Source: Klebsormidium nitens (lineage: Eukaryota; Plantae; Klebsormidiophyceae). Taken from it: a stretch of 64,000 nt of DNA. Position 1 is the stretch's first letter. Each line of letters opens with the position of its first letter. The notes beneath the pieces were generated by a model that was not told the DNA's origin, made no database searches, and saw only the letters and a list, made by a program, of their open reading frames with translations. The stretch spans positions 1 through 64,000 of the forward strand of contig DF237167.1 of the NCBI GenBank assembly GCA_000708835.1, written 5' to 3'. This document shows positions 1 to 64,000 of this stretch, one piece after another. Both the position numbers and the translations under genes were made by a program.

Positions 1-2833
1 CCGACCACCCCCGCGCCAACAACGCCCGCTCCCACTACTCCCGCCCCTGCTGCCTTTGCCAACCCTGTAGACGGCACATGTGTGTCGTTGCCAGGCACTC
101 CCAATCAATGCTTCAATGCCGCAGGCTCTCAATCCATCTGCTGCTCTGGCACGGTGAGTCATTTGGTCATTCCGTTGTGTTTTTATTCGTTTTCCCAACC
201 GCCGCTTATCTTACATGCAACTAGCTAATGACTCGCTGGCCTAGTGGACTGGCTCGAGCACGGAAGGTGCGCTCTGCTTCGGTTTGGTGAAGGTTCTACA
301 AAAAAGGAAAGGACATGACTGTGCGCAGCAGTCCCTTTAAGAAACCTAGTGGACCCTAATAACAGTCACGACATTCGTTCTTGGCTGCTTTTGTTCAGTC
401 CCCGGTGTTCGTACTCGAGAGCATTGATTCTGCTCAATTAACCGGCCTCCAACTCTGTTGAGGTTGCGCTCGTCGCTCGAGTCTGTCGATTGTTGAAAAG
501 ATTCAGGAAGCGTCGATATCAAACACTGCATTTTCAAAACCCCATGCGCCAACCCGATGGCCTCACCGGAAGTGTGCATCAGATGAGTTGAGCTTCCTTG
601 GAAGCGAGATACAGTTCAAAAGTGAATCTCTCTTCCAGAAAGTGCTTAAATTAGACAATGGAGAAGTATTTCCGTGCCCGATCAAGCAATAAACGGTGCA
701 TTCTGCGGGGCCTGAAGAGATGCACACGCAGGCGTGCTGTAAGTGGACATATTGTTAAATGAGCAAGAGTAGAAACCATGATATAATACTCGTCTTCTGC
801 AGTGCCCTCTCGTTCCTCCGGCCGACGTCCCGACGTGCGCCGGGTTTACTCCTGCGCCAACTACCCCTGCACCGGCCACTCCCTTTCCCACCACTCCTAC
901 TCCGACCCCGACAGTCCCGCCGACAATCTTCCCGGTCGGAGGGATATGCGATCCCTCCTCGTCCCTCCCGAATCAGGTTTGCAATCGGTCTTACGCACAG
1001 CTTTTAAGCGATTGAACGTCGGTGGCGCTCAAGTTCAAACCTGGAATCCAGACTGCCAGTCAAAACGCGGACTCGAGCCTGCTGGCATTCAAGGTAAAGC
1101 TTTGAAAAGTAGCGGGTCGAGGAACGCGCTCCGTTAAGCCACTTACTCATATCTCGGGCTTAGATTTTTTGGATTATTGATGCCGGAAGACGGGTTCTTA
1201 TCTCTTCTTGAAACCCAGGTATAGAAAACGTGGCTTTTGATGTCCTCTCTTTATGGCTGTGCACTCTTCCTTCCCTTCTGTGGATTCTTCGCAAGGGAGA
1301 ACGAGAAAGTGTATTAAGGCTGACCAACTAAATCGTCCAGTTTCGCACCACTAGTCTGGCAGCTTTGACCCTTGGAAGACGTGCTGCGGTGAAACATGAT
1401 GCTTGAATGTTGACGTACGGTCTCGTGAGGAGGAGCTTGCTTCCAATACGTACGTTGGCGCCCGTACTGTCGGACGTTTGCAGATTTGCAGTCTGGCAGT
1501 CTGCGGCTTTTTACGCAGAGCTGCGTCCATAGATGGTAAAGCAAGCGTGTGTGCGAAAATTATAATTTTGATGGAGTCTAGAGGGGGGCCACGAGACCCT
1601 GTAGAGATTTTGGAAGACGGGGCGAGAAGGAAGGGAACGCCTTCGGCGGGCATCTTTCTTTTGGTCGCTTCTTCTATTCAGCATCCTTGACGTGTCCGCG
1701 ACGCAGATCTCCAGTGGAAACACCGCCTTCAACATTTTTTCGACGATTCAGAGCGGCTTCTACTATCAGCCGTTAACTAAACGCATGTCATCTTGACGAC
1801 CGCTTTTGTAGGACGTACATGAGATTGCACTCGAGAGAATCTTTGTTGCTAACCTGGCTTTTACCAGACCTGCTTCCCAATTTATTGGACGGATACCCAG
1901 GTCGTCGCCACGGTAAACTTGGTTCCAGGCTAATTACCGCCCAAGTCTATATGACTTTTCCGGCCCCTAAGACTGATGCCCTTTCTTGACCGGCCGGTTG
2001 TATAGTGTTTCAATACGAACGGCAGCCTGTACACGTGTTGCCCTGAAGGCGTCGGATGCCCCACTCCCCCTCTGCCGACCCCCGCTTGCGCAACTGCTGA
2101 CGTTCCCACCAGCGCACCTACTTCTAGCCCGGGGGAACCGACCAGCACACCCGGGCCGACCCCCCTCCCGACAACTTGCAGCCCTGTGTCCTCCCTTCCA
2201 AATCAGGCGAGTCTCTGCACCGAAGTAACTCGAGCTGCGTGCGGTGCTGCGGTGGATTTGTCGCGTACATAGTCAGTCCGCAAGTGCGCTCAGGCTAGTA
2301 TGTTCTCCAAATCCCTGGAAGAAACGGAGGTGCATGTTGGACCTTGTGGCTTGTCTGCATACTGACATGCAAATACTAGGCGCGCCTTGCATCAATCACA
2401 TTTTCAGCCGCGCTGACCCAGAAATCGGACACCGGCAGACCTTTTCCGCAATCTGAGTGGGATATTTCTCAGCGCTGCGGACGTCACTATTGCTCGAGCG
2501 TGCCAGTGGTGTTCCAGCGTGTGTGTACAGTCTATTGACCTCTCTCCTCCTGTGAAATTCGTGTAATCAGTGCACTTTGCTGGATTTTCCACTTGCGTTC
2601 TGGTTTTCAAGGCCGAGAATCAGACAAAACCAGGCCCGGCTACTTAACCAGGATAGCCATAGAATCATGCGCAATAATGAAGAACCTCTCGCGGCTGTAC
2701 GAGGCTTGAGCCGGGTACGTCTTTACAGAAGCAACGTTTCTGTGTGCAGTGCTTCAATGCAGACGGCTCCGCGTTCATCTGTTGCCCCGGGCTGTGCCCG
2801 GACGTACCGGGCAGCACACCATTTTGCGCATAA
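1..2833 (+). CDS. Pro/Thr-rich protein with three 6-Cys repeats, probably secreted (5'-partial); exons <1..153, 803..976, 2006..2206, 2750..2833
   Basis: Exons join in phase 0: PTTPAPTTPAP..GTCVSLPGTPNQCFNAAGSQSICCSGT|CPLVPPADVPTCA..GICDPSSSLPNQ|CFNTNGSLYTCCPEGVGCPTPPLPTPACA..TTCSPVSSLPNQ|CFNADGSAFICCPGLCPDVPGSTPFCA*. Donors are GTGAGT (154), GTTTGC (977) and GCGAGT (2207); acceptors are CAG/TAG; stop TAA at 2831-2833. Secretion is inferred from composition only, since the N-terminus is outside the window. Confidence 0.8.
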
Positions 2834-5800
2834 AGGTACGACCGTCCGCCCTTTGGCCCTCGCCGTCCGCGGTAGATTTGTTGCATGAGTTTCCTTTATG
2901 TGCATTCTTAAAACTCGTGAACTGTTTATAAGCTGAGCCCGCGTAATGTAAGATTAAGTAAGCGTCACGCCAAGACGATAGTCCGATGCCAAAGGCCTAA
3001 CTCTTTGAACAAGTCGCCTGTGCGAGCTTGTGAGCGCATCGGTTCGTTTCTGAGCAACCATGAGCTGAGAACTCGGGGCGAAAGATAGAAGTAGTGCCCG
3101 ACAGGGCCTTCTTTCCATTCCCAACCGTCGCTCAATAGATCTGCCATATCTAATGTAGCAACGACCTTGCCATTTTGTGCAGGGAAAAACGGTAAACCCG
3201 GGTTACTTCTGACCAACCGGGCCTGCGCGTGTGTTGAGCATCTCGCGAGGTGTTTCCAGCCGACCGCAAGTATATCGGCGATACTTTAGAGCCGCGATGA
3301 TCGGCGGCTAGGTGCTCCATTGGGGTCCTTGAATAAACGCAACCAGGATGAGCTTCGTACCAAATGGATCCATTTTATCTTATATTACGAGAATCGAGTT
3401 GATAAGAGTCAGATTCTTTCGACAGAGATGTGCTCTCTTCCCTCTAGTGCGTTGACGCGGCTCAATTCAGATGAAGGGTCCTTGCCGAAAGCGGACAAGC
3501 TCCAGCGAGATTCGAGTTCGAGGCATTCCGCGGGCGCCGGGCAGTGGCTTTTGTTGGGATTCAGCTACGACAACTTTTTGAATAATTCTTTTGAGCCTGT
3601 CCCAGACAGTCGGTGCTAGGCTCATGAGGTGGTGAAGTAGTAGGCTTCATCAGACACAAGATTGTTCTGCTTCAAAGTAGCCCATAGTAAAGAAGACTGC
3701 ATAAGAACTTGGCATTTTGATTTGGATAAGCAATTGCTGAAAACTCGCGTGGGCTGCCGTCGGCATCGATGCAGATTCCGTTATTGACTGTATCATGAGG
3801 ACGACCCGGCGCCGGGCATGCCTCATAGATCCAGGGCCAGTTTTAGAAGTGTACTTATACGGTGTGACATAGCGGCTTGACAGCTGGGTGCGCGCATGAG
3901 ACCCTCATGCCACGTCCACGAAGGAGGCCTCCGAGCGTCCTCTTGGCAGTGCCAGCCGATTGTTTCTGGTATACATGCAGCTGATGTAATTCGAGCGGCA
4001 GGTCCTGCGGTTATGCAAGCCACTGCGACAGGAAGTTCTGGCCTCTTCAGCGGGCGGGTTACCACAACGACGGAGTTTCAGGTTACTGGACCAATCAACC
4101 CTGCTTTACCATTGTTCCGGGGCTGGTTATCTACCGCCCAAGTCTGGTCATTGGCATTATAACCATTCACAAACCGGCCCGTAACCAGCCCACAACTAGC
4201 CCTTTTCTAAATGCGGCGGTGGCGCTGCTTGGTGGCCGCATTCGCTGGAGCACCGGATAACCCAGCTGGCACAGTTGAACTGCAATCAACAAATATCATG
4301 TATCGCCTCCGGCATTGCATTTTCTTTCGAAGTTCGTGCCCGTGCGTGCATCAGATGTCCGTTCTTGCGCGAGCCAAGGGCGCTGCTTCCGGGGCACGCC
4401 ACGCTTGAAATGTTGCATCTATGAATTCTGCTAGCCGCCGTTTAATGACTCCGTGCATTGGAATAGGCAGCTGGTACACGCTGCAATGACTTTCAGCATA
4501 ATAACGGCGGGCCTTTGCAAAATCTGACCGTCCCGTTCATGACTTGTTCCGGCGAGGCTTCGTGCCAGTGGCCACGAATTTTTTTGAACCACCACATACG
4601 AAAAGTTCATCGCATGATTGCGAGTTTTTGAAAAGTTGCACAGCGAGCCAAAACGATCCGGATCGAAAGCGTGACGTGCTGAGTACTGAAGCAGGAAAGG
4701 ACAGCAGATGTTTCTCCGACTCGAACACGTCAGCACAGTCACACGGGGCCTCAATGTCCTCAAGTAAGGGCCACGGTCGATGTGAAGCCGGTAAGGTCCT
4801 CAATGTTGGACGTACACATGCCACGAGCAAACCGGAAACTGGATTCCAAGTTTACCACTGAGTAATCATAGGCTACGTTTCTAGAAGCGGGCCGCCGAGG
4901 TAGATGACAAGCTGACGTTCGGAGAAAAACAATACCCCCAGCAATTGACGATTCGTTCATGGCCGGGTTAAAACGGAGGCCGGCCAAATCGCTGCCAGTA
5001 GAGTCCTTAACAGGATGCGACCTGCAAGAGAATTTAAGCGACCCACCTGGGGGCCGCAAAGACGGTTCGAGCTGCCAGAATGGAGTCAAGCTGACGTGTG
5101 ATCAGCTTTTCATCCCGCAATCCTATTGAGCGAAAGCGAGATGCTTAGTCTGGAGGAGGAATACAGACGCTGAGCCTTTGGCAGCGCCGGTTGGGTGCAG
5201 GTGCAATCTCGAGATTACTGTGTACCTCGATCTGAAAATGCGCATACCCTTTGAACTGTGATCATTAAACAGGCCTTTGCGAGGCAGTTTTCTTTATTGA
5301 TCTGTTATTTATGAATGTCTTAGTAGGCCCCACTGACAGCTTGAATGAGACGCCGTCGAGAATTCGTCATTCATGAACCATGTCCCTGAAATCCACACAT
5401 CTTTGTCTGAGCGCCCAGTGGGCAGGCTCGTATCAGTTTTGAAACATAAGATAATGAGTGAAAGCCATTTCAGGACAGCACGTTTTACAAGAAGACCGTT
5501 CAGCTCTTTACTCGGAATTCCGGATCATTTCGAAGCCACGGCTGCAGCACCTTGTCATAACGATACACGGATTTCGCACCTCAGGTTTGAACTTGAAGCC
5601 GGAGCGAAGGGTGAAGATGAGAACTCTGGAAGGCGCTGGTGTTACCTTAAAAATCGCCTTGCTCGGAAACCTGCTAGGTGCATGATGCATATGAGTACGT
5701 CATAAATGCACAGGAAGTATACAGTGCTGACATGCAGACTGGTTGGGTGAAGCAAAATAAGCAAGCCCACAAATCAAATCTTCATCAAATCATGCAAAGA

Positions 5801-6189
5801 ATTCACATACACTGGCAAATAGATAGTTGAAGTGGGTCGGTCGGTGCGCATTAAACAAAGACAGTGGGTCAAGCACTTGGTGGCCGCAAGGGACACACAA
5901 GTGGATTCTTCCTTTCTCTTCCAGGAAAGAATGGTCGAAATGTTCTCCTCTCTTTCTTTCTCATCTAGCCTATCGCGGGCAGTTAGCGACCAGTCATGCT
6001 GGCAACCGACCCCGCATCTACTTTATCCTACGTAGAATCGACTTGTTTCTCTGTGGTAATGTACCGGGTACTATGTTCGGATTCTACTGGAAGACTACGA
6101 AGCTTCCGGGCACTTTCTTCTGTTTCTAGACTCTTCCGGACCAACAGCCACGTGTCGCTCCCCGATTTGGCGGCTTCCATGTTGTGACT

Positions 6190-7019
6190 TCACAACTTCA
6201 GCCACTTGGTTAATGTCGGTTTACGCTTGCCAAGGGTGTTGCCACCAATGATAGGGTCGAGTTCGCAGGGTTTACATTCGGTCGGCACCGGTCGCGCGTG
6301 CGCGCGCTCAGTGCTTTGTGCTTTGTGTAGGTAGTGGGTTTGTAAGATTAGTAAGTCTTTGAGGTAACAGCTGTTACCTTTGCCCCGGCTGACAGAAATG
6401 CGCGTCCTCGTGCATTCGAACTGTTGAGTCAGAATTGGTCGGTTGGTGGTCGTCTGATCAGTACGCGCCGTGGCGCAGAAAGTGGGTGGGTCGGTTGGGT
6501 CAAGGGTCGGGAAGAGTTCCCGAGATGGATGGGCTGCCGTTGAACGGCACGAAGTAAGTTGGTTGAGAACGAAGCGATAGACCTTGGTTGGAGAATCGAA
6601 TTCAGGTCGGTTCATTGAGTCAAGGTATTGATCGAGCGGTAGGTAACGAACTTGCTCGAAAAGCAAGCTACTTACTGTCGGTACGTTTCTTTCGCGTGTG
6701 ACAAGAACGATCTCGTTGATAGTGTCTATCCGGTGGCCATTTCGTGGCACCATCGGTGTGTATGTAGAGCGAGGCCGGGCTGTGAGTTTTGGTTGAGAGC
6801 GGGGTTAGTTTCTCTGGTCATAATCACGAATCTGTTCGAGAGGTCAAAGCGATGGATTTCAATCAGCCAGAACCGTTTTGGTTTGGGGAAGTAAGGTACG
6901 ATTAACGCCGGCGGATCTGATTGCGTAATTGTCCCTTGGCTCTTGACATAGTGTGGATGTTGTAAGATCAGTGTCGGTTTGTGTGGTTGTGTCATGTGTC
7001 TGAGGTCGGTTCCGTTCAA
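6190..7019 (-). other. Unidentified degenerate coding-like segment (two overlapping ORFs with a shared motif); possible mobile-element or viral relic
   Basis: ORFs 6726..7019 and 6190..6753 are in different frames and share a motif: HRFDLSNRFVIMTRETNP vs HRIDTINEIVLVTRERNVP. The plus strand is visibly G/T-rich. No family recognised. Confidence 0.3.
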
Positions 7020-9049
7020 GGGGCTTGGTTTGCTTAGCCTACTGGATGCTGAGAGGAGGCAAAGCAGTCAACGGCTGGTTCAGGTTCCAATTCTATACGA
7101 GCACTCAAATTGGGGAGACTAGTGCGCGAGGACTCACCTGTGTCACCAGCTACTTGAGCGGGCTCTAGAAACCGGTCTTCGATTGCGACGATCTGCCATT
7201 TGTGTGCAGAGTCTGAGGAGGGACATGGGAAACCCCTCTGCTCCTGAGCTTCTCCCGCCATCGTGGGACATTGTCTAAAGTTCGGGGAGTTCCCTCTTGG
7301 CGCCGCGGGAAAACGCTCCAGGACTGTGCTTTCAGTACCCTAGCTCTCAAGCACAGAGAGTGCTCTAGCTTGACAATTTTGTCCAAGCGGGGCCATTCGA
7401 AAGAGCGACGCCGTGGCTTCAGGAGCGGAGGAGCAGACAAGCGGCGGCATAGTTGATCAGGCGTTTACAGTAGAGACATCCTCCGGCTTGCAGCCTTTTG
7501 AGAAACCGTACGTCTGGAACTCTTGAAAGCATCCAATGGGATCTAACTACAGCATCCTCATGAATGTTGACATGCGCGCATATGGCACCGTCTCGACGAG
7601 CTCGCTAGCTTCAGGCATATAGAGCAGTCATTGTAGCCATGATAGCCAGGGTCGAGGACCGATTGCCATGCTCCATGCGGCACGTACAGTGCAGACTTTC
7701 AGTGCAATCTGCCTTTTGTTTTGTGCTCTGCCTGGCCGGCCGGCCGGCCATGCATGCTGCTAACTTTCTATAAATCAAATCTGATTGGTTTGGATCGCAT
7801 GCAATCGATCGACTTATAAAGCGATTTGTTCAACGTTGTCATACCGCAAGCCTGCTTCACCTTCCCCTTGAATAAGATGCCAGTGATTTATGAAAGATTT
7901 TGAGAGTGGCCCATGCTAGACGGCTGGCCAAGTAGAATTTTGCCGGCGAAATGTGTGCATACGTGCATTTCAAGTAGCTAGCTACTGAGCGGAACCTTTC
8001 AACAGTAAGCGCTGCTTAGTCGCGCGGTCACACCGATTGAATTGAACCTATATAGCGCGGGCGGCCGGACCAGGGCGTCGAGCCTTTCTCATGCGTATCT
8101 TACACAGCCTATGTTCCGATGGCAATGCATATGCGCAGATCTAATGGACATAAGTTTCCAGTCGACACGACCGTCAGTGCCTTTGACCGCTGCACGCATG
8201 CGTATACCCCGCCGCGCAGCATATGTCTTTTGTACGTCCGACTTGGAATGATCATATATTGACACTTATGCCACCGGCCGACCCAAGACCCCACCCCAAG
8301 AAGCTTATATGCGTGTTAGCGTTCAGCGCGGCCGATGCATGAATCAAGCTAGCTAGTCACATTGAATCACGTGAAGAACCCCGATCTTATGCTCCTTGCA
8401 TGCAGGGAATTGGATTCGGCGGGAATCTGCAAGCACTCAAAATGATGATATACTCTGGTCAAAGGCCGGCTAGCGATCGGATGTACTAACTGAGTTGCCG
8501 TTATGTTTTCTGGCATGCAACGTGCATTGATCGAGGTCAACGTATATCATGTGTCAATTGTACTGTATCATTGCCTGGAATGTCGATCACGCACTGCACA
8601 ATACGTTCTTCGAATGTAAGTGAGTCTCCATTCATTGAATGAGCTAAAGTTTACGCGTCCACTTCGAGTCAGTACTGTTGTCCCCAAGCTGCTCTGACAT
8701 CATTCTCATAAGATTCAAGTTTGAACAGTGGCATGGCACAGCTTGTGGTCGGGACTTTCGTCGGATGTTCAGATTCCCATGAAAACTTTCAAGCCTGTTT
8801 GCGCTCCAGATTCATCTGATGACAGTTCACAAAAGAGCAACGATCCACTTCTTTGAACCTTCTGATCTTCTGTCTACAAGGACTCTGGCCGAAACAAATG
8901 AGTGGGTGGGGCCATCAACATGCCCAGCGAAGCAGACCACCTGCTCGGATTGATGTGGCTTGTTCACCATGTAAACCCAATCGTTGACGTAAGATCAGGA
9001 CGCTGACCCTGACCTTCCATACAGCTATCTTTAGTATGTGTAGCCAACC

Positions 9050-12000
9050 CTAATCAAAAGCGCTCCAAGCATCTGTCTTAACAAAGGCGCTGGTCGGTGG
9101 CGGGTTGGTGCTAGCCCGGACGTTGAACGGGTCACCATCATCAAAGCTGCTGCCAAAAGGTTTCTCAGTCTGCGGGGAGAAGCGACCGGAGCCAGCCTCG
9201 GAGAAGGTGTCGTCACCGGCGGGCAGAATGTTGCCGAGCCCCGCTGGCTTGAAAGGCTTGGCTGCGGGGCTGGGGCTCTGATCCTCGGCCCATTTGCTGC
9301 GAAGGAGACACCGAAAACCTGTCAGTGACTTCGTGTTGATGGTGAGGGGCGGAGGTTTCATTGTCAGTCCGACAGAACGGCTCAAAGTAGAGCATGGGGG
9401 CGTGTCAATAGCGTTCTGCGTCAAACGATGAAGGCTGAGGCTCCGTCATTGGTCCAGCAAGACCACTGCCTCTTACATGTGGTCAACGGAAAGTGCAGAC
9501 TTGATGACCAATCAAGCAGGAGCAGTCCCACAAAGGACTAAAGCAGAAGCAAATGACAGAAGAGGAAAGAGCACATGGGCATCAGAAGATGCTGAACCTG
9601 GCTACTGAGATATTCTCTGCTTATGCTGGTGCTTGACTGCGAGGACAGGAACTTTGGGAAAGACGTATCCTGGTATTTATGTCCAAAGTCGAGCAGACTC
9701 TTGAGTGGTGACGCAGCAGAGCGCACGCAGTAACCAGCATTGGAGTGCATGATTGGAGTCCAAGATCGTTCGTTGGCTTCACGGCCTGTTGTTTCACAGC
9801 GCTAACTAGGCGAGTCGACCTCGCAGAGGTGTGATTGAGGGGATGCTTCACTGGTTGGAGAACCAGAACAAGAAGCGCAGAGATGATTAACGAAACGTGG
9901 ACAAGCACTCCTGTACGAGAAACGACCCAAAGCAAGGGTGAGCACATAACGTTTCCAATCCACATGAGTTCCTCATGTCTGACGTCATCGCCCTATTTCT
10001 ACCAGGGGACCAGCTAACCGGATCCACCAGATAACGCCACCGGCAATCACGAAACAGCCCTTGACGTCCAGAGCCCTCACCTCGCGTTGTAGTGCCCAAA
10101 CGCGTCGCTCCTCTCCTCCAGGGGGGGCGCCAGCCGGCTCAGATTACCCCCCACCTTCTGCGACGCACGCACGTTGCCTGCGCCCGCAGAATCGAACGAC
10201 GCTGCGACGCTGTTCATTCCCCAGCTGGCACGGACGTTACTGTTGACTGCGTCCGAAGAGCCGTCCGAGTCACCGAACCCGCCGCCGGGGCGGCGCCACT
10301 CGGAGCCGGTGTCGAAGCTGGAGGACGGGGAGGACTGGCCGGAGGTGTCGGCCTTATCGTGGGAGTCGGACACGCCCGCATACCTGCAAGAAAATAACGG
10401 GGTTTGGATCAAACCACAACGAGACGACCTTTTTTGGACGTCAATGTAGCTTCTCGTAGAAATTGGGAGAGAGGAGACCGCCCGGAGGTGCTTAACAAGC
10501 TCTTGAAAAAGACTCAAGGGGAGGACTGGCCGAAGGCGTCCGCCATATTGTGAGAGTCGGCACGCCAGCATTCCTGTGGGAGAAACTTGGAGACGAAGGG
10601 GTAAGAGAAGGCTTTTAACCAACACAACGACGACTTTTTGGATTACTTGCAGCATGTTGATAAGCTCTGATAAAACAAAAGTCAAGAGGGGGAGGACTAG
10701 CCGGAGGTGGCGGCCTTGTCTTGAGATCAGACGTGCCTACATAGGAAAAGGAAGGGGTAAGGACAATATACTACACGCACTGAATCGAGTGTCTGCAGAT
10801 ACCTCCTGAATACAGTTGGTAACCTGGAAGGACAAGGACTAGCGGAAAGTGTCGGCCCTGTCCTAGCTAACGGTTCCACTCACATATTTGGGGATTATTT
10901 TAGCGTTTCGGGCTAAGCTTACTCTGGATTTCCATTTATACGAACAATTTAACGGCAAGAGCAAAGGGGTGGGAGTACAAAGAGGCGAAGAAGGCCTGGC
11001 CCGAAGGGTCTACCTTGTTCTCGAACACACCGACGTCTAAAACGAAGTAGGGCTTCAATGTACATGTTTTCGAGCTTAGGGTTTCCAGTCTACAATCTAA
11101 GCTGGTTTTAGCCATTAGTATTTGCTTGTAGACCTGTCGCTGGCGTAGTCCGCAAATGGAACTTCGAAACCTGTGGAAACGACATCGTCGAGGAGGATGC
11201 CCTACCAGGCTCGCGCATCGTTTGTGGCAGGTGTCAGGTTTCCTCTTGCTCTACTGAACCAATGAAAAAGCTCGGTTTTACCGCTCAGCGCGACAGGTAG
11301 ACGCCTCATAGGCATTCAAACAACGGCGTCAAGAACCCAACCATACTTTTGAAAGGTTATAAACAATGGGAACCCTAGCACCTGCTCGGCGATATTCTGC
11401 TTAACAAGGAAAGCGGTCTTCCTGTTTTGCGTTTCTTAGAAAGGGGAGTTCGTGACTGTCCAGACCGCTCACCTCTGAGCCGCCTTCTTGGCAGAGGACG
11501 TCGGCGGCGGGCTGATCCCCATAATGGGGGGCTTGAACGCCCCCTGAGTCGGCCCCCCCTTAGGAGATTGCGCCGAGTGGCTGGCGGCGGGAGAGGATGG
11601 TACGGCGCTCAGGCCGCCGGGGGACTGGGGAGTACTGCCGGTCCCAAAATCGGCCTGATTAAGGAACCGCAAAGGTATCAGCGTCACAGCAAAAAGACGA
11701 AAATTTGATGTATATGATACCAATGCAGGACGGACGTGACCTGGCGCGCAAATAACGACCCAAGACCATGACATAATAGCTGTCTTGCTTGGCGCGCTGG
11801 AAGGGGACTGCCGCTGAACGCTTTGCAATCGCACGGCGACGGGACAGAAGGACAGCTGAAGTAAGTAACCTGATACCGGAAATGCGCTCTCTGTTAGAAG
11901 CGAGGCTCGCTTCAAGAGCGGAGTGCCGGGAGATGTTCCACATCAGAAAACCCCGCTCGATAAGATTAGAAATTGTTTCAACACAGAACTTACAAATAGC

Positions 12001-15000
12001 GACAGAGGCACTCAGGGGGAACTACTTCAGAAAGGAACGGCAAACAATCATGCAAGGTACGGTGATATGGAATGCCAGAGTCAGGCGACTGCGCAGGATA
12101 AGGGCACCCTTTACACTGTAAGGATAGTGAAGGAAAAGTCTGTGATTCGATTCCGGACGGTCGAGATACAAAACTACAGTTTAGAACGTGAACGAGGTCC
12201 GGCTAGCAACCCCTTGAAAGCACCCTCACACGAAAGTTGAACCACGTGAGCTCGAGACTGGGGAGGATTAAGAACGAGAACAGAATGTCCCACATATAAC
12301 GACAGAGACAAGGGAAATGCCAGCAACCGAGTTTGAGAAAGACGGCCAGACGTCCAGGCAGTTTTAGGGCGCACCTGAAAGGCGACGTTGGCAGGAGCAA
12401 GATTAGGGGCAGCCTGGACTGCGGGCAACTTGGCGGGCAACGGGAACCCGGGGTCGTTGGGGCTGAGTGACTCCACGATCTCAAAACCTGGAAAGGACGG
12501 AGAGAAGCAATTTTAGGAAAGAACTTTCCGATTGTTGTGGAAGGGAGGGTTAGAGAAGGAAGCATGCTGTTTCCAAGCAGAACAGTGCCAATGGATACAG
12601 ACAGACGCCGACGGGTTTGCTCGGATTCACGTGGTAAGAAACCATAGGTTCTCTTTGAGTAACCGTTCGACTTCGTGGCCTGACGGCGACACAAGTGCAC
12701 AAGAACCAGCTGAACGGTCGCCTAGAATCTACGGGATCTCGGAAGCGAATTGGGGGCCAAGGTAGAGGAAAACCTTTACTGGAAGAGTTGCAGTCTCCTC
12801 TCATAGAGGCCTATAGAGCAGAGCGTTCGCTAAAGGGCGTCTGCAATCTGAAATATGAGGGTTGCTAGGTGGCATATCAACAAGACAATGGGTGCGCCCG
12901 CTACCTGGGTCCGATAAAGTTCTTCCAATGATGAGATTGAATGATCAACAAGCACAGGGTCCATTTACCCCTCGCTGCAGGGGGATTATTATAAGGAGGA
13001 AGAAGAACCAGAAGAAGAAGACAAAAAGGAAAAAAACGAAGAAGGAGAAGAAGATGAACAAGAAAACTGACGACGACAGCAAAGGAGAAGAGTTAGGACC
13101 CTCGTGAGGTGCGGATGAAGGTCCCTGCAAAAAGGAACTCTCGATATTCGTTAGTGACAAAGGGTTTCGTCCGCTGCTGTAGACTTCGAACCCCCAAGAT
13201 AAAGGCGGCCAGGTTGGATACGAACAGACCAAGACTCCCGCAAACACTGAGAAGTTCTGGTCGCATGGGCCTACCTTCGTCTTCAAAGTTGTCCCAGTCC
13301 TCGTCCCAGTCAGCCGCGCCGGAGTTGGCGCCATCCGTCCAGCCTGTGACAAAACGATTGCAGTCAGGAAACACCAACAGACTTCCCTAAAAGAACAACT
13401 AGATTGGGAAAGGGTCTCAGGCTCAGTGCCTGCTCCCTGGAGCTACGCAGCTTGCTCGAAGTTGGCTGTCGTCTTCGTTCAGCAAGCAATTGAGAGGTCA
13501 AAGAGGTCAGGGTGTGACAATGGTGTTTCCAGACGCTGCATATAAAAATAACAATTTTCAACAATTTTCATTGTCGGCCAAAGACACCAAGGTGCGAGAT
13601 ATGAAGAACCTCAACAGGATCCTGAATCGACGAGTCCCCCTGTCTTCGAGCTTCCTCTGCCACCTGCACGGTCCCTCGATGGAAAAGTCTAATGCCAGAA
13701 TTACCGACTGCAATACCAAGCAGGAAGCGACTTTCCGGAAGAGTACATTCCGCCACAGGTTCTACTTCTCACACTCAAGAAGCCAGGCATGAAGCTACCT
13801 AACCTACCCAGTACATCGCCAAAAAGCCCAAACCTTCAAGGCGCTGTACAACTATGCAGCAACTTATTGAGCACATTATCCATGCGGCTATCCGGCCACA
13901 CGCAATAATCAACACTCGCCGGACTGTCGCCCGAAGGTTTGACAGCACGTGCCTTTCTGAGCAACCATACCACAATGGAACCGCCGCTAATCTGTCCCCC
14001 GGCAAGACTGTTCCCGACTCCTCAGCACTTGATAAAGTAGCACACATGAAGAAAGAGAACTCACCAAAAGCGCTCCCTTCAGAAGCGGCCAGAGACGGCG
14101 CGGCCCCCGCCAAAACGAGGGGCCCCTGGGGGGCAGCTGGGAGGGCAGCCTGGACCCCCAGTTTGGTGGCACGTTCCACGGCCGCGTTGCGGAGTGCGTC
14201 GATCTCCGCCAATATCGTGTTGACCTTCTCCTGCAATTCAAAGGCTTCAAACGTTCAAACCCTGGTAACTTCTTTTCATTTTCGGCTTGTCTTATGAGTT
14301 CTGTGCTCCACGGCTGCGTTGCGGAGTGCGTCGATCTCGGCCAGGATCGTGTACCTTCTCCTGCAAAATAAATAGAGTGCATATCTTCAGATACGAGTTA
14401 CTTCCTGAGTTCCTCCTCAGCAAACCTCTCTGGATTTCCTTTCGTTCCACTCAAGGAACAATCTGCAGAAGACCACTATCAAAAGAACGATTGGATCTTC
14501 CCACCTGGACACTTGTGCTTAGGTCAGCGCCCGCCTCAAGTGCCGCCACCGCATTGAAGAGCAGCTTTTGGGCCTGGAGGGCCCGTTGAAAATCCTTCGT
14601 TGAGATCCCTTTTTGACATATCTTTTTGAAATCAAGAAACAAGCACATCGCAAAATACGAAGTCGATCTTCCCACCTGGACACGTGTGCTGGCATCTCCA
14701 CCCCCCTCGAAGCACCGCCACAGCACTGAAGAGCTTCCGTTTCTGGTCCTGGAGCGTTTTCAAAGGCGCCTCTAAATTTTTCATGCCTAGGTCCAAAAGA
14801 AAAGCATAAAAGATAACGATAGACCAATTTTCTCACCTGGACAATCGTGCTAGGGTCAACGCCTGCCTCCAGGGTCGCGACAGCATTGAAAAACCCCAGC
14901 TTTTGGTAAAGAATTTACTCAATCCTATTGCTCAAGTCCAGAAAGGAAGGAGATTGCAAAGGAAAAGGTGATAGACCAGTCTCCAACCTGGACACGTGTG

Positions 15001-18000
15001 CTGGGGTCTGCGCCCGCCTCAAGTGCCGCGACCGCATTGAAGAGCTCCAGCTTTTGGTCCTGGAGCGACTTGAAGAGCGCCTCCTCTTGCTGGAGGCGGG
15101 AGGCGGTCTCGCCGGTCGACTTGTACTTGCCGTCGTACTTCTTTGCCAAGTCTTCGACCTGCACGGTAAAGATACGGAGTCGTTTTAGCAAATCCATATT
15201 GACTTCGTGGAGACTGATCTGGGTTTGCTGACAAGGTCTCCACCTTGGCAAAGGTATCCCGAACGGCTACTTGAGCGGTTCACTTCAGTTACGTTGCCTC
15301 AGTAAGGAAAATGACTATTTCTTTCAGACCAAGAATTAATGGTTAATCGCTTGGATTGAAATCACGTCGCCGTACCTCCTTACGAGTGTTTCGACCTTGG
15401 GAGTAGAGGAACTGCAATTTTGAGAGACAGCTGAACACTCAAGCGCGATCGAAGTGTTGAAGACGTAGAATCAGGCAAAGGCTTCGACATAGACCTTTCT
15501 TAGGAGTGCTCTGTTCTGAACCGGCGAAATGCGAATTGAAAGGTAGCGAGTCAATAAGAAGCGGTCCCCAAACGTTCGACTCTCATTTAGAGGCAAAAGC
15601 AGACAAGGGGGGCTACGTTCATCAAAGCACTCGCCTCTTATAAAAACAACAGAACCACAAACTATTGGCAGCAATTGACAACGATCTTTCTCAAAGAAGT
15701 TGTGTTTTGCAGCGGACAAGATGTGAACCGACAGGTAGCAAGTCAATGCGAAGCGTTCCGAAACGACTTTTCACTGACAGCAGAAACCGGAGTGAAGGCA
15801 CGGAGCTAAGTCCATCAAACAACTCACATAAGCCAAACCGGAAACAACCCAACGTACCTCTTTCTTGTCCAGTTCCACCCGGTCAGAAATCTCGGCCAGG
15901 CGGTTCTTGCACTTGTTTTCAAACAGGATCTGCAAAGAAAAGTGCGGATAAATCCTCTGGATGCGCACGAAATGCACACCGGCCTCTAGCGATCGCTTTG
16001 CAGAGTTGATAAAGCACCTAGCACTTTTCCAGCTCGAAAGAGAACAGAAATCAGGCAGTTCCAATCAAAACCTAAATGGGAACGCTCAAAAGATGACTCG
16101 GACACACTGGAAGACGCGTTTCTGCCAGACGTCCCTTGAAACCTTTCCGGACTCGAAGCAACACGTTTCGACTGACAACACATTCTGACCACCGACACGT
16201 TCAAATCGACACCATTGGACACAATAAACACGGAGTCGCCCTGTCGTTGAACAGCTAAGATGAATCCATGCCCTGACTTTCTCTCAAACAACAGAAGACA
16301 ATACGAGCACTATCGATGACGGGACGCCACCTGCTCGGTGACAAGGGCACTTGGTGCTCAGCAAAAGTTCAGCGGATGTGTCATTTGGACTTCAGGTAAT
16401 CCACAAGGAAGTAGCATATGAGCACACACGCAGTGATTCGCTTACCAACTCCTGCATCTTGTCTCTGTAGAACTCGGTCTTCTGTTTTGCGTCCAGCAGG
16501 TCTGTCTCCATCTGCCAGACCTGCGAAACGCACAGGATAGGGTCTCTAAATAACGGTGTGCGAGTCAGGATAGGAGACTCGTTTGCATGGCGCATGTTGC
16601 AGCATGTTATTGTAATACAATCCTTTCTGCCCACTTTAATCAGAGACCTTGAGCCAAATTCGAGGAGCTTCTGATGGACTCCGGATGTCCTCAACAACCA
16701 TATTTGGTCGCTCAAGAACCACAAACAAAGCACCATATAGGCTACGAACAAGTTACGGAAGTAAGCAGGAAAAAGCTCGCGAGTACGAAGGAGACCAAAG
16801 AGCGAGATAAAAAGGTAGCAGTCCACGTGACCGCGCCTCTACGCCGTTCAAGTCCTGGTGAAGCCGGGATGTGACAAACAGCAAAGTACAAGCATCAAAA
16901 GATGATCGACTACACTGCTCTGGTTCCCACCTTCTTTTGTCACCCCTCCACTCTTGCAGTAATGCTTCCTGATTGTCGTTCTTTACGTGGCTGACGAGTG
17001 TCACCTCAAGGTCGGTACATACCGCAAGCGGACCGGGTTCATAAAGCAGTAACCAAACACCACGTGGACAATCAAAAACCTGGAACTCACCTGCTTGTCA
17101 ACTTCTTCCGTGGTCTTCACTCTGCTGTTAAACATCTCCTGCTCGTCCCTTGCCAGCTGTTTCACACTTCCTAAGCCCGCCTTCGGAATCGTCAACGAAT
17201 CCCTGAGAACCAAAACTACACTCGGTGCTCTGTTGCTCACCTGCTTGTCAAGCTCTTCCGTGGTGTTTACCTTGCTACTGTCCGATTGCCGCTCGTCCCG
17301 TCGCTGCCTCAAAACGTTCGGGTCCGCTTTCGGCACCTTAAGCTCAAACACAACCAAGCCTCTTGCCAAGAACCATTTTGAAAAATTGAGGGTTGTAAAA
17401 GACGACCCCGCTCATGATCTTTGATCTCACCTTCTTGTCAAGCTCCTCCGTTATTGTTTGGCTCCTGCTCATCCCTCGCCAGCGGCCTGAAACTTCTGAT
17501 TCCGCATTCAATCCAGTGACCGAACCCCTCTCAGGAGTACCACAACAGGAAACCACCAAGCAACCAAGCAAACTCACCCTCTTGTCGAGCTCTTCTATGA
17601 TTGGCACTTTGCTGTCAATCAGCTCCCGCTCACATTTTGCCAGCTGGCTAACGAATTTCGAACCGCCTTCAGAACTGAAGACTCAGTGCATACCAGTCTT
17701 GAAAAGAAATAAATTCTAATGACGAAACCCAGCACCACACTCACTGCTTCAGTCTCACCTTCTTGTCAAGCTCTTCCGTGGTCTTCACTTTGCTGTTGAT
17801 CATCTCCTGCTCATCTCTTGCCAGCTGTCTCATGACGCTCGGGTCCGCTTTCGGCGCCTTCGGCTTGAACGGCCCCAGTTCCTCAAACGCATCCCCCGCT
17901 TTCTCTTTGGGGGGCTCCACCGGGGGGGCTTCGTGCTGACGGGGGGGGAGGGGGTAGGAACGCCCAGCATGGCGGACCCCCCCGGAGCGGCCCAGGGGGC

Positions 18001-21000
18001 GTGCTGCGTATCGGCGATGGCAGCTTGCGCGGCGGCAATTTGCTGCGCCGCAATCTGGGCGCGGGGGTCGAGAGGGGGCTCGTCGATGTGGATACCTGCA
18101 AGGCACGCGGTAACTTTCGGATCAATCATCAGCACTCCTAGAAAAAAAGAGTCGGAGCTTTCTTTGCTAGAGGGAAAGAGACCAATTTTCTGCTGAGAGC
18201 CCCCTAATCAAGATTGAAACCGGTCTATCGGCCACTGGTAATGCATTTGGGATACAAGTTTGAGAAAGGACTAAACCAGCAGCATGCTTTCCACAGAAGA
18301 TGTAGGTACCTTTACAGATTGCCCGCAGATCGGAAAGCATGGGAGCAACGCTGCCAGAGAGGAGCCAGACGGAATGAGAAAGACTAGCTAATGGGAAAGG
18401 AAGCAATGTTTACAGATCCGTTGGAAGCACCAAGGCGGCCTTCGCGGGTCTTCTCCATGAATTACCAGCGCGGCGGAGATGCACCCAATAAGCATCCAGT
18501 CGGCGTGGTTTGTAAGAAGTAGTGAGGTAGATAAACGATAAATAAACGTGTTTCTAGGTAAACCTTAGTGATGCTCTTCGATTCTTGAATAAGATGCTGC
18601 AGTGTTGCCGATAACGGGATATGCAGCTTACCAACGGCAGAGATGACAACCGACGACGAACAAAGCCAAAGCGAGACAGAAAGGGCTGGCCAAACAAAGA
18701 GCAAACTGGGACTGGTGCTTACCCGTCGGGAGGACGGGAGGGAGCGGGCGCCCTTCGCGGGACTTCTCCATAAGGTACAGGGCAGTGCAGAACTCGCGCA
18801 CAGAGAGCATGCCGTCCTGGTCCTGGTCTGACAGGTCCCAGATCTGCTTCAGAATCTCTGCAACACAGAAAAACATTATTCGTTTGCTTTTATCCTTCAG
18901 GGTAACGCATTCTAGGTTGAGTGCGTTGCAGAACCGCGCACAGAGAGCAGGCTGTGCTGGTCCTCGTCGGACAGGACCCAGACCCTGCGTCATAATTGCT
19001 GCAAACAGCAGGCGCCGCAGGTTCAGCATGGGCGCAGAAGACAGGAGAAGCGAAGTGGCTACTCGTAATTTCCAAAAGGACAAAAATAAGCAGAGCAGGA
19101 AGTCGTAGACCGTCTTGTTGCGTTGGCAGCATGTTGTTTCGTGTCTGAGAGGATCCTAGTCGCTCAAGTCCATGATTGCGTCAGGTGACTCAGGGTCACT
19201 GAGCTACACAAAAGGTCAGTGAAGACGAAAGATAGCAGGCTTGAGGTAGACTCAAAAGAAGCGTACTGAAATTAGCGAAAGTGGAAACGATCCACTGCCG
19301 AATCCTCCCACAACCATTCTTCGGAGATTCGTGACGATCTCTGAGGGAAGCAACAAGAGAGGCAAGATAAGCAGCGGAGCAAGATCAGGCTGAACGACCC
19401 ACTGCTTGCCTAGACAATTGCAGAAGCAGCAGGATGGAAGTCCAGACACAGTCGAACTTTGCAGGTACTCTATAAAAGACGCTCTTCGCTGGGGGGATGC
19501 AGGTAACCTTGAAAGACCCTAGCTTGAAGCTTATGCAATTTACAGGGAGTCGAAGTCACTGCACAGCACATCTCTACGCTAAGCTGATCTTGTGTGACTC
19601 CTTGACTGAAAGCAAGAAATTCTTCCTATTCACAAGCAACAAGAAACTGACCTCTAGGGATGCCCCAGCTGAGGAACAGATCCCGCGCCTGCTCCCCGGT
19701 GATCTTCTGGTCCCTATCGGTGTCCACGCTCGTGAAGACTTGCATGTAGCGCTGTGCGTCCTGAGGAGTCATTCTCGGCCACGGCTGCGCCGCATAGCTC
19801 CCCTGAGGCGGGGCAACCCCTCCTGCTGACTGCGGGGGGGTTGCCGAAGGGGCAAAACCTGCCCCCCTGGGCTGGGACGCCGGGCCTTGCGGAGGAGCGC
19901 CGCCGGAGTAGGGGGCCAACGCGCTGGCGTTGAAGCCCCCCTGGAAAGACGCCTGTCAATAAACAAAGGAGAGTGTCGAGTGTCAGAAAGTGCAAAGCTC
20001 TTCTTTGGTGCATTCAGACGAGCTCAACCTGCATCCTAGTTTACCAGGACCGACGCTGGAAGATTCATTCAGCAAATCTCAGCCCAGGCCGCGTTCGCAC
20101 CGCACCAGCTTCTGATAGAAGTAGTCAGGTTTAAAAAATCGGTGATGCAGGAATTGCAGAGCGCAAGCTTGAATCCTTTCGGCAGGTCTGCACCTACATC
20201 TCGCAAAGACACAAATCTGGACCTGCAAGAAACGCAACTTTCTGTACTTCAACTTGGTAAGAAACATTCTATCTGCAAATAGAAGTGGTATCATGATCTG
20301 CTGTCAGAACTCTACAGGAACGGAAATGACTTATACTAAAAAGAGCAAGTCATAAAACGTTGTCCCTAGTAGCAGCTTCGCAGACAACTTCGTATACTGA
20401 AGAGCCCGCTCTTTGACCATAGTCACGGAAAATGTGATCTCGTCAAAATTTGAGGACAGCCCAGGAAAGGCGCTCCCTTAAAAAGCGCTCGATTTGCAAC
20501 CCCCTTCCTGGCCCCTCTCTAGTTGGACGAGCTACGGACGCGCATCTTCGAGGAGCGTGTAAACATGCGGGAGGAGGGCGCGCGTTTGCGCACGCGCGCG
20601 GAGGCGGACCCCCGGAGACGCGGCGAAAGGAGGAGCACCGACGGCAGCCGGCGGTCGCCGCAAAGAAAGCTTGTTGATTCTGACTCGAACGATAAGCCAG
20701 GTCATGGAAAGCTAAACTCACTGGCGCCTGGGGCTGACCCGCACGGCCCCCTGCGGGGGGCACATCAACACCGGGGGCTGATACTGGCCTGGCACCGGCT
20801 GGGGCCTTACCCCCCTGGAAGCTACCAGCAGCGGAGGCGAAGTCGCCGCTTCCTGCACTCCCGTAGCTTGAGGTTGAGGCAGCGGGTTTCAGGGGTTCCG
20901 CAGGGCGAGCAGCACTGAAACCTGCAGATTGAAAAATTCGGTCTGGAACTGGGTAATGTAAACTCATGCCACTGCTCATATGATTGTGGAAAGCGCGTTG

Positions 21001-24000
21001 CTGGTCTAAGTTGGTCAGCCCTGCAGGGCGACCCGCACTGAAACCTGCAGATTGACGGGTTGGGTTGAGAACTGGGTAAGGTAAACTCAACCCCTGCTTA
21101 TGAGTTTGTGGGAGGCCCATGTGGAGTCTCAGACTGGCTTTAAGGGGTGTCGGGGCCCCGATTTTGCAGCGACCCATTTGCAGCAATTTGCCTATATTTC
21201 CGCCACGAAAGTACCCAAAGTTTTACGGGCGGCAGCTGCCGCCTGGGGCAAAACAAAGCTGTCGGCATCGTGCCCCTGACAGAAGAAGTACGCGTCGCAG
21301 ACGCCCCATCTGACCACGAAACGGGCATTATTAAGGAGTCAAGTCAAGAAAGACTTGGGAGGGAGTCAAGGGCCCTGTGGGCGAAAAGGTCGTCAACAGT
21401 AAGAAGCGAACCGGAGCAGGTAAGTATACACCCCGAAGTAATGTCACTGCTGCTTCAGAAAAGAGACAATCAGTCTATGCTCCTTCATCAGAAAGGTGCC
21501 CCAAGTAGTGCAGCTATCAACGAATCCGGCCAATCTGTAGATCTATCTGCCAGCCCGAGGGTGGCAAATCAATGTCCGAAGTTGGCTGTTTCCCCACCAA
21601 ACTTGAATTTGAAAAAGTAAGGTAAACAATCTTCAAATGGATAAACGCTGTGGCAAAGAAAACAGGCTTTGATAATTACCTGCACCGGCGCCAAACGCAT
21701 CATTTCCGAAACCAGCGGGGGGGGCAGATTGACTCGGAGATCCGGGGCGCTGGAAGCCCCCCGACTGCTGAGAAGGAGGCGGGCCTTGTGGGGGTCCCGA
21801 TTGCGGTCCTGGTGGGGTAAGTCCTGAGAAAAAAAGATGGGAGTTCCGTCAGAACAGGGCCCTTGGTAATCGGACTCTGACGTAGACGCAGTTGTGAAGC
21901 TGAGTGTGGGAAGGTGCTGACCAATTCCACTGTTGATGGCCAAGGGCTTGCGAACGTTCGTTTGGTTGGTCATTGATGAGAGGCTTGTAGGCTGACGATT
22001 TTACAGAGAGGCATCTACTATTCACCAGCAAGCTTTAAAAGAGCAGATGATTATGGAACAAAGGCAAATATGGAAGGAAATTGAGAAACAAGATTGAGGA
22101 TTTGAAGATCTAAACAGTGTTTAGAAGAGAAGATTCAAAGGCAGGCCCGAGTCCGGCAGGCAGTCGGTCGGCTTGATCAAAAGCAGCAGCAAAGGGACTT
22201 GGGAGCTGCGGAACTTGCGACCCTCAGAATCAGAACAACAGAACGTCATGGACGAGCAATCTGAGAGTGACATGCGCATAGTAGCAGATGTAAAAGTACA
22301 TACGAATGTAGTCCTGCCAGTCTTTAGACGAGAAGACGTTGCTCTGCTATTCTTGGGGCCGAATCTGAGGACCTGCCCCTGTCAGCACAACCCTCAAACG
22401 ATGATTAGTTACTCGTGACTCAGAGGCAATCACACGTGACCAAAGACAGATTATCCAGGTAAGAATGAATGCTACTGTCTCAGCCATCAAGATGACACGA
22501 ACTGCACCTGCTATTCTTGGGGGCAGAAATTGGGGACTGCCCCTGTCAGCACAACCCTCGAACAATGGATAGTTACTCGTGACTCAGAGGCAATCACACG
22601 TGACCAAACACAGATTAAGCAAGTAAGAATGAATGATACTGTCTCAGCCTTTACGAAGACAAGAACTTCACCTGCTATTCTTGGGGGTGGAATCTGGGGG
22701 CCCGCCCCTGTCAGCACCATCCTGGCAATATCGGGGGTCAGGTCCCGGCCGCTCTGTGCGACCGTGACGAGCTTGAGCGCCGCATTGAATTCCCGCCGGT
22801 CGAGGAAACCGGTTTGTCCCTGATCGGCAATCTGCCAAATCTGCAAACATTGACCACACACATTTCAATGCTCTGCCTCCATTGATGTGAAAGATTGGCC
22901 GTTGGAAGTTTGAGAAACCGTTCGCCCCTGGGTTGGCGATCTGCCAAAACATACAAATTTACAAAAGTTGAAGAATCAGTGGAATGCATTCATTTGCTCT
23001 GCAAGGTTGGACGCTTGGAAGTTTGAACAATGATTTTGGCTCTCTTAGGCACTCTGCACGACTACCAAAGGTACACAACAAGTGCAGCGCGTTCATTCAG
23101 TGTGAGCAACTGGGCGCTTAGAAACTGAGGGATCAGCATGCCCTAGGACGGCAATCAACGAAGCACACAAGGAAAAGCAATAGAGGAACACATTGACGAG
23201 CTATTCTGAGTAAGGGGTTGGAGATATAAAAGACACGTCTTGATACTGATGAGCAACTTGCCACCTCTGCAAAAAGTGCATGCATCGAAGCAGCCAAAAA
23301 GTCCCTTTGTCTCCGGCTCATTCCCTTTTCACAAGCAACACTTTTTGAGGACTCCGTCTACCAGCGATTTCTGCATTGACTTCCAAGGGACTGCTTAAAG
23401 GCATGCTTCAAATATCGACAAGAAACTTTTGCACCCCAGTCAACCCTTGCAATTGGATCTGCAAGACGAGCACTGCGCAACCCTCATTTGCAAATTGGAA
23501 CACCAGATTCTGGGTAATCCAGGTGTTGCAAGACCTCAAGGTAAAGTTTTTTTAAACCAGCCCCACAACCTCATCATCTGCACCACATTGCTTCTTGAAC
23601 CCTAAACAAAGAAAGTAAAGTGAAAACAGATCGACAGGGGGTCTCTTTGTCATGGGCATATAAACGTGCTTCTGCAGGACATGATCAAGAGCAGTGACAG
23701 TCATGGACGAGGAAGGGCTCTGTACATCTTAGGCTTTCTGGGTTGAAGCAATCAAACAAATGCAGAATGTATCCAAATTGATTCAGTCGAAACCTTGAGC
23801 TCCCTCGAGATGACTTCACATCTCGCATTGTTGTGATTATCAACCCAGACCACAAAACTTGTACGCGCATCCACAACAAAGAAATTATCATCGTGAAGCT
23901 GGCTCTGGAAGCAGAGGCCTGACTTAGAGGCCATGTCCAAGCAACCCAACCTGATGACGATGCACACCAGATTACCCGATGCATACAAAATTCTGTAAAA

Positions 24001-24286
24001 CCTGCACAACTGTGATACTGAGTTGCAGCTCATCATCCGACCAATCCAAACAGCATAATTCAAGCGCGACCACATGGTGGCCGAATCGGTCTTCAGCAAT
24101 TCTGATGACCATCCTCAAAACAAGTATGAGTGATCGGCCCGCTTTGCAAGCAATAACCCCTACCTTAGCCAGAGTCATTTGAGGCAGTCCACTCTTCTGG
24201 AAGAACGCGACGGCCTCCCCGCCGCTGATCTTGCCATCTCGATCAGCGTCCGCAATCTGAAAGAACTGCTCCCACAATTCCGCCAT
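9050..24286 (-). CDS. EH1/Pan1: EH-domain (Eps15 homology) endocytic protein, AtEH/Pan1 (TPLATE complex)-like, ~935 aa; exons 24164..24286, 22672..22840, 21680..21823, 20722..20921, 19652..19952, 18723..18857, 17759..18095, 16446..16520, 15858..15929, 14988..15158, 14065..14230, 13275..13343, 12375..12487, 11473..11654, 10081..10383, 9050..9296
   Basis: EH1: MAELWEQFFQIADADRDGKISGGEAVAFFQKSGLPQMTLAK|IWQIADQGQTGFLDRREFNAALKLVTVAQSG. EH2: WPRMTPQDAQRYMQVFTSVDTDRDQKITGEQARDLFLSWGIPR|EILKQIWDLSDQDQDGMLSVREFCTALYLME. Followed by a coiled coil (TEFYRDKMQEL, NRLAEISDR), DWDEDWDNFEDEG|FEIV and C-terminal DAWSAFD*. All GT-AG phases are consistent once 1 nt is added in a homopolymer near 17925. A further small exon near 21215-21275 is possible. 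Confidence 0.92.
10515..10870 (-). repeat. Three decayed tandem copies of the acceptor and start of EH exon 10081..10383
   Basis: The plus-strand motif GGAGGACTGGCCGGAGGTGTCGGCC of the real exon (~10330) recurs diverged at ~10520, ~10690 and ~10835, with adjacent intron sequence also similar in the first copy. Confidence 0.8.
14300..14365 (-). repeat. Decayed copy of the acceptor and start of EH exon 14065..14230
   Basis: TTTTGCAG|GAGAAGGTACACGATCCTGGCCGAGATCGACGCACTCCGCAACGCAGCCGTGGAGC vs the real TTGCAG|GAGAAGGTCAACACGATATTGGCGGAGATCGACGCACTCCGCAACGCGGCCGTGGAAC; the copy carries a 2-nt deletion. Confidence 0.9.
14500..14905 (-). repeat. Three decayed tandem copies of the 3' end and donor of EH exon 14988..15158
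   Basis: Real exon end KLELFNAVAALEAGADPSTRVQ|GT recurs as KLGFFNAVATLEAGVDPSTIVQ|GTGAG (~14835-14900), a frameshifted KLFSAVAVL..DASTRVQ|GTGGG (~14673-14765) and KLLFNAVAALEAGADLSTSVQ|GTGGG (~14502-14590). Confidence 0.9.
17085..17605 (-). repeat. Four decayed tandem copies of the 3' end and donor of EH exon 17759..18095
   Basis: Real KADPSVMRQLARDEQEMINSKVKTTEELDKK|GTGAG recurs as IIEELDKR|GTGAG (~17575), TITEELDKK|GTGAG (~17430), KADPNVLRQRRDERQSDSSKVNTTEELDKQ|GTGAG (~17240) and KQLARDEQEMFNSRVKTTEEVDKQ|GTGAG (~17090). A fifth, very degenerate copy is possible near 16930. Confidence 0.9.
18910..19012 (-). repeat. Decayed copy of the acceptor and start of the EH2 exon 18723..18857
   Basis: TTTGCAG|CAATTATGACGCAGGGTCTGGGTCCTGTCCGACGAGGACCAGCACAGCCTGCTCTCTGTGCGCGGTTCTGCAAC vs the real TTGCAG|AGATTCTGAAGCAGATCTGGGACCTGTCAGACCAGGACCAGGACGGCATGCTCTCTGTGCGCGAGTTCTGCACT. 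Confidence 0.85.
20880..21110 (-). repeat. Tandem duplication (~125-bp unit) spanning the acceptor of EH exon 20722..20921
   Basis: TTACCCAGTT..TCAATCTGCAG|GTTTCAGTGC..CGCCCTGC occurs twice, with AG acceptors near 21047 and 20922. Confidence 0.85.
22340..22950 (-). repeat. Tandem copies (~165-bp unit) of the EH exon 2 end and donor, plus one copy of its acceptor
   Basis: Plus-strand CCCCTGTCAGCAC at ~22377, ~22540 and ~22706 (real). One copy keeps AGAATAGCAG|GTGCAG and the other has lost the GT. Upstream, TTTTGGCAG|ATCGCCAACCCAGGGGCGAACGGTTTC (WQIANPGANGF) mirrors WQIADQGQTGF. Confidence 0.85.
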
Positions 24287-24581
24287 TCTTGCTTGCGGAC
24301 GCTTTCTCGACAGCTACTAGTATCAACTGCGCTTGCCCGCCCTCCTCGCAGCTTTGTCCAGGCTCAGCTTGACAATCTCTTTCGTTGATCCAGAGAAGTT
24401 CAAGTGAAAGTGGCCGGCCGCGAGTAGGCCGCCGGCGCGAGCACTGGAAGTTTTGACCTTCATGACTCGGAACTTCGCGAACTAGGTTGAGGGGCTGTAA
24501 CTAGAGGGGGCAGACACCTACCGGAGCAATCACTGCGTCACATAAACTTGCATGCTGAATCTGGTAAACTACTACCTACTA

Positions 24582-24905
24582 CAGCAGTTTCGGGGCAGGC
24601 TTCCCGGTTGCGTTCGATAGATAGGGTGTATTTAGTCTAAACTTACGCTAAATTTAGTCTAAGTTTAGTTGCGTTACCAGTTCATTTGACGTCATAGATG
24701 AGACCAATATTGATACGTGGCAAAGATTCGACGCGTCAGATGGGCCCTGAGCAGCGGATCTACGGCTCGGTGCCCACCTTGGTTTTAAATGACGTCAAAG
24801 CAAAAGCTAAAATCTGGACTGAATAGCCTAAACACAGACTAGATTTAGACCCTAAATACACCCTATCTATCGAAGGCAACCGGGAAGCCTGCCCCGAAAC
24901 TGCTG
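24582..24905. mobile_element. MITE-like non-autonomous DNA element (~324 bp), ~55-bp TIRs, TA-flanked
   Basis: Left end CAGCAGTTTCGGGGCAGGCTTCCCGGTTGCGTTCGATAGATAGGGTGTATTTAG matches the reverse complement of ~24852..24905 with one mismatch. TA lies on both sides (24580-81, 24906-07). No ORF inside. A TA TSD is the hallmark of Tc1/mariner (Stowaway-like) elements. Confidence 0.8.
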
Positions 24906-25316
24906 TAGCTAGTGGGTGACTACAAAAAGATATCGGTGCACCTTCGATGATAGTCGTGACTCCGGATTTAACCATCAACTTCAGAGAACTCCGATCATCG
25001 ACGAATGAAAGTAGACTCTGTCATACCGACTTCTTCATCAACGGCGCAAAAGGTTACCCTTAAGAAGTGCATCTGCAGATCTCTTCAGGATCTGTTAATC
25101 TTAGATACTCGATATGATGCCAGATGGCAGCGATTGAACACCTGTTGCGATGGGACGATGGTTGCCAACGTTTGCCGGCTCAGGAGAGCTTGCCACGTTT
25201 GAAGATATTTCCAGAATCCACTTGGCCGCCAGCCTGGCAGTCACCTGGAAAGAAGGGTTCCTTGAAAGAAGACTCTGAACAGGATTTGGATTTTGGGAAT
25301 TGGAGCCCATATTCCA

Positions 25317-25771
25317 GGCCCCTCTTTCATCTAGCGGTCGGTCTTCGTGAATTCAAAAATGGAAGACCAGCTAGAAAGACCGGAGGAATGTGAAGCTGGC
25401 CAATAGGAATTTAGAAGATTGAAGACCGACCGCTACTCAATGGAAGAGGTCTCCGGTCCTTCTTCCGGTCGGTCTTCGTGTTGAAAAGGGAAACACCAGT
25501 GCAGACTTGTACTCACTCATTGGGTTTCGAGCCCCCACGGTGCGCGCCGCCTTCTCATTGGCCGAGTTCACCGATCAATTCGGAAGACCGGTGGGATTAT
25601 TTCAGTACCGGCGGAATCCAGCGGTAGTAAAATAAATACTTCTTGACCGCCGACGTGGCACGAAGTTTTCGGAAGACCGCTCAGTGTAAGACCGGTTCTC
25701 CGTATTAAAAGGGGGTTTTGGCCAATGGGAATTTAGGAAAGGAAGACCGACCGCTAGATGGAAGAGGGGCC
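25317..25771. mobile_element. MITE-like element (~455 bp), ~30-bp TIRs with GGCC termini and an apparent 4-bp TCCA target duplication
   Basis: GGCCCCTCTTTCATCTAGCGGTCGGTCTTC (from 25317) vs the reverse complement of 25742..25771, one mismatch. TCCA at 25313-16 and 25772-75. The motif GAAGACCG recurs internally in both orientations. Confidence 0.75.
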
Positions 25772-26035
25772 TCCAGACAATCAAAAAGCCCAGACTCAGA
25801 CTCAGAGCTCAAGACTCCAGACTTCAGACTCCACTCCATACAGCAGAGAAAATAGGGAAGAGCTCTAGCTGCATGCCACAACCTCCCAACTTGTTCAGTC
25901 CCCCGCTTTCTTGTTGACATCAGTCGTCCTTGTGGAACAGCGGAGCATTGTAAGGTTTGATCCAAGCGAAAAGGCACTTCTTGTTTGCGCCCACATCAGC
26001 TTGAAGCCTTCCCGAAACCCGCAAGAAGACACACT

Positions 26036-28566
26036 ATGACGTCCCTGTTCACTCAGGGGTTCACCCGCAAGGTTATTATTCCAGAAACGAAAGATGAGCA
26101 GGGTGCAATGCACGCTTCCAAAGAACAGCCGAGCCAGACCGCGAGCACAGCCTCACAGCCTGAGACCCCCCGGTCCCCACTTACCCCCCTGACTCCTCTA
26201 AGTATGGCTAGCTCCAGTACTTCTGGATCGACCCTCAATGCAGATCCCAATATGGAGAGGGGCATGGTGGTCCATCAGCAGGAGAAGGAGAGGGGGATGG
26301 TCGTTCACCAGAAGGAGAAGGCGGGGACTGTGCTGATAACTGTGAGGAGCATGTCAGACGAGGAGAGGAACAGGCTGGCGCACTTGGAGGTCTCGAGAAA
26401 GTAAGTCTCCAATTTGTTCTGAGAATCTGGTATGTGAAGAACTTGGGACTGACCCCAGAGTAAAGACTAGGAGGTGAGGCAGCTTTTGCATGTGCGAAAG
26501 GTTCTTTCAGATCAGATCAGATCAAAGTCTTTAGCAATGAGACACCCCCATCAGAGTTGCATGCTCTCTTGCATTGGTCAGCTGTTCACCAATGAGACGC
26601 CCCCATCAGAGTTGCATTTTCTCTTGCATTTGTCAGCTGTTAGCAGTGTACTTTTCCATTCTTACATTCTTGTCCAAATTGTGTGATATGGACTATAGCC
26701 CCATCTGATCATAGGTTGCGACCTATATTTGTTGAGAATCATGCCGGCGGATGGGTGGGGAAGAGGGAGGGGGGGTGACTGTGCGCAATGACCAGCGCAA
26801 TGCATGTGGTCTAGGAGGCTGTTCAAAAGTTGAGGCGGCTTTCAGGTTCACCACAAAACTCTAGATCATTGTGCAGCAAAAGCAGCTAAAGCTTTTTCTT
26901 CCCGTCACACCTTGCAAGGAATACTTAATCTGAGGAAGTCACCCCTTGTGATAACGTTCAGTAGAGTAGTTGAAGCTTTCTATTTCCCTCTCAGCCTTTA
27001 TTGCTGTTTTTGTCTCAAGAAAGTCACCCTTGCAGTGATTTGTCCGACTTGAAAAACTGTCAAAGGATTCATGAAGTGCTGAAAGGTGCATCCAAATCTG
27101 AGACCCTTTTCTCTGGATTTTGCAGTAAGCCCATCATATCAGAGAGACAAAACATCTGTCTCAAACCGTTAAGTCAATATTTGGATAAAGAAAATTTAGG
27201 TCAATATTTGGATAAACAAAATTAAGCATTACAATGGTGGTCCTCACATTGAAATAAATGTTTTGCAGGATGGAAGCTGCCGATGCTCTTCATGCTAGGG
27301 AGGCAGAAATTTTTGTGGAGAAGGCCATGCGAGATGCACTGGCAGAGCAGTACCATTGTGAAGCCAAAGCGGAGAAGAAGTTTGAAGAGGAAATGTCAAG
27401 CATTAAGTACAAGGAAGCACAGGTAATATACTGAAATGTTTTGTAACTTCTTGAATCTTTCACCTGTTTTGGTTAATCTTAGAGGCTGCTAACCTGGATC
27501 GCTTTTCAAACTTCAAGCTTCAAAACGGCTTCAATATGTCTTTCTATAAAAGGGCCAAAGTTTCAAATGCAAGGCTGCAGATGCAGCTGGGTGCTATTCC
27601 CTCCCGTTGAACATGGTTCCAGCGATGATCTATTTCTGCTTTATCTTCCAATTTCCTGTGTTTCGTCTTTTTCATTCAACTTTGAATCGAGTTGAAAACC
27701 GTATCCAATGGGGTTTTGACACCCTGCCCCTCAATGTTTGATCGGGCTGGTGGTGATTACTTGCATTAGTGCTCCTCAGAAAGTAGTGACCTTTGACATT
27801 CATCCTTTGATGTAGCGATCATGTTGCTCTGACATCTGTAAAAGAAACCGACGTTTGGAAGTCAATCATTTGGTTTGGCGACGTCGAGTGTCAAACACAA
27901 GTTATTCTTTGAAGATCTAGACATGTGGAAGGTGTAGGGTTAGTCAGTTTCAACCAAACCAATCTCGTTAGCACGAGCTGGCATGATCAAGTCGACTTTT
28001 GAATCTAGCCGCGTAAGTACACCATGTTGAAATCCAGTTCCGGCCAGAAACACTTTGAATGACATGGTGTGGGAGTTTTAAATATCCTTTTAGTGTGGCA
28101 GCCAGCTCTTCTTACAGTTAGCCCTTGGGGTTATGGAAGGTCGATTTGCGATCAAAATGGCTGCCCTGAAAGTGGTTTGTAAAGCTTGAACGCTCTTTGA
28201 AATTACTCAGACGACGTCTTTTCTTGTTGCTCATCTGAAAGGCATCTTCACGTAGATTATGGGGTTGTTCCGATGGAGCTTTTTCTAACTGTGAGAGAGA
28301 CAACTTAGGCGTATCATGCTCTTCCAGAATGCATTCGATGTGTGCAGTTGAGAAAGAAGATCGAGAACAAGCTTACACAGGCCATGGCCGAGAGAACCCG
28401 GCAGGAAATCCTGGCCAAACAGAAGTTCGAGGAGCGCAAGATCAAGGCGAAGACTTTGGCGGAGGAGAAGATTGCAACCGCGAAGGTGCGGGGCACAGCA
28501 ATTCGAAGCGGGAACGTGAGGGCGGAATTGGGCGCTTCTAGGAAAAAGTTCCACTGGAAATGGTAG
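26036..28566 (+). CDS. Remorin-like protein, ~245 aa; exons 26036..26400, 27269..27422, 28348..28566
   Basis: Ser/Thr/Pro-rich disordered N-terminus (PETPRSPLTPLTPLSMASSSTSGS), then a coiled coil EAKAEKKFEEEMSSIKYKEAQ|LRKKIENKL..AKQKFEERKIKAKTLAEEKIATAKVRGTAIRSGNV resembling Remorin_C, ending in an aromatic tail KKFHWKW*. Splice phases 2 and 0 are consistent. The gene model is solid; the family call is by eye. Confidence 0.65.
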
Positions 28567-29876
28567 GACGTGGAAGTGACGATATTTGCGGAATAATCTA
28601 GGTTATCAAGAATTGCAGGTAAATGCAAAAGAATTGGGTATGATGCACGTTGTTGCAGAATCAACGTGGCCAAAAATGGATGCAGGTTTGCTCGAAGGTT
28701 TCCAAATTCAACCATGGCGCGCGTACAGAAGGTAGAAAGTAGTCCGGACTACCAGGAAATTGTTAGGAACTTTGAACTGCCATGTGTTTTGACACGTGCA
28801 ACCTTCTTCTTTGATGAGGTGGCACATGGCCTTTGGGTTATGAGCGTAGTGCTGTACGATATTTAGAAGAGAAGGATTGTTGGCCGAACTGATAGATTAT
28901 CTGCCCCTTTGAACGTTTGCTGATTGAAACCTAATTATTTAGAAAGGTTTCTACCGTACGAGCTAGCTTGTTTGTTATCCCGTTGTCCGATCTCTGACTA
29001 ACTTGTTTGAAGTACGTTTCAACATTAAAAATCTGATTGCTAGCTGTGCCAGTACTGGCATGATCAAACTCATGATTGCCGAGTGAGATGCGGGGTAATT
29101 CGTTTTGCTTGCCGTTTAGACACGCATACTACGTCTGGGAGAATGTTTGTATGGCTTCAGATTCCGACGATCTCGACTCAGGCAAAAACAACGTATAACT
29201 CAATACATGACAAGCCGCATATATACGCGGAATGACTGCTAGACTAAGACTCCGAGATGTAATATGCAAGTACGGGCATGACCCTGCGGGTCCACGGCAT
29301 GCATGTGCAAGATAACTTACCCGGATATATGGCGGTCAATGCAGTGACCCCAATTACATTGAATGTCGCATGAATGCCTCAGTGAGCGCGGGTATTTACA
29401 TCGAAATTCAACGATCATAGTTTGGAAGGGATGATAGTCAAAGTCATGGGTCCGACGATGACAAAACAAGCTACGTACAATACGAATGGCAGAGCGGAAG
29501 TGTTCTTGGTCATAAGCCATATCATATTAGGCTACATGCCGTGCATGTTCGAGTTTTGGGGCCAGAGCATTGTAGTTGGAAGGGCCAATTAAGGCACCCG
29601 GCCAACCCGGCCATAGCATGGGCAGACTGTTGGCAGCCACATGCGGCCAGTTGCCATTGTGGCGAGAACCCGGCGGCGATCGACCGTGAGCCTGTCCCTC
29701 TCGGACATGTACATTGCGCACGTTCCTTTGCACCGGCCCCCAATTTCCTTTTGAGCCGCGACGGTCTGCGCGGAAGGCCCCTTCTTCAATCTCCAGTTGG
29801 AACCGCAATCACTTTACACATCGAATACCACTCATGAAACTGGTTCTCAATCTTGTAAGAGGTTTAAAAACTACTG

Positions 29877-32800
29877 CTATTGTGAAGGCGATGTCTTATT
29901 GGTGTCACGAGGCCTGATCTTAGTGCACAGATTGTGGATCACTACATCTACTGCTTGCGCCTCGTTCTCTCGCAGAGAAGTTGTGTATACGAACAGCCGT
30001 CTATGCTTCTGCAATGCAATTTGCTTACGCTTGATCTCACAGTCCCTAACACTCCGAAGGTAGGTGTACACGTCTATTAGAAAGTCTACTTCCACAAGGG
30101 CTACGCTTCTGTCTAGCTGCCACAAATCTAGATTAAAAGCATCCACCGGATCGTACATCCAGCTTGCATGCTTGACTTCGAAGAAGTAGCCTATGCTGTT
30201 GTAGTCCACATACTCTGCAAAGGGCAGTGCGTGAAAGGGGGAACCAATGAAGACGGGTATGCATCCCATCAAAACGACCTCAGTCAGACGGCGGCTGGCT
30301 TGAGTATCACCCGGCAATACCAAGCAAAACTTGCTGCGCCCTAGTTTGCTTAACATTTGAGAATGTTCGTCACGCCCCGGGCACTGCGAGCACTTGCACT
30401 TGACAGAGACGTCCGGAGCATCTATCGTACTAAAAGTCTGCACTGCCGCATGTCGCATACGCATGCCGACTGAGCGAATCTCGGAGTCACTGCAGCCTGC
30501 TCGAAAGAACAGTAAGGTGCTGCGCGGTCGCGAGTAGTCCGCCTTTGGTATGCGCTTTGTGCTCGCATAAGGGAGGATGAGGTCCCAGCGCCCCGAGCGA
30601 TCCCCGCCTCCGCAGATCTGGCCCCTCTCTGCACGAGATTTTGGCAACTTGGAAATGAGCTAAGCTTCACAACGCCTCGGAGAAACGGCTATGAACCAGA
30701 CAGGTCATCCTGGACGTCAGCTTCGAGAAAAGCTCTGCTGCAAAATGGCACCTGTCAAGTAAAACAGCGGAGTTTCGAGAACCATTTCGAGCAACAGCAT
30801 GATTTGTAAGGCTGTTGCCCATGAAGCTCTGCAAGTATAAGAAGATGGATGCCACCACGTATCACAGAACGGAAGATTAGCTGCTTCTACAAATCAGCCG
30901 AATCGTCCAACCACTGCCTGTTGAACTCAAGGATTGCATGCTCATTGCAGATCGTTTCGGAATCTCAAGTCCGACGAGCTTACCAGGACCCTTTTATGAG
31001 AAAGCGCCTGAACTCCGTTGTGATAAGATCCTTAAAGAACTTACTAGTTGTGCGGTCAAAGATGCACTTCATGCTGGACGGCCGTTTTAAAAAGCGGCTG
31101 CAATACAAGTGAACAAGTCGCAGATATCTAACTTTGTTGTTAGAAGCGACAGTCAAGCAGTCCATGTGTGATGCAGAACTGTCAACAGGCAATGAAGCCT
31201 TTCTCGCAACTTTGTCGACTTGCAATCAACTCACCAATAACGGCTGGAAAAATGGCGTTTGGCCACTCGCTGCAGACTAGAGGGCCAAAGATGTCCCCGC
31301 GACTGCTGTTGGGATCCGCGAGCAGGTATGCAAAGGCGCGGCCTTTGGTTTCGTTGTACTTTTGGAGATTGAGCACATGCTTTGCGGCTTTCTGGAGGAA
31401 GGGAGCAGTATCAACGTAGTCCAAGAATTCTTCTGGCCCTCCTTGCCGGACCTGCGATTGCCACCTGCATGAGACAAGACTCACATGGTAGGTCGACTGA
31501 GTGCTCACATATCTGATTAGAGCAGCAGAGTTGAGCCTGGTGAAACGCCACGCTTGTAAGGTCTTTGCGACAGCCTTGAATAAACACCTGTAGGAAACAG
31601 CTTCAAAGAAAAGGCATTTCAAGGAGCTGTCATCAAAAGCTTTCGGAATGCAGATTGCTAACAAAACGAAGGATTGAATGCACCGTTTCCTGAATTTCGT
31701 GTGGAGCTTTCGGAAGTTACGACCGAGGGACAAGCTAAGGCTGCATATCTTCCAGATGGTGCCTCCCTCTGTTACCTCCACTCAGAATTGCATTGCCTTT
31801 CTGGTTGTACTGATCCATACACTGCAAGCAAATCTGGAAGAGCTGGTATCTACCTGCTTCAAAGATACCGTATGGAAAAAGCATGAGTCCCTTTGGCTGT
31901 CAGTTCCAACTGTACCAAATAACAATTCCTACGATCTGGCAATCCTCCTTATCTTGAGCCTTCCTGACCAGACTGAACAAAAGAAGACCGTGAAGGTTGA
32001 ATAAGATCTTCAATTCTCACCAGGTCCAGTAGCAATAATCATTCACGATGACGACGTCAGCTTGGTCGATATCCTCAATGGAGTACTTGCTCTCTGCTAT
32101 TGCTTTTGTGATGTAAAAAGCTGCTGCATGCTGCCGGTGAAAGTGCTCTACCGGTCGATTATAACCATCCACGCTCCAACCCCATTGACCGTAAGGCCAG
32201 ACTGCTGGATCATTAGGATTACAAGTAGGAATCCCAACGGGTATTGCTAGTTCTTTCGAAACGTCCAGGACTTTGATCCGACAGCCTTGTAGATCTTTGG
32301 TCAGATCGTACGACAGCGAGTAGTTGGTTACGCCCGAGCCTTGAAAGGTGTCGACATTTTTGCAGACAACTAGCTCAGCAGAGCTGAACAAATAGATAAG
32401 GGGCTCAAGAAGGATGCTTGTACCACTACCTGCAGGACAGAATCCCTTGTTCAGTTTCTTCAGGTGGCTGTCCAAAAGCTGGATTACTGACCTTCTGGTG
32501 AGCTAGCTGGAGCTATACTGCGGCAGAATTGCAGGGGCCAAAATGAGATTAGACGAACAGTGCATTCAGGAGACAGTCATGCCTCGCAAGGCTTGGAGCT
32601 AGGTCTGGCAAGAGGTGCGCCAGACCAAGGTGACCTCCAAGAAACCTGACCTAGCTCATCGCAACCATTGACACCTCAGCTTCTCACCCAATTGCAAAAA
32701 GTACAAAACTCCTGGTCTTACCCATTTCAAAGTTTACCTCTTGATAATCCTTTTTGAACAAACCAAACTCATCAATCTCTTTGATAGACACCTACCAGCG

Positions 32801-33079
32801 ACTGCAACTTTCTTTCAAGCAGACTCAGATAGACTTCTGCATAGCAGAGGAGCATACTGGAGCTTGGTGCCCTTTGTTTGACGGATCCTTCAGCTAATTT
32901 GGAAGAGGCAGTACGGAAAACATGTCACTTGTCAAAAAACACACCTTCCCTCAATTGTTCCAAGATGGCTTACCGGGGAAATTGGTTAGCCCCAGGAGAA
33001 GAAGGAGCGCTAGCAATCCGTACTGCACCACCTTCCGACTCGCGGCCCTTTGCGCAAAGTGCAACGAGTATGCTTTCAT
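29877..33079 (-). CDS. Exostosin-family glycosyltransferase (GT47), type II membrane; exons 32974..33079, one uncertain exon near 32430-32510, 32021..32383, 31235..31464, 29877..30628
   Basis: N-terminal TM (YGLLALLLLLGL), SKYSIEDIDQADVVIVNDYCY, WDLILPY, RSTLLFFRAG, SKFCLVLPGDTQASRRLTEVVLMGCIPVFIG, LPFAEYVDY: typical exostosin-domain motifs. Confidence 0.9.
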
Positions 33080-33816
33080 GATTCCTCAGCCAGAAGTTGA
33101 AGTCGATCTTTTCATACTCCGTTGAGCTGGTCGTTTTGACCAATCCGCGTAGGAAGTGCAATAGAGGATCCTGGGACCCTTACTGTGAGTTTCACAGGCT
33201 TACCGCACGTTACCTCAAAAACTAGACATATCGCTAGCTGTGTACTCTTCACCTAAATGGGTCTTTTCTTGCTCTTTTCTTGCAGCGAAATGCTTTCGTG
33301 AGCTAGGTAGTCGAGCAGAGCTTGTAACATGATGCTCTGAGAGCCTCTGGAGTCAGCGGCCCTCCCCCATTTCCAGCTTTCAGCGGCCCATGTGCTGAAT
33401 GAACGTTATGCCTATTACCTACTCACGGATGGAAGTTGATCAGCGTCCACGTGAGAGTATCCCTCGATGCATCCAAGTTGCTTCTCTGCAGAAGTGAGAG
33501 ATGCTTATTGACATTGCTGACAGTGACAGCAGCAGAGCTCTCAGCCATTTCAGCTCTGCAAACCACAGCAGGCTGCCGCGGGCGCCAGCTCCTCTGGAAC
33601 AGTTTTCTCAGTTTCATCATCATGTTGTCATCATTCATGAAATCTGTCAGTCAACTGTCGAGGTACTTCGCAGACTGTCCGATGGTCCACGTGATCATCG
33701 GATTAAACAACCAAGCCACTCAACCTCAACTGCTGAGCCGTCAATACCGTGGATTCAAATTTTATCGACGGTTCGTGAGCAGTGTGGCATACAGCGCAAA
33801 TGTTACTGGAGTCATT

Positions 33817-34725
33817 TGACACCTTATTATAGTTTTAAGTGCCACCCGGTAATGACACAGTTTATTCGTCCCCTGATTGGCCAAAACCCTTACCGAAGAC
33901 TACGTTGACCAGCATTCAGTACAACCTTTGCAGTCCCCTCAACCTAGATCGAAACAACGTTATAATCTGCACCGTTCGATCCTCATCGACGGCTTACACT
34001 AGCCAATATTGAGGTTTTGACCTTACTCTACCTGATGCCGGCCGGTCTTCGCTCAGCCACATGAAGACGGCTTCAAGACCCAAAGAGGCAGTGTCGATAT
34101 ACGGTATAAGGATTCAACCAAACCCACAAACTCTTAACACCCCACCAAGGGTCTGAGCTTATTAACCTGCTGACCCAGCACCTTAACTCAGCTTGAAACC
34201 CATGTAAGGTGGCCATTCTCTTTTGACACCTTATTATAGTTCTAAGACGGTACGCCCCGGTAATGACACAGTTTATTCGTACCCTGATTGGCCAAAACCC
34301 TTACCGAAGACCACATTGACCAGAAATCAGTACAACCCTTGCAGTTCCTCAACCTAGATCGAAAAAACGTTAGAATCTGCACCGTTCGATCCTCAATCAA
34401 CGGCTTCAACTAGCCAATTTGAGGTTTCGACCTTCAAGTTACTCGTGAGTTTTTTTTTTGGAAAATACCGTCTTGCACGTGCGGCTCATCAGCTGGAACT
34501 CGCAGACTAGCGTGAAGTTACTCGTGAGTCGTAACTGATGCCGGCCGGTCTTCGCTCAACCACGTGAAGACCCAAAGAGGCAGTGTCAATATGTAATAAT
34601 CTATTCAAAACCACAAAGTTTTAACACCGCACCAAGCCGGTCTGAGCTTGTTAGAGGTTAACATTAACCTGCTGACCCAGCACCTTAACTCAGCTTGAAA
34701 CCCAAGTAAGGTGGCCATTCTCTTT
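33817..34725. repeat. Head-to-tail direct repeat, two copies of a ~407-bp unit (second copy carries an insertion)
   Basis: TGACACCTTATTATAG..GGTAATGACACAGTTTATTCGT..TAAGGTGGCCATTCTCTTT at 33817..34223 and again at 34224..34725, with scattered substitutions and indels. Confidence 0.9.
34436..34529 (-). mobile_element. Short poly(A)-tailed retroposed insertion (~64 bp) with a 15-bp target-site duplication
   Basis: AAGTTACTCGTGAGT at 34436..34450 and 34515..34529 flank a T10 run plus ~55 nt of unique sequence that is absent from repeat unit 1. Confidence 0.65.
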
Positions 34726-35886
34726 AATATATATAGGTAGGAGTCCTACCTTAAATTCATCCTGGGGAAACATTGCATTGGTATGTAATATGTATCTCTT
34801 TGCAGGCGAATTGTCACGTTGCCTCGGTCGTACATGATTGCGAGACGCGAGTCATCGCCCAATCGCCCCGAGATCGCCCCCCCAAGCCAGTACGTCCTTT
34901 AGTAATACCCGCCAGCGAGGTACTGAAAATGGGCTTAAAATGTTAGTAGCTACAAGTATGTTTGACTGTTGTGGACAATTCTGGACGAGCAACATGCACC
35001 CTTTTTGGTAAATCAGACGGACATTCATAAGGCCTTTCCTGTACAAAACTGGTGCGCCTGAATTCGTATATGCCAAGGGGAGTAAGGGAAAAGCAATCAA
35101 TCTTCATAGTAGCACATGTAAGTACACGAAATCCAATTTCTAGTGCCAGGCGACCACTGGGCGAACCAGCCGCATGCCACACTGACAGTCCGTCGAGAAC
35201 CCGTCGAGAAGGGCGTGACTCCCAACGGCAGGGCTGCCGCCCGGTTCAGTCTGTCGGAAGCAGCAGCAGCGCCAAATACTGTCCGATGCACGCTGGCCTT
35301 ATGTTCAAACAGCACGTGAAGCCGATTGTGTGATTGAGTCTGATCCCATCAAACCCCCATCAAACAGCAATTGTACGAGGGCATACAGTAACGTGGTGAG
35401 AAAAGGGGCCTCTCCGCTCAGAAACGGATCGATAATCTTGTGAACGCTGTTCTGAGGTTACGTCTGACCTGGGATCACAAGTCTCAAGTTGTACCTCAGG
35501 GCTGCGCCTTTTCATCGCTGCGTTCTAGTCGGTCGATCGCTCGGACGTGTCTGTGTCAACCCGGCACCCGTTGCCTAAACTTTAGACAAAGATTATTCTT
35601 CAAGGCGAAGTCAGTTCAGCGCAAAGCTTGGGGTACTCCACCGAGCCCCCACGCCTGCCGGAGCTTTTGCTCCTAAAATCGGCGTGGTTAGAGCCTCCCA
35701 ACTGGTCTAGAGGCCTGATGCCTTGGCACTAACACAGTTGTTTCTAGCTGCCACTTGATCGTTGCTGTCAGGTGTGGTCACCAGCGGTTTCCGAGTTAAA
35801 CCGCTTTAGTAGGGCCTAGAGCCCCGATGTCGGGGTTGAAGGGGTTTGAAAGTTTTGAACCTGAAACCTAGTAACCCTATTTCTAA

Positions 35887-38800
35887 TTACCAGGCAATGC
35901 GCCTAGCCACCTGGGTCAAGACCTTCACCTCGAGCGAGCACCCGGGACTGAACCCGCTATCCACCGAATCCCCGGACTCGTATAAAGGGAGCCACTCCCG
36001 TATGTAAGTGCAGTACGCGCGCTTGATGCCCAACTCGCATAGGGTATTAACGACCTCCGTGTCGTCCCGGTACCGGAAGATGCAGTCGCCGGTCTTGAAA
36101 AACTCGGAGAAGTCGTGCGGCTTTGGCCCGTGGAAATGGACGATAAACGCAGTGTCCCGGTGCTCGTGGTAAGGCTTGGCGTTAAACGTCTGGGGCAGCT
36201 TGGTGTGCTTTACCTCCGTTTCGTAGAATTGGTTGTAGGCCCCCTGCGTACATAATACGAGCGGGTTTATCTCCAGCAGAGTCCCACTTTGCCGCTGCGC
36301 TTGCCGAGTAAATCTAGGATTTGTCAAAAGCTGGTGGCTTTATACAACCTTGATCACGGTCTGCAGATTCGAGGCTGCTGGATTGCCCGTTACGAAGGTT
36401 TGGCTGTACCAGTTTCTCGTACAACGGCCTACGACAAGTTTGGATGAGGTGGACGTACAGTTTCGACGACCGAACCCGGAGCTCGAATACGAGCCTGTGA
36501 TGACCGTTTGGTTCGATTCTCGAAAATGTTCAAATGGTGAAGCGAGCGCTGAAAGTTCGACGCCATTCAGTGAATTGGCTCTAGGTTGAAGGGTTCAAAA
36601 ATTTTCCGGGATAATCACGTTGCTCTAATGTACCCCGAGTTGTCAAGCGAGAGATCCGGGTTGGGAGCGACACGAATGTCGTGCAAACTTGATGCGTCAA
36701 GCCGCCAGGGTCCAGCTGGCAGTGTGGAAGGGAGGCCGGAATTCTGCTTCACTCATCATCCAACTTGGACCAGGGTAAAAGAATCTTCGTTTGTCATCAA
36801 AACAGGACAGATGCAGATACGCTCGATGATTGTGCTCACCTGATCCTGGGGCCCGTAGTTCGAGAAGAAGAGCCCGTTCTTGTTGCCCAGAACGAAGCTG
36901 AGGAACCGATCGTAAGTGACGCGTAGCCTTGGCAAGTTCATCAGCATGATCCCAGCGTTGTACGGGAAAACGTCTTTCGCTTCCGACGCCATCCCAATGG
37001 CCGGCGGCAATGGAAGGCCGAAGTCGGAGAGTCTCAGCGCGCGCCGGAAGTAGACGTCGGAGTCCTGAGGAGTGGGCGGAACGATGTCAGCGGAATGAAG
37101 CTTGCGGAACTGATTCATTAGTCTGTAGTTTTGCAGATGCGGTGCTTGGAGCGCCAGAATTAGGCTTCGGTCGAGAATGAAAGAATCCGGAGGCTTTCAG
37201 GGAAAAACTATTTGCGACTTCGTTTCGGCTACAATGTGCAAGCGCCACGGATTCGGTCACTTTCTTTGCGGGCCCAAGTCTCAGCTCGCGCCAGAAACCG
37301 ACGGCATGTATCAGCAAGCGAAGCCGACAGGCGGAATTGCGGAGCGGAAGGCCGGACCGCTTTCAAGCAGATTGCTTGAAGAGACTCGCGACAGGCCGAA
37401 ATACGGCGACCTTCGCCAGCGGCTGTCAGCTTCAGAGTCGAGGCCTCAGAGAAAGGCGCTCTGAAAGATGATCGATGATCGCACCATCCACGCAGACACT
37501 CATTCTGCCTGATCGATCGAAAGACGGTTTCGGTTGGTTCTTCTGGTGTCAACCGCTTATTCGCGCCTCAGAAAGGTCGTGATGAGTGGTCCGAAGTTTC
37601 GAAGTGGCCATGGTCAACATAGAGAAAACAGAAACCGGTTAGCTTGTCCCTTCACAAACGCCTTTTATGAAAGTCACCAGCTTTCTTGGGACCGAACCAA
37701 GACCGGAGAATCTTACCGTAAACAGTACGTATTCAAACTGCTCCAACTCCGGAACGATCGGGATGTCGATCCGCTGCCACGTGCCCACCGCCATTTCCGG
37801 GTTCGCGTACAAGTGCGACGTGCGCAAGTTCTCCTTTCCTAGGAGCCGCGCAATCTGCGTGGCCCACGAGGGGTTATGGTAGATGATCCGCACGTTCTGG
37901 GCGACCAGCCACTGGTGAATCTCCGCTGTGCGGTTGCCCGAAAAGAGGCAATACGGCGCCAGCGTGCCAAACCGAGCCGCGGACCGGACCGCAGCCTTGA
38001 GCATGTAGTCGTACTTTTGGCTCCATCCGTTATAGGTGAAGACCCAAGGAAGCCTGCAAGAGTGGAAATTTTCGATAAGAAAATGACGGCTTTGTTCGCT
38101 TTCTTTGCGTTGTCCTATTGAGTTTCCCATTACAATGGTTCTTGAAGTAAAAAGTCACAACAGGACATGCTCTAGTACGGACTCGGACGAGTGACCTTCG
38201 TGATGTAAGAACGTGAATTGGAAAGAGAGTACATGAATTTTATAGCAGCGTCACCGCGGCAAATGGAGCAGAGGGGAAGAGACACTGGCTACGCAGATCT
38301 CCCTGCATTGGCAGAAGGGTAAGAAGGTCTGCGAAAAAGGAAAAGCACCTGATGCGCCTGAGCTTTAGAAACGCGAACAAATTCAAAAGTGGATCGATCC
38401 AGCACCTATTTGAGTTGAGAATTGAGCAGGTCAGACGATTCATCAAACTGGCCCTACCGCTCCGCCTGATCTATCAGACTGTAGAAAACCGGAATTGAGC
38501 AACTCTTATCCGAGCAGATGAGTCTAGAATTTCCGTCGTCTTATGTCATACCTGAGCACGGGTATAAAGTCGTCGAGCGGGATGTTTCCGCCGTTGTACC
38601 AGCTCGCCCATTTTTCCGCCCGGGTCCGCTCGTAGATGAGCAGAGCGGAGAAGCTCGAGACGGAATTGCCCATGAATTTCTCGGACGCGAGGGCGATGTA
38701 GAAGTCGACCAGCGCGCTCTGTTCGCGCGAGAGAGGGACGGCCATCTCCGGCAGAATGTCCTCCTGAGTGTAAACCTGCACTCCCGAAAAGCGTCGTCAT

Positions 38801-41270
38801 TTGTACGAATTCTTGACCGCGGCCGCTTTCGTGCGTCATTTTGGCTCTGGAGCAACTCGGACAAAGCTTGTTAGATCAGTAGGTGGGTTAGGGGAAGATG
38901 GATCTCTAGCTGTTTCTCTGGTTCTGAATTGCTAGACATTGTTTCTGTGCAAATGATGGCGAATCTCCTAGGGAATCTAATCTCTCTTATCGGTTTTTAC
39001 TTTTCGACAACACACGCCTTGTCCGCACCACTTTGCGAAGGTACTCGCTTCGTTATCACGGAGTGGGCGTGCCAGTCTCTGACGTCTGACCCGTAAGAAC
39101 CTTGTAGTGACTTCACCAAGTTTCGCACGAGGCGAGGCGAACAAGTGTTTGCGAAAGCCAATCTCTCTGGTACGGTGGCAGGCCAATCTTTGAGAATTTT
39201 TAAGCACTATCTTCGAGATGCGCGATTCAAGAGCGATCCATCTTTTGTCGAACTTCGCATCCTTCCTGAATTTGTGAAGGAAGAATCATAAATTGCTCCG
39301 GCTTTGAACTGCCAGATGGGCCGGCAACTTTTCTTCCTTCTTCAAAACAGCTGTGAGAGTGCGACTTGCAGTCCAAGAAACAGGGTCGGGAAACTGACCT
39401 TGAATCCCGCCTTTTCCAGGTTGCTGAAGATAAGGTCGCGGTTTGTTGGGTCGATGTCGGACCACATACTGGCCACGTAGAGGGGTCGAGAAGGGGACAC
39501 GCGTTTCGCCAGCAGAGCCTCGTGCACCGTCCACGTGTTTGTGAGGCAGTTGTTACGGATCCGGCCGTCGGGGATGCTTTCCCAGCGCCGGCAATGTGCG
39601 AGCCAGTCGTTTTCGGCCCGCATGTGCAGAAAGGAGAAGCCAGCACCATCTGGAGGACAGGTTATTTTTATGCTTGGATTTGGCTCAGATTATACTGCTC
39701 GGAGAAACGACGCCAATACAACTTGGAGAATTTGACAAATCTAGCTCGGAGTAATTTCAATCGAGATGGTTTCAGCGTCCTACGTGCTCAAAAAAGGTTC
39801 ACATCCTCGTCCATGGGAGCTAGAGAGCGCACTTCAAACAGATCCGAGCTTTGCAATACTATTCAGCTGATGGACATGGTGAGATCGAAGAGTAACTGAA
39901 ATGCAAGCTTCTCAGACCACCAGCTGAATGCAGTGAGCAGGCCGCTAGATGCATAAGCCCCAGATGGCAAATGGGGAGGGCAAGCCCCCCCAATTTCATT
40001 AGACCAACCAGCTGAACTTTCTAGCAGGTTTAGAAGAGCATCCATTCTCGTTCCAGTTTATCAAACTCCAAAAACGAAAAAAAGAACCGTTTGTAGGCAG
40101 TCCCGATTCTTGGAATCTGAATGGAAAGCAGCTGAGCCAATTATCTTCCGTGCAGGGACCAAGCATGATTGGCTTTTGTAAGAAAACCTTTTGGAGTCCT
40201 TGTGGTCTTTGACAGGCAACATTCGGATATCTTTTGTTATGCAGGTGGGCTGCTTTCTGAGCTGCCATCTGCCCTAGATAAGCCGACCCAAAAAACCCAC
40301 AATTGCGGAGTGCAATCTGCAATTCCAGCTGCTCACCTCCGTCGCCCACAGGCTCAGCTCCATTGCGCCCCCCCTCAGCCAGTGTCGCTACTGCATGGGA
40401 CACGATCTCCTCGTACTGCTTTGCGGGCTGGAGGGATTCCAATACTGCCCAGAAGAGCTCCTCATTCTCTTTGATCACATCCCTTGACAGCCGCAGGAAC
40501 GCGCACTCGATCGCGACATGAAGATCGTGCTTCCTCTCCGTGCTCGCGACGGTGTCAGTGACGCCCTCAAACGAGACCTTCACGTACTCGCTTAGTGGGG
40601 GGGCCTCTGCCGGGGTCAAGACCTGCATTCCCAACCTGGAGGCAAGCCCGTTCCTAAACTCCTGAACATTGTAGACTTCTGACATTGGCACAGAGCCGTT
40701 GCTGATCGTATCCACAATCCAGGCATCGCTTCTCTGGAGGCCGTTCAAGAGGAAATCTGGCAGAACTGGGATCCTGTCCGTCAGCTTTGCAATCACGATC
40801 CCGTACACGAGAGCCAACCGCTGGTTGGCAAAGCCGTTACACGTGAGGAAGCGGAGCGTTCGAGACTCGATTGCGTGCTGGACATTGCGGGTAGGCACGG
40901 GCGGCAGCGTTCGTGCAGGGATGCTCCACTCGGGTGCGCTTTTCTCGACAGAGTCTAGGGCCCCCGCCAACAATTCCTTACTGTGCATGCTGCTGCTCAA
41001 GTGCCGGCTCGAACGCACTGCCGTCAGGGCCTCCCTTTCCCGATTTTGCAGTGACTGCGCGGTGCTCTGCTCAAAACCCCCCTGCAACGAAACCTTTTCC
41101 GAGCGCAACTGCACATTGATGACAAACAGCACGATTGCGGCGAGTCCGAGGACCTGATACGACGGGAGGAACGACCGGAAGAAGCGCCGCTGAAGCCGCC
41201 CCCTCACTTTTTCATTTCCAACCCAGCTCGCCATCGTTTCAATGACCGTGCTGCTACCTGCGTCCCCCAT
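35887..41270 (-). CDS. Fused O-fucosyltransferase-family (O-FucT, GT-B) plus GT8-like (GT-A) glycosyltransferase, ~775 aa, type II membrane; exons 40337..41270, 39399..39649, 38552..38775, 37717..38053, 36840..37064, 35887..36243
   Basis: TM VLGLAAIVLFVI. O-FucT motifs CNGFANQRLALVYGIVIAKLTDRIPVLP, FSFLHMRAENDW, LYVAS and SALVDFYIALASEKFMGNSVSSFS. No stop before the donor GTATGA at 38551, and the next exon joins in phase 2 (R|LPWVFTY). GT8-like motifs VLFT|DSDVYF, NAGIMLMNL, QDQ|GAYN and VHFHGPKP. Confidence 0.85.
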
Positions 41271-44200
41271 TCAACCCAGCGATCCCACAACCATTTGCAG
41301 TGGGGGCGGGGACTAGCATGCGGGGGAGGAGGGCGGATACAACTTAGACCCAGAGCTTGTGAGTTTGTCGGACCTGCAAAAGCCAGCAGCTAAGCTTGCA
41401 GCGGTGAGGTCAGGTTGGTTGCTTGCAAACACTTCTTTGAGTTTCTGATGACCCAGGCTGGGAAGCAGATTGAGGCACTCAGAGTCAGGGACACCCAGAC
41501 TGACCTGAAAAGGTACTTGGATCGCTGAATCCAATGATGCAGGAGGTAATAGCTCCTTCGCCCCTTCTGAGTACATGATTCCTACATCTATCTAGCTATA
41601 GCTCATTCTGCTGTTTCGCCTCGAGCTGCTGTAGTGACAACACACGGTTGTCGGCTCACTAAACCCTATAGTACCGGTGCCTTTATTTGTACAGAGCTGC
41701 AATGAGCCTGTGTGGCGACTCATGTTCAGGCGTCGTTGCGCAGCGGGTTACAGAAGTGCGGACGCTGATACGAATGAACGATTCTACCTCTTTTGTGGTA
41801 AAAACAATGATGCGAACTGTGAATTGACATCAATGCCATTGTACCTGAATACTGTCCTTGCATACCGCCCCCTGCTGTTGATGCGCACGCCAGGGCTTTA
41901 AGAGAGTTGTCCATTCTACGGTTCTCGATAAGGACCGTGCTACCCAGACTTGCTGTGATGCTGTGCAGAATCCATACTCGACGGTAGACACCCATTGCCG
42001 TAGCTCGGTACCAGTCCACATGGACGGTGCCTCGTGGAAGTTTGGGAAACCAACTTCCACTTTGACTTGGCCGCTTCACAGTCCTAACTTAGTACGTTTG
42101 CGCGGCTGGGCCACTTGTACTGGTAGGACCTACTGGTACTAGGTAGTCTAAGTACCAAATGCGCCGACACACCAGCCTACCTGGTATTGAAGCTGCAGAG
42201 GGAGTGCAGCACCAAGAGGCATGCGCGCGCGCATTGACCACCTTCTGCCCGCATGCACGCTGTCTAGGTACGCGCTGCCGTCCGGCGGCCGGCCGGTTAC
42301 AGCTTTCACAGCGCCAGCCTAGGAAATTTGTCCTGAAACCCACCGTGGCAAAGCAGCCGGGCGGGAAGCACCGAGGATGAAAATTGGGTCTGAATGTCGA
42401 CGACAGAGCTACCGGTCGAAGTCGGTTGATTGCCCCTGCTGTTGACAGGAACCGTAGAAACGACGGCGCCGCTCTTGAAAGGACCAAGTCTATACCGTGG
42501 TACTCGAGATCACAAAGCTGAGAGTCACACTCACAGAGGAGTCGACGCCACACCAGCTGCCGGCAGGTGGAAAGCTCGTAGTCTTCCAGGATTGCTAGGG
42601 CTTTCGAGCGTCTTGGTTGCATACTACTACTACTACTAGTAGCAAGGATCTTTGAAGCAGACACATCCTGTAGGGGCATTGACCGGACGTTGGGCAGCTT
42701 TGTCCAAAGGAGCTCAATGTATAACAGTCGTTAGAATCATGACGTAAGATGTATATTATACAACTTCAGAAAGAAAGCCAGCTTGAGCCAGTGAGCTGCG
42801 AGTAACACTTCATAATGTATATTCGTACCGTTCTAAAGTTCCATGCCACAGTCCGCGAGGCAATGAACACACTGCACTGAAAGACTGATTTGGAAAGTTC
42901 TGAACAGCGTATGTCGCTCTGCACAAAAATTCACACAACCATTCAGGCGCTATGGGTTTACTGGCTACTGCATACTACATCAGCAGGTCCTCTCCTATGC
43001 AGGGTGCACCCATTGTCCCAATGAGATCCTGAGATACAGCTGAGCTCAATGCCCCTGCGCACCTTATAGATCATTTTGGAGAGATGGAAGGATGAACCAA
43101 GCTCAGCAGAGTCGGTGCATCAAGCAAGTGCAAAAATGTGGCAGCCTTTCAAGGTGAGAGAGATTGCAGTTTCTGCAAGAGGCCTTTTAACTTTTTCTGC
43201 TTTCTCTCGATGCTGTTTCTCAACATGAGTATCTTTCCCAGAGAAAGTCTTCTGCGCAATGCGTTCTTTCAAGAAGGCGGGAAGCAGGGGTATTCAACTG
43301 CCGGTTGACGTGGGCATTCAACTGCTTTTGTCCAAGCTCGTTGCTTTGGATTCTGACAGCAAGCAGATTATTGTTAGATTTGGCGTGAATAGAAAGGTCT
43401 TCAGGTGTGCCACCACATCTTTGACGAGGCAGACAAGGGACACTTGTCACTCTCTAAGCTACACAACTCCAGGCCACCACTCTCATCAATAGACCACCAT
43501 AAATCTCAGCATTACATCTCAGCCGCTTGTCCTTGGCCCGAACAAGATGCTGGGGAGCTACCCCTTTTATAGAACTTCAGCCTGAGAAGGCGCGTTTGCA
43601 CATGACATGAACACCGGCAAGGTGTCCTTTGTAAATGCTTGTTGGGTCTTAAGAGCCTGAATTGCTGCCATATGTAATTGCCTGCAGCCTTTAGAAGCAC
43701 CTCGTTCGAGAGCACTGAAAGAGGCGAGGATGCAGATGGCCAACAAAGCAGTATCATGCTCTGAATCCATCTCTTCCTCTTCCATGCTCTAGTCCCGTGA
43801 TCAGCGGCAGCCTGGCAGGGGCTTTCCACATCCGCTGGCAGTTGCTGGCAAGTTCGTGGCATTCCGCACTGTACTTGTATGCTGCTGCCACGGGCCAGTC
43901 AAGGGGCGCGAAGTACGAGGCACCAGGTACTAGGTGAGGCAACATCACGAGCTCAGTCTAAGCATTTCGATGGAAAGCGAAGCAGAAGAACTGTGGCAGG
44001 AAGGTACATGGTTGACGGCAGGTATTCCCCTCTCAAAGCTGGACGGTCGGGCTCGGCTGTTTCTGTTTTCGCCTCTCGTCGTTGCCTTTCTTAACAGATA
44101 TGTTATTGTGTTGGCCGTTTTTGGTTTTGTGAATCAGCTTTCCCAGTTCCTCCATTTCGTCATCCTGCTTTCATGCATTCTACCACTTTTTCTTCTACTT

Positions 44201-44610
44201 TCCTCTCCTGTATTCCGCCGTGTTGCTTTCTGGGCCATATCTTTCCATTGCCACCTTCTGTAATTACCTCTTTCACTTCGGATGCCCGGCGTCTCCCGGT
44301 CAATCTTTTCTTGACGTTGGATGCAGATATTTCCTGTGATACTCCTTCATCGCTAGGCTGCCCTTCTCTCTAGGTGACGGCCGCGCTACATTCCCTTTAA
44401 CTGTAGATTTGGCATTCTTCCATAGACCAAGGAACAAGCAGTCCTCACTGCCGGGGCCGAGCTCTTCTATGACAATCCGTGGCCATTCGCTAATCCTGAG
44501 ACCAAGGGCAGGCTTCATTGTTTTTGACGAGGAGGCGCGGCTTTTTGTCATCTGACCAGTAATTCTCGGTGGTGGACATCGTTCTCAACTGCTGCAGTTA
44601 CCCTGTGCAG

Positions 44611-44687
44611 GGTCCAGAACGAGCACCTGCCGGGAGGCGCTGCAGATGCAGATGGACGTCCACGAGAACCTGCACGAGCAACTCGAG
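44611..44687 (+). pseudogene. Isolated exon encoding the PHR1/PHL (MYB-CC) coiled-coil LHEQLE motif
   Basis: CTGTGCAG|..SRTSTCREALQMQMDVHENLHEQLE|GTCAGG; compare the PHR1-family consensus EALRLQMEVQKQLHEQLE. I found neither a MYB (SHLQKYR) exon nor the following VQRHLQLRIE-type exon nearby. Confidence 0.7.
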
Positions 44688-45247
44688 GTCAGGACCGGCG
44701 CTCTACTTTTTGGTTATTCTTAGCTGGTCGATGAAATATCAAAATCGCCACGTGGCCGGCCATTCAAGTCGCTCAATGCTTGTATTTGACCTGAGGTATA
44801 GAAGGGGTTATCGTATCTTGGAAAGCGTTGCTGGTTGGCGTAAGTTGCTTTCAGGAAGCAGTGCGGGCTTCGAGTCCTTCTTCGTCCCTTCGGATCTCGG
44901 ATCTCCCAAAATGAACCATTACTCGCAAGATTTCCCGAGTCGCTTCACCTCTTTCGTAACTAGATCAAGCGAGTGCTTGATAAGCACGCCTGGAAAACGG
45001 AATCTGTTCGAAGATCGGCGTCCTTGTAGACTAATTTGAGTACTGTAGCATTCGAGGAAGCAGCAGAAAGCAGAGTCGCAACAAGCCTGACGAGCTTGCA
45101 GCCCGTCAGATTACTTTGCAGAACTTCAATGGTCGCCCGTTACATGCAAGCGCACCAATCTTCCGGCTGCATGGAACACTGAGCTTCTTTGCCCCCTGCA
45201 AATGTGCGATCTCGTGAAGATGAATTTATATCTGGCGGCCTTTGCAG

Positions 45248-47828
45248 CTCGAAGGACAACAACTGCGAAGGCACGGGCTACCACTTCGACTTCAGTCCCG
45301 CGGGCTTCGCGCAGATTGCCACCGTGCGGGCAGGCACCGTCTTTATGCAGTGGCGACGGTAAGTAGACCGCAAACAGACCCGATTGTTTTGAGGGAATGG
45401 TCGCTGTCGAAGCTGCTGCTTTTACCAGTTACTGCTGGTTTGCGTGGAAGCTGACGTCTGCTCAGTGCCAACAACGGTGGGTTTGAAGTCACCTGCTTTT
45501 TCTGCCGCATCCAACGCAATCTATTTCGTATCGAAGTGCTGACGTCGATAAACGGAAAGTTTCATGACAAGTTTATATGCCCGCTCCGCTCAGTCGCTCA
45601 TGTCCCTTCACAAAGCCTTTGCCGATCCATAAGGCAAGCTCTCAATCCATAAGATCCTCTAACAACCTGGTTGCTCTTAAGCGTCTGGCGAGCGGATAAG
45701 CTCCAGAAATGGCCTTCGAAATGGACTGTGTAAGACGAACATTCAAAGAACAATTTGGGGTGCGCCCGTGAAGAACACCGCACTCGACTCGTCCGGAAAG
45801 GGCGATTGTTGGGTTCCCCCGCGATAATCAAGCCAACCGTTCGCACTTCCTCGCTGTTTTCCAGCGTCCGGTGCCAGCGCCAGGGCAACTTCCAGTTGGT
45901 CACCGAGTCGGAGGCGAACCCCTACTGGTTGAGCGTCATGGTACGGAACATTGCCGGGGACGGACATTGCAGACTACCGGTCCGGATCGTCCGACTGGAA
46001 TGCAATGAACAGGGCGGAAGATGGGGGCTTCGGCGCCGACTGGTTTATTTCTGCCCGCCCTCGGGCGCGATCACTGTCAGGTGAGCGGGACCTTCTCTTC
46101 AGAACGGGTCATTCTTCCGCTCAGAAACACATTTTGATGATCAGCGCCTCTTTCATTGCAACACATATGCATTCGTTACTGCAGCCGAGGAAGCAGGGCC
46201 GTGTGCTAAATGGGGTTGTCGCAGGAGATTGTCGAAGCTCGATCGTTTTAGCTCAACGTTCTTTGCTCGATTAGGCGGAAGGCATCAAATATCCTTTCTA
46301 TCCGTGCTGCCTGTCTAAGATGCATAAAGACAAAGGCTTCCCGGACGAGAGCTGCATTCTGAGCGATGCATCTTCGCTTTCGATCCAACGATTGTCCTTT
46401 GTTCTTACCTGAGCCCGACGGCGAAGCTTCATCCTTTCTCTATCTTACGGTTGTTCGTTTTCGCCCATCCAGAATCAAGACCGACCGGAGCCAGACCGCC
46501 GAGCTGACCGACTGCATACCCAGCGGCTGGTTGCCTAGACAGAGCTACGACTGCGGGACAAACATTCAATCAGGGGAATCCCCCTCCAGCACTTACAACC
46601 AATTCCGCCCCTGCGGACAACCCAGCCCGTCCGACACCCAGAGTTTCCAGCCTGCGGACACGCCACAGGACACTTCCCCTCCGGACACCCCGGCCCCTGC
46701 CATGACGTCAGACCCGGCTACCCCCGCTCCGGTGATCACGTCACCTCCGGACACCGCCCCTCCGGACACACCAGCCGCTGCGACGTCGTCACCTCCGGAC
46801 TCCGGACACTCCGGGCACCGTCCGAAACGTCTGCCCCGACCTCACCTCCGGGCACGCCAGCACCGTCCGTGCCGGACACGCCTGCCCCGATGGAGGCCGT
46901 GACGTCAGCTCCGGACACCCCCGCGCCGACGGACACTTCCGTGCCGACGGACACTCTTCCGCCGGACATTCCCTCGCCCACGGATGGCCCCACGCCCACG
47001 CCAACGGATACGAACCTGCCGGACACTCCCACGCCGTCCGAAACACCCGTTCCAGACACCCCAGCGCCTACGGACGCCCGCCCCCGCCCTCCTCACCGTC
47101 CGCCTGATGCACACACGGTGGCGCCGGACGCGTCCACGAAAGCGCCCGCGAAACCAAGCCCGTCGTTGTTTCCGTCACAAGCCCCGTCGCCTTCTCCGTC
47201 CAACTCGACGTCTCCGTCACAGTCTCCGTCACCGTCACCCTCATTACCGCCGTCCCGTCACCTTTCCGTCAATTTCACCGTCGCCCTCCGCCTCAGCATC
47301 ACCTGTATTGCCCCCCTCACCTCTAGAATGCCAACCTCAGCCACCGCCCCAGAAGTCCCCCATCTCCCTACCCCCACTACACTGTTCCCCCCACCATCAG
47401 CGGCTGATTCTCCCCCCCCTCCGGCGGCCAATCGCCCCCCTGCCCCCGGTAGCCATTCCTTCCCCTGCTCCCGCGCCCCCTTCACCAATGAACGCTGAAG
47501 ACTCAGTGAATTCAACCGCTCCCAGCCCTTCGCCGAATTACAGCCCCCTCCTCAGCCCGTCCATGGCCACAAAGAACGCGCCAGATTGGGCTCGAGCCCA
47601 ACCCCGTCTTCAAGCCCTAGCGCATCCGCCAACCCTAACCTAAGTCCTAACCCGAGCCCTGACCAGAGCCCTGACCCGGGCCGCAACGCTTATTCAGGTT
47701 CCACCCCCGAGCCAAGCGGTAGCCCGTCTTCGAGCGCCGCCAGCCCTAGACCCTTTCCTAACCCGAACCCTAACCCAAACCCGTTAATCCACCCCGGTAC
47801 AAACACCACAGAGAATGGCTGCCTTTGA
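45248..47828 (+). pseudogene. Expansin with a long Pro/Thr/Ser/Asp-rich (HRGP-like) C-terminal tail; 5' exons not found, multiple frameshifts; exons 45248..45358, 45865..46080, 46473..~47828
   Basis: NCEGTGYHFDFSPAGFAQIATVRAGTVFMQWR|RVRCQRQGNF..NPYWLSVMVRNIAGDG, then SDWNAMNR..GFGADW in another frame, then GAITVR|IKTDRSQTAELTDCIPSGWLPRQSY (expansin DPBB end plus CBM63-type domain). PDTPAP and PSPSPS repeats follow, switching frame several times. Confidence 0.8.
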
Positions 47829-50254
47829 GCCGTTCCAGGACCCCCGGTCAGATTATACCGAAACCAACTGCTCGACGCTCAAGAGCAGCCATAGTCTGCA
47901 GACCAGCACCTCTGGCAGCATTACGCTCTCGCTGTTCTTAACCAAGTGCTGGGTGACCGCGTCGGGGGCAAGTCGCTCCTCTAACACCAGGTCAAGATTG
48001 TGAAGAGCGACCGGGAGATGTCAGTAACCGGGTTAGATCTGGACGGGGCTGCAACTCTGGAACCCGGAAATCTGGAACGTATAGGTGGCGGCTCAAGGCG
48101 AGTGCACGCTGCACGCGTTGCGCGTGGCCATAAATCACGGCCGGTTTGACCACGTTTTCGGCTGCCTGACGACGGCCGCGGCCGCGCCTGACGTCACCAA
48201 GTTTGAAGACGTTATAGCAGTACGATGCTAGATCCGGACTGCTTGGTAGGAAACCCGAAGCCTAACCACTGAGTCAAACCCCTGAGGGGTTTATCATTCG
48301 TTTAACAGGTCCGTCTGGCGTAGAACAGGGTAATTTATATTGACGGAAGCGCGCGCAAGTTGGTCAGATAGGAGGCGCCACAATCCCGTTGCCGATACAG
48401 GGCGAGGTAGGGGCTAGGACGGTTCTTTCTCAAACGCTTTCTCTTTCAAGCTGGTAAGGAATAAACCTGTTGGGTGGACGGTGGTTTCAATGGTTCAATA
48501 CTAGAGTCAAGCCGTCGCTTTCTTCTCATGCGCTGTTTCTGTCTAGTGCCTTCAAATTGCGCACCATGGTTTTGTTTCAGCAATCCGAAGCCTCTACTAA
48601 CCGCGGGAGCTTCCAATCGTGTTGAATCTGAAACGTCAACGGCCGAAACGATGTATACGTGCACTTGAAACCGGGTTAGGTTGACCTTGAAAACGGCCGC
48701 CCCCGGTCCATTGTCACATACACGCCTAGAGAAGTAGAACGCTCCGGTTCGATCGCTGTACACTAGTCGCCTTGGAAGAACGGCGAGCCCGGAAGAACGA
48801 CAGGGCGGCCGGCCCCAAGCTTTCGCCAGGCAGGCCCCGGTTTGTGCACATGCACTAGTAATTGGACCGAATAGGGGCTAAACCGGGCACGGCCCCGCGC
48901 CAGGCGATTCGTGTCCTCAGTGCAATGATGAGCTCTAAAGGATTGAAGTGTTTCAAAGCTGGTTCGATAGGCTCTATCTGGCAGTACGTAATTTCACATA
49001 CTATACTAACAGCTCGATTGATCATATTCCGATGTGCTCGGCTACCGCAAGGATGCATGAGCTTAATCATGTTCCGAAGTCCTGCATCAGTGATGCGTCG
49101 ACTCAAGAATGTTAGTCCGTAATTCACGGCCGGGGAATTGAATTGGATGATTACTAAGAATCATCATTATGTTTTGCTTCATGCGTGGCGTAGGTCGTTG
49201 GCCATTACTGAGGACTCAGAATCTGCCAAACTGATCATTTGATATCTTCAAACCGCTGGCAGTATAGCATTTTCCCGGTCATGCAAATGATTGACAGCAA
49301 AATAGCACCTATCTGTCAGCTGAGATAATCGCCAATAAGTACTTTCTGCAAGTTTGATCATGAGTTGGAGAACGAATCAAAACAAGTAATCAAAGGACAA
49401 TGAGCCTTGGAGATGATCGAAGTTTCGAACGCCTCAGGCCTGCAGATAGATATGGTGATAGCTAGCAGTACCGTTAACTTCTTGGGCGAGCCACCGAGCT
49501 AACCATAACACAACCAGCGCGTTCGACGAAGCTTCTGTCTCGTGGTATTTTGGCCGGGCAGAAATTAAAGAAGATAATTCGAAAACGAGCGTCGGACTGA
49601 GGCCGCTACATTGAGGCCTTCAACAGAAACGAGGCTTATTTTTGAATGTGGAGTACATGCATGTAATCTCAGGTTCGCGACTTTCTTTGAAACACATTCG
49701 GTACATCACTGATATGTGAAGTCTAATCAAAGAACGGAAGTCATTCGATCTTATGCACTTCTCCTCCTCGCGGCTTGCATGTGGGCATGATCCGTTCGTC
49801 TTGTTTCTAGGCGCGTAAAGTCCTGATTTCCAATCGTTTCGACCTTTGACCTTCAAGTTGAAAGAGGTCGGTTGATCACTACGTTGGATCGGTAGCGTTC
49901 AATTGAACCAGGGCAGGCCCGCACATGCATTGTTCGCGGCTCCTTTAGTTGAATTGGATATTGAATCCGTTCGATCATATTAATGGATGCATTAAGCATC
50001 TGAGCAGCCTGAAAGCAATCAACAGCTATCATCCATTGCCATTTGAGGCAAGTCTGTAGAGTCTGCATCAACCTGGCAGAGATAAGACCAAAGCAATACC
50101 TTGCCATGTTACCAACTGTGACGTTACCACTTGGAACAAGACGTCCTCAATGGAAGTCAAGCTTGTTTAAGCCAGAACATTCGAACGGTTCCGCAACGGT
50201 TGAATGGTACTGTCACTATTACAATAGTCCTCTTCTAATGCCGTATATCTCCAA

Positions 50255-51900
50255 TTATTGCCTTACCCTAATCAAAGTGAACTCGCTGCAATGGCCGCAG
50301 ATAGAGTTATCTTCTCTATTCACGATGGCATACCCTAAGTTTGCCAAGTGCGACATAAAGACTGCCAACTCGCTTAGGCTCACCATCCGCCCACTCCACA
50401 TGAGAGTCTTGGCCGCGGGATCCGGCGTCGTGCCCTCATACATACCGCCGTAGTGCAGCTCAAACGACACCTGTGCGGGCAACGGGTCGCTCTCCTGCCA
50501 CAGCGACATGACGTCATACTCGAACCCTTCAATGTCCATCTTCAGCAGGCTCACTTCCTCGATCTGATTGTCCTGCACCGCCTGTGCGAGCGTGATGAAC
50601 GCCGGGTCTTCCGCCGCCTTTTCCGGGCTCCCCAGACACTGCTTGTGGTAGTGGTGACGTGGGCCGCGGCTGGCGCCCGCGTACGTGCAGTCGAAGGTAT
50701 GCACCTCGCAGGGCGTGCTCGCGAGCATGGAGTCTTCAAAATCGAACTGGCCGTTGCTCCCAAGCGACAGGATCACGCACCCCTCCTTCAGCGCCTCAAC
50801 GCCGCAGAGCCACTTGCCGCCGTCGCCCTCGAGCCCCCACCGCTTGAGCGGCATTCCGGGGGGGCATCCGACGAAGGGGCGGAACAGGGAGAAACGGTCG
50901 TGGCCGGAAGGCTCTGTCGGCGTCCGGGGACACGTCTTTTCGTCGCACTCGGTGGTCGAACGGTACAGTGTTGCCATCCTCGGGAAGAGGCTGCCTTGCC
51001 AGCGGGAAAGGCTCTCGGATGCACGCTCCCAGTACGCCTCTTGCGCACACTGAGGCCCGCCTAGACCTCTGCGGCAGTCGAGCCCCGAAACCTGAGGAGA
51101 AACGAGGATAGGGTTTCAAGAAGTTGGAGAGGCCGTTTCGTTCTTGCGAAATACAGCTGTCTGGCAACGGCGAAGCTAGCCCAGCGTCCCGCATGGTGTC
51201 GTTTGGGATGAGATTGTGGCGCAAGTTCAGCTCCTGATTTTACGTCTGATAGTCGAACGGTGTGGGAAGAAAGCGCTTGGTGATAAAGTTTGGGGCTTGA
51301 TGAATTGGCTGTGCGATGGCGTTTCCAATGCTTATCAACTCAAAAGTGTTAACACGTCCAGATAACACAGTAGCCGAATAACTTAGCCAAGCTGGTTAGC
51401 AGGAGAGCTAGTATGAATTGGTCCACACTGTCTTGCCTTGTCTGTCAGCATCGGTTCTTGATGTCAAAACGTTCAAAGGTAAACTTGCTAATAGTCATTT
51501 CGATCCAGTGTGCAAAACTCTTGCATCTTTGTACGGACGGGTTCTGAATCAATCGCTTCCATCTCAGAAACCTGCAACACTTATGGCCATCGAAACCAAC
51601 GGAATATGCATCTCCTTTGGCTGTCTAAAGCTTACTTAAGAAAGCAGAAAAATGAGAAGGTGAAGATCATATAGCTCGGAAGTTGTGACTTCTGGCACAC
51701 CTTCTTGATGAAGCAAAGCTGCAGAAACTTACCTGCAGCTTCTCATCCCGGATAGCCACGCCCCGACCGGTGCGGGCAGGAACAAGGAAGACGACAATCA
51801 GCACACTGGTCGCGACAGAGAGAAACAGAATGCGGATGTCTTTGCTGATCCAGTCCTTGGCCACCGCCGCGACATCTCTTGGAGACTGTGTGGACTTCAT
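50255..51900 (-). CDS. Methyltransf_22 / FkbM-like SAM-dependent methyltransferase, ~334 aa, type II membrane; exons 51733..51900, 50255..51091
   Basis: TM ILFLSVATSVLIVVFLVPA; motifs GDGGKWLCG, CVILSLGSNGQFDFE, CEVHTFD, LLKMDIEGFEY and QVSFELH; phase-0 intron GTAAGT..CTCAG. Confidence 0.88.
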
Positions 51901-54492
51901 TGTCCCTAGCAGAATCCTGCAGATAATAAGGGCAGTATGAGTATTCTGGATAAACTGTCTGCAGCGGAAGCAGAGAGCTAGGTCACAGAAGGAAGATCAA
52001 AAGACATAACCATTTCAAGGATTGCCAAACCCCTTGATAAAGAAAACGCTCAAGGTGTTGGCAGCGTCAGGCTCGTCGCTTTTGTACCATGTTCTGCTCG
52101 TCATATGGGAGGATGCGTGCTTGAACATTGAGTGCCACAGTTCTCATTCTTCTACTTCGCTGAATATACCTTTAGAGAGATCACTGATGGAGAAAGTTCA
52201 TTCAGACTGAACTGAAAGCCCTCTGGGGACAGGCAGAAGCTTAGAAGCATTTGGCATTGCAGTCTATCAACGACATCAAAGGGACTCTTACCTTCTGTCA
52301 GGTCTTGCCGAACCAGGCGTTGAAACCAACGTAGGGAGGGCCCCTGATATTGCCGCTGATATCGATGCAGGAAGCTTTCTCGCCGGCGCTCTTTTGTCTA
52401 CTTTACACCCGACGTGCGCTCGTTGCGACAGGTTAAAAACGTTTCGCTCTGTTCTTTACAGAGTGCTTTTACTGCATAAGTGGCTAGCAGCTGAACGCAT
52501 GCTCGCAGCCTTCGTGTAAAGAATTATCTTCCTATCATGAAGCATAAATCTAGCTATGTTTTCAATTGCATGATTGCCAGGAGCACGAAGCTGGCAGGGC
52601 AGCAGGATTTTTGGCAATCTAGTATTCTGGATTGTGGCTCTTTTTCTTGTCAACCTTCTGAAAGAGACGCAAGCTGCACCGTACTGAGTCTAGCAAGCAA
52701 AAGTTTTAGAGTACTTTAATTCGTAACACAGGGGGCGCAAGATGTGGCACTAGTGCGACTGTCAAATTGCAGCTCAGGGAGCCATATTGGTTGCTTCTGA
52801 GCTCGAGTCCCCACGAGCTTGCGCTTTGTTGGAGCTGGCCGCGCCAAGCAAGCACCAGCAGCGTCCAACTGCCCGCGCAACGAGGCGATTTAAGTAGAAT
52901 GTATTTCGTTACGGTTATAACTTTTATGTTGATGTTACAACGGTACTAGGACGTACTTATCAACCTAGCTCGAGTACAATTACCGTCATTTGATCGAGCT
53001 TGGGCCTCCTTGACACAGTACGGTAATCTGTCGGGCACGGTCCCCTTGATCGAGTGGAGTGTCAAGTCCACACTTCAGCACTGAGAGGGCGACATTCTCA
53101 GGAACAGCTACTGAGCTAGCTCAGCAGACGTTGCCGCCGGACTTCGAGGAAAGAAAATCCAATCTCATCGGACGATGCAAACGTTGAGGCTCGGGGCTGC
53201 CCCCGTGCATCGACGGCTGAAAACGTTTCAGGTCTGTGACAGCTCAGGTTTTCTTGGAATAGGTACCGGTAATACGTACACGATTTGCACTCATACCGTA
53301 GGCGCGGCCGCTCGAAGTCAGAGCACGAAAGGTACCAAACGTACGCGAAGGCCGGCCGGTGAAAGTGGATGACAGCTACACCGGCCGGCCGGCTGATCAC
53401 CACATTGTACGGTACCTACATGCATCTGCTTGCACGGTAGCCCGGCCGGGCCCGGGTGTAATGCCTGCCGCGGCAACAGCATCGATCTTTTTCACATGGC
53501 CCAAGGTAACGTGGGCCGATCAAAGGATGCTCTATGCTTGGATTGGTTGCATGTTGGCATGTACTCGGGTAGTATTGATCTTGTAATGTGAACCACCATG
53601 ATACAGGAGGTGACTTCCACTGGTCTTCAATGCAAGAGAGCAGAGAGCCGCACAGAATCAGAGTCTAGTACTTACTCGTGGATCAATCTGCAGGGCGTGA
53701 CCGCGCAAGGGAGCCTATTAGGATCGGAGAAAACGACTGGCACACTTGACAACCGGTTGCAAGAAGCGAGAACTACATCAAAGGATTAACCCCGTTTCAG
53801 GCCTTGAAAAAAGCGGAAAAAGGGGCAGTTACGCCGTTGATGATTCCGACCTACCTGAGTGAAAGCAATGCCTCTATAGTCGGCCCTAGCTCACTAGCTC
53901 CCTCAAAGGCACTGGTCAGGAAAGATCCGATTTCGGCTGGCACCCGGCCGGCAGTGGTGCCAGCGGGAGCCGCGTGATAAACAATTCACTGTCTCAGCAG
54001 GCGCTTTAGACATGCAGAAGATTGGGAAGACAGGCCGGCAGACAGGCTAGACAGGCTACACCAGTCGGAGAAAAGCGCTGGTACCCTGCACTCTCTAGCT
54101 AGCTTGGCGCAGTATACGTCATACTGTCAGCTCAATCGACTTCGTGAGGGTAAAGAACTTTCAGGCTTGATGCTTCAGTGGATGAGTGAGCGGGTAATGC
54201 GCTCAGTGGCAAGGCGCACCGGATTTGGCCAGTGCACCTCTTACTCACATTCCTGGACGGCTCCGACGTCTGCAAAGTGGTGTGATTACTAGTACTGTGC
54301 TTTCGAAGCCTGGTTGATTGAAACTATTGTCAGCCAAGCTTCGGTTCGGGCTAATTGATCCAGCATTACATCCGACTCACATCCTGCGCAGTCAGCCGGG
54401 TCCGCACGCGGTCTCTTTTACACGGGCTACCGCTAGTGCTGATTCGTTCGGACGCTCAAGGAAATGCGCAACTCCACAGAGAACAGAGTATC

Positions 54493-56317
54493 ATGGCAGC
54501 CGGCACGCCACTCTTGTTCGACGGAAGGGGCAAAGGAATCGCCACCAGGGCGGCTTGGCTGTTGTTGATGCTGTTATTTTTCTTCACAGCATTACTCGCG
54601 GGGCACCTCTGGTGGGAACAAGACGGCTCCTTTGAATCGGTCATTAGCAGAATGGTACCCTGGCAGTCTAGTTTTTCCACCCTTGCGTCGAGCTTGCGCA
54701 GCAATCCTGGCGGCCAGCAAAACTCGTTTCCGGCATTGCAAGCTGAATTGGGTAAAGGTAATGACACGTCCAGTGAAAGTGAGCGTGTGAACGCATCAAT
54801 TTCCAACCAGGACCTGATATTTGAGCCGGCTGGTAGCTGGGTAAAAAATACGAGCGCGACTGGTGAAGTAAAGTTTGCTTACTACAGCAGCCCAGGATCC
54901 AATTCCTTGGCTGGTGGCCCGAAAGAATTCTCCAGGGAAGCAGCGCACAAGCTTCTTGGTGGCAAATGGGTGTACTTTTGGGGAGACTCTACAATGAGGC
55001 AGGTTTTCACCGCGTTTCAGAACGGCATCCAGGGCTCTGAGCTCTCCTTTGAGGTGAGCACATCCTCATGGTAATGTGCTTGCAAGTTCCGTTCCTGAAA
55101 GGGGCCACATGCAGGTTTTCAGGGAACTACAGCTTTTGAAACTTTTGGCTTGGTTTCTGGGATTTTGCAGAAGTGGTCGCTAGTACAGGAAAGCTATTAG
55201 GACCTCGCACAGTGTGCTTCTGAATCCGTCAAAACTGGGGACACTCTTACGTGAGCACTCGATCAGTGGGGGCAAACCATGCCTGTGAGACTAAAGCACT
55301 AGTAGACGGCCTTCACAGACCCACTGATTGAAAGCAGGCTGAAACTTCAATACGAACGAGAAGGGATAGACTCATGAGCTAAACTGGGACACTTACATAA
55401 ATGGGTGCCTGATCCTAAGTAAAGAGCGTTCTGTCACTCTGATCAAGCTCTTCACGATTCTTTCAGCAAGCTCACAGCAACGCAGCGCAAGCTTTCCCTA
55501 CGCTTTTTTTCAGCTCTTCCGAGCTTCATGAAGTCAACGGGGTCGGTTCTGCGCGCAGGCCTCCTGATCTACAAAAGCCTGAGGTGCTCAGAACCTTGCT
55601 CCGGCAGCCACACTCCGCGCAGTTTTTAAGCTGCGTCCAAGTTCTGACGGTTCGCTTGTTGGACGCTTTTTTCAGGAGTCCAAGTCCAAGTTCCGGTCGT
55701 CGAGTCCCCAGGAGGGCCGCAAACCGTACACGCCGCTGCCCCATGACGACACCCCCTGTTGGATCAACGAACACGTGGAGCACGAGGATTTGCTGCTGCC
55801 CCACTCCGGGCAGGCTGTCAACCTGACATACGGCTGGAAGCACTTTCTCTTCGAGGAATACGACGTCACCTTTCTGCAAACCCAACTTCCGAACCTGCGC
55901 GCTGGCAGGCTCCCTGACGTCATCGTCATCTCATCGGGGCTTCACAACTGTTACCACTTCAAAGACGCCCGGGCGTGGGAGGATCAGCGCGATCTGGACG
56001 CGTTTCTCACTGAGCTAGACCGCGTCCCGTACGCTTTGCCGCCCATAGTCTGGCTTGACAACGTCATCTTTGACAAGCCGGCTCCGGAAACCGGCTACCC
56101 GGAAGCATGCCGGCGCTTCAACGAGTATTACCGGGCGCGGATCCGAGCTCGAGTGCTGAGCGGGGACCGCCGGGACTCTCTTGTCAGTCGAGAGCAGATC
56201 ACGTGGACAGCGCCGTCAGAGCTGTGGGGAGACCAGTTGAGGCTCCACCTGGCAGCTGACGTGTACACCGTTGTTGCTGGGTTTGTGCTACAAGCTATGG
56301 AAGCTTTGCGGATATAG
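54493..56317 (+). CDS. SGNH/GDS-motif protein, PC-esterase/TBL-like (putative polysaccharide O-acyltransferase or esterase), ~400 aa, type II membrane; exons 54493..55053, 55676..56317
   Basis: TM WLLLMLLFFFTALLAGHLW; motifs GKWVYFWGDSTMRQVF (GDS), PDVIVISSGLHN and a C-terminal GDQLRLH (atypical Asp-His spacing); phase-0 intron GTGAGC..TTCAG. Confidence 0.75.
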
Positions 56318-58483
56318 AGACGCAATCAGGTGGGCGATTTTATTCTTCAGTTTTGGTCAGCAGTCTCCGCTTGGTCAGAGTTCTAAACACGACAACTCAT
56401 ATCCGCTCTTTGTGATGTCCCTCTCTACTCAGAATCGGAAGTGGAGAAGCTGATGGCCACACCGTAAACCGGTCTGAGCACGTCACCGACTGAACATCAG
56501 CTATAGAACATGTTTTGCGAACCGGCCTTCTAAGTTCGTTGTCAGCCAACCTTAGCCTCTATCATCTGCGACTTTGCCGCGCTTGTGGGCTCGTTCCAAG
56601 CATCAAAGTGACCCGTGCAGAACGGCGCCGGCTGTCCCGGCCCTTAAAAAGTTTCTAGTTTTAGGGCCAGCTTTACAGGAAAGAATGGGGAGAGGGGAAT
56701 TTTCGGGGACACCCTGACGTGGCATGTGTTCGGAATAAAGTTGTTTCTCGTGAAGTTCAAATGCCGTTAACCGTGACGTTTCCCCAGAAACCTTGTTCGA
56801 GACTTGATGCGAATGCGCTGATTTAACTGCGAATCATCTTTTGAGTTTCTCAGCCCTGAGGGATCAACGTTGTAGGACCGCTTTCGTACTTCGATTTGTT
56901 TGGCCGTTCGAAAATTTGTACGTTTACACGGATGTCGGCATCAAGCTTCTCGCCTGCAGGCAGCGATGAGCCGCATCGGAGTCCGTCGTTAAAGGTACTG
57001 CAGAAAGCGCCTCAGTATGCTCATAAATGGTTGAGGCACTTCATCAGAACTAACGTTGAGCCTCCATGTTTTCTCGCTGCTCGTAGGAATCCGGCGCTTC
57101 CTGCGACACCGTCTTCCTCGTTGCGAGTCATTATCGCTTGTACAAGGCAATCGTTTGACCGCCTGCAAAAGTGCTGGAGATTAGTCCTTGATTGCTTATC
57201 GGAAGAGCGGAATCTGTAAGTTCATCAGGAGCCCCGGGTCAATTAAGTTCTCTGCCCAACGCTTTTGGGCGCCGGGGCTTATAGCACACGTCAGCATGAG
57301 GACCTTGTCAATTACCCTCCTGTGCTTTAACAGATGGAGCCTGAGTCAACTATAGCCCCCTTTATTTGACTCGAAGATTTAACATGATAGCAATCTGGCA
57401 ATATATCGCATCGTACTGGTCTGCACTCACGAGATTATTGCATTCCTTTCCACGTTCTCTACGCCGCCTTAGAATGGCCAGGCTGGCTACGGAAGAATTG
57501 TCTCACTGTATTATGCCGGATCATTGGCGAAGCTTACGTATGATGTCAATCCGAGTTGTTCTCGAGGCAACTCACGCTTGGGGAATCCCCGATCGAAATT
57601 GAAGATGGTGGCAACTTATGTCTGGCACTTCTCGGATGCCAATCCTTGTTTTTCATAAAGTTCCAGATGCATGACAGCTAGTTTAAGCTTGTATAAACGG
57701 ACAGCCAGGCGTACTAGATATATCATGGATGGACCTCAAAGCGCAACAGTGATGTGCCTCGGCATCTCGGGGCCGGACTGGCCGTGAGGGGTCGCGTAGT
57801 TACGCATGCACTATGCCGCAAGCAGATTGGCTACGTTTTCTTTCGACCATATATCATTCGGTTCGTACATTGCTATGTTCAGCCCCAGGGCTTTGCACTG
57901 CCAGCAGATACTTCGCTGTTTACACACTTCGAGTGCACGCAATGGTAGGAAAGATAGAGCTATCCTCCGGGCCGGTCGGCCCGGCCAGGCTCATAAGCAA
58001 GCCTTAGGTAGGCACCGTTCAGTCTGAGTGAGCAAAGACGCCTGATGCTGAGACAGTAGCATAGTCAGATTAGCCGACGTGATCGGCTTGGTGCTTTTGC
58101 GCGCTGCAAGTCACATCCCACGATCATATGCAGAAGCATCCGACGCAGTGACTGACATACGTATGTACAGGCCTTCCCATGGGAGCTTTTCTAACCCGAT
58201 ACAAGACTTAGAAGCAGATGACTAATGAGGAGAGAAAGATTTGGTAGTCATCTGTGCATGAGCGATATGATCAACACGTTTTTCCTGAACGAAGCTCAGT
58301 CGCAGCATGCTGATTACGTGGTCCAGCGACGAGCTCGTCAAAATGACGATCTAATTGGCCATTGTCCGTTGACGGAAAGGAATTCTGAGTTCTAGACCGG
58401 TCTGAATAATCGCAAACGTTTTCAAACAGTGCAATCAAAACCTTCCCCGATATGTTCGACGCCTAGTTCCGAGATACCTCAAT

Positions 58484-61137
58484 CTAGACAAGAGTGACTC
58501 CTCTTTCAGAATCTTGGCAACTCCTGACAGCTCTCGTCACATTACTCCCGCGAGCAAAGTTGAAGTCTTCAACGGAAAGCCTGAGAGGGCCACACGCGAC
58601 TGCTTGCGGCGGAAAATGGTAACACGGCTCAGCAGTCGCGCTCTCTACACAGCCCATCTCGGAAGTTGCAGAGTCGTGGTCGATTAGCCACGCGCGCGAG
58701 TCCCCAATGGCGCGCGCTATGTACCCGAACGTCGAACCCCGGGTAATCATGAGCGTATCAGCATATCCCAACAACCATACGTCGGCGAGAGCTTTTTGGT
58801 CGTGGCTACGCGTGTTCGTCTGCTGCGACCCCTCGTGCGACACCGTATATATGTCCACGTGTCGAGTTTCTAGGCTAGCATTATAGGCTTCTTGCAAATC
58901 TTTGACAATCGTTTCGGAGAGCAGTGAAGCGACCATCACCCTCCCGTAATCCGGGCGTTCGTTCGCGTCTTTGGTCGAGTTGGTTGCGCGGTCTTCTAGA
59001 GACACCCTGCGAAGTGAGAACGAAGTTGTCGGGTCAGTATTGTCAATGGGGTTCTCGATTTGCTTTCAGAGATTTGCAGATTTGGAAGCCAGAACCCTGT
59101 CTCTCACAGAGGCCACGTTGGAGTCCCAACAGAGGCCACGTGGAGTCCAAATGCTGGAATAAAGCCGACATGCATGCTGATAAACTTCTGCATCAATACA
59201 ACGTTTGTTTCTTCTGGATACATGACATTCGAAGGCACTATAAAGGCACTGCCTGTCACCCAACCTTGAAACCCACAGATCTCGAAGCCTCTACAAGTAT
59301 CATTAGAGAGTACTGCAAAACTTTGCTGGCAATCTTACGTGGGTGTACCCACCTTACGTGTACATACAGACTCAACGAACACAGCTACAAAAAAATCCAT
59401 GACAATCATTTGATCACTAACCAGATTTCTACTCTTCCAGATAGTCCCGTTCAGCAATCAAGAAAAACTCCGCCGATCCTTCTGGTGCATTAGACAGTGG
59501 AGGGCCCTTTCGAAGAAAGGAGGCACTTATCGTCACAATTGGGGACGTTTGGCAACAACTTTGCCGGAGAACAATTCGTCCGTTTACCTGGGAAGCATGC
59601 CTGTTGTGTAGCCACAGCTGAGGAGGCTCTGCAGATGGACCGGTCCATACGCTCCCGATCCAAAAATGTTTCCAAATCGACTCTGGATTGCTGCAAAAGA
59701 AAACCATTCGCCAGAATGAACGGTCCGCGCGCAATATGTAAGTACTCCCCAGGTTTTGGTTTACGACTCGGCTACTCAACAAAAATGCTAACATTCACGA
59801 ACGAGGGGCGGTGCCTTGCTAGCTGGATTTGGCAGCAAGAAGTCGTGAGCGTAGTGGACATTATCTATCCCTCTCGTCGTCCTGAGATGGTCGTCATTCG
59901 TCCAGTTCCCAGTCAATTTCGGCCCAAATTTTCTTTGCTAGCTAGCGATGCCCACATTCTTGGCTAACTTTGGCAGCGACTTACACTCCACTCCAAAGCA
60001 ATGCATAGCAAGAAAGAGCATACCCATATCTCGGCCTTACTTACCTGTCCGAGCACCGGGCTTGGACATCTTCTCCGCATGCGCCGTTTTGACGAGCTCC
60101 CAAACGCTGTCGGCTGGATTTACAAATCGCCGCAGAAGCACCCGTGCTGGCCGATTATCCGGAAACAGTGTCTGCAGAAGTGGCTGGAACCGCCGCTGGG
60201 AATACAGTGAGGGAAGCCAGTACTGGTTGCCGCTCACCGCAACAAATTCCGACTCTTCTAGTTCCCAGGTCGCCTCCTCACAGAAGGTCAGAGACGGGTT
60301 CTTCCAAAAATCAAGGATGGCCACGCTTGCATTGCCAAGAGTGGCGCGGCCGATGCCGTTTGGCCCGTCTGCAAAGTTCTTCAATACCAGGTTGGGGTCA
60401 AGCCGCCACTCCGAGCCGGGAAAGGGCTGACAAAGGAGCTCGTATGACAAGGCCCCCGGCGCCTGAACAACCAGCACTCTTGCCGTCAGCATAGCGTACA
60501 GAAGCGCGCTCGTCAGTGCGAGGAGCTGGTTGCCTAGCCCAGAACAGTTGCACAGCTCGGCAACGATCAGAAACTTGCACGGCGCCGCCCGTCCACCGGC
60601 AGCCGTGAGCTCGCTAAGATTCCCTGCTGCTTGGGTGCATCTCGTATGGAATCCCTCATATGCTTCCGCCAGCCTCTTGAAGGCAGGCGATCCGCTCCCA
60701 AGCGGGGACCATGGCTGGTAAGCTGAGTGCTCCACTCTGTATGAGCATTTAGGATCCTCTAGTCCGCCAGACGCGCTTTTCACAGGTGTTCCCAGACCGA
60801 CGTCCAGCCGCGCTAGAAGCTCAAGTAAGGCTGGCTCGTCCGTTTCTAGTTGCTGTGGGAGATCCTCGCGCTCAGTCCCGTGGGTTGGAAAATGGCAGGC
60901 AGGCAGGGGGGATCCCGTTGCATTCTCGCCGAAGGCGCCACAGTGTGCAGGGCACGCAGTGCGCTGCTGGTTTGCACCTGACAGTAGAAAGGTGAACGCT
61001 AGAAAGACGATGACAAGGACGGGTACCATCAAGATCATGTGCTGCGACTGTCGTTTTGACCAGGACGGCAGGTGCTTCAGACTTGCAGCCCGCAACTCGC
61101 CCGACCGTGTGGGGCTGAGGAGCTGTGAGGGGTCCAT
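58484..61137 (-). CDS. FUT: GT37 xyloglucan/AGP alpha-1,2-fucosyltransferase-like protein, ~572 aa, type II membrane; exons 60045..61137, 59588..59690, 58484..59006
   Basis: TM MILMVPVLVIVFLAFTFLL; motifs SGLGNQLLALTSALLYAMLTARVLVV, SGNQYW, SHEGSQQT, KALADVWLL..DTLMITRGSTFGYIA and EPCYHFPP match plant FUT (GT37) motifs; splice phases 1 and 2 are consistent. Confidence 0.92.
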
Positions 61138-63184
61138 TGTGAAGCGGGCCTGAGCTACTAGCGACCCGTCGTGGCTCTTTCAGTGGAAAGAACTTTCATA
61201 GAGCAGAAGAAGCTTTGGATCTACCAGGTTTTAAGTATGCACCCGGACTTTTGTAGAAGCGAGCTTCGCTTCTGAACTTGAGCTGGGGTCAGCCCAGTTT
61301 GCGACTTCCACGATTTGAGCGGGTCAGGCATGTTTGGTTGGAACTCTGAGGAGGCAAAAAGTCCAATGGAAATTGCTCTGTCTTGATATCGAGCTTGATT
61401 GTGCTAGCTGCGAATCATGGACACAGAGCCGGCCTGATGTCATAGCCGGCAGCTTGCTTCAACCCAACCGCTGGATTGTCTGCAGAAAGCCAGCTGAAAG
61501 AAAATGAGCGAATCATCGCCGCTGCTGATGTCAGTGATGGGGACAAGTTAGGACGGTCGGATGATTTTTGATCGCACGTATACCGGCGTAGTATTGTACG
61601 ATGCGCCAACGTTCGTGCACACTGCTCATCCGGTACCGTCATAAGTGCCAGGGAGCCACAGTGATCTAGCTAGGTATTGCCCCCATACTTCAGTGTGAGG
61701 GGGCCCAACATTACAAGTTATTTTCAGCTTATATCTGAATTTCGGTGAATATTGCGTCTAGAAATGTTATCAAATATCATCAATTTGTCTTCTAGGGGGG
61801 TTCTGTTGGATGACTGACCCTGAGTACCCCTGTTTATAGAATTAAGCGTCAATTTCGACTCAATCGACCTAGCAGGGGGCAATTTCGCGCAGAATCTGGG
61901 CCCCCAATCAGTGACTGAGGGGGCCCACCGGGCCCCCGAAGAACGGGTCCAGGGGGCTCGGGGCCCACCAATTGAAAAAGTTAGCGGAAACACTGTATTT
62001 AACCCCTTGCTTAGTAAAGTTACTGGTATGCGTACCCTTGTTAGCGGTCGATCCAGGCTCTATAGCTACAGCCTACCAGTAGGTAGTGTGGTACAGATTT
62101 TAGAACTGGACCACTGGACGGTACGTATTGGTGGAGAATCTGAAGGCTGAAGGGTAACGGTGCCGTACTTACGTACACTGTAGAGTACTCTTTGTACGTA
62201 CCTTTTTATTTCCTAGAGAAGACTCGAGAGTCGAACGTACACCGTCCCCTACGCTTGGCTGAGCTCACTGGCAGCAAATGCGAAAAAGCACACGTCAACA
62301 CGTGTCCCATACCACTTGTACACTTGCTCTTCATCGGCCCGGTGGAACCAGAAAATGGGCATGTGATTGGCATCGGCATCCTCGATATGTTGGGGCCAGG
62401 AATCTAGCATTTGGCTAAGATTGTTTGAAGATCGAACAGGAAGGAATACGGCATATTGCAATTTACTGTACAAAATAAAGTCCCCTACAAGGGGCCCTCA
62501 ACGGCTGTACGGTGCCAGGACCACTGAATGCGGGCCCCAAATGCGGTCCCTTGGGTGGAACACCCAAATTGACTAGTGGTCAAAGCCGACCCATTCCATC
62601 GGTCTAAACCGGGAAAACCCAAATTCTTTAAATGTTAAGGACGATCAGCAGACACAATTAACGCGCGGACCTTCAGCGTGCGCCAAATTGACCACAATCT
62701 AGAAAAAGTCGTGTAGCAGAACCATTTTCCTCCCGGCCTTGAGTGACGCTACATTCGACCCTACTCATTCAGTTGCGGTATTGGTCCGCAATGATGGCGC
62801 TCCATAATGATGTAATACTCACAGATAGAGCATCCTATAAAGGACCTCGTCCGCCGCTCAGACCTATCGGATACGGGCAAGCACGATCTCCGTTATGGAT
62901 TTTCCGTGTGAGGGATAAAGAGCAGTACATGACAAGCTGCATGGTGAAAGCTCCGCGGGGCGGCTACTCATCGAAGCTCAGACTTGCAGCAATTGACTGT
63001 ACGTTGTTTCATAGCATAGGCACATGAAATCAAACAGCTAGGGGGCAGGCTCCAAACTGCAGTACGCTTCTCCACCTTGAATTCAGGCTGCTTTTCTGAG
63101 ACATCTAGAAATTGTCTTGATAAACTGAGGGCATCGACCCTTCGCTTACAACCACCAAAGGAGTGATCCTCGATGTGTCATCGC

Positions 63185-63926
63185 TCATGCAGTCGATGGG
63201 TGCCACATGTCCAATCTTTCCAACCCCTTCCTCTTCTCTTCGGAGCCAGCCAGGTAATTAGCGTGGACCCAAAACATTTTGCCTTTATTCTTACTGAACC
63301 ACTCCTCCTTCATTCCGTACGCCCCACTGGGGAACCGAACCCTCGGCAGAAGCTGCACCGCAACCCCCCTGCCCGCCAAGATCTCCGGCGAGTTCGTCAC
63401 TTTGTTAAGGCTGACTTGGTCGTTCCCGTGGACCCTGCCGTTCTCCGTCTGGTTGTGTATCGCTTCTATCCACGTGTCGACGAATGTAATCCCGACCTGC
63501 GTAGGTTTCACGTGCATGAAACACGTGCACACATTCAGGCCCACAGTGTCCTTCCCGAGCTGCCGGGAGCCCTCCATGTCGCCCTCGGTGCTCGAGCCGT
63601 CGTCCGTCACGCTGACGTCATATGCTGAGGTCAGGATCTGGTGCGGGTCGCGCAGCCAGACGGTGTCGATGTCGCTGTAAATGACACTGAAGCCCATTCC
63701 GAGCAGGTCGCGCATGTGGTACGCGCGCAGCACCGTGAGGTCGTTGAAGGACTGCGAGCCAAAGGCGGCGAAGTCGTCGGAGAATTTGTCGGACTGCGCC
63801 TCGGATTGGAGGAGAATCGCATGGCCTGGCCAGTGCGCTTCCACGAAGTCGAACGTGGGCTGATCGATAGTGAATGCGATGACGCGGCTCGCCAAACCCA
63901 GGCGTTCCAGGCTCCCGACCCAGTTG
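63185..63926 (-). CDS. Nucleotide-diphospho-sugar transferase (GT77, RRA/RGXT-like), last exon; 5' part lies beyond the window
   Basis: LGMGFSVIYSDIDTVWLRDP (DxD), GNDQVSLN, LLPRVRFPSG and VHANYLAGSEEKRKGLERLDMW; acceptor TTTCGTGCAG at 63927. Confidence 0.88.
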
Positions 63927-64000
63927 CTGCACGAAAGAAAAGCGGGGGTTCTGTTGCAGCCGCGTAGGCATCCAGCTTAGGATTGTCTGCATAACACCAC

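What the first reader, a model, noticed from the sequence alone, without database searches (positions are those of the whole stretch)
29877..63926. Candidate eukaryotic glycan biosynthetic gene cluster: six unrelated glycan-tailoring enzymes in ~34 kb
Seen: every intact gene from 29.9 kb to the window end encodes a glycan-modifying enzyme from a different family (GT47, O-FucT+GT8 fusion, Methyltransf_22, GDS/SGNH PC-esterase-like, GT37, GT77). The five with a visible N-terminus all carry a single TM signal-anchor. No housekeeping gene intervenes; only a decayed expansin-HRGP gene and fragments lie between them. Known: these families build and decorate cell-wall polysaccharides and hydroxyproline-rich glycoproteins in the Golgi, and in land plants they are normally dispersed, with clusters being tandem paralogues. 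Inference: the set (sugar transfer, two fucosylation folds, methylation, acylation) resembles the logic of a bacterial capsule/O-antigen locus. It may be a pathway for one fucosylated, methylated, acylated wall or mucilage glycan or glycoprotein, possibly with the Pro/Thr-rich secreted proteins nearby as substrates. The cluster probably continues past 64 kb.
Basis: partly seen in the sequence, partly recalled or inferred. Interest (0 to 1): 0.82.

Follow-up and report, generated by a model that had tools for sequence, protein, structure and literature searches.

The report
Golgi sugar-enzyme gene cluster in Klebsormidium
In the alga Klebsormidium nitens, six unrelated genes for enzymes that build or decorate secreted sugars lie side by side, far more often than chance allows; whether they make one shared product is still untested.

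Summary
The window is Klebsormidium nitens scaffold DF237167.1, positions 1-64000. The run of genes is real.

From 29.9 kb onward the genes are:
- GT47
- one spliced 775-codon gene joining an O-FucT-like domain to a GT8-like domain
- Methyltransf_22
- a divergent SGNH-fold protein
- GT37
- a DUF7810+GT77 gene that runs on to 70.7 kb

Five show a membrane anchor. Between them lies only a frame-broken expansin-like, Pro/Thr-rich ORF set.

Under random gene order such a run is expected about 1e-6 to 3e-4 times per genome, unless at least 8-10% of genes belong to this class. The genes are not recent paralogues, and nothing points to a viral origin.

Functional coupling is unproven. Only the fusion-GT47 adjacency recurs in a relative. 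The methyltransferase and SGNH neighbours differ elsewhere. I could test expression for one gene only.

Scan notes flag three similar candidate clusters on other scaffolds of this genome. They also flag a SAM synthetase, GoSAMT-like transporter and methyltransferase paralogue further along this scaffold.

Verdict: a real, non-random cluster, with about 45% odds that it is one pathway.

The parts
29877..33079 (-). GT47 (exostosin) gene. Coding pieces lie at about 32277-32023, 31469-31206 and 30629-29877. An inferred first exon starts at the ATG at 33079 and carries a signal anchor.
   Evidence: The last exon matches PF03016 at 79.4 bits against a cut-off of 33.4. The exons were placed by tblastn with the GT47 of relative L002, at 28-53% identity. 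The anchor exon was read from the translation and is inferred only.
35887..41270 (-). Fusion gene of 775 codons: membrane anchor, O-FucT-like domain (exons 1-3), GT8-like GT-A domain (exons 4-6). Exons: 41270-40337, 39649-39397, 38773-38551, 38052-37716, 37063-36839, 36242-35887.
   Evidence: RNA contigs give five spliced joints and one open frame. PF10250 hits exon 1 (E 0.014, profile 6-68) and exon 3 (E 5e-5, profile 284-324). Relatives carry PF10250. The GT8 label rests on the language-model match. The same exon order occurs in relatives L001 and L002.
41505..41717 (-). Alternative 5' exon of the fusion gene. It is spliced over 41504-41109, which removes the ATG at 41270 and the membrane anchor.
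   Evidence: One RNA contig leaves the genome at 41111. Its loose end maps to 41508-41537. After sliding 3 nt the intron has GT..AG ends, and the in-frame start gives a short N-terminus without an anchor.
45183..47828 (+). Expansin-like ORF pieces followed by a Pro/Thr/Ser-rich repeat tail. The frame is broken at least twice, near 45955 and near 46870-46900. It is a possible pseudogene, or a wall-protein gene with assembly errors.
   Evidence: Read from the translations. One frame break lies at a G run. The repeats are family D1/D4. There is no Pfam or PDB support for 'expansin'.
50255..51900 (-). Methyltransf_22 (FkbM-like) methyltransferase gene with an N-terminal membrane anchor. The likely exons are 51900-51733 and 51091-50255.
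   Evidence: It matches PF13383 at 72.5 bits. The annotated gene starts at 51900. The upstream exon is conserved in L003 and L006.
54493..56317 (+). Divergent SGNH-fold (GDSL/NXPE-like) protein gene with membrane anchor and GDS motif. The likely exons are 54493-55053 and 55676-56317, about 400 codons.
   Evidence: It has a weak NXPE4_C hit and a language-model match to the SGNH clan. It has only 7 relatives, and relative P0133 passes the Lipase_GDSL_2 cut-off. Both exons are conserved in L007. The public model of 233 aa starts at 54994.
58484..61137 (-). GT37 fucosyltransferase gene of 572 aa (GAQ85034.1) with a membrane anchor. Three coding blocks lie at about 61137-60013, 59691-59539 and 59026-58487.
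   Evidence: PF03254 matches two exons. The sequence is 100% identical to P0127, named 'fucosyltransferase [Klebsormidium nitens]'. tblastn gives the blocks.
63185..64000 (-). Last exon of the DUF7810 + GT77 gene (1013 aa). The gene continues to 70731 on the scaffold, beyond the window.
   Evidence: It matches PF03407 at 115.5 bits. The annotated gene carries PF25102 and PF03407. DUF7810 was found on four exon ORFs of L005.

Best explanation
This is a genuine, lineage-specific physical cluster of Golgi-type glycan-tailoring genes in Klebsormidium nitens. It contains six unrelated enzymes (eight catalytic-type domains), each with a single N-terminal anchor where the start is visible.

My preferred reading is that at least a core of them works as one co-regulated module in the Golgi lumen. 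In that reading:
- The transferases (GT47, O-FucT-like/GT8-like, GT37, DUF7810/GT77) add sugars to a secreted acceptor. The acceptor would be a Hyp/Ser/Thr-rich wall glycoprotein or a pectin- or arabinogalactan-like polymer.
- The Methyltransf_22 enzyme O-methylates a sugar.
- The SGNH-fold protein adds or removes an acyl group.

Shown: the gene identities (with the caveats given), their contiguity, the splicing and expression of the fusion gene, and non-randomness under random gene order.

Inferred: Golgi location, a shared acceptor, co-regulation, and every activity.

The cluster looks young and fluid. It appears to have been assembled by relocation and duplication, since the methyltransferase has an 81% identical copy 49 kb away. 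It was not inherited as a block.
For: - Family and structure evidence.
- Annotation: no other annotated gene lies between 48.5 and 71 kb, and at most one lies in the 41.3-48.5 kb gap.
- Chance: the expected number of runs of six in 17,207 genes is 1e-6 at a class share of 2%, 2.7e-4 at 5% and 0.017 at 10%. One shuffled genome in 1,000 at 5% reaches 6 of 7. For scale, 18 wall-related GT families hold 288 of about 27,400 Arabidopsis genes and 130 Marchantia genes.
- No recent paralogy among the members.
- In relative L002 the fusion gene again has a GT47 as next neighbour.
- In relative L007 the SGNH gene again sits next to a glycosyltransferase, this time a GT90.
- Methylation theme on the same scaffold: a SAM synthetase and a second Methyltransf_22 gene, and by a scan note a GoSAMT-like transporter (not checked by me).
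- GT77, GT47 and methylated Hyp-linked glycans are known together in green algae (PMC5371791).
Against: - No co-expression data. I could lay reads on one gene only.
- An earlier follow-up on the neighbouring SAM synthetase, transporter and methyltransferase trio reported no joint response in one RNA-seq set.
- The methyltransferase of a more distant relative (70% identical to both K. nitens copies) has LEA_5 and unrelated neighbours within 10 kb either side.
- The SGNH orthologue in L007 has no methyltransferase within 5 kb upstream.
- The fusion orthologue in L001 has no cluster gene within 9.8 kb upstream or 5.7 kb downstream, though a LINE-like ORF lies there.
- The GT47 in L002 is only about 44% identical and is inverted, so it may be a paralogue.
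- No shared promoter motif was found.
- No precursor-supply gene or exporter lies inside the window.
Confidence: 0.45

Rival explanations
1. Neutral neighbourhood. The genes are real Golgi enzymes, but they serve different pathways. They lie together because lineage-restricted, fast-evolving secretory-pathway genes pile up in the same permissive stretches of this genome, through relocation and duplication. There is no selection for linkage.
For: - Several members are very lineage-restricted. The SGNH protein has 7 relatives, the O-FucT ORF has 6 and GT37 exon 1 has 2.
- Neighbour sets differ between relatives.
- Scan notes report several look-alike 'glycan clusters' on other scaffolds of the same genome. 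That fits a regional bias as well as it fits function.
- The earlier follow-up found no joint regulation next door.
Against: - The flanks hold conserved housekeeping genes: an EH-domain gene and a SAM synthetase. This is therefore not a plain young-gene compartment.
- I saw no transposon ORF inside the cluster. Six different folds in a row still needs a strong regional bias, which nobody has measured.
Confidence: 0.35
2. Two or three small independent modules that happen to abut, not one pathway. Candidates are the divergent methyltransferase/SGNH pair, the GT37 + GT77 pair and the fusion + GT47 pair.
For: - Only the fusion + GT47 pair recurs in a relative.
- The methyltransferase and SGNH genes are head-to-head, 2.6 kb apart.
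- A 9-kb gap with a broken ORF set separates the two halves.
Against: The abutment of three such pairs itself needs explaining, and the chance estimate is no better. The methyltransferase/SGNH pairing is absent in L007.
Confidence: 0.1
3. Pure chance in a genome where these families are greatly expanded.
For: I found no published per-family count for K. nitens. The class share is therefore bounded, not measured.
Against: It would need a class share of about 10% of all genes. That is many times the share in Arabidopsis or Marchantia.
Confidence: 0.06
4. A foreign island, meaning an endogenised giant-virus segment or a block acquired by horizontal transfer.
For: - Giant viruses carry glycosyltransferase sets.
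- The language-model search listed a few viral GT-A clusters low in the ranking.
- A giant-virus contig holds a distant methyltransferase relative.
Against: - The genes have spliceosomal introns.
- G+C content matches the flanks.
- The closest relatives are green algae and plants.
- Viral matches are only 30-47% identical over short stretches.
Confidence: 0.03

Closest known systems
Fungal galactosaminogalactan (GAG) five-gene cluster of Aspergillus (uge3, sph3, ega3, agd3, gtb3; PMC4817252)
   Same: It is a eukaryotic cluster of unrelated, physically adjacent genes that build and modify one secreted glycan, including a tailoring esterase-type step.
   Different: The GAG genes are shown to be co-regulated, are conserved across fungi and include a precursor epimerase. 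None of that is shown here. The enzyme families here are different Golgi type-II enzymes, and the linkage is poorly conserved.
Plant and algal metabolic gene clusters and conserved gene neighbourhoods (plantiSMASH-type clusters; green-algal neighbourhoods, PMC7826186)
   Same: These are non-homologous enzyme genes brought together recently by duplication and relocation. They are lineage-specific and often lack deep synteny.
   Different: Those clusters make small molecules. The algal survey that included K. nitens does not mention glycosyl or cell-wall terms in its main text. I found no Golgi glycan cluster described.
Bacterial capsule / O-antigen loci
   Same: One locus combines several transferase families with methyl and acyl tailoring.
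   Different: There is no operon, no nucleotide-sugar synthesis genes, no initiating transferase, no flippase or polymerase and no exporter in the window. The genes lie on both strands with their own introns.
Hydroxyproline O-arabinosylation machinery (GT77 RRA/XEG113 with GT47 ExAD) and methylated Hyp-glycans of Chlamydomonas (PMC5371791)
   Same: GT77 and GT47 act in sequence on Pro-rich wall proteins. The algal side chains can be methylated, and K. nitens (as K. flaccidum) has Hyp-Ara4.
   Different: Orthology of these two genes to RRA, XEG113 or ExAD was not tested. In plants those genes are dispersed. GT37, the O-FucT-like/GT8-like fusion and the SGNH protein are not part of that pathway.
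Pectin side-chain enzymes (GT77 RGXT, GT8 GAUT, O-FucT-fold GT106 rhamnosyltransferases, GT47 ARAD/XGD1, TBL acetyltransferases)
   Same: Every family in the cluster has a member with a pectin role, and rhamnogalacturonan II carries 2-O-methyl-fucose and acetyl groups. This rests on my own knowledge and on the supplement text.
   Different: No orthology was shown. This is a resemblance recalled from knowledge of the families, not a test.

Membership tests
GT47 / Exostosin (PF03016) | Profile match above the curated cut-off | tested here: met
   The last exon scores 79.4 bits against a cut-off of 33.4. The L002 relative is annotated PF03016.
O-FucT (PF10250) | Profile match above the curated cut-off across the domain | tested here: inconclusive
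   The domain is split by introns. Exon 1 scores 15.5 bits (profile 6-68) and exon 3 scores 23.5 bits (profile 284-324), against a cut-off of 31.5. Volvox and Chlamydomonas relatives at E 2e-25 and 5e-19 carry PF10250. The joined protein was not searched.
GT8 (PF01501) | Profile match or GT-A fold with a DxD motif | tested here: inconclusive
   There is no Pfam or PDB hit on exons 4-6. The language-model search gives 41 of 100 best named clusters as PF01501, score 0.93. The fold of exon 4 alone has pLDDT 53 with a beta-alpha-beta pattern and was not searched. The DxD-like and H-x-G-x-K-P motifs were read by eye only.
Methyltransf_22 (PF13383) | Profile match above the curated cut-off | tested here: met
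   It scores 72.5 bits against a cut-off of 22.4. 163 relatives were found, and the listed ones carry PF13383.
PC-esterase (PF13839) | Profile match to PF13839 | tested here: not met
   PF13839 was never hit. It appears only at rank 64 of the language-model list, score 0.86.
SGNH hydrolase clan (GDSL-type) | GDS block plus a profile match to a clan member | tested here: inconclusive
   The GDS motif is present. NXPE4_C scores 19.9 bits, below its cut-off. The distant relative P0133 (E 7e-6) passes Lipase_GDSL_2 at 40.5 bits against 32.9. The protein itself never passes a cut-off.
GT37 / XG_FTase (PF03254) | Profile match above the curated cut-off | tested here: met
   Two exons score 97.3 and 72.1 bits against a cut-off of 23.4. 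The public name is 'fucosyltransferase'.
GT77 / Nucleotid_trans (PF03407) | Profile match above the curated cut-off | tested here: met
   It scores 115.5 bits against a cut-off of 22. The annotated product carries PF25102 and PF03407.
Expansin | Profile or solved-structure sequence match to the DPBB and CBM63 domains | tested here: not met
   There is no Pfam hit at E up to 10 and no PDB hit. The label rests on motifs read by eye.
Eukaryotic biosynthetic gene cluster | Three or more non-homologous enzyme genes adjacent beyond chance | tested here: met
   Six genes lie in a row with no recent paralogy. Chance is bounded.
Eukaryotic biosynthetic gene cluster | Co-expression of the members | not tested
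   The reads tool allowed one stretch only. The fusion gene is transcribed and spliced in four runs of one study.
Eukaryotic biosynthetic gene cluster | Members act in one pathway on one product | not testable with these tools
   This needs biochemistry or genetics.
Eukaryotic biosynthetic gene cluster | Linkage conserved in relatives | tested here: inconclusive
   Fusion + GT47 is kept in L002. The methyltransferase (L004, L006), SGNH (L007) and fusion (L001) flanks are not shared within the DNA held. Most contigs are short.
Bacterial capsule / O-antigen type locus | Precursor synthesis genes, an initiating transferase and an export or polymerisation system in the locus | tested here: not met
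   None of these is among the genes at 29.9-71 kb.

The most novel reading that the evidence does not exclude
Klebsormidium nitens keeps its Golgi glycan-tailoring genes in several operon-like clusters of unrelated enzymes. This one, together with the SAM synthetase, the GoSAMT-like transporter and the second methyltransferase further along the same 137-kb scaffold, would be a complete supply-and-decoration unit for one fucosylated, methylated, acylated wall glycan or Pro-rich glycoprotein. That would be the first polysaccharide- or glycoprotein-glycan gene clusters described in the plant lineage, and a shortcut for assigning functions to orphan plant families such as Methyltransf_22, DUF7810 and O-FucT-like proteins.
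Probability: 0.25. Interest if true: 0.85.

Novelty: new variant of a known kind. Interest (0 to 1): 0.55.

Why it matters
Most plant wall glycosyltransferases, methyltransferases and acyl-tailoring proteins have no assigned substrate, because their genes are scattered and redundant. A streptophyte alga at the base of the land-plant lineage that keeps unrelated Golgi enzymes of one pathway side by side would allow guilt-by-association, as in bacteria. The neighbours would name the partners, the order of steps and perhaps the acceptor.

It would also show that selection can assemble glycan pathways into clusters in the green lineage, as it does for fungal exopolysaccharide and plant specialised metabolism.

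If the neighbourhood proves functionally unrelated, it is still a useful warning. Runs of same-theme genes in this genome, of which the scan has flagged several, would then not be evidence of pathways.

Tried and rejected
- Metagenome scans: the GT37 protein found no relative. A GT47 alignment found only a distant hit and a GC-rich chlorophyte-like contig with no other cluster gene.
- PDB sequence searches of the three GT8-like exons found nothing meaningful.
- Folding exon 4 alone with three sequences gave pLDDT 53. I did not search with such a model.
- The 'expansin' label got no Pfam or PDB support.
- The 'remorin-like' reading of the ORF at 28342-28566, made by eye, got no Pfam hit, so I dropped it.
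- Published per-family GT counts for K. nitens were not found in main texts or held supplements. I therefore bounded chance instead of measuring it.
- Shared promoter elements: there is no repeat of 30 nt or more between upstream regions. One 8-mer occurs in four of five promoters against 0.07 expected, which I do not count as evidence.
- Tandem duplication as the origin is rejected. Only a 27-residue fucosyltransferase motif links GT37 and the O-FucT-like exon.
- Viral origin: only distant methyltransferase relatives occur in viral contigs.
- There are no Rfam families in the window.
- No paper mentions kfl00218 gene identifiers or a function for PF13383.
- ORFs flanking the relatives' genes (L001, L004, L006, L007) mostly gave no family, and two look non-coding.
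Full report
**Identity of the DNA.** The first exon ORF of the GT37 gene is 100% identical to GAQ85034.1, 'fucosyltransferase [Klebsormidium nitens]'. That gene lies at 58484-61137 of scaffold DF237167.1 (GCA_000708835.1, 137,273 bp), the same numbers as in the window. Window coordinates therefore equal scaffold coordinates 1-64000. G+C is even at about 0.5 across the window, apart from the Pro/Thr-rich stretch at 46-48 kb.

**The genes, left to right.**

1. GT47, minus strand, 29877 to about 33079.
   - The last exon passes PF03016.
   - Two further coding pieces align to the GT47 of a relative.
   - An upstream exon with a hydrophobic anchor is inferred from the translation.

2. A six-exon gene, minus strand, 35887-41270.
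   - RNA contigs from four runs of one study, identical to the genome, give five GT..AG introns.
   - The exon chain is one 775-codon frame.
   - Exons 1-3 are O-FucT-like. They get sub-threshold PF10250 hits at the two ends of the profile, and they have Volvox and Chlamydomonas relatives that carry PF10250.
   - Exons 4-6 have no profile or PDB hit.
   - Exon 4 is 88-92% conserved in two relatives.
   - The language-model search puts exon 4 among GT8 clusters.
   - A fold of exon 4 alone was too uncertain to use.
   - The fusion is therefore shown, the O-FucT label is well supported, and the GT8 label is probable but not proven.

3. Methyltransf_22, minus strand, 50255-51900.
   - It passes its cut-off.
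   - An anchor-bearing first exon is conserved in relatives.

4. An SGNH-fold gene, plus strand, 54493-56317.
   - It has an anchor and a GDS motif and a weak NXPE4_C hit.
   - The language-model search places it in the SGNH clan.
   - The exhaustive search found only seven relatives. One of them passes Lipase_GDSL_2.
   - PF13839 (PC-esterase) was never hit.
   - Both exons are conserved in a relative.
   - The best splice model gives about 400 codons.
   - The public 233-aa model starts at 54994, just after the GDS motif, and so probably lacks the anchor and the catalytic serine block.

5. GT37, minus strand, 58484-61137.

6. GT77, minus strand, from 63185. It belongs to a 1013-aa gene with an N-terminal DUF7810 domain that ends at 70731.

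**What lies between and beside.**
- To the left are an EH-domain gene reaching 24286 and unidentified ORFs at 26-28.6 kb.
- Between 48.5 and 71 kb the public annotation has only the four genes named above.
- GT37 is GAQ85034 and the methyltransferase paralogue KFL_002180150 is GAQ85040.
- If tags run by tens, GT37 is the ninth gene of the scaffold. That leaves room for at most one annotated gene in the 41.3-48.5 kb gap.
- That gap holds expansin-like ORF pieces and a Pro/Thr/Ser-rich repeat tail with at least two frame breaks.
- One break sits at a run of G, so an assembly error cannot be excluded.
- No profile confirmed 'expansin'.
- A codon-usage scan found no other strong coding stretch in the gaps.

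**Chance.**
- I could not obtain the real family counts for K. nitens, so I bounded the problem.
- I used 17,207 genes (PMC6566377).
- A run of six is expected 1e-6 times at a class share of 2%, 2.7e-4 times at 5% and 0.017 times at 10%.
- Six of seven is expected 1.8e-3 times at 5%.
- For scale, the 18 wall-related GT families hold 288 Arabidopsis and 130 Marchantia genes, about 1% of genes or less.
- The run is therefore not chance under random gene order.
- It is not a tandem array either. The only similarity among members is a 27-residue fucosyltransferase motif shared by GT37 and the O-FucT-like exon.
- Introns, composition, green-lineage relatives and only remote viral matches argue against a foreign island.

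**Conservation.** Relatives came from Logan assemblies and one JGI metagenome.
- In L002 (SRR23617307) the fusion gene is colinear exon by exon. Its next gene, 2.7 kb away, is a GT47.
  - That GT47 is inverted relative to K. nitens and only about 44% identical.
  - GT47 genes are a small share of any genome, so this adjacency is more likely inherited than accidental. Orthology remains uncertain.
- In L001 (metagenome) the fusion gene has no cluster gene within 9.8 kb upstream or 5.7 kb downstream. A LINE-like ORF lies downstream.
- The methyltransferase of L006 (SRR23617307) is 90% identical to the window copy and 80% to the paralogue. The duplication therefore predates that split. The 4.8 kb held downstream shares nothing with the window.
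- The methyltransferase of L004 is about 70% identical to both copies. It sits among LEA_5 genes, with no cluster gene within 10 kb either side.
- The SGNH orthologue in L007/L008 (76% identical) has a GT90 fragment upstream, not the methyltransferase.
- The GT37 relative lies on a 3.8-kb contig that shows no neighbour.
- Overall, one adjacency of about five examined is kept at family level. In one other case the neighbour is again a glycosyltransferase, but of another family.

**Expression.** The fusion gene is transcribed and spliced in four runs of one 2024 study. It is nearly absent from Logan contigs of the other listed runs with the same species label. These are contigs, so levels cannot be compared.

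**Beyond the window.**
- The GT77 gene ends at 70.7 kb.
- Two annotated genes follow before a SAM synthetase at about 90-91 kb.
- After that come a 277-aa unknown, the Methyltransf_22 paralogue (81% identical, 99.9-103.1 kb), a Kelch-like gene, a 195-aa unknown and a GDSL lipase.
- A scan note (s1-316235) says a GoSAMT-type transporter sits head-to-head with the SAM synthetase. Its follow-up judged that trio an ordinary neighbourhood without joint regulation. I could not reach that DNA.
- The scan also holds three other 'glycan cluster' notes on other scaffolds of this genome. These are leads, not evidence.

**Reading.**
- The physical cluster is real and non-random.
- I put the odds at about 45% that at least a core of it is one co-regulated Golgi module decorating one class of secreted glycan or Pro-rich glycoprotein.
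- I put about 35% on a neutral regional pile-up of lineage-restricted Golgi genes.
- The remainder I split between several abutting small modules, chance and a foreign origin.
- The families fit two known chemistries equally well:
  - Hyp-linked arabinosides with methylated ends, using GT77 and GT47 (PMC5371791).
  - Pectin or arabinogalactan side chains with fucose, methyl and acetyl groups.
- Nothing here discriminates between them.

**Comparison with the known.**
- The nearest described systems are the co-regulated five-gene galactosaminogalactan cluster of Aspergillus (PMC4817252) and plant or algal metabolic clusters.
- A survey of conserved gene neighbourhoods in green algae that included K. 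nitens does not mention glycosyl or cell-wall terms in its main text (PMC7826186).
- No paper names these scaffold-218 genes.
- The genes themselves are in public databases.

**Limits.**
- Exons were joined solely inside local scripts, to count codons and stops and to rank splice sites. No joined sequence went to a search or fold tool.

Noticed in passing
window 41109-41717 (-): One RNA contig splices an upstream exon (from 41505 upward) onto 41108. This skips the ATG at 41270 and the membrane anchor of the fusion gene. Two other contigs run unspliced through the anchor. There may therefore be an anchored and an anchor-less isoform, or the skipped stretch may be a 5' UTR intron.
   Followed up: partly
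window 54493-55053 (+): The public gene model of the SGNH-fold protein (233 aa, start 54994) begins just after the GDS motif. The upstream part, with the membrane anchor and the GDS motif, is conserved at 55-81% in a relative (L007). The annotation is therefore probably truncated.
   Followed up: partly
window 33845-34725: Repeats of about 410-500 nt period, 92-98% alike, lie in the intergenic DNA between the GT47 gene and the fusion gene.
   Followed up: no
L003:10001-13217 (scaffold 99920-103136): A second Methyltransf_22 gene, 81% identical, lies 49 kb from the cluster copy on the same scaffold. The relative in SRR23617307 is 90% identical to the cluster copy and 80% to the other. A more distant relative (L004) is about 70% identical to both. 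The duplication therefore happened within the Klebsormidium lineage.
   Followed up: partly
L005:407-7953 (scaffold 63185-70731): The GT77 gene carries an N-terminal DUF7810 domain. One exon of that domain shows a G-x-G-N type motif like those of GT37 and O-FucT proteins (read by eye). If so, the gene would be a second fucosyltransferase-like plus GT-A fusion in the same cluster. No sequence similarity to the first fusion was detectable.
   Followed up: partly
L007:1394-1726: In a relative (SRR14092358) the gene upstream of the SGNH orthologue is a GT90 glycosyltransferase fragment (PF05686, 53 bits). This is a different glycan enzyme in the place where K. nitens has the methyltransferase.
   Followed up: partly
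L001:17972-19852: A 626-aa ORF with weak endonuclease/reverse-transcriptase-type hits (LINE-like) lies downstream of the fusion gene orthologue in the metagenome contig. It may have pushed any former neighbour away.
   Followed up: no
window 45955-45958: The frame break inside the expansin-like second domain falls at a run of four G. The assembly used 454 reads (PMC4052687), so this could be a sequencing error and not gene decay.
   Followed up: no
window 48484-50254 (-): The annotated methyltransferase gene range extends more than 1.7 kb past the stop codon of the conserved ORF. The public 370-aa model therefore either has a long 3' UTR or ends in different exons from the model supported by relatives.
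   Followed up: no
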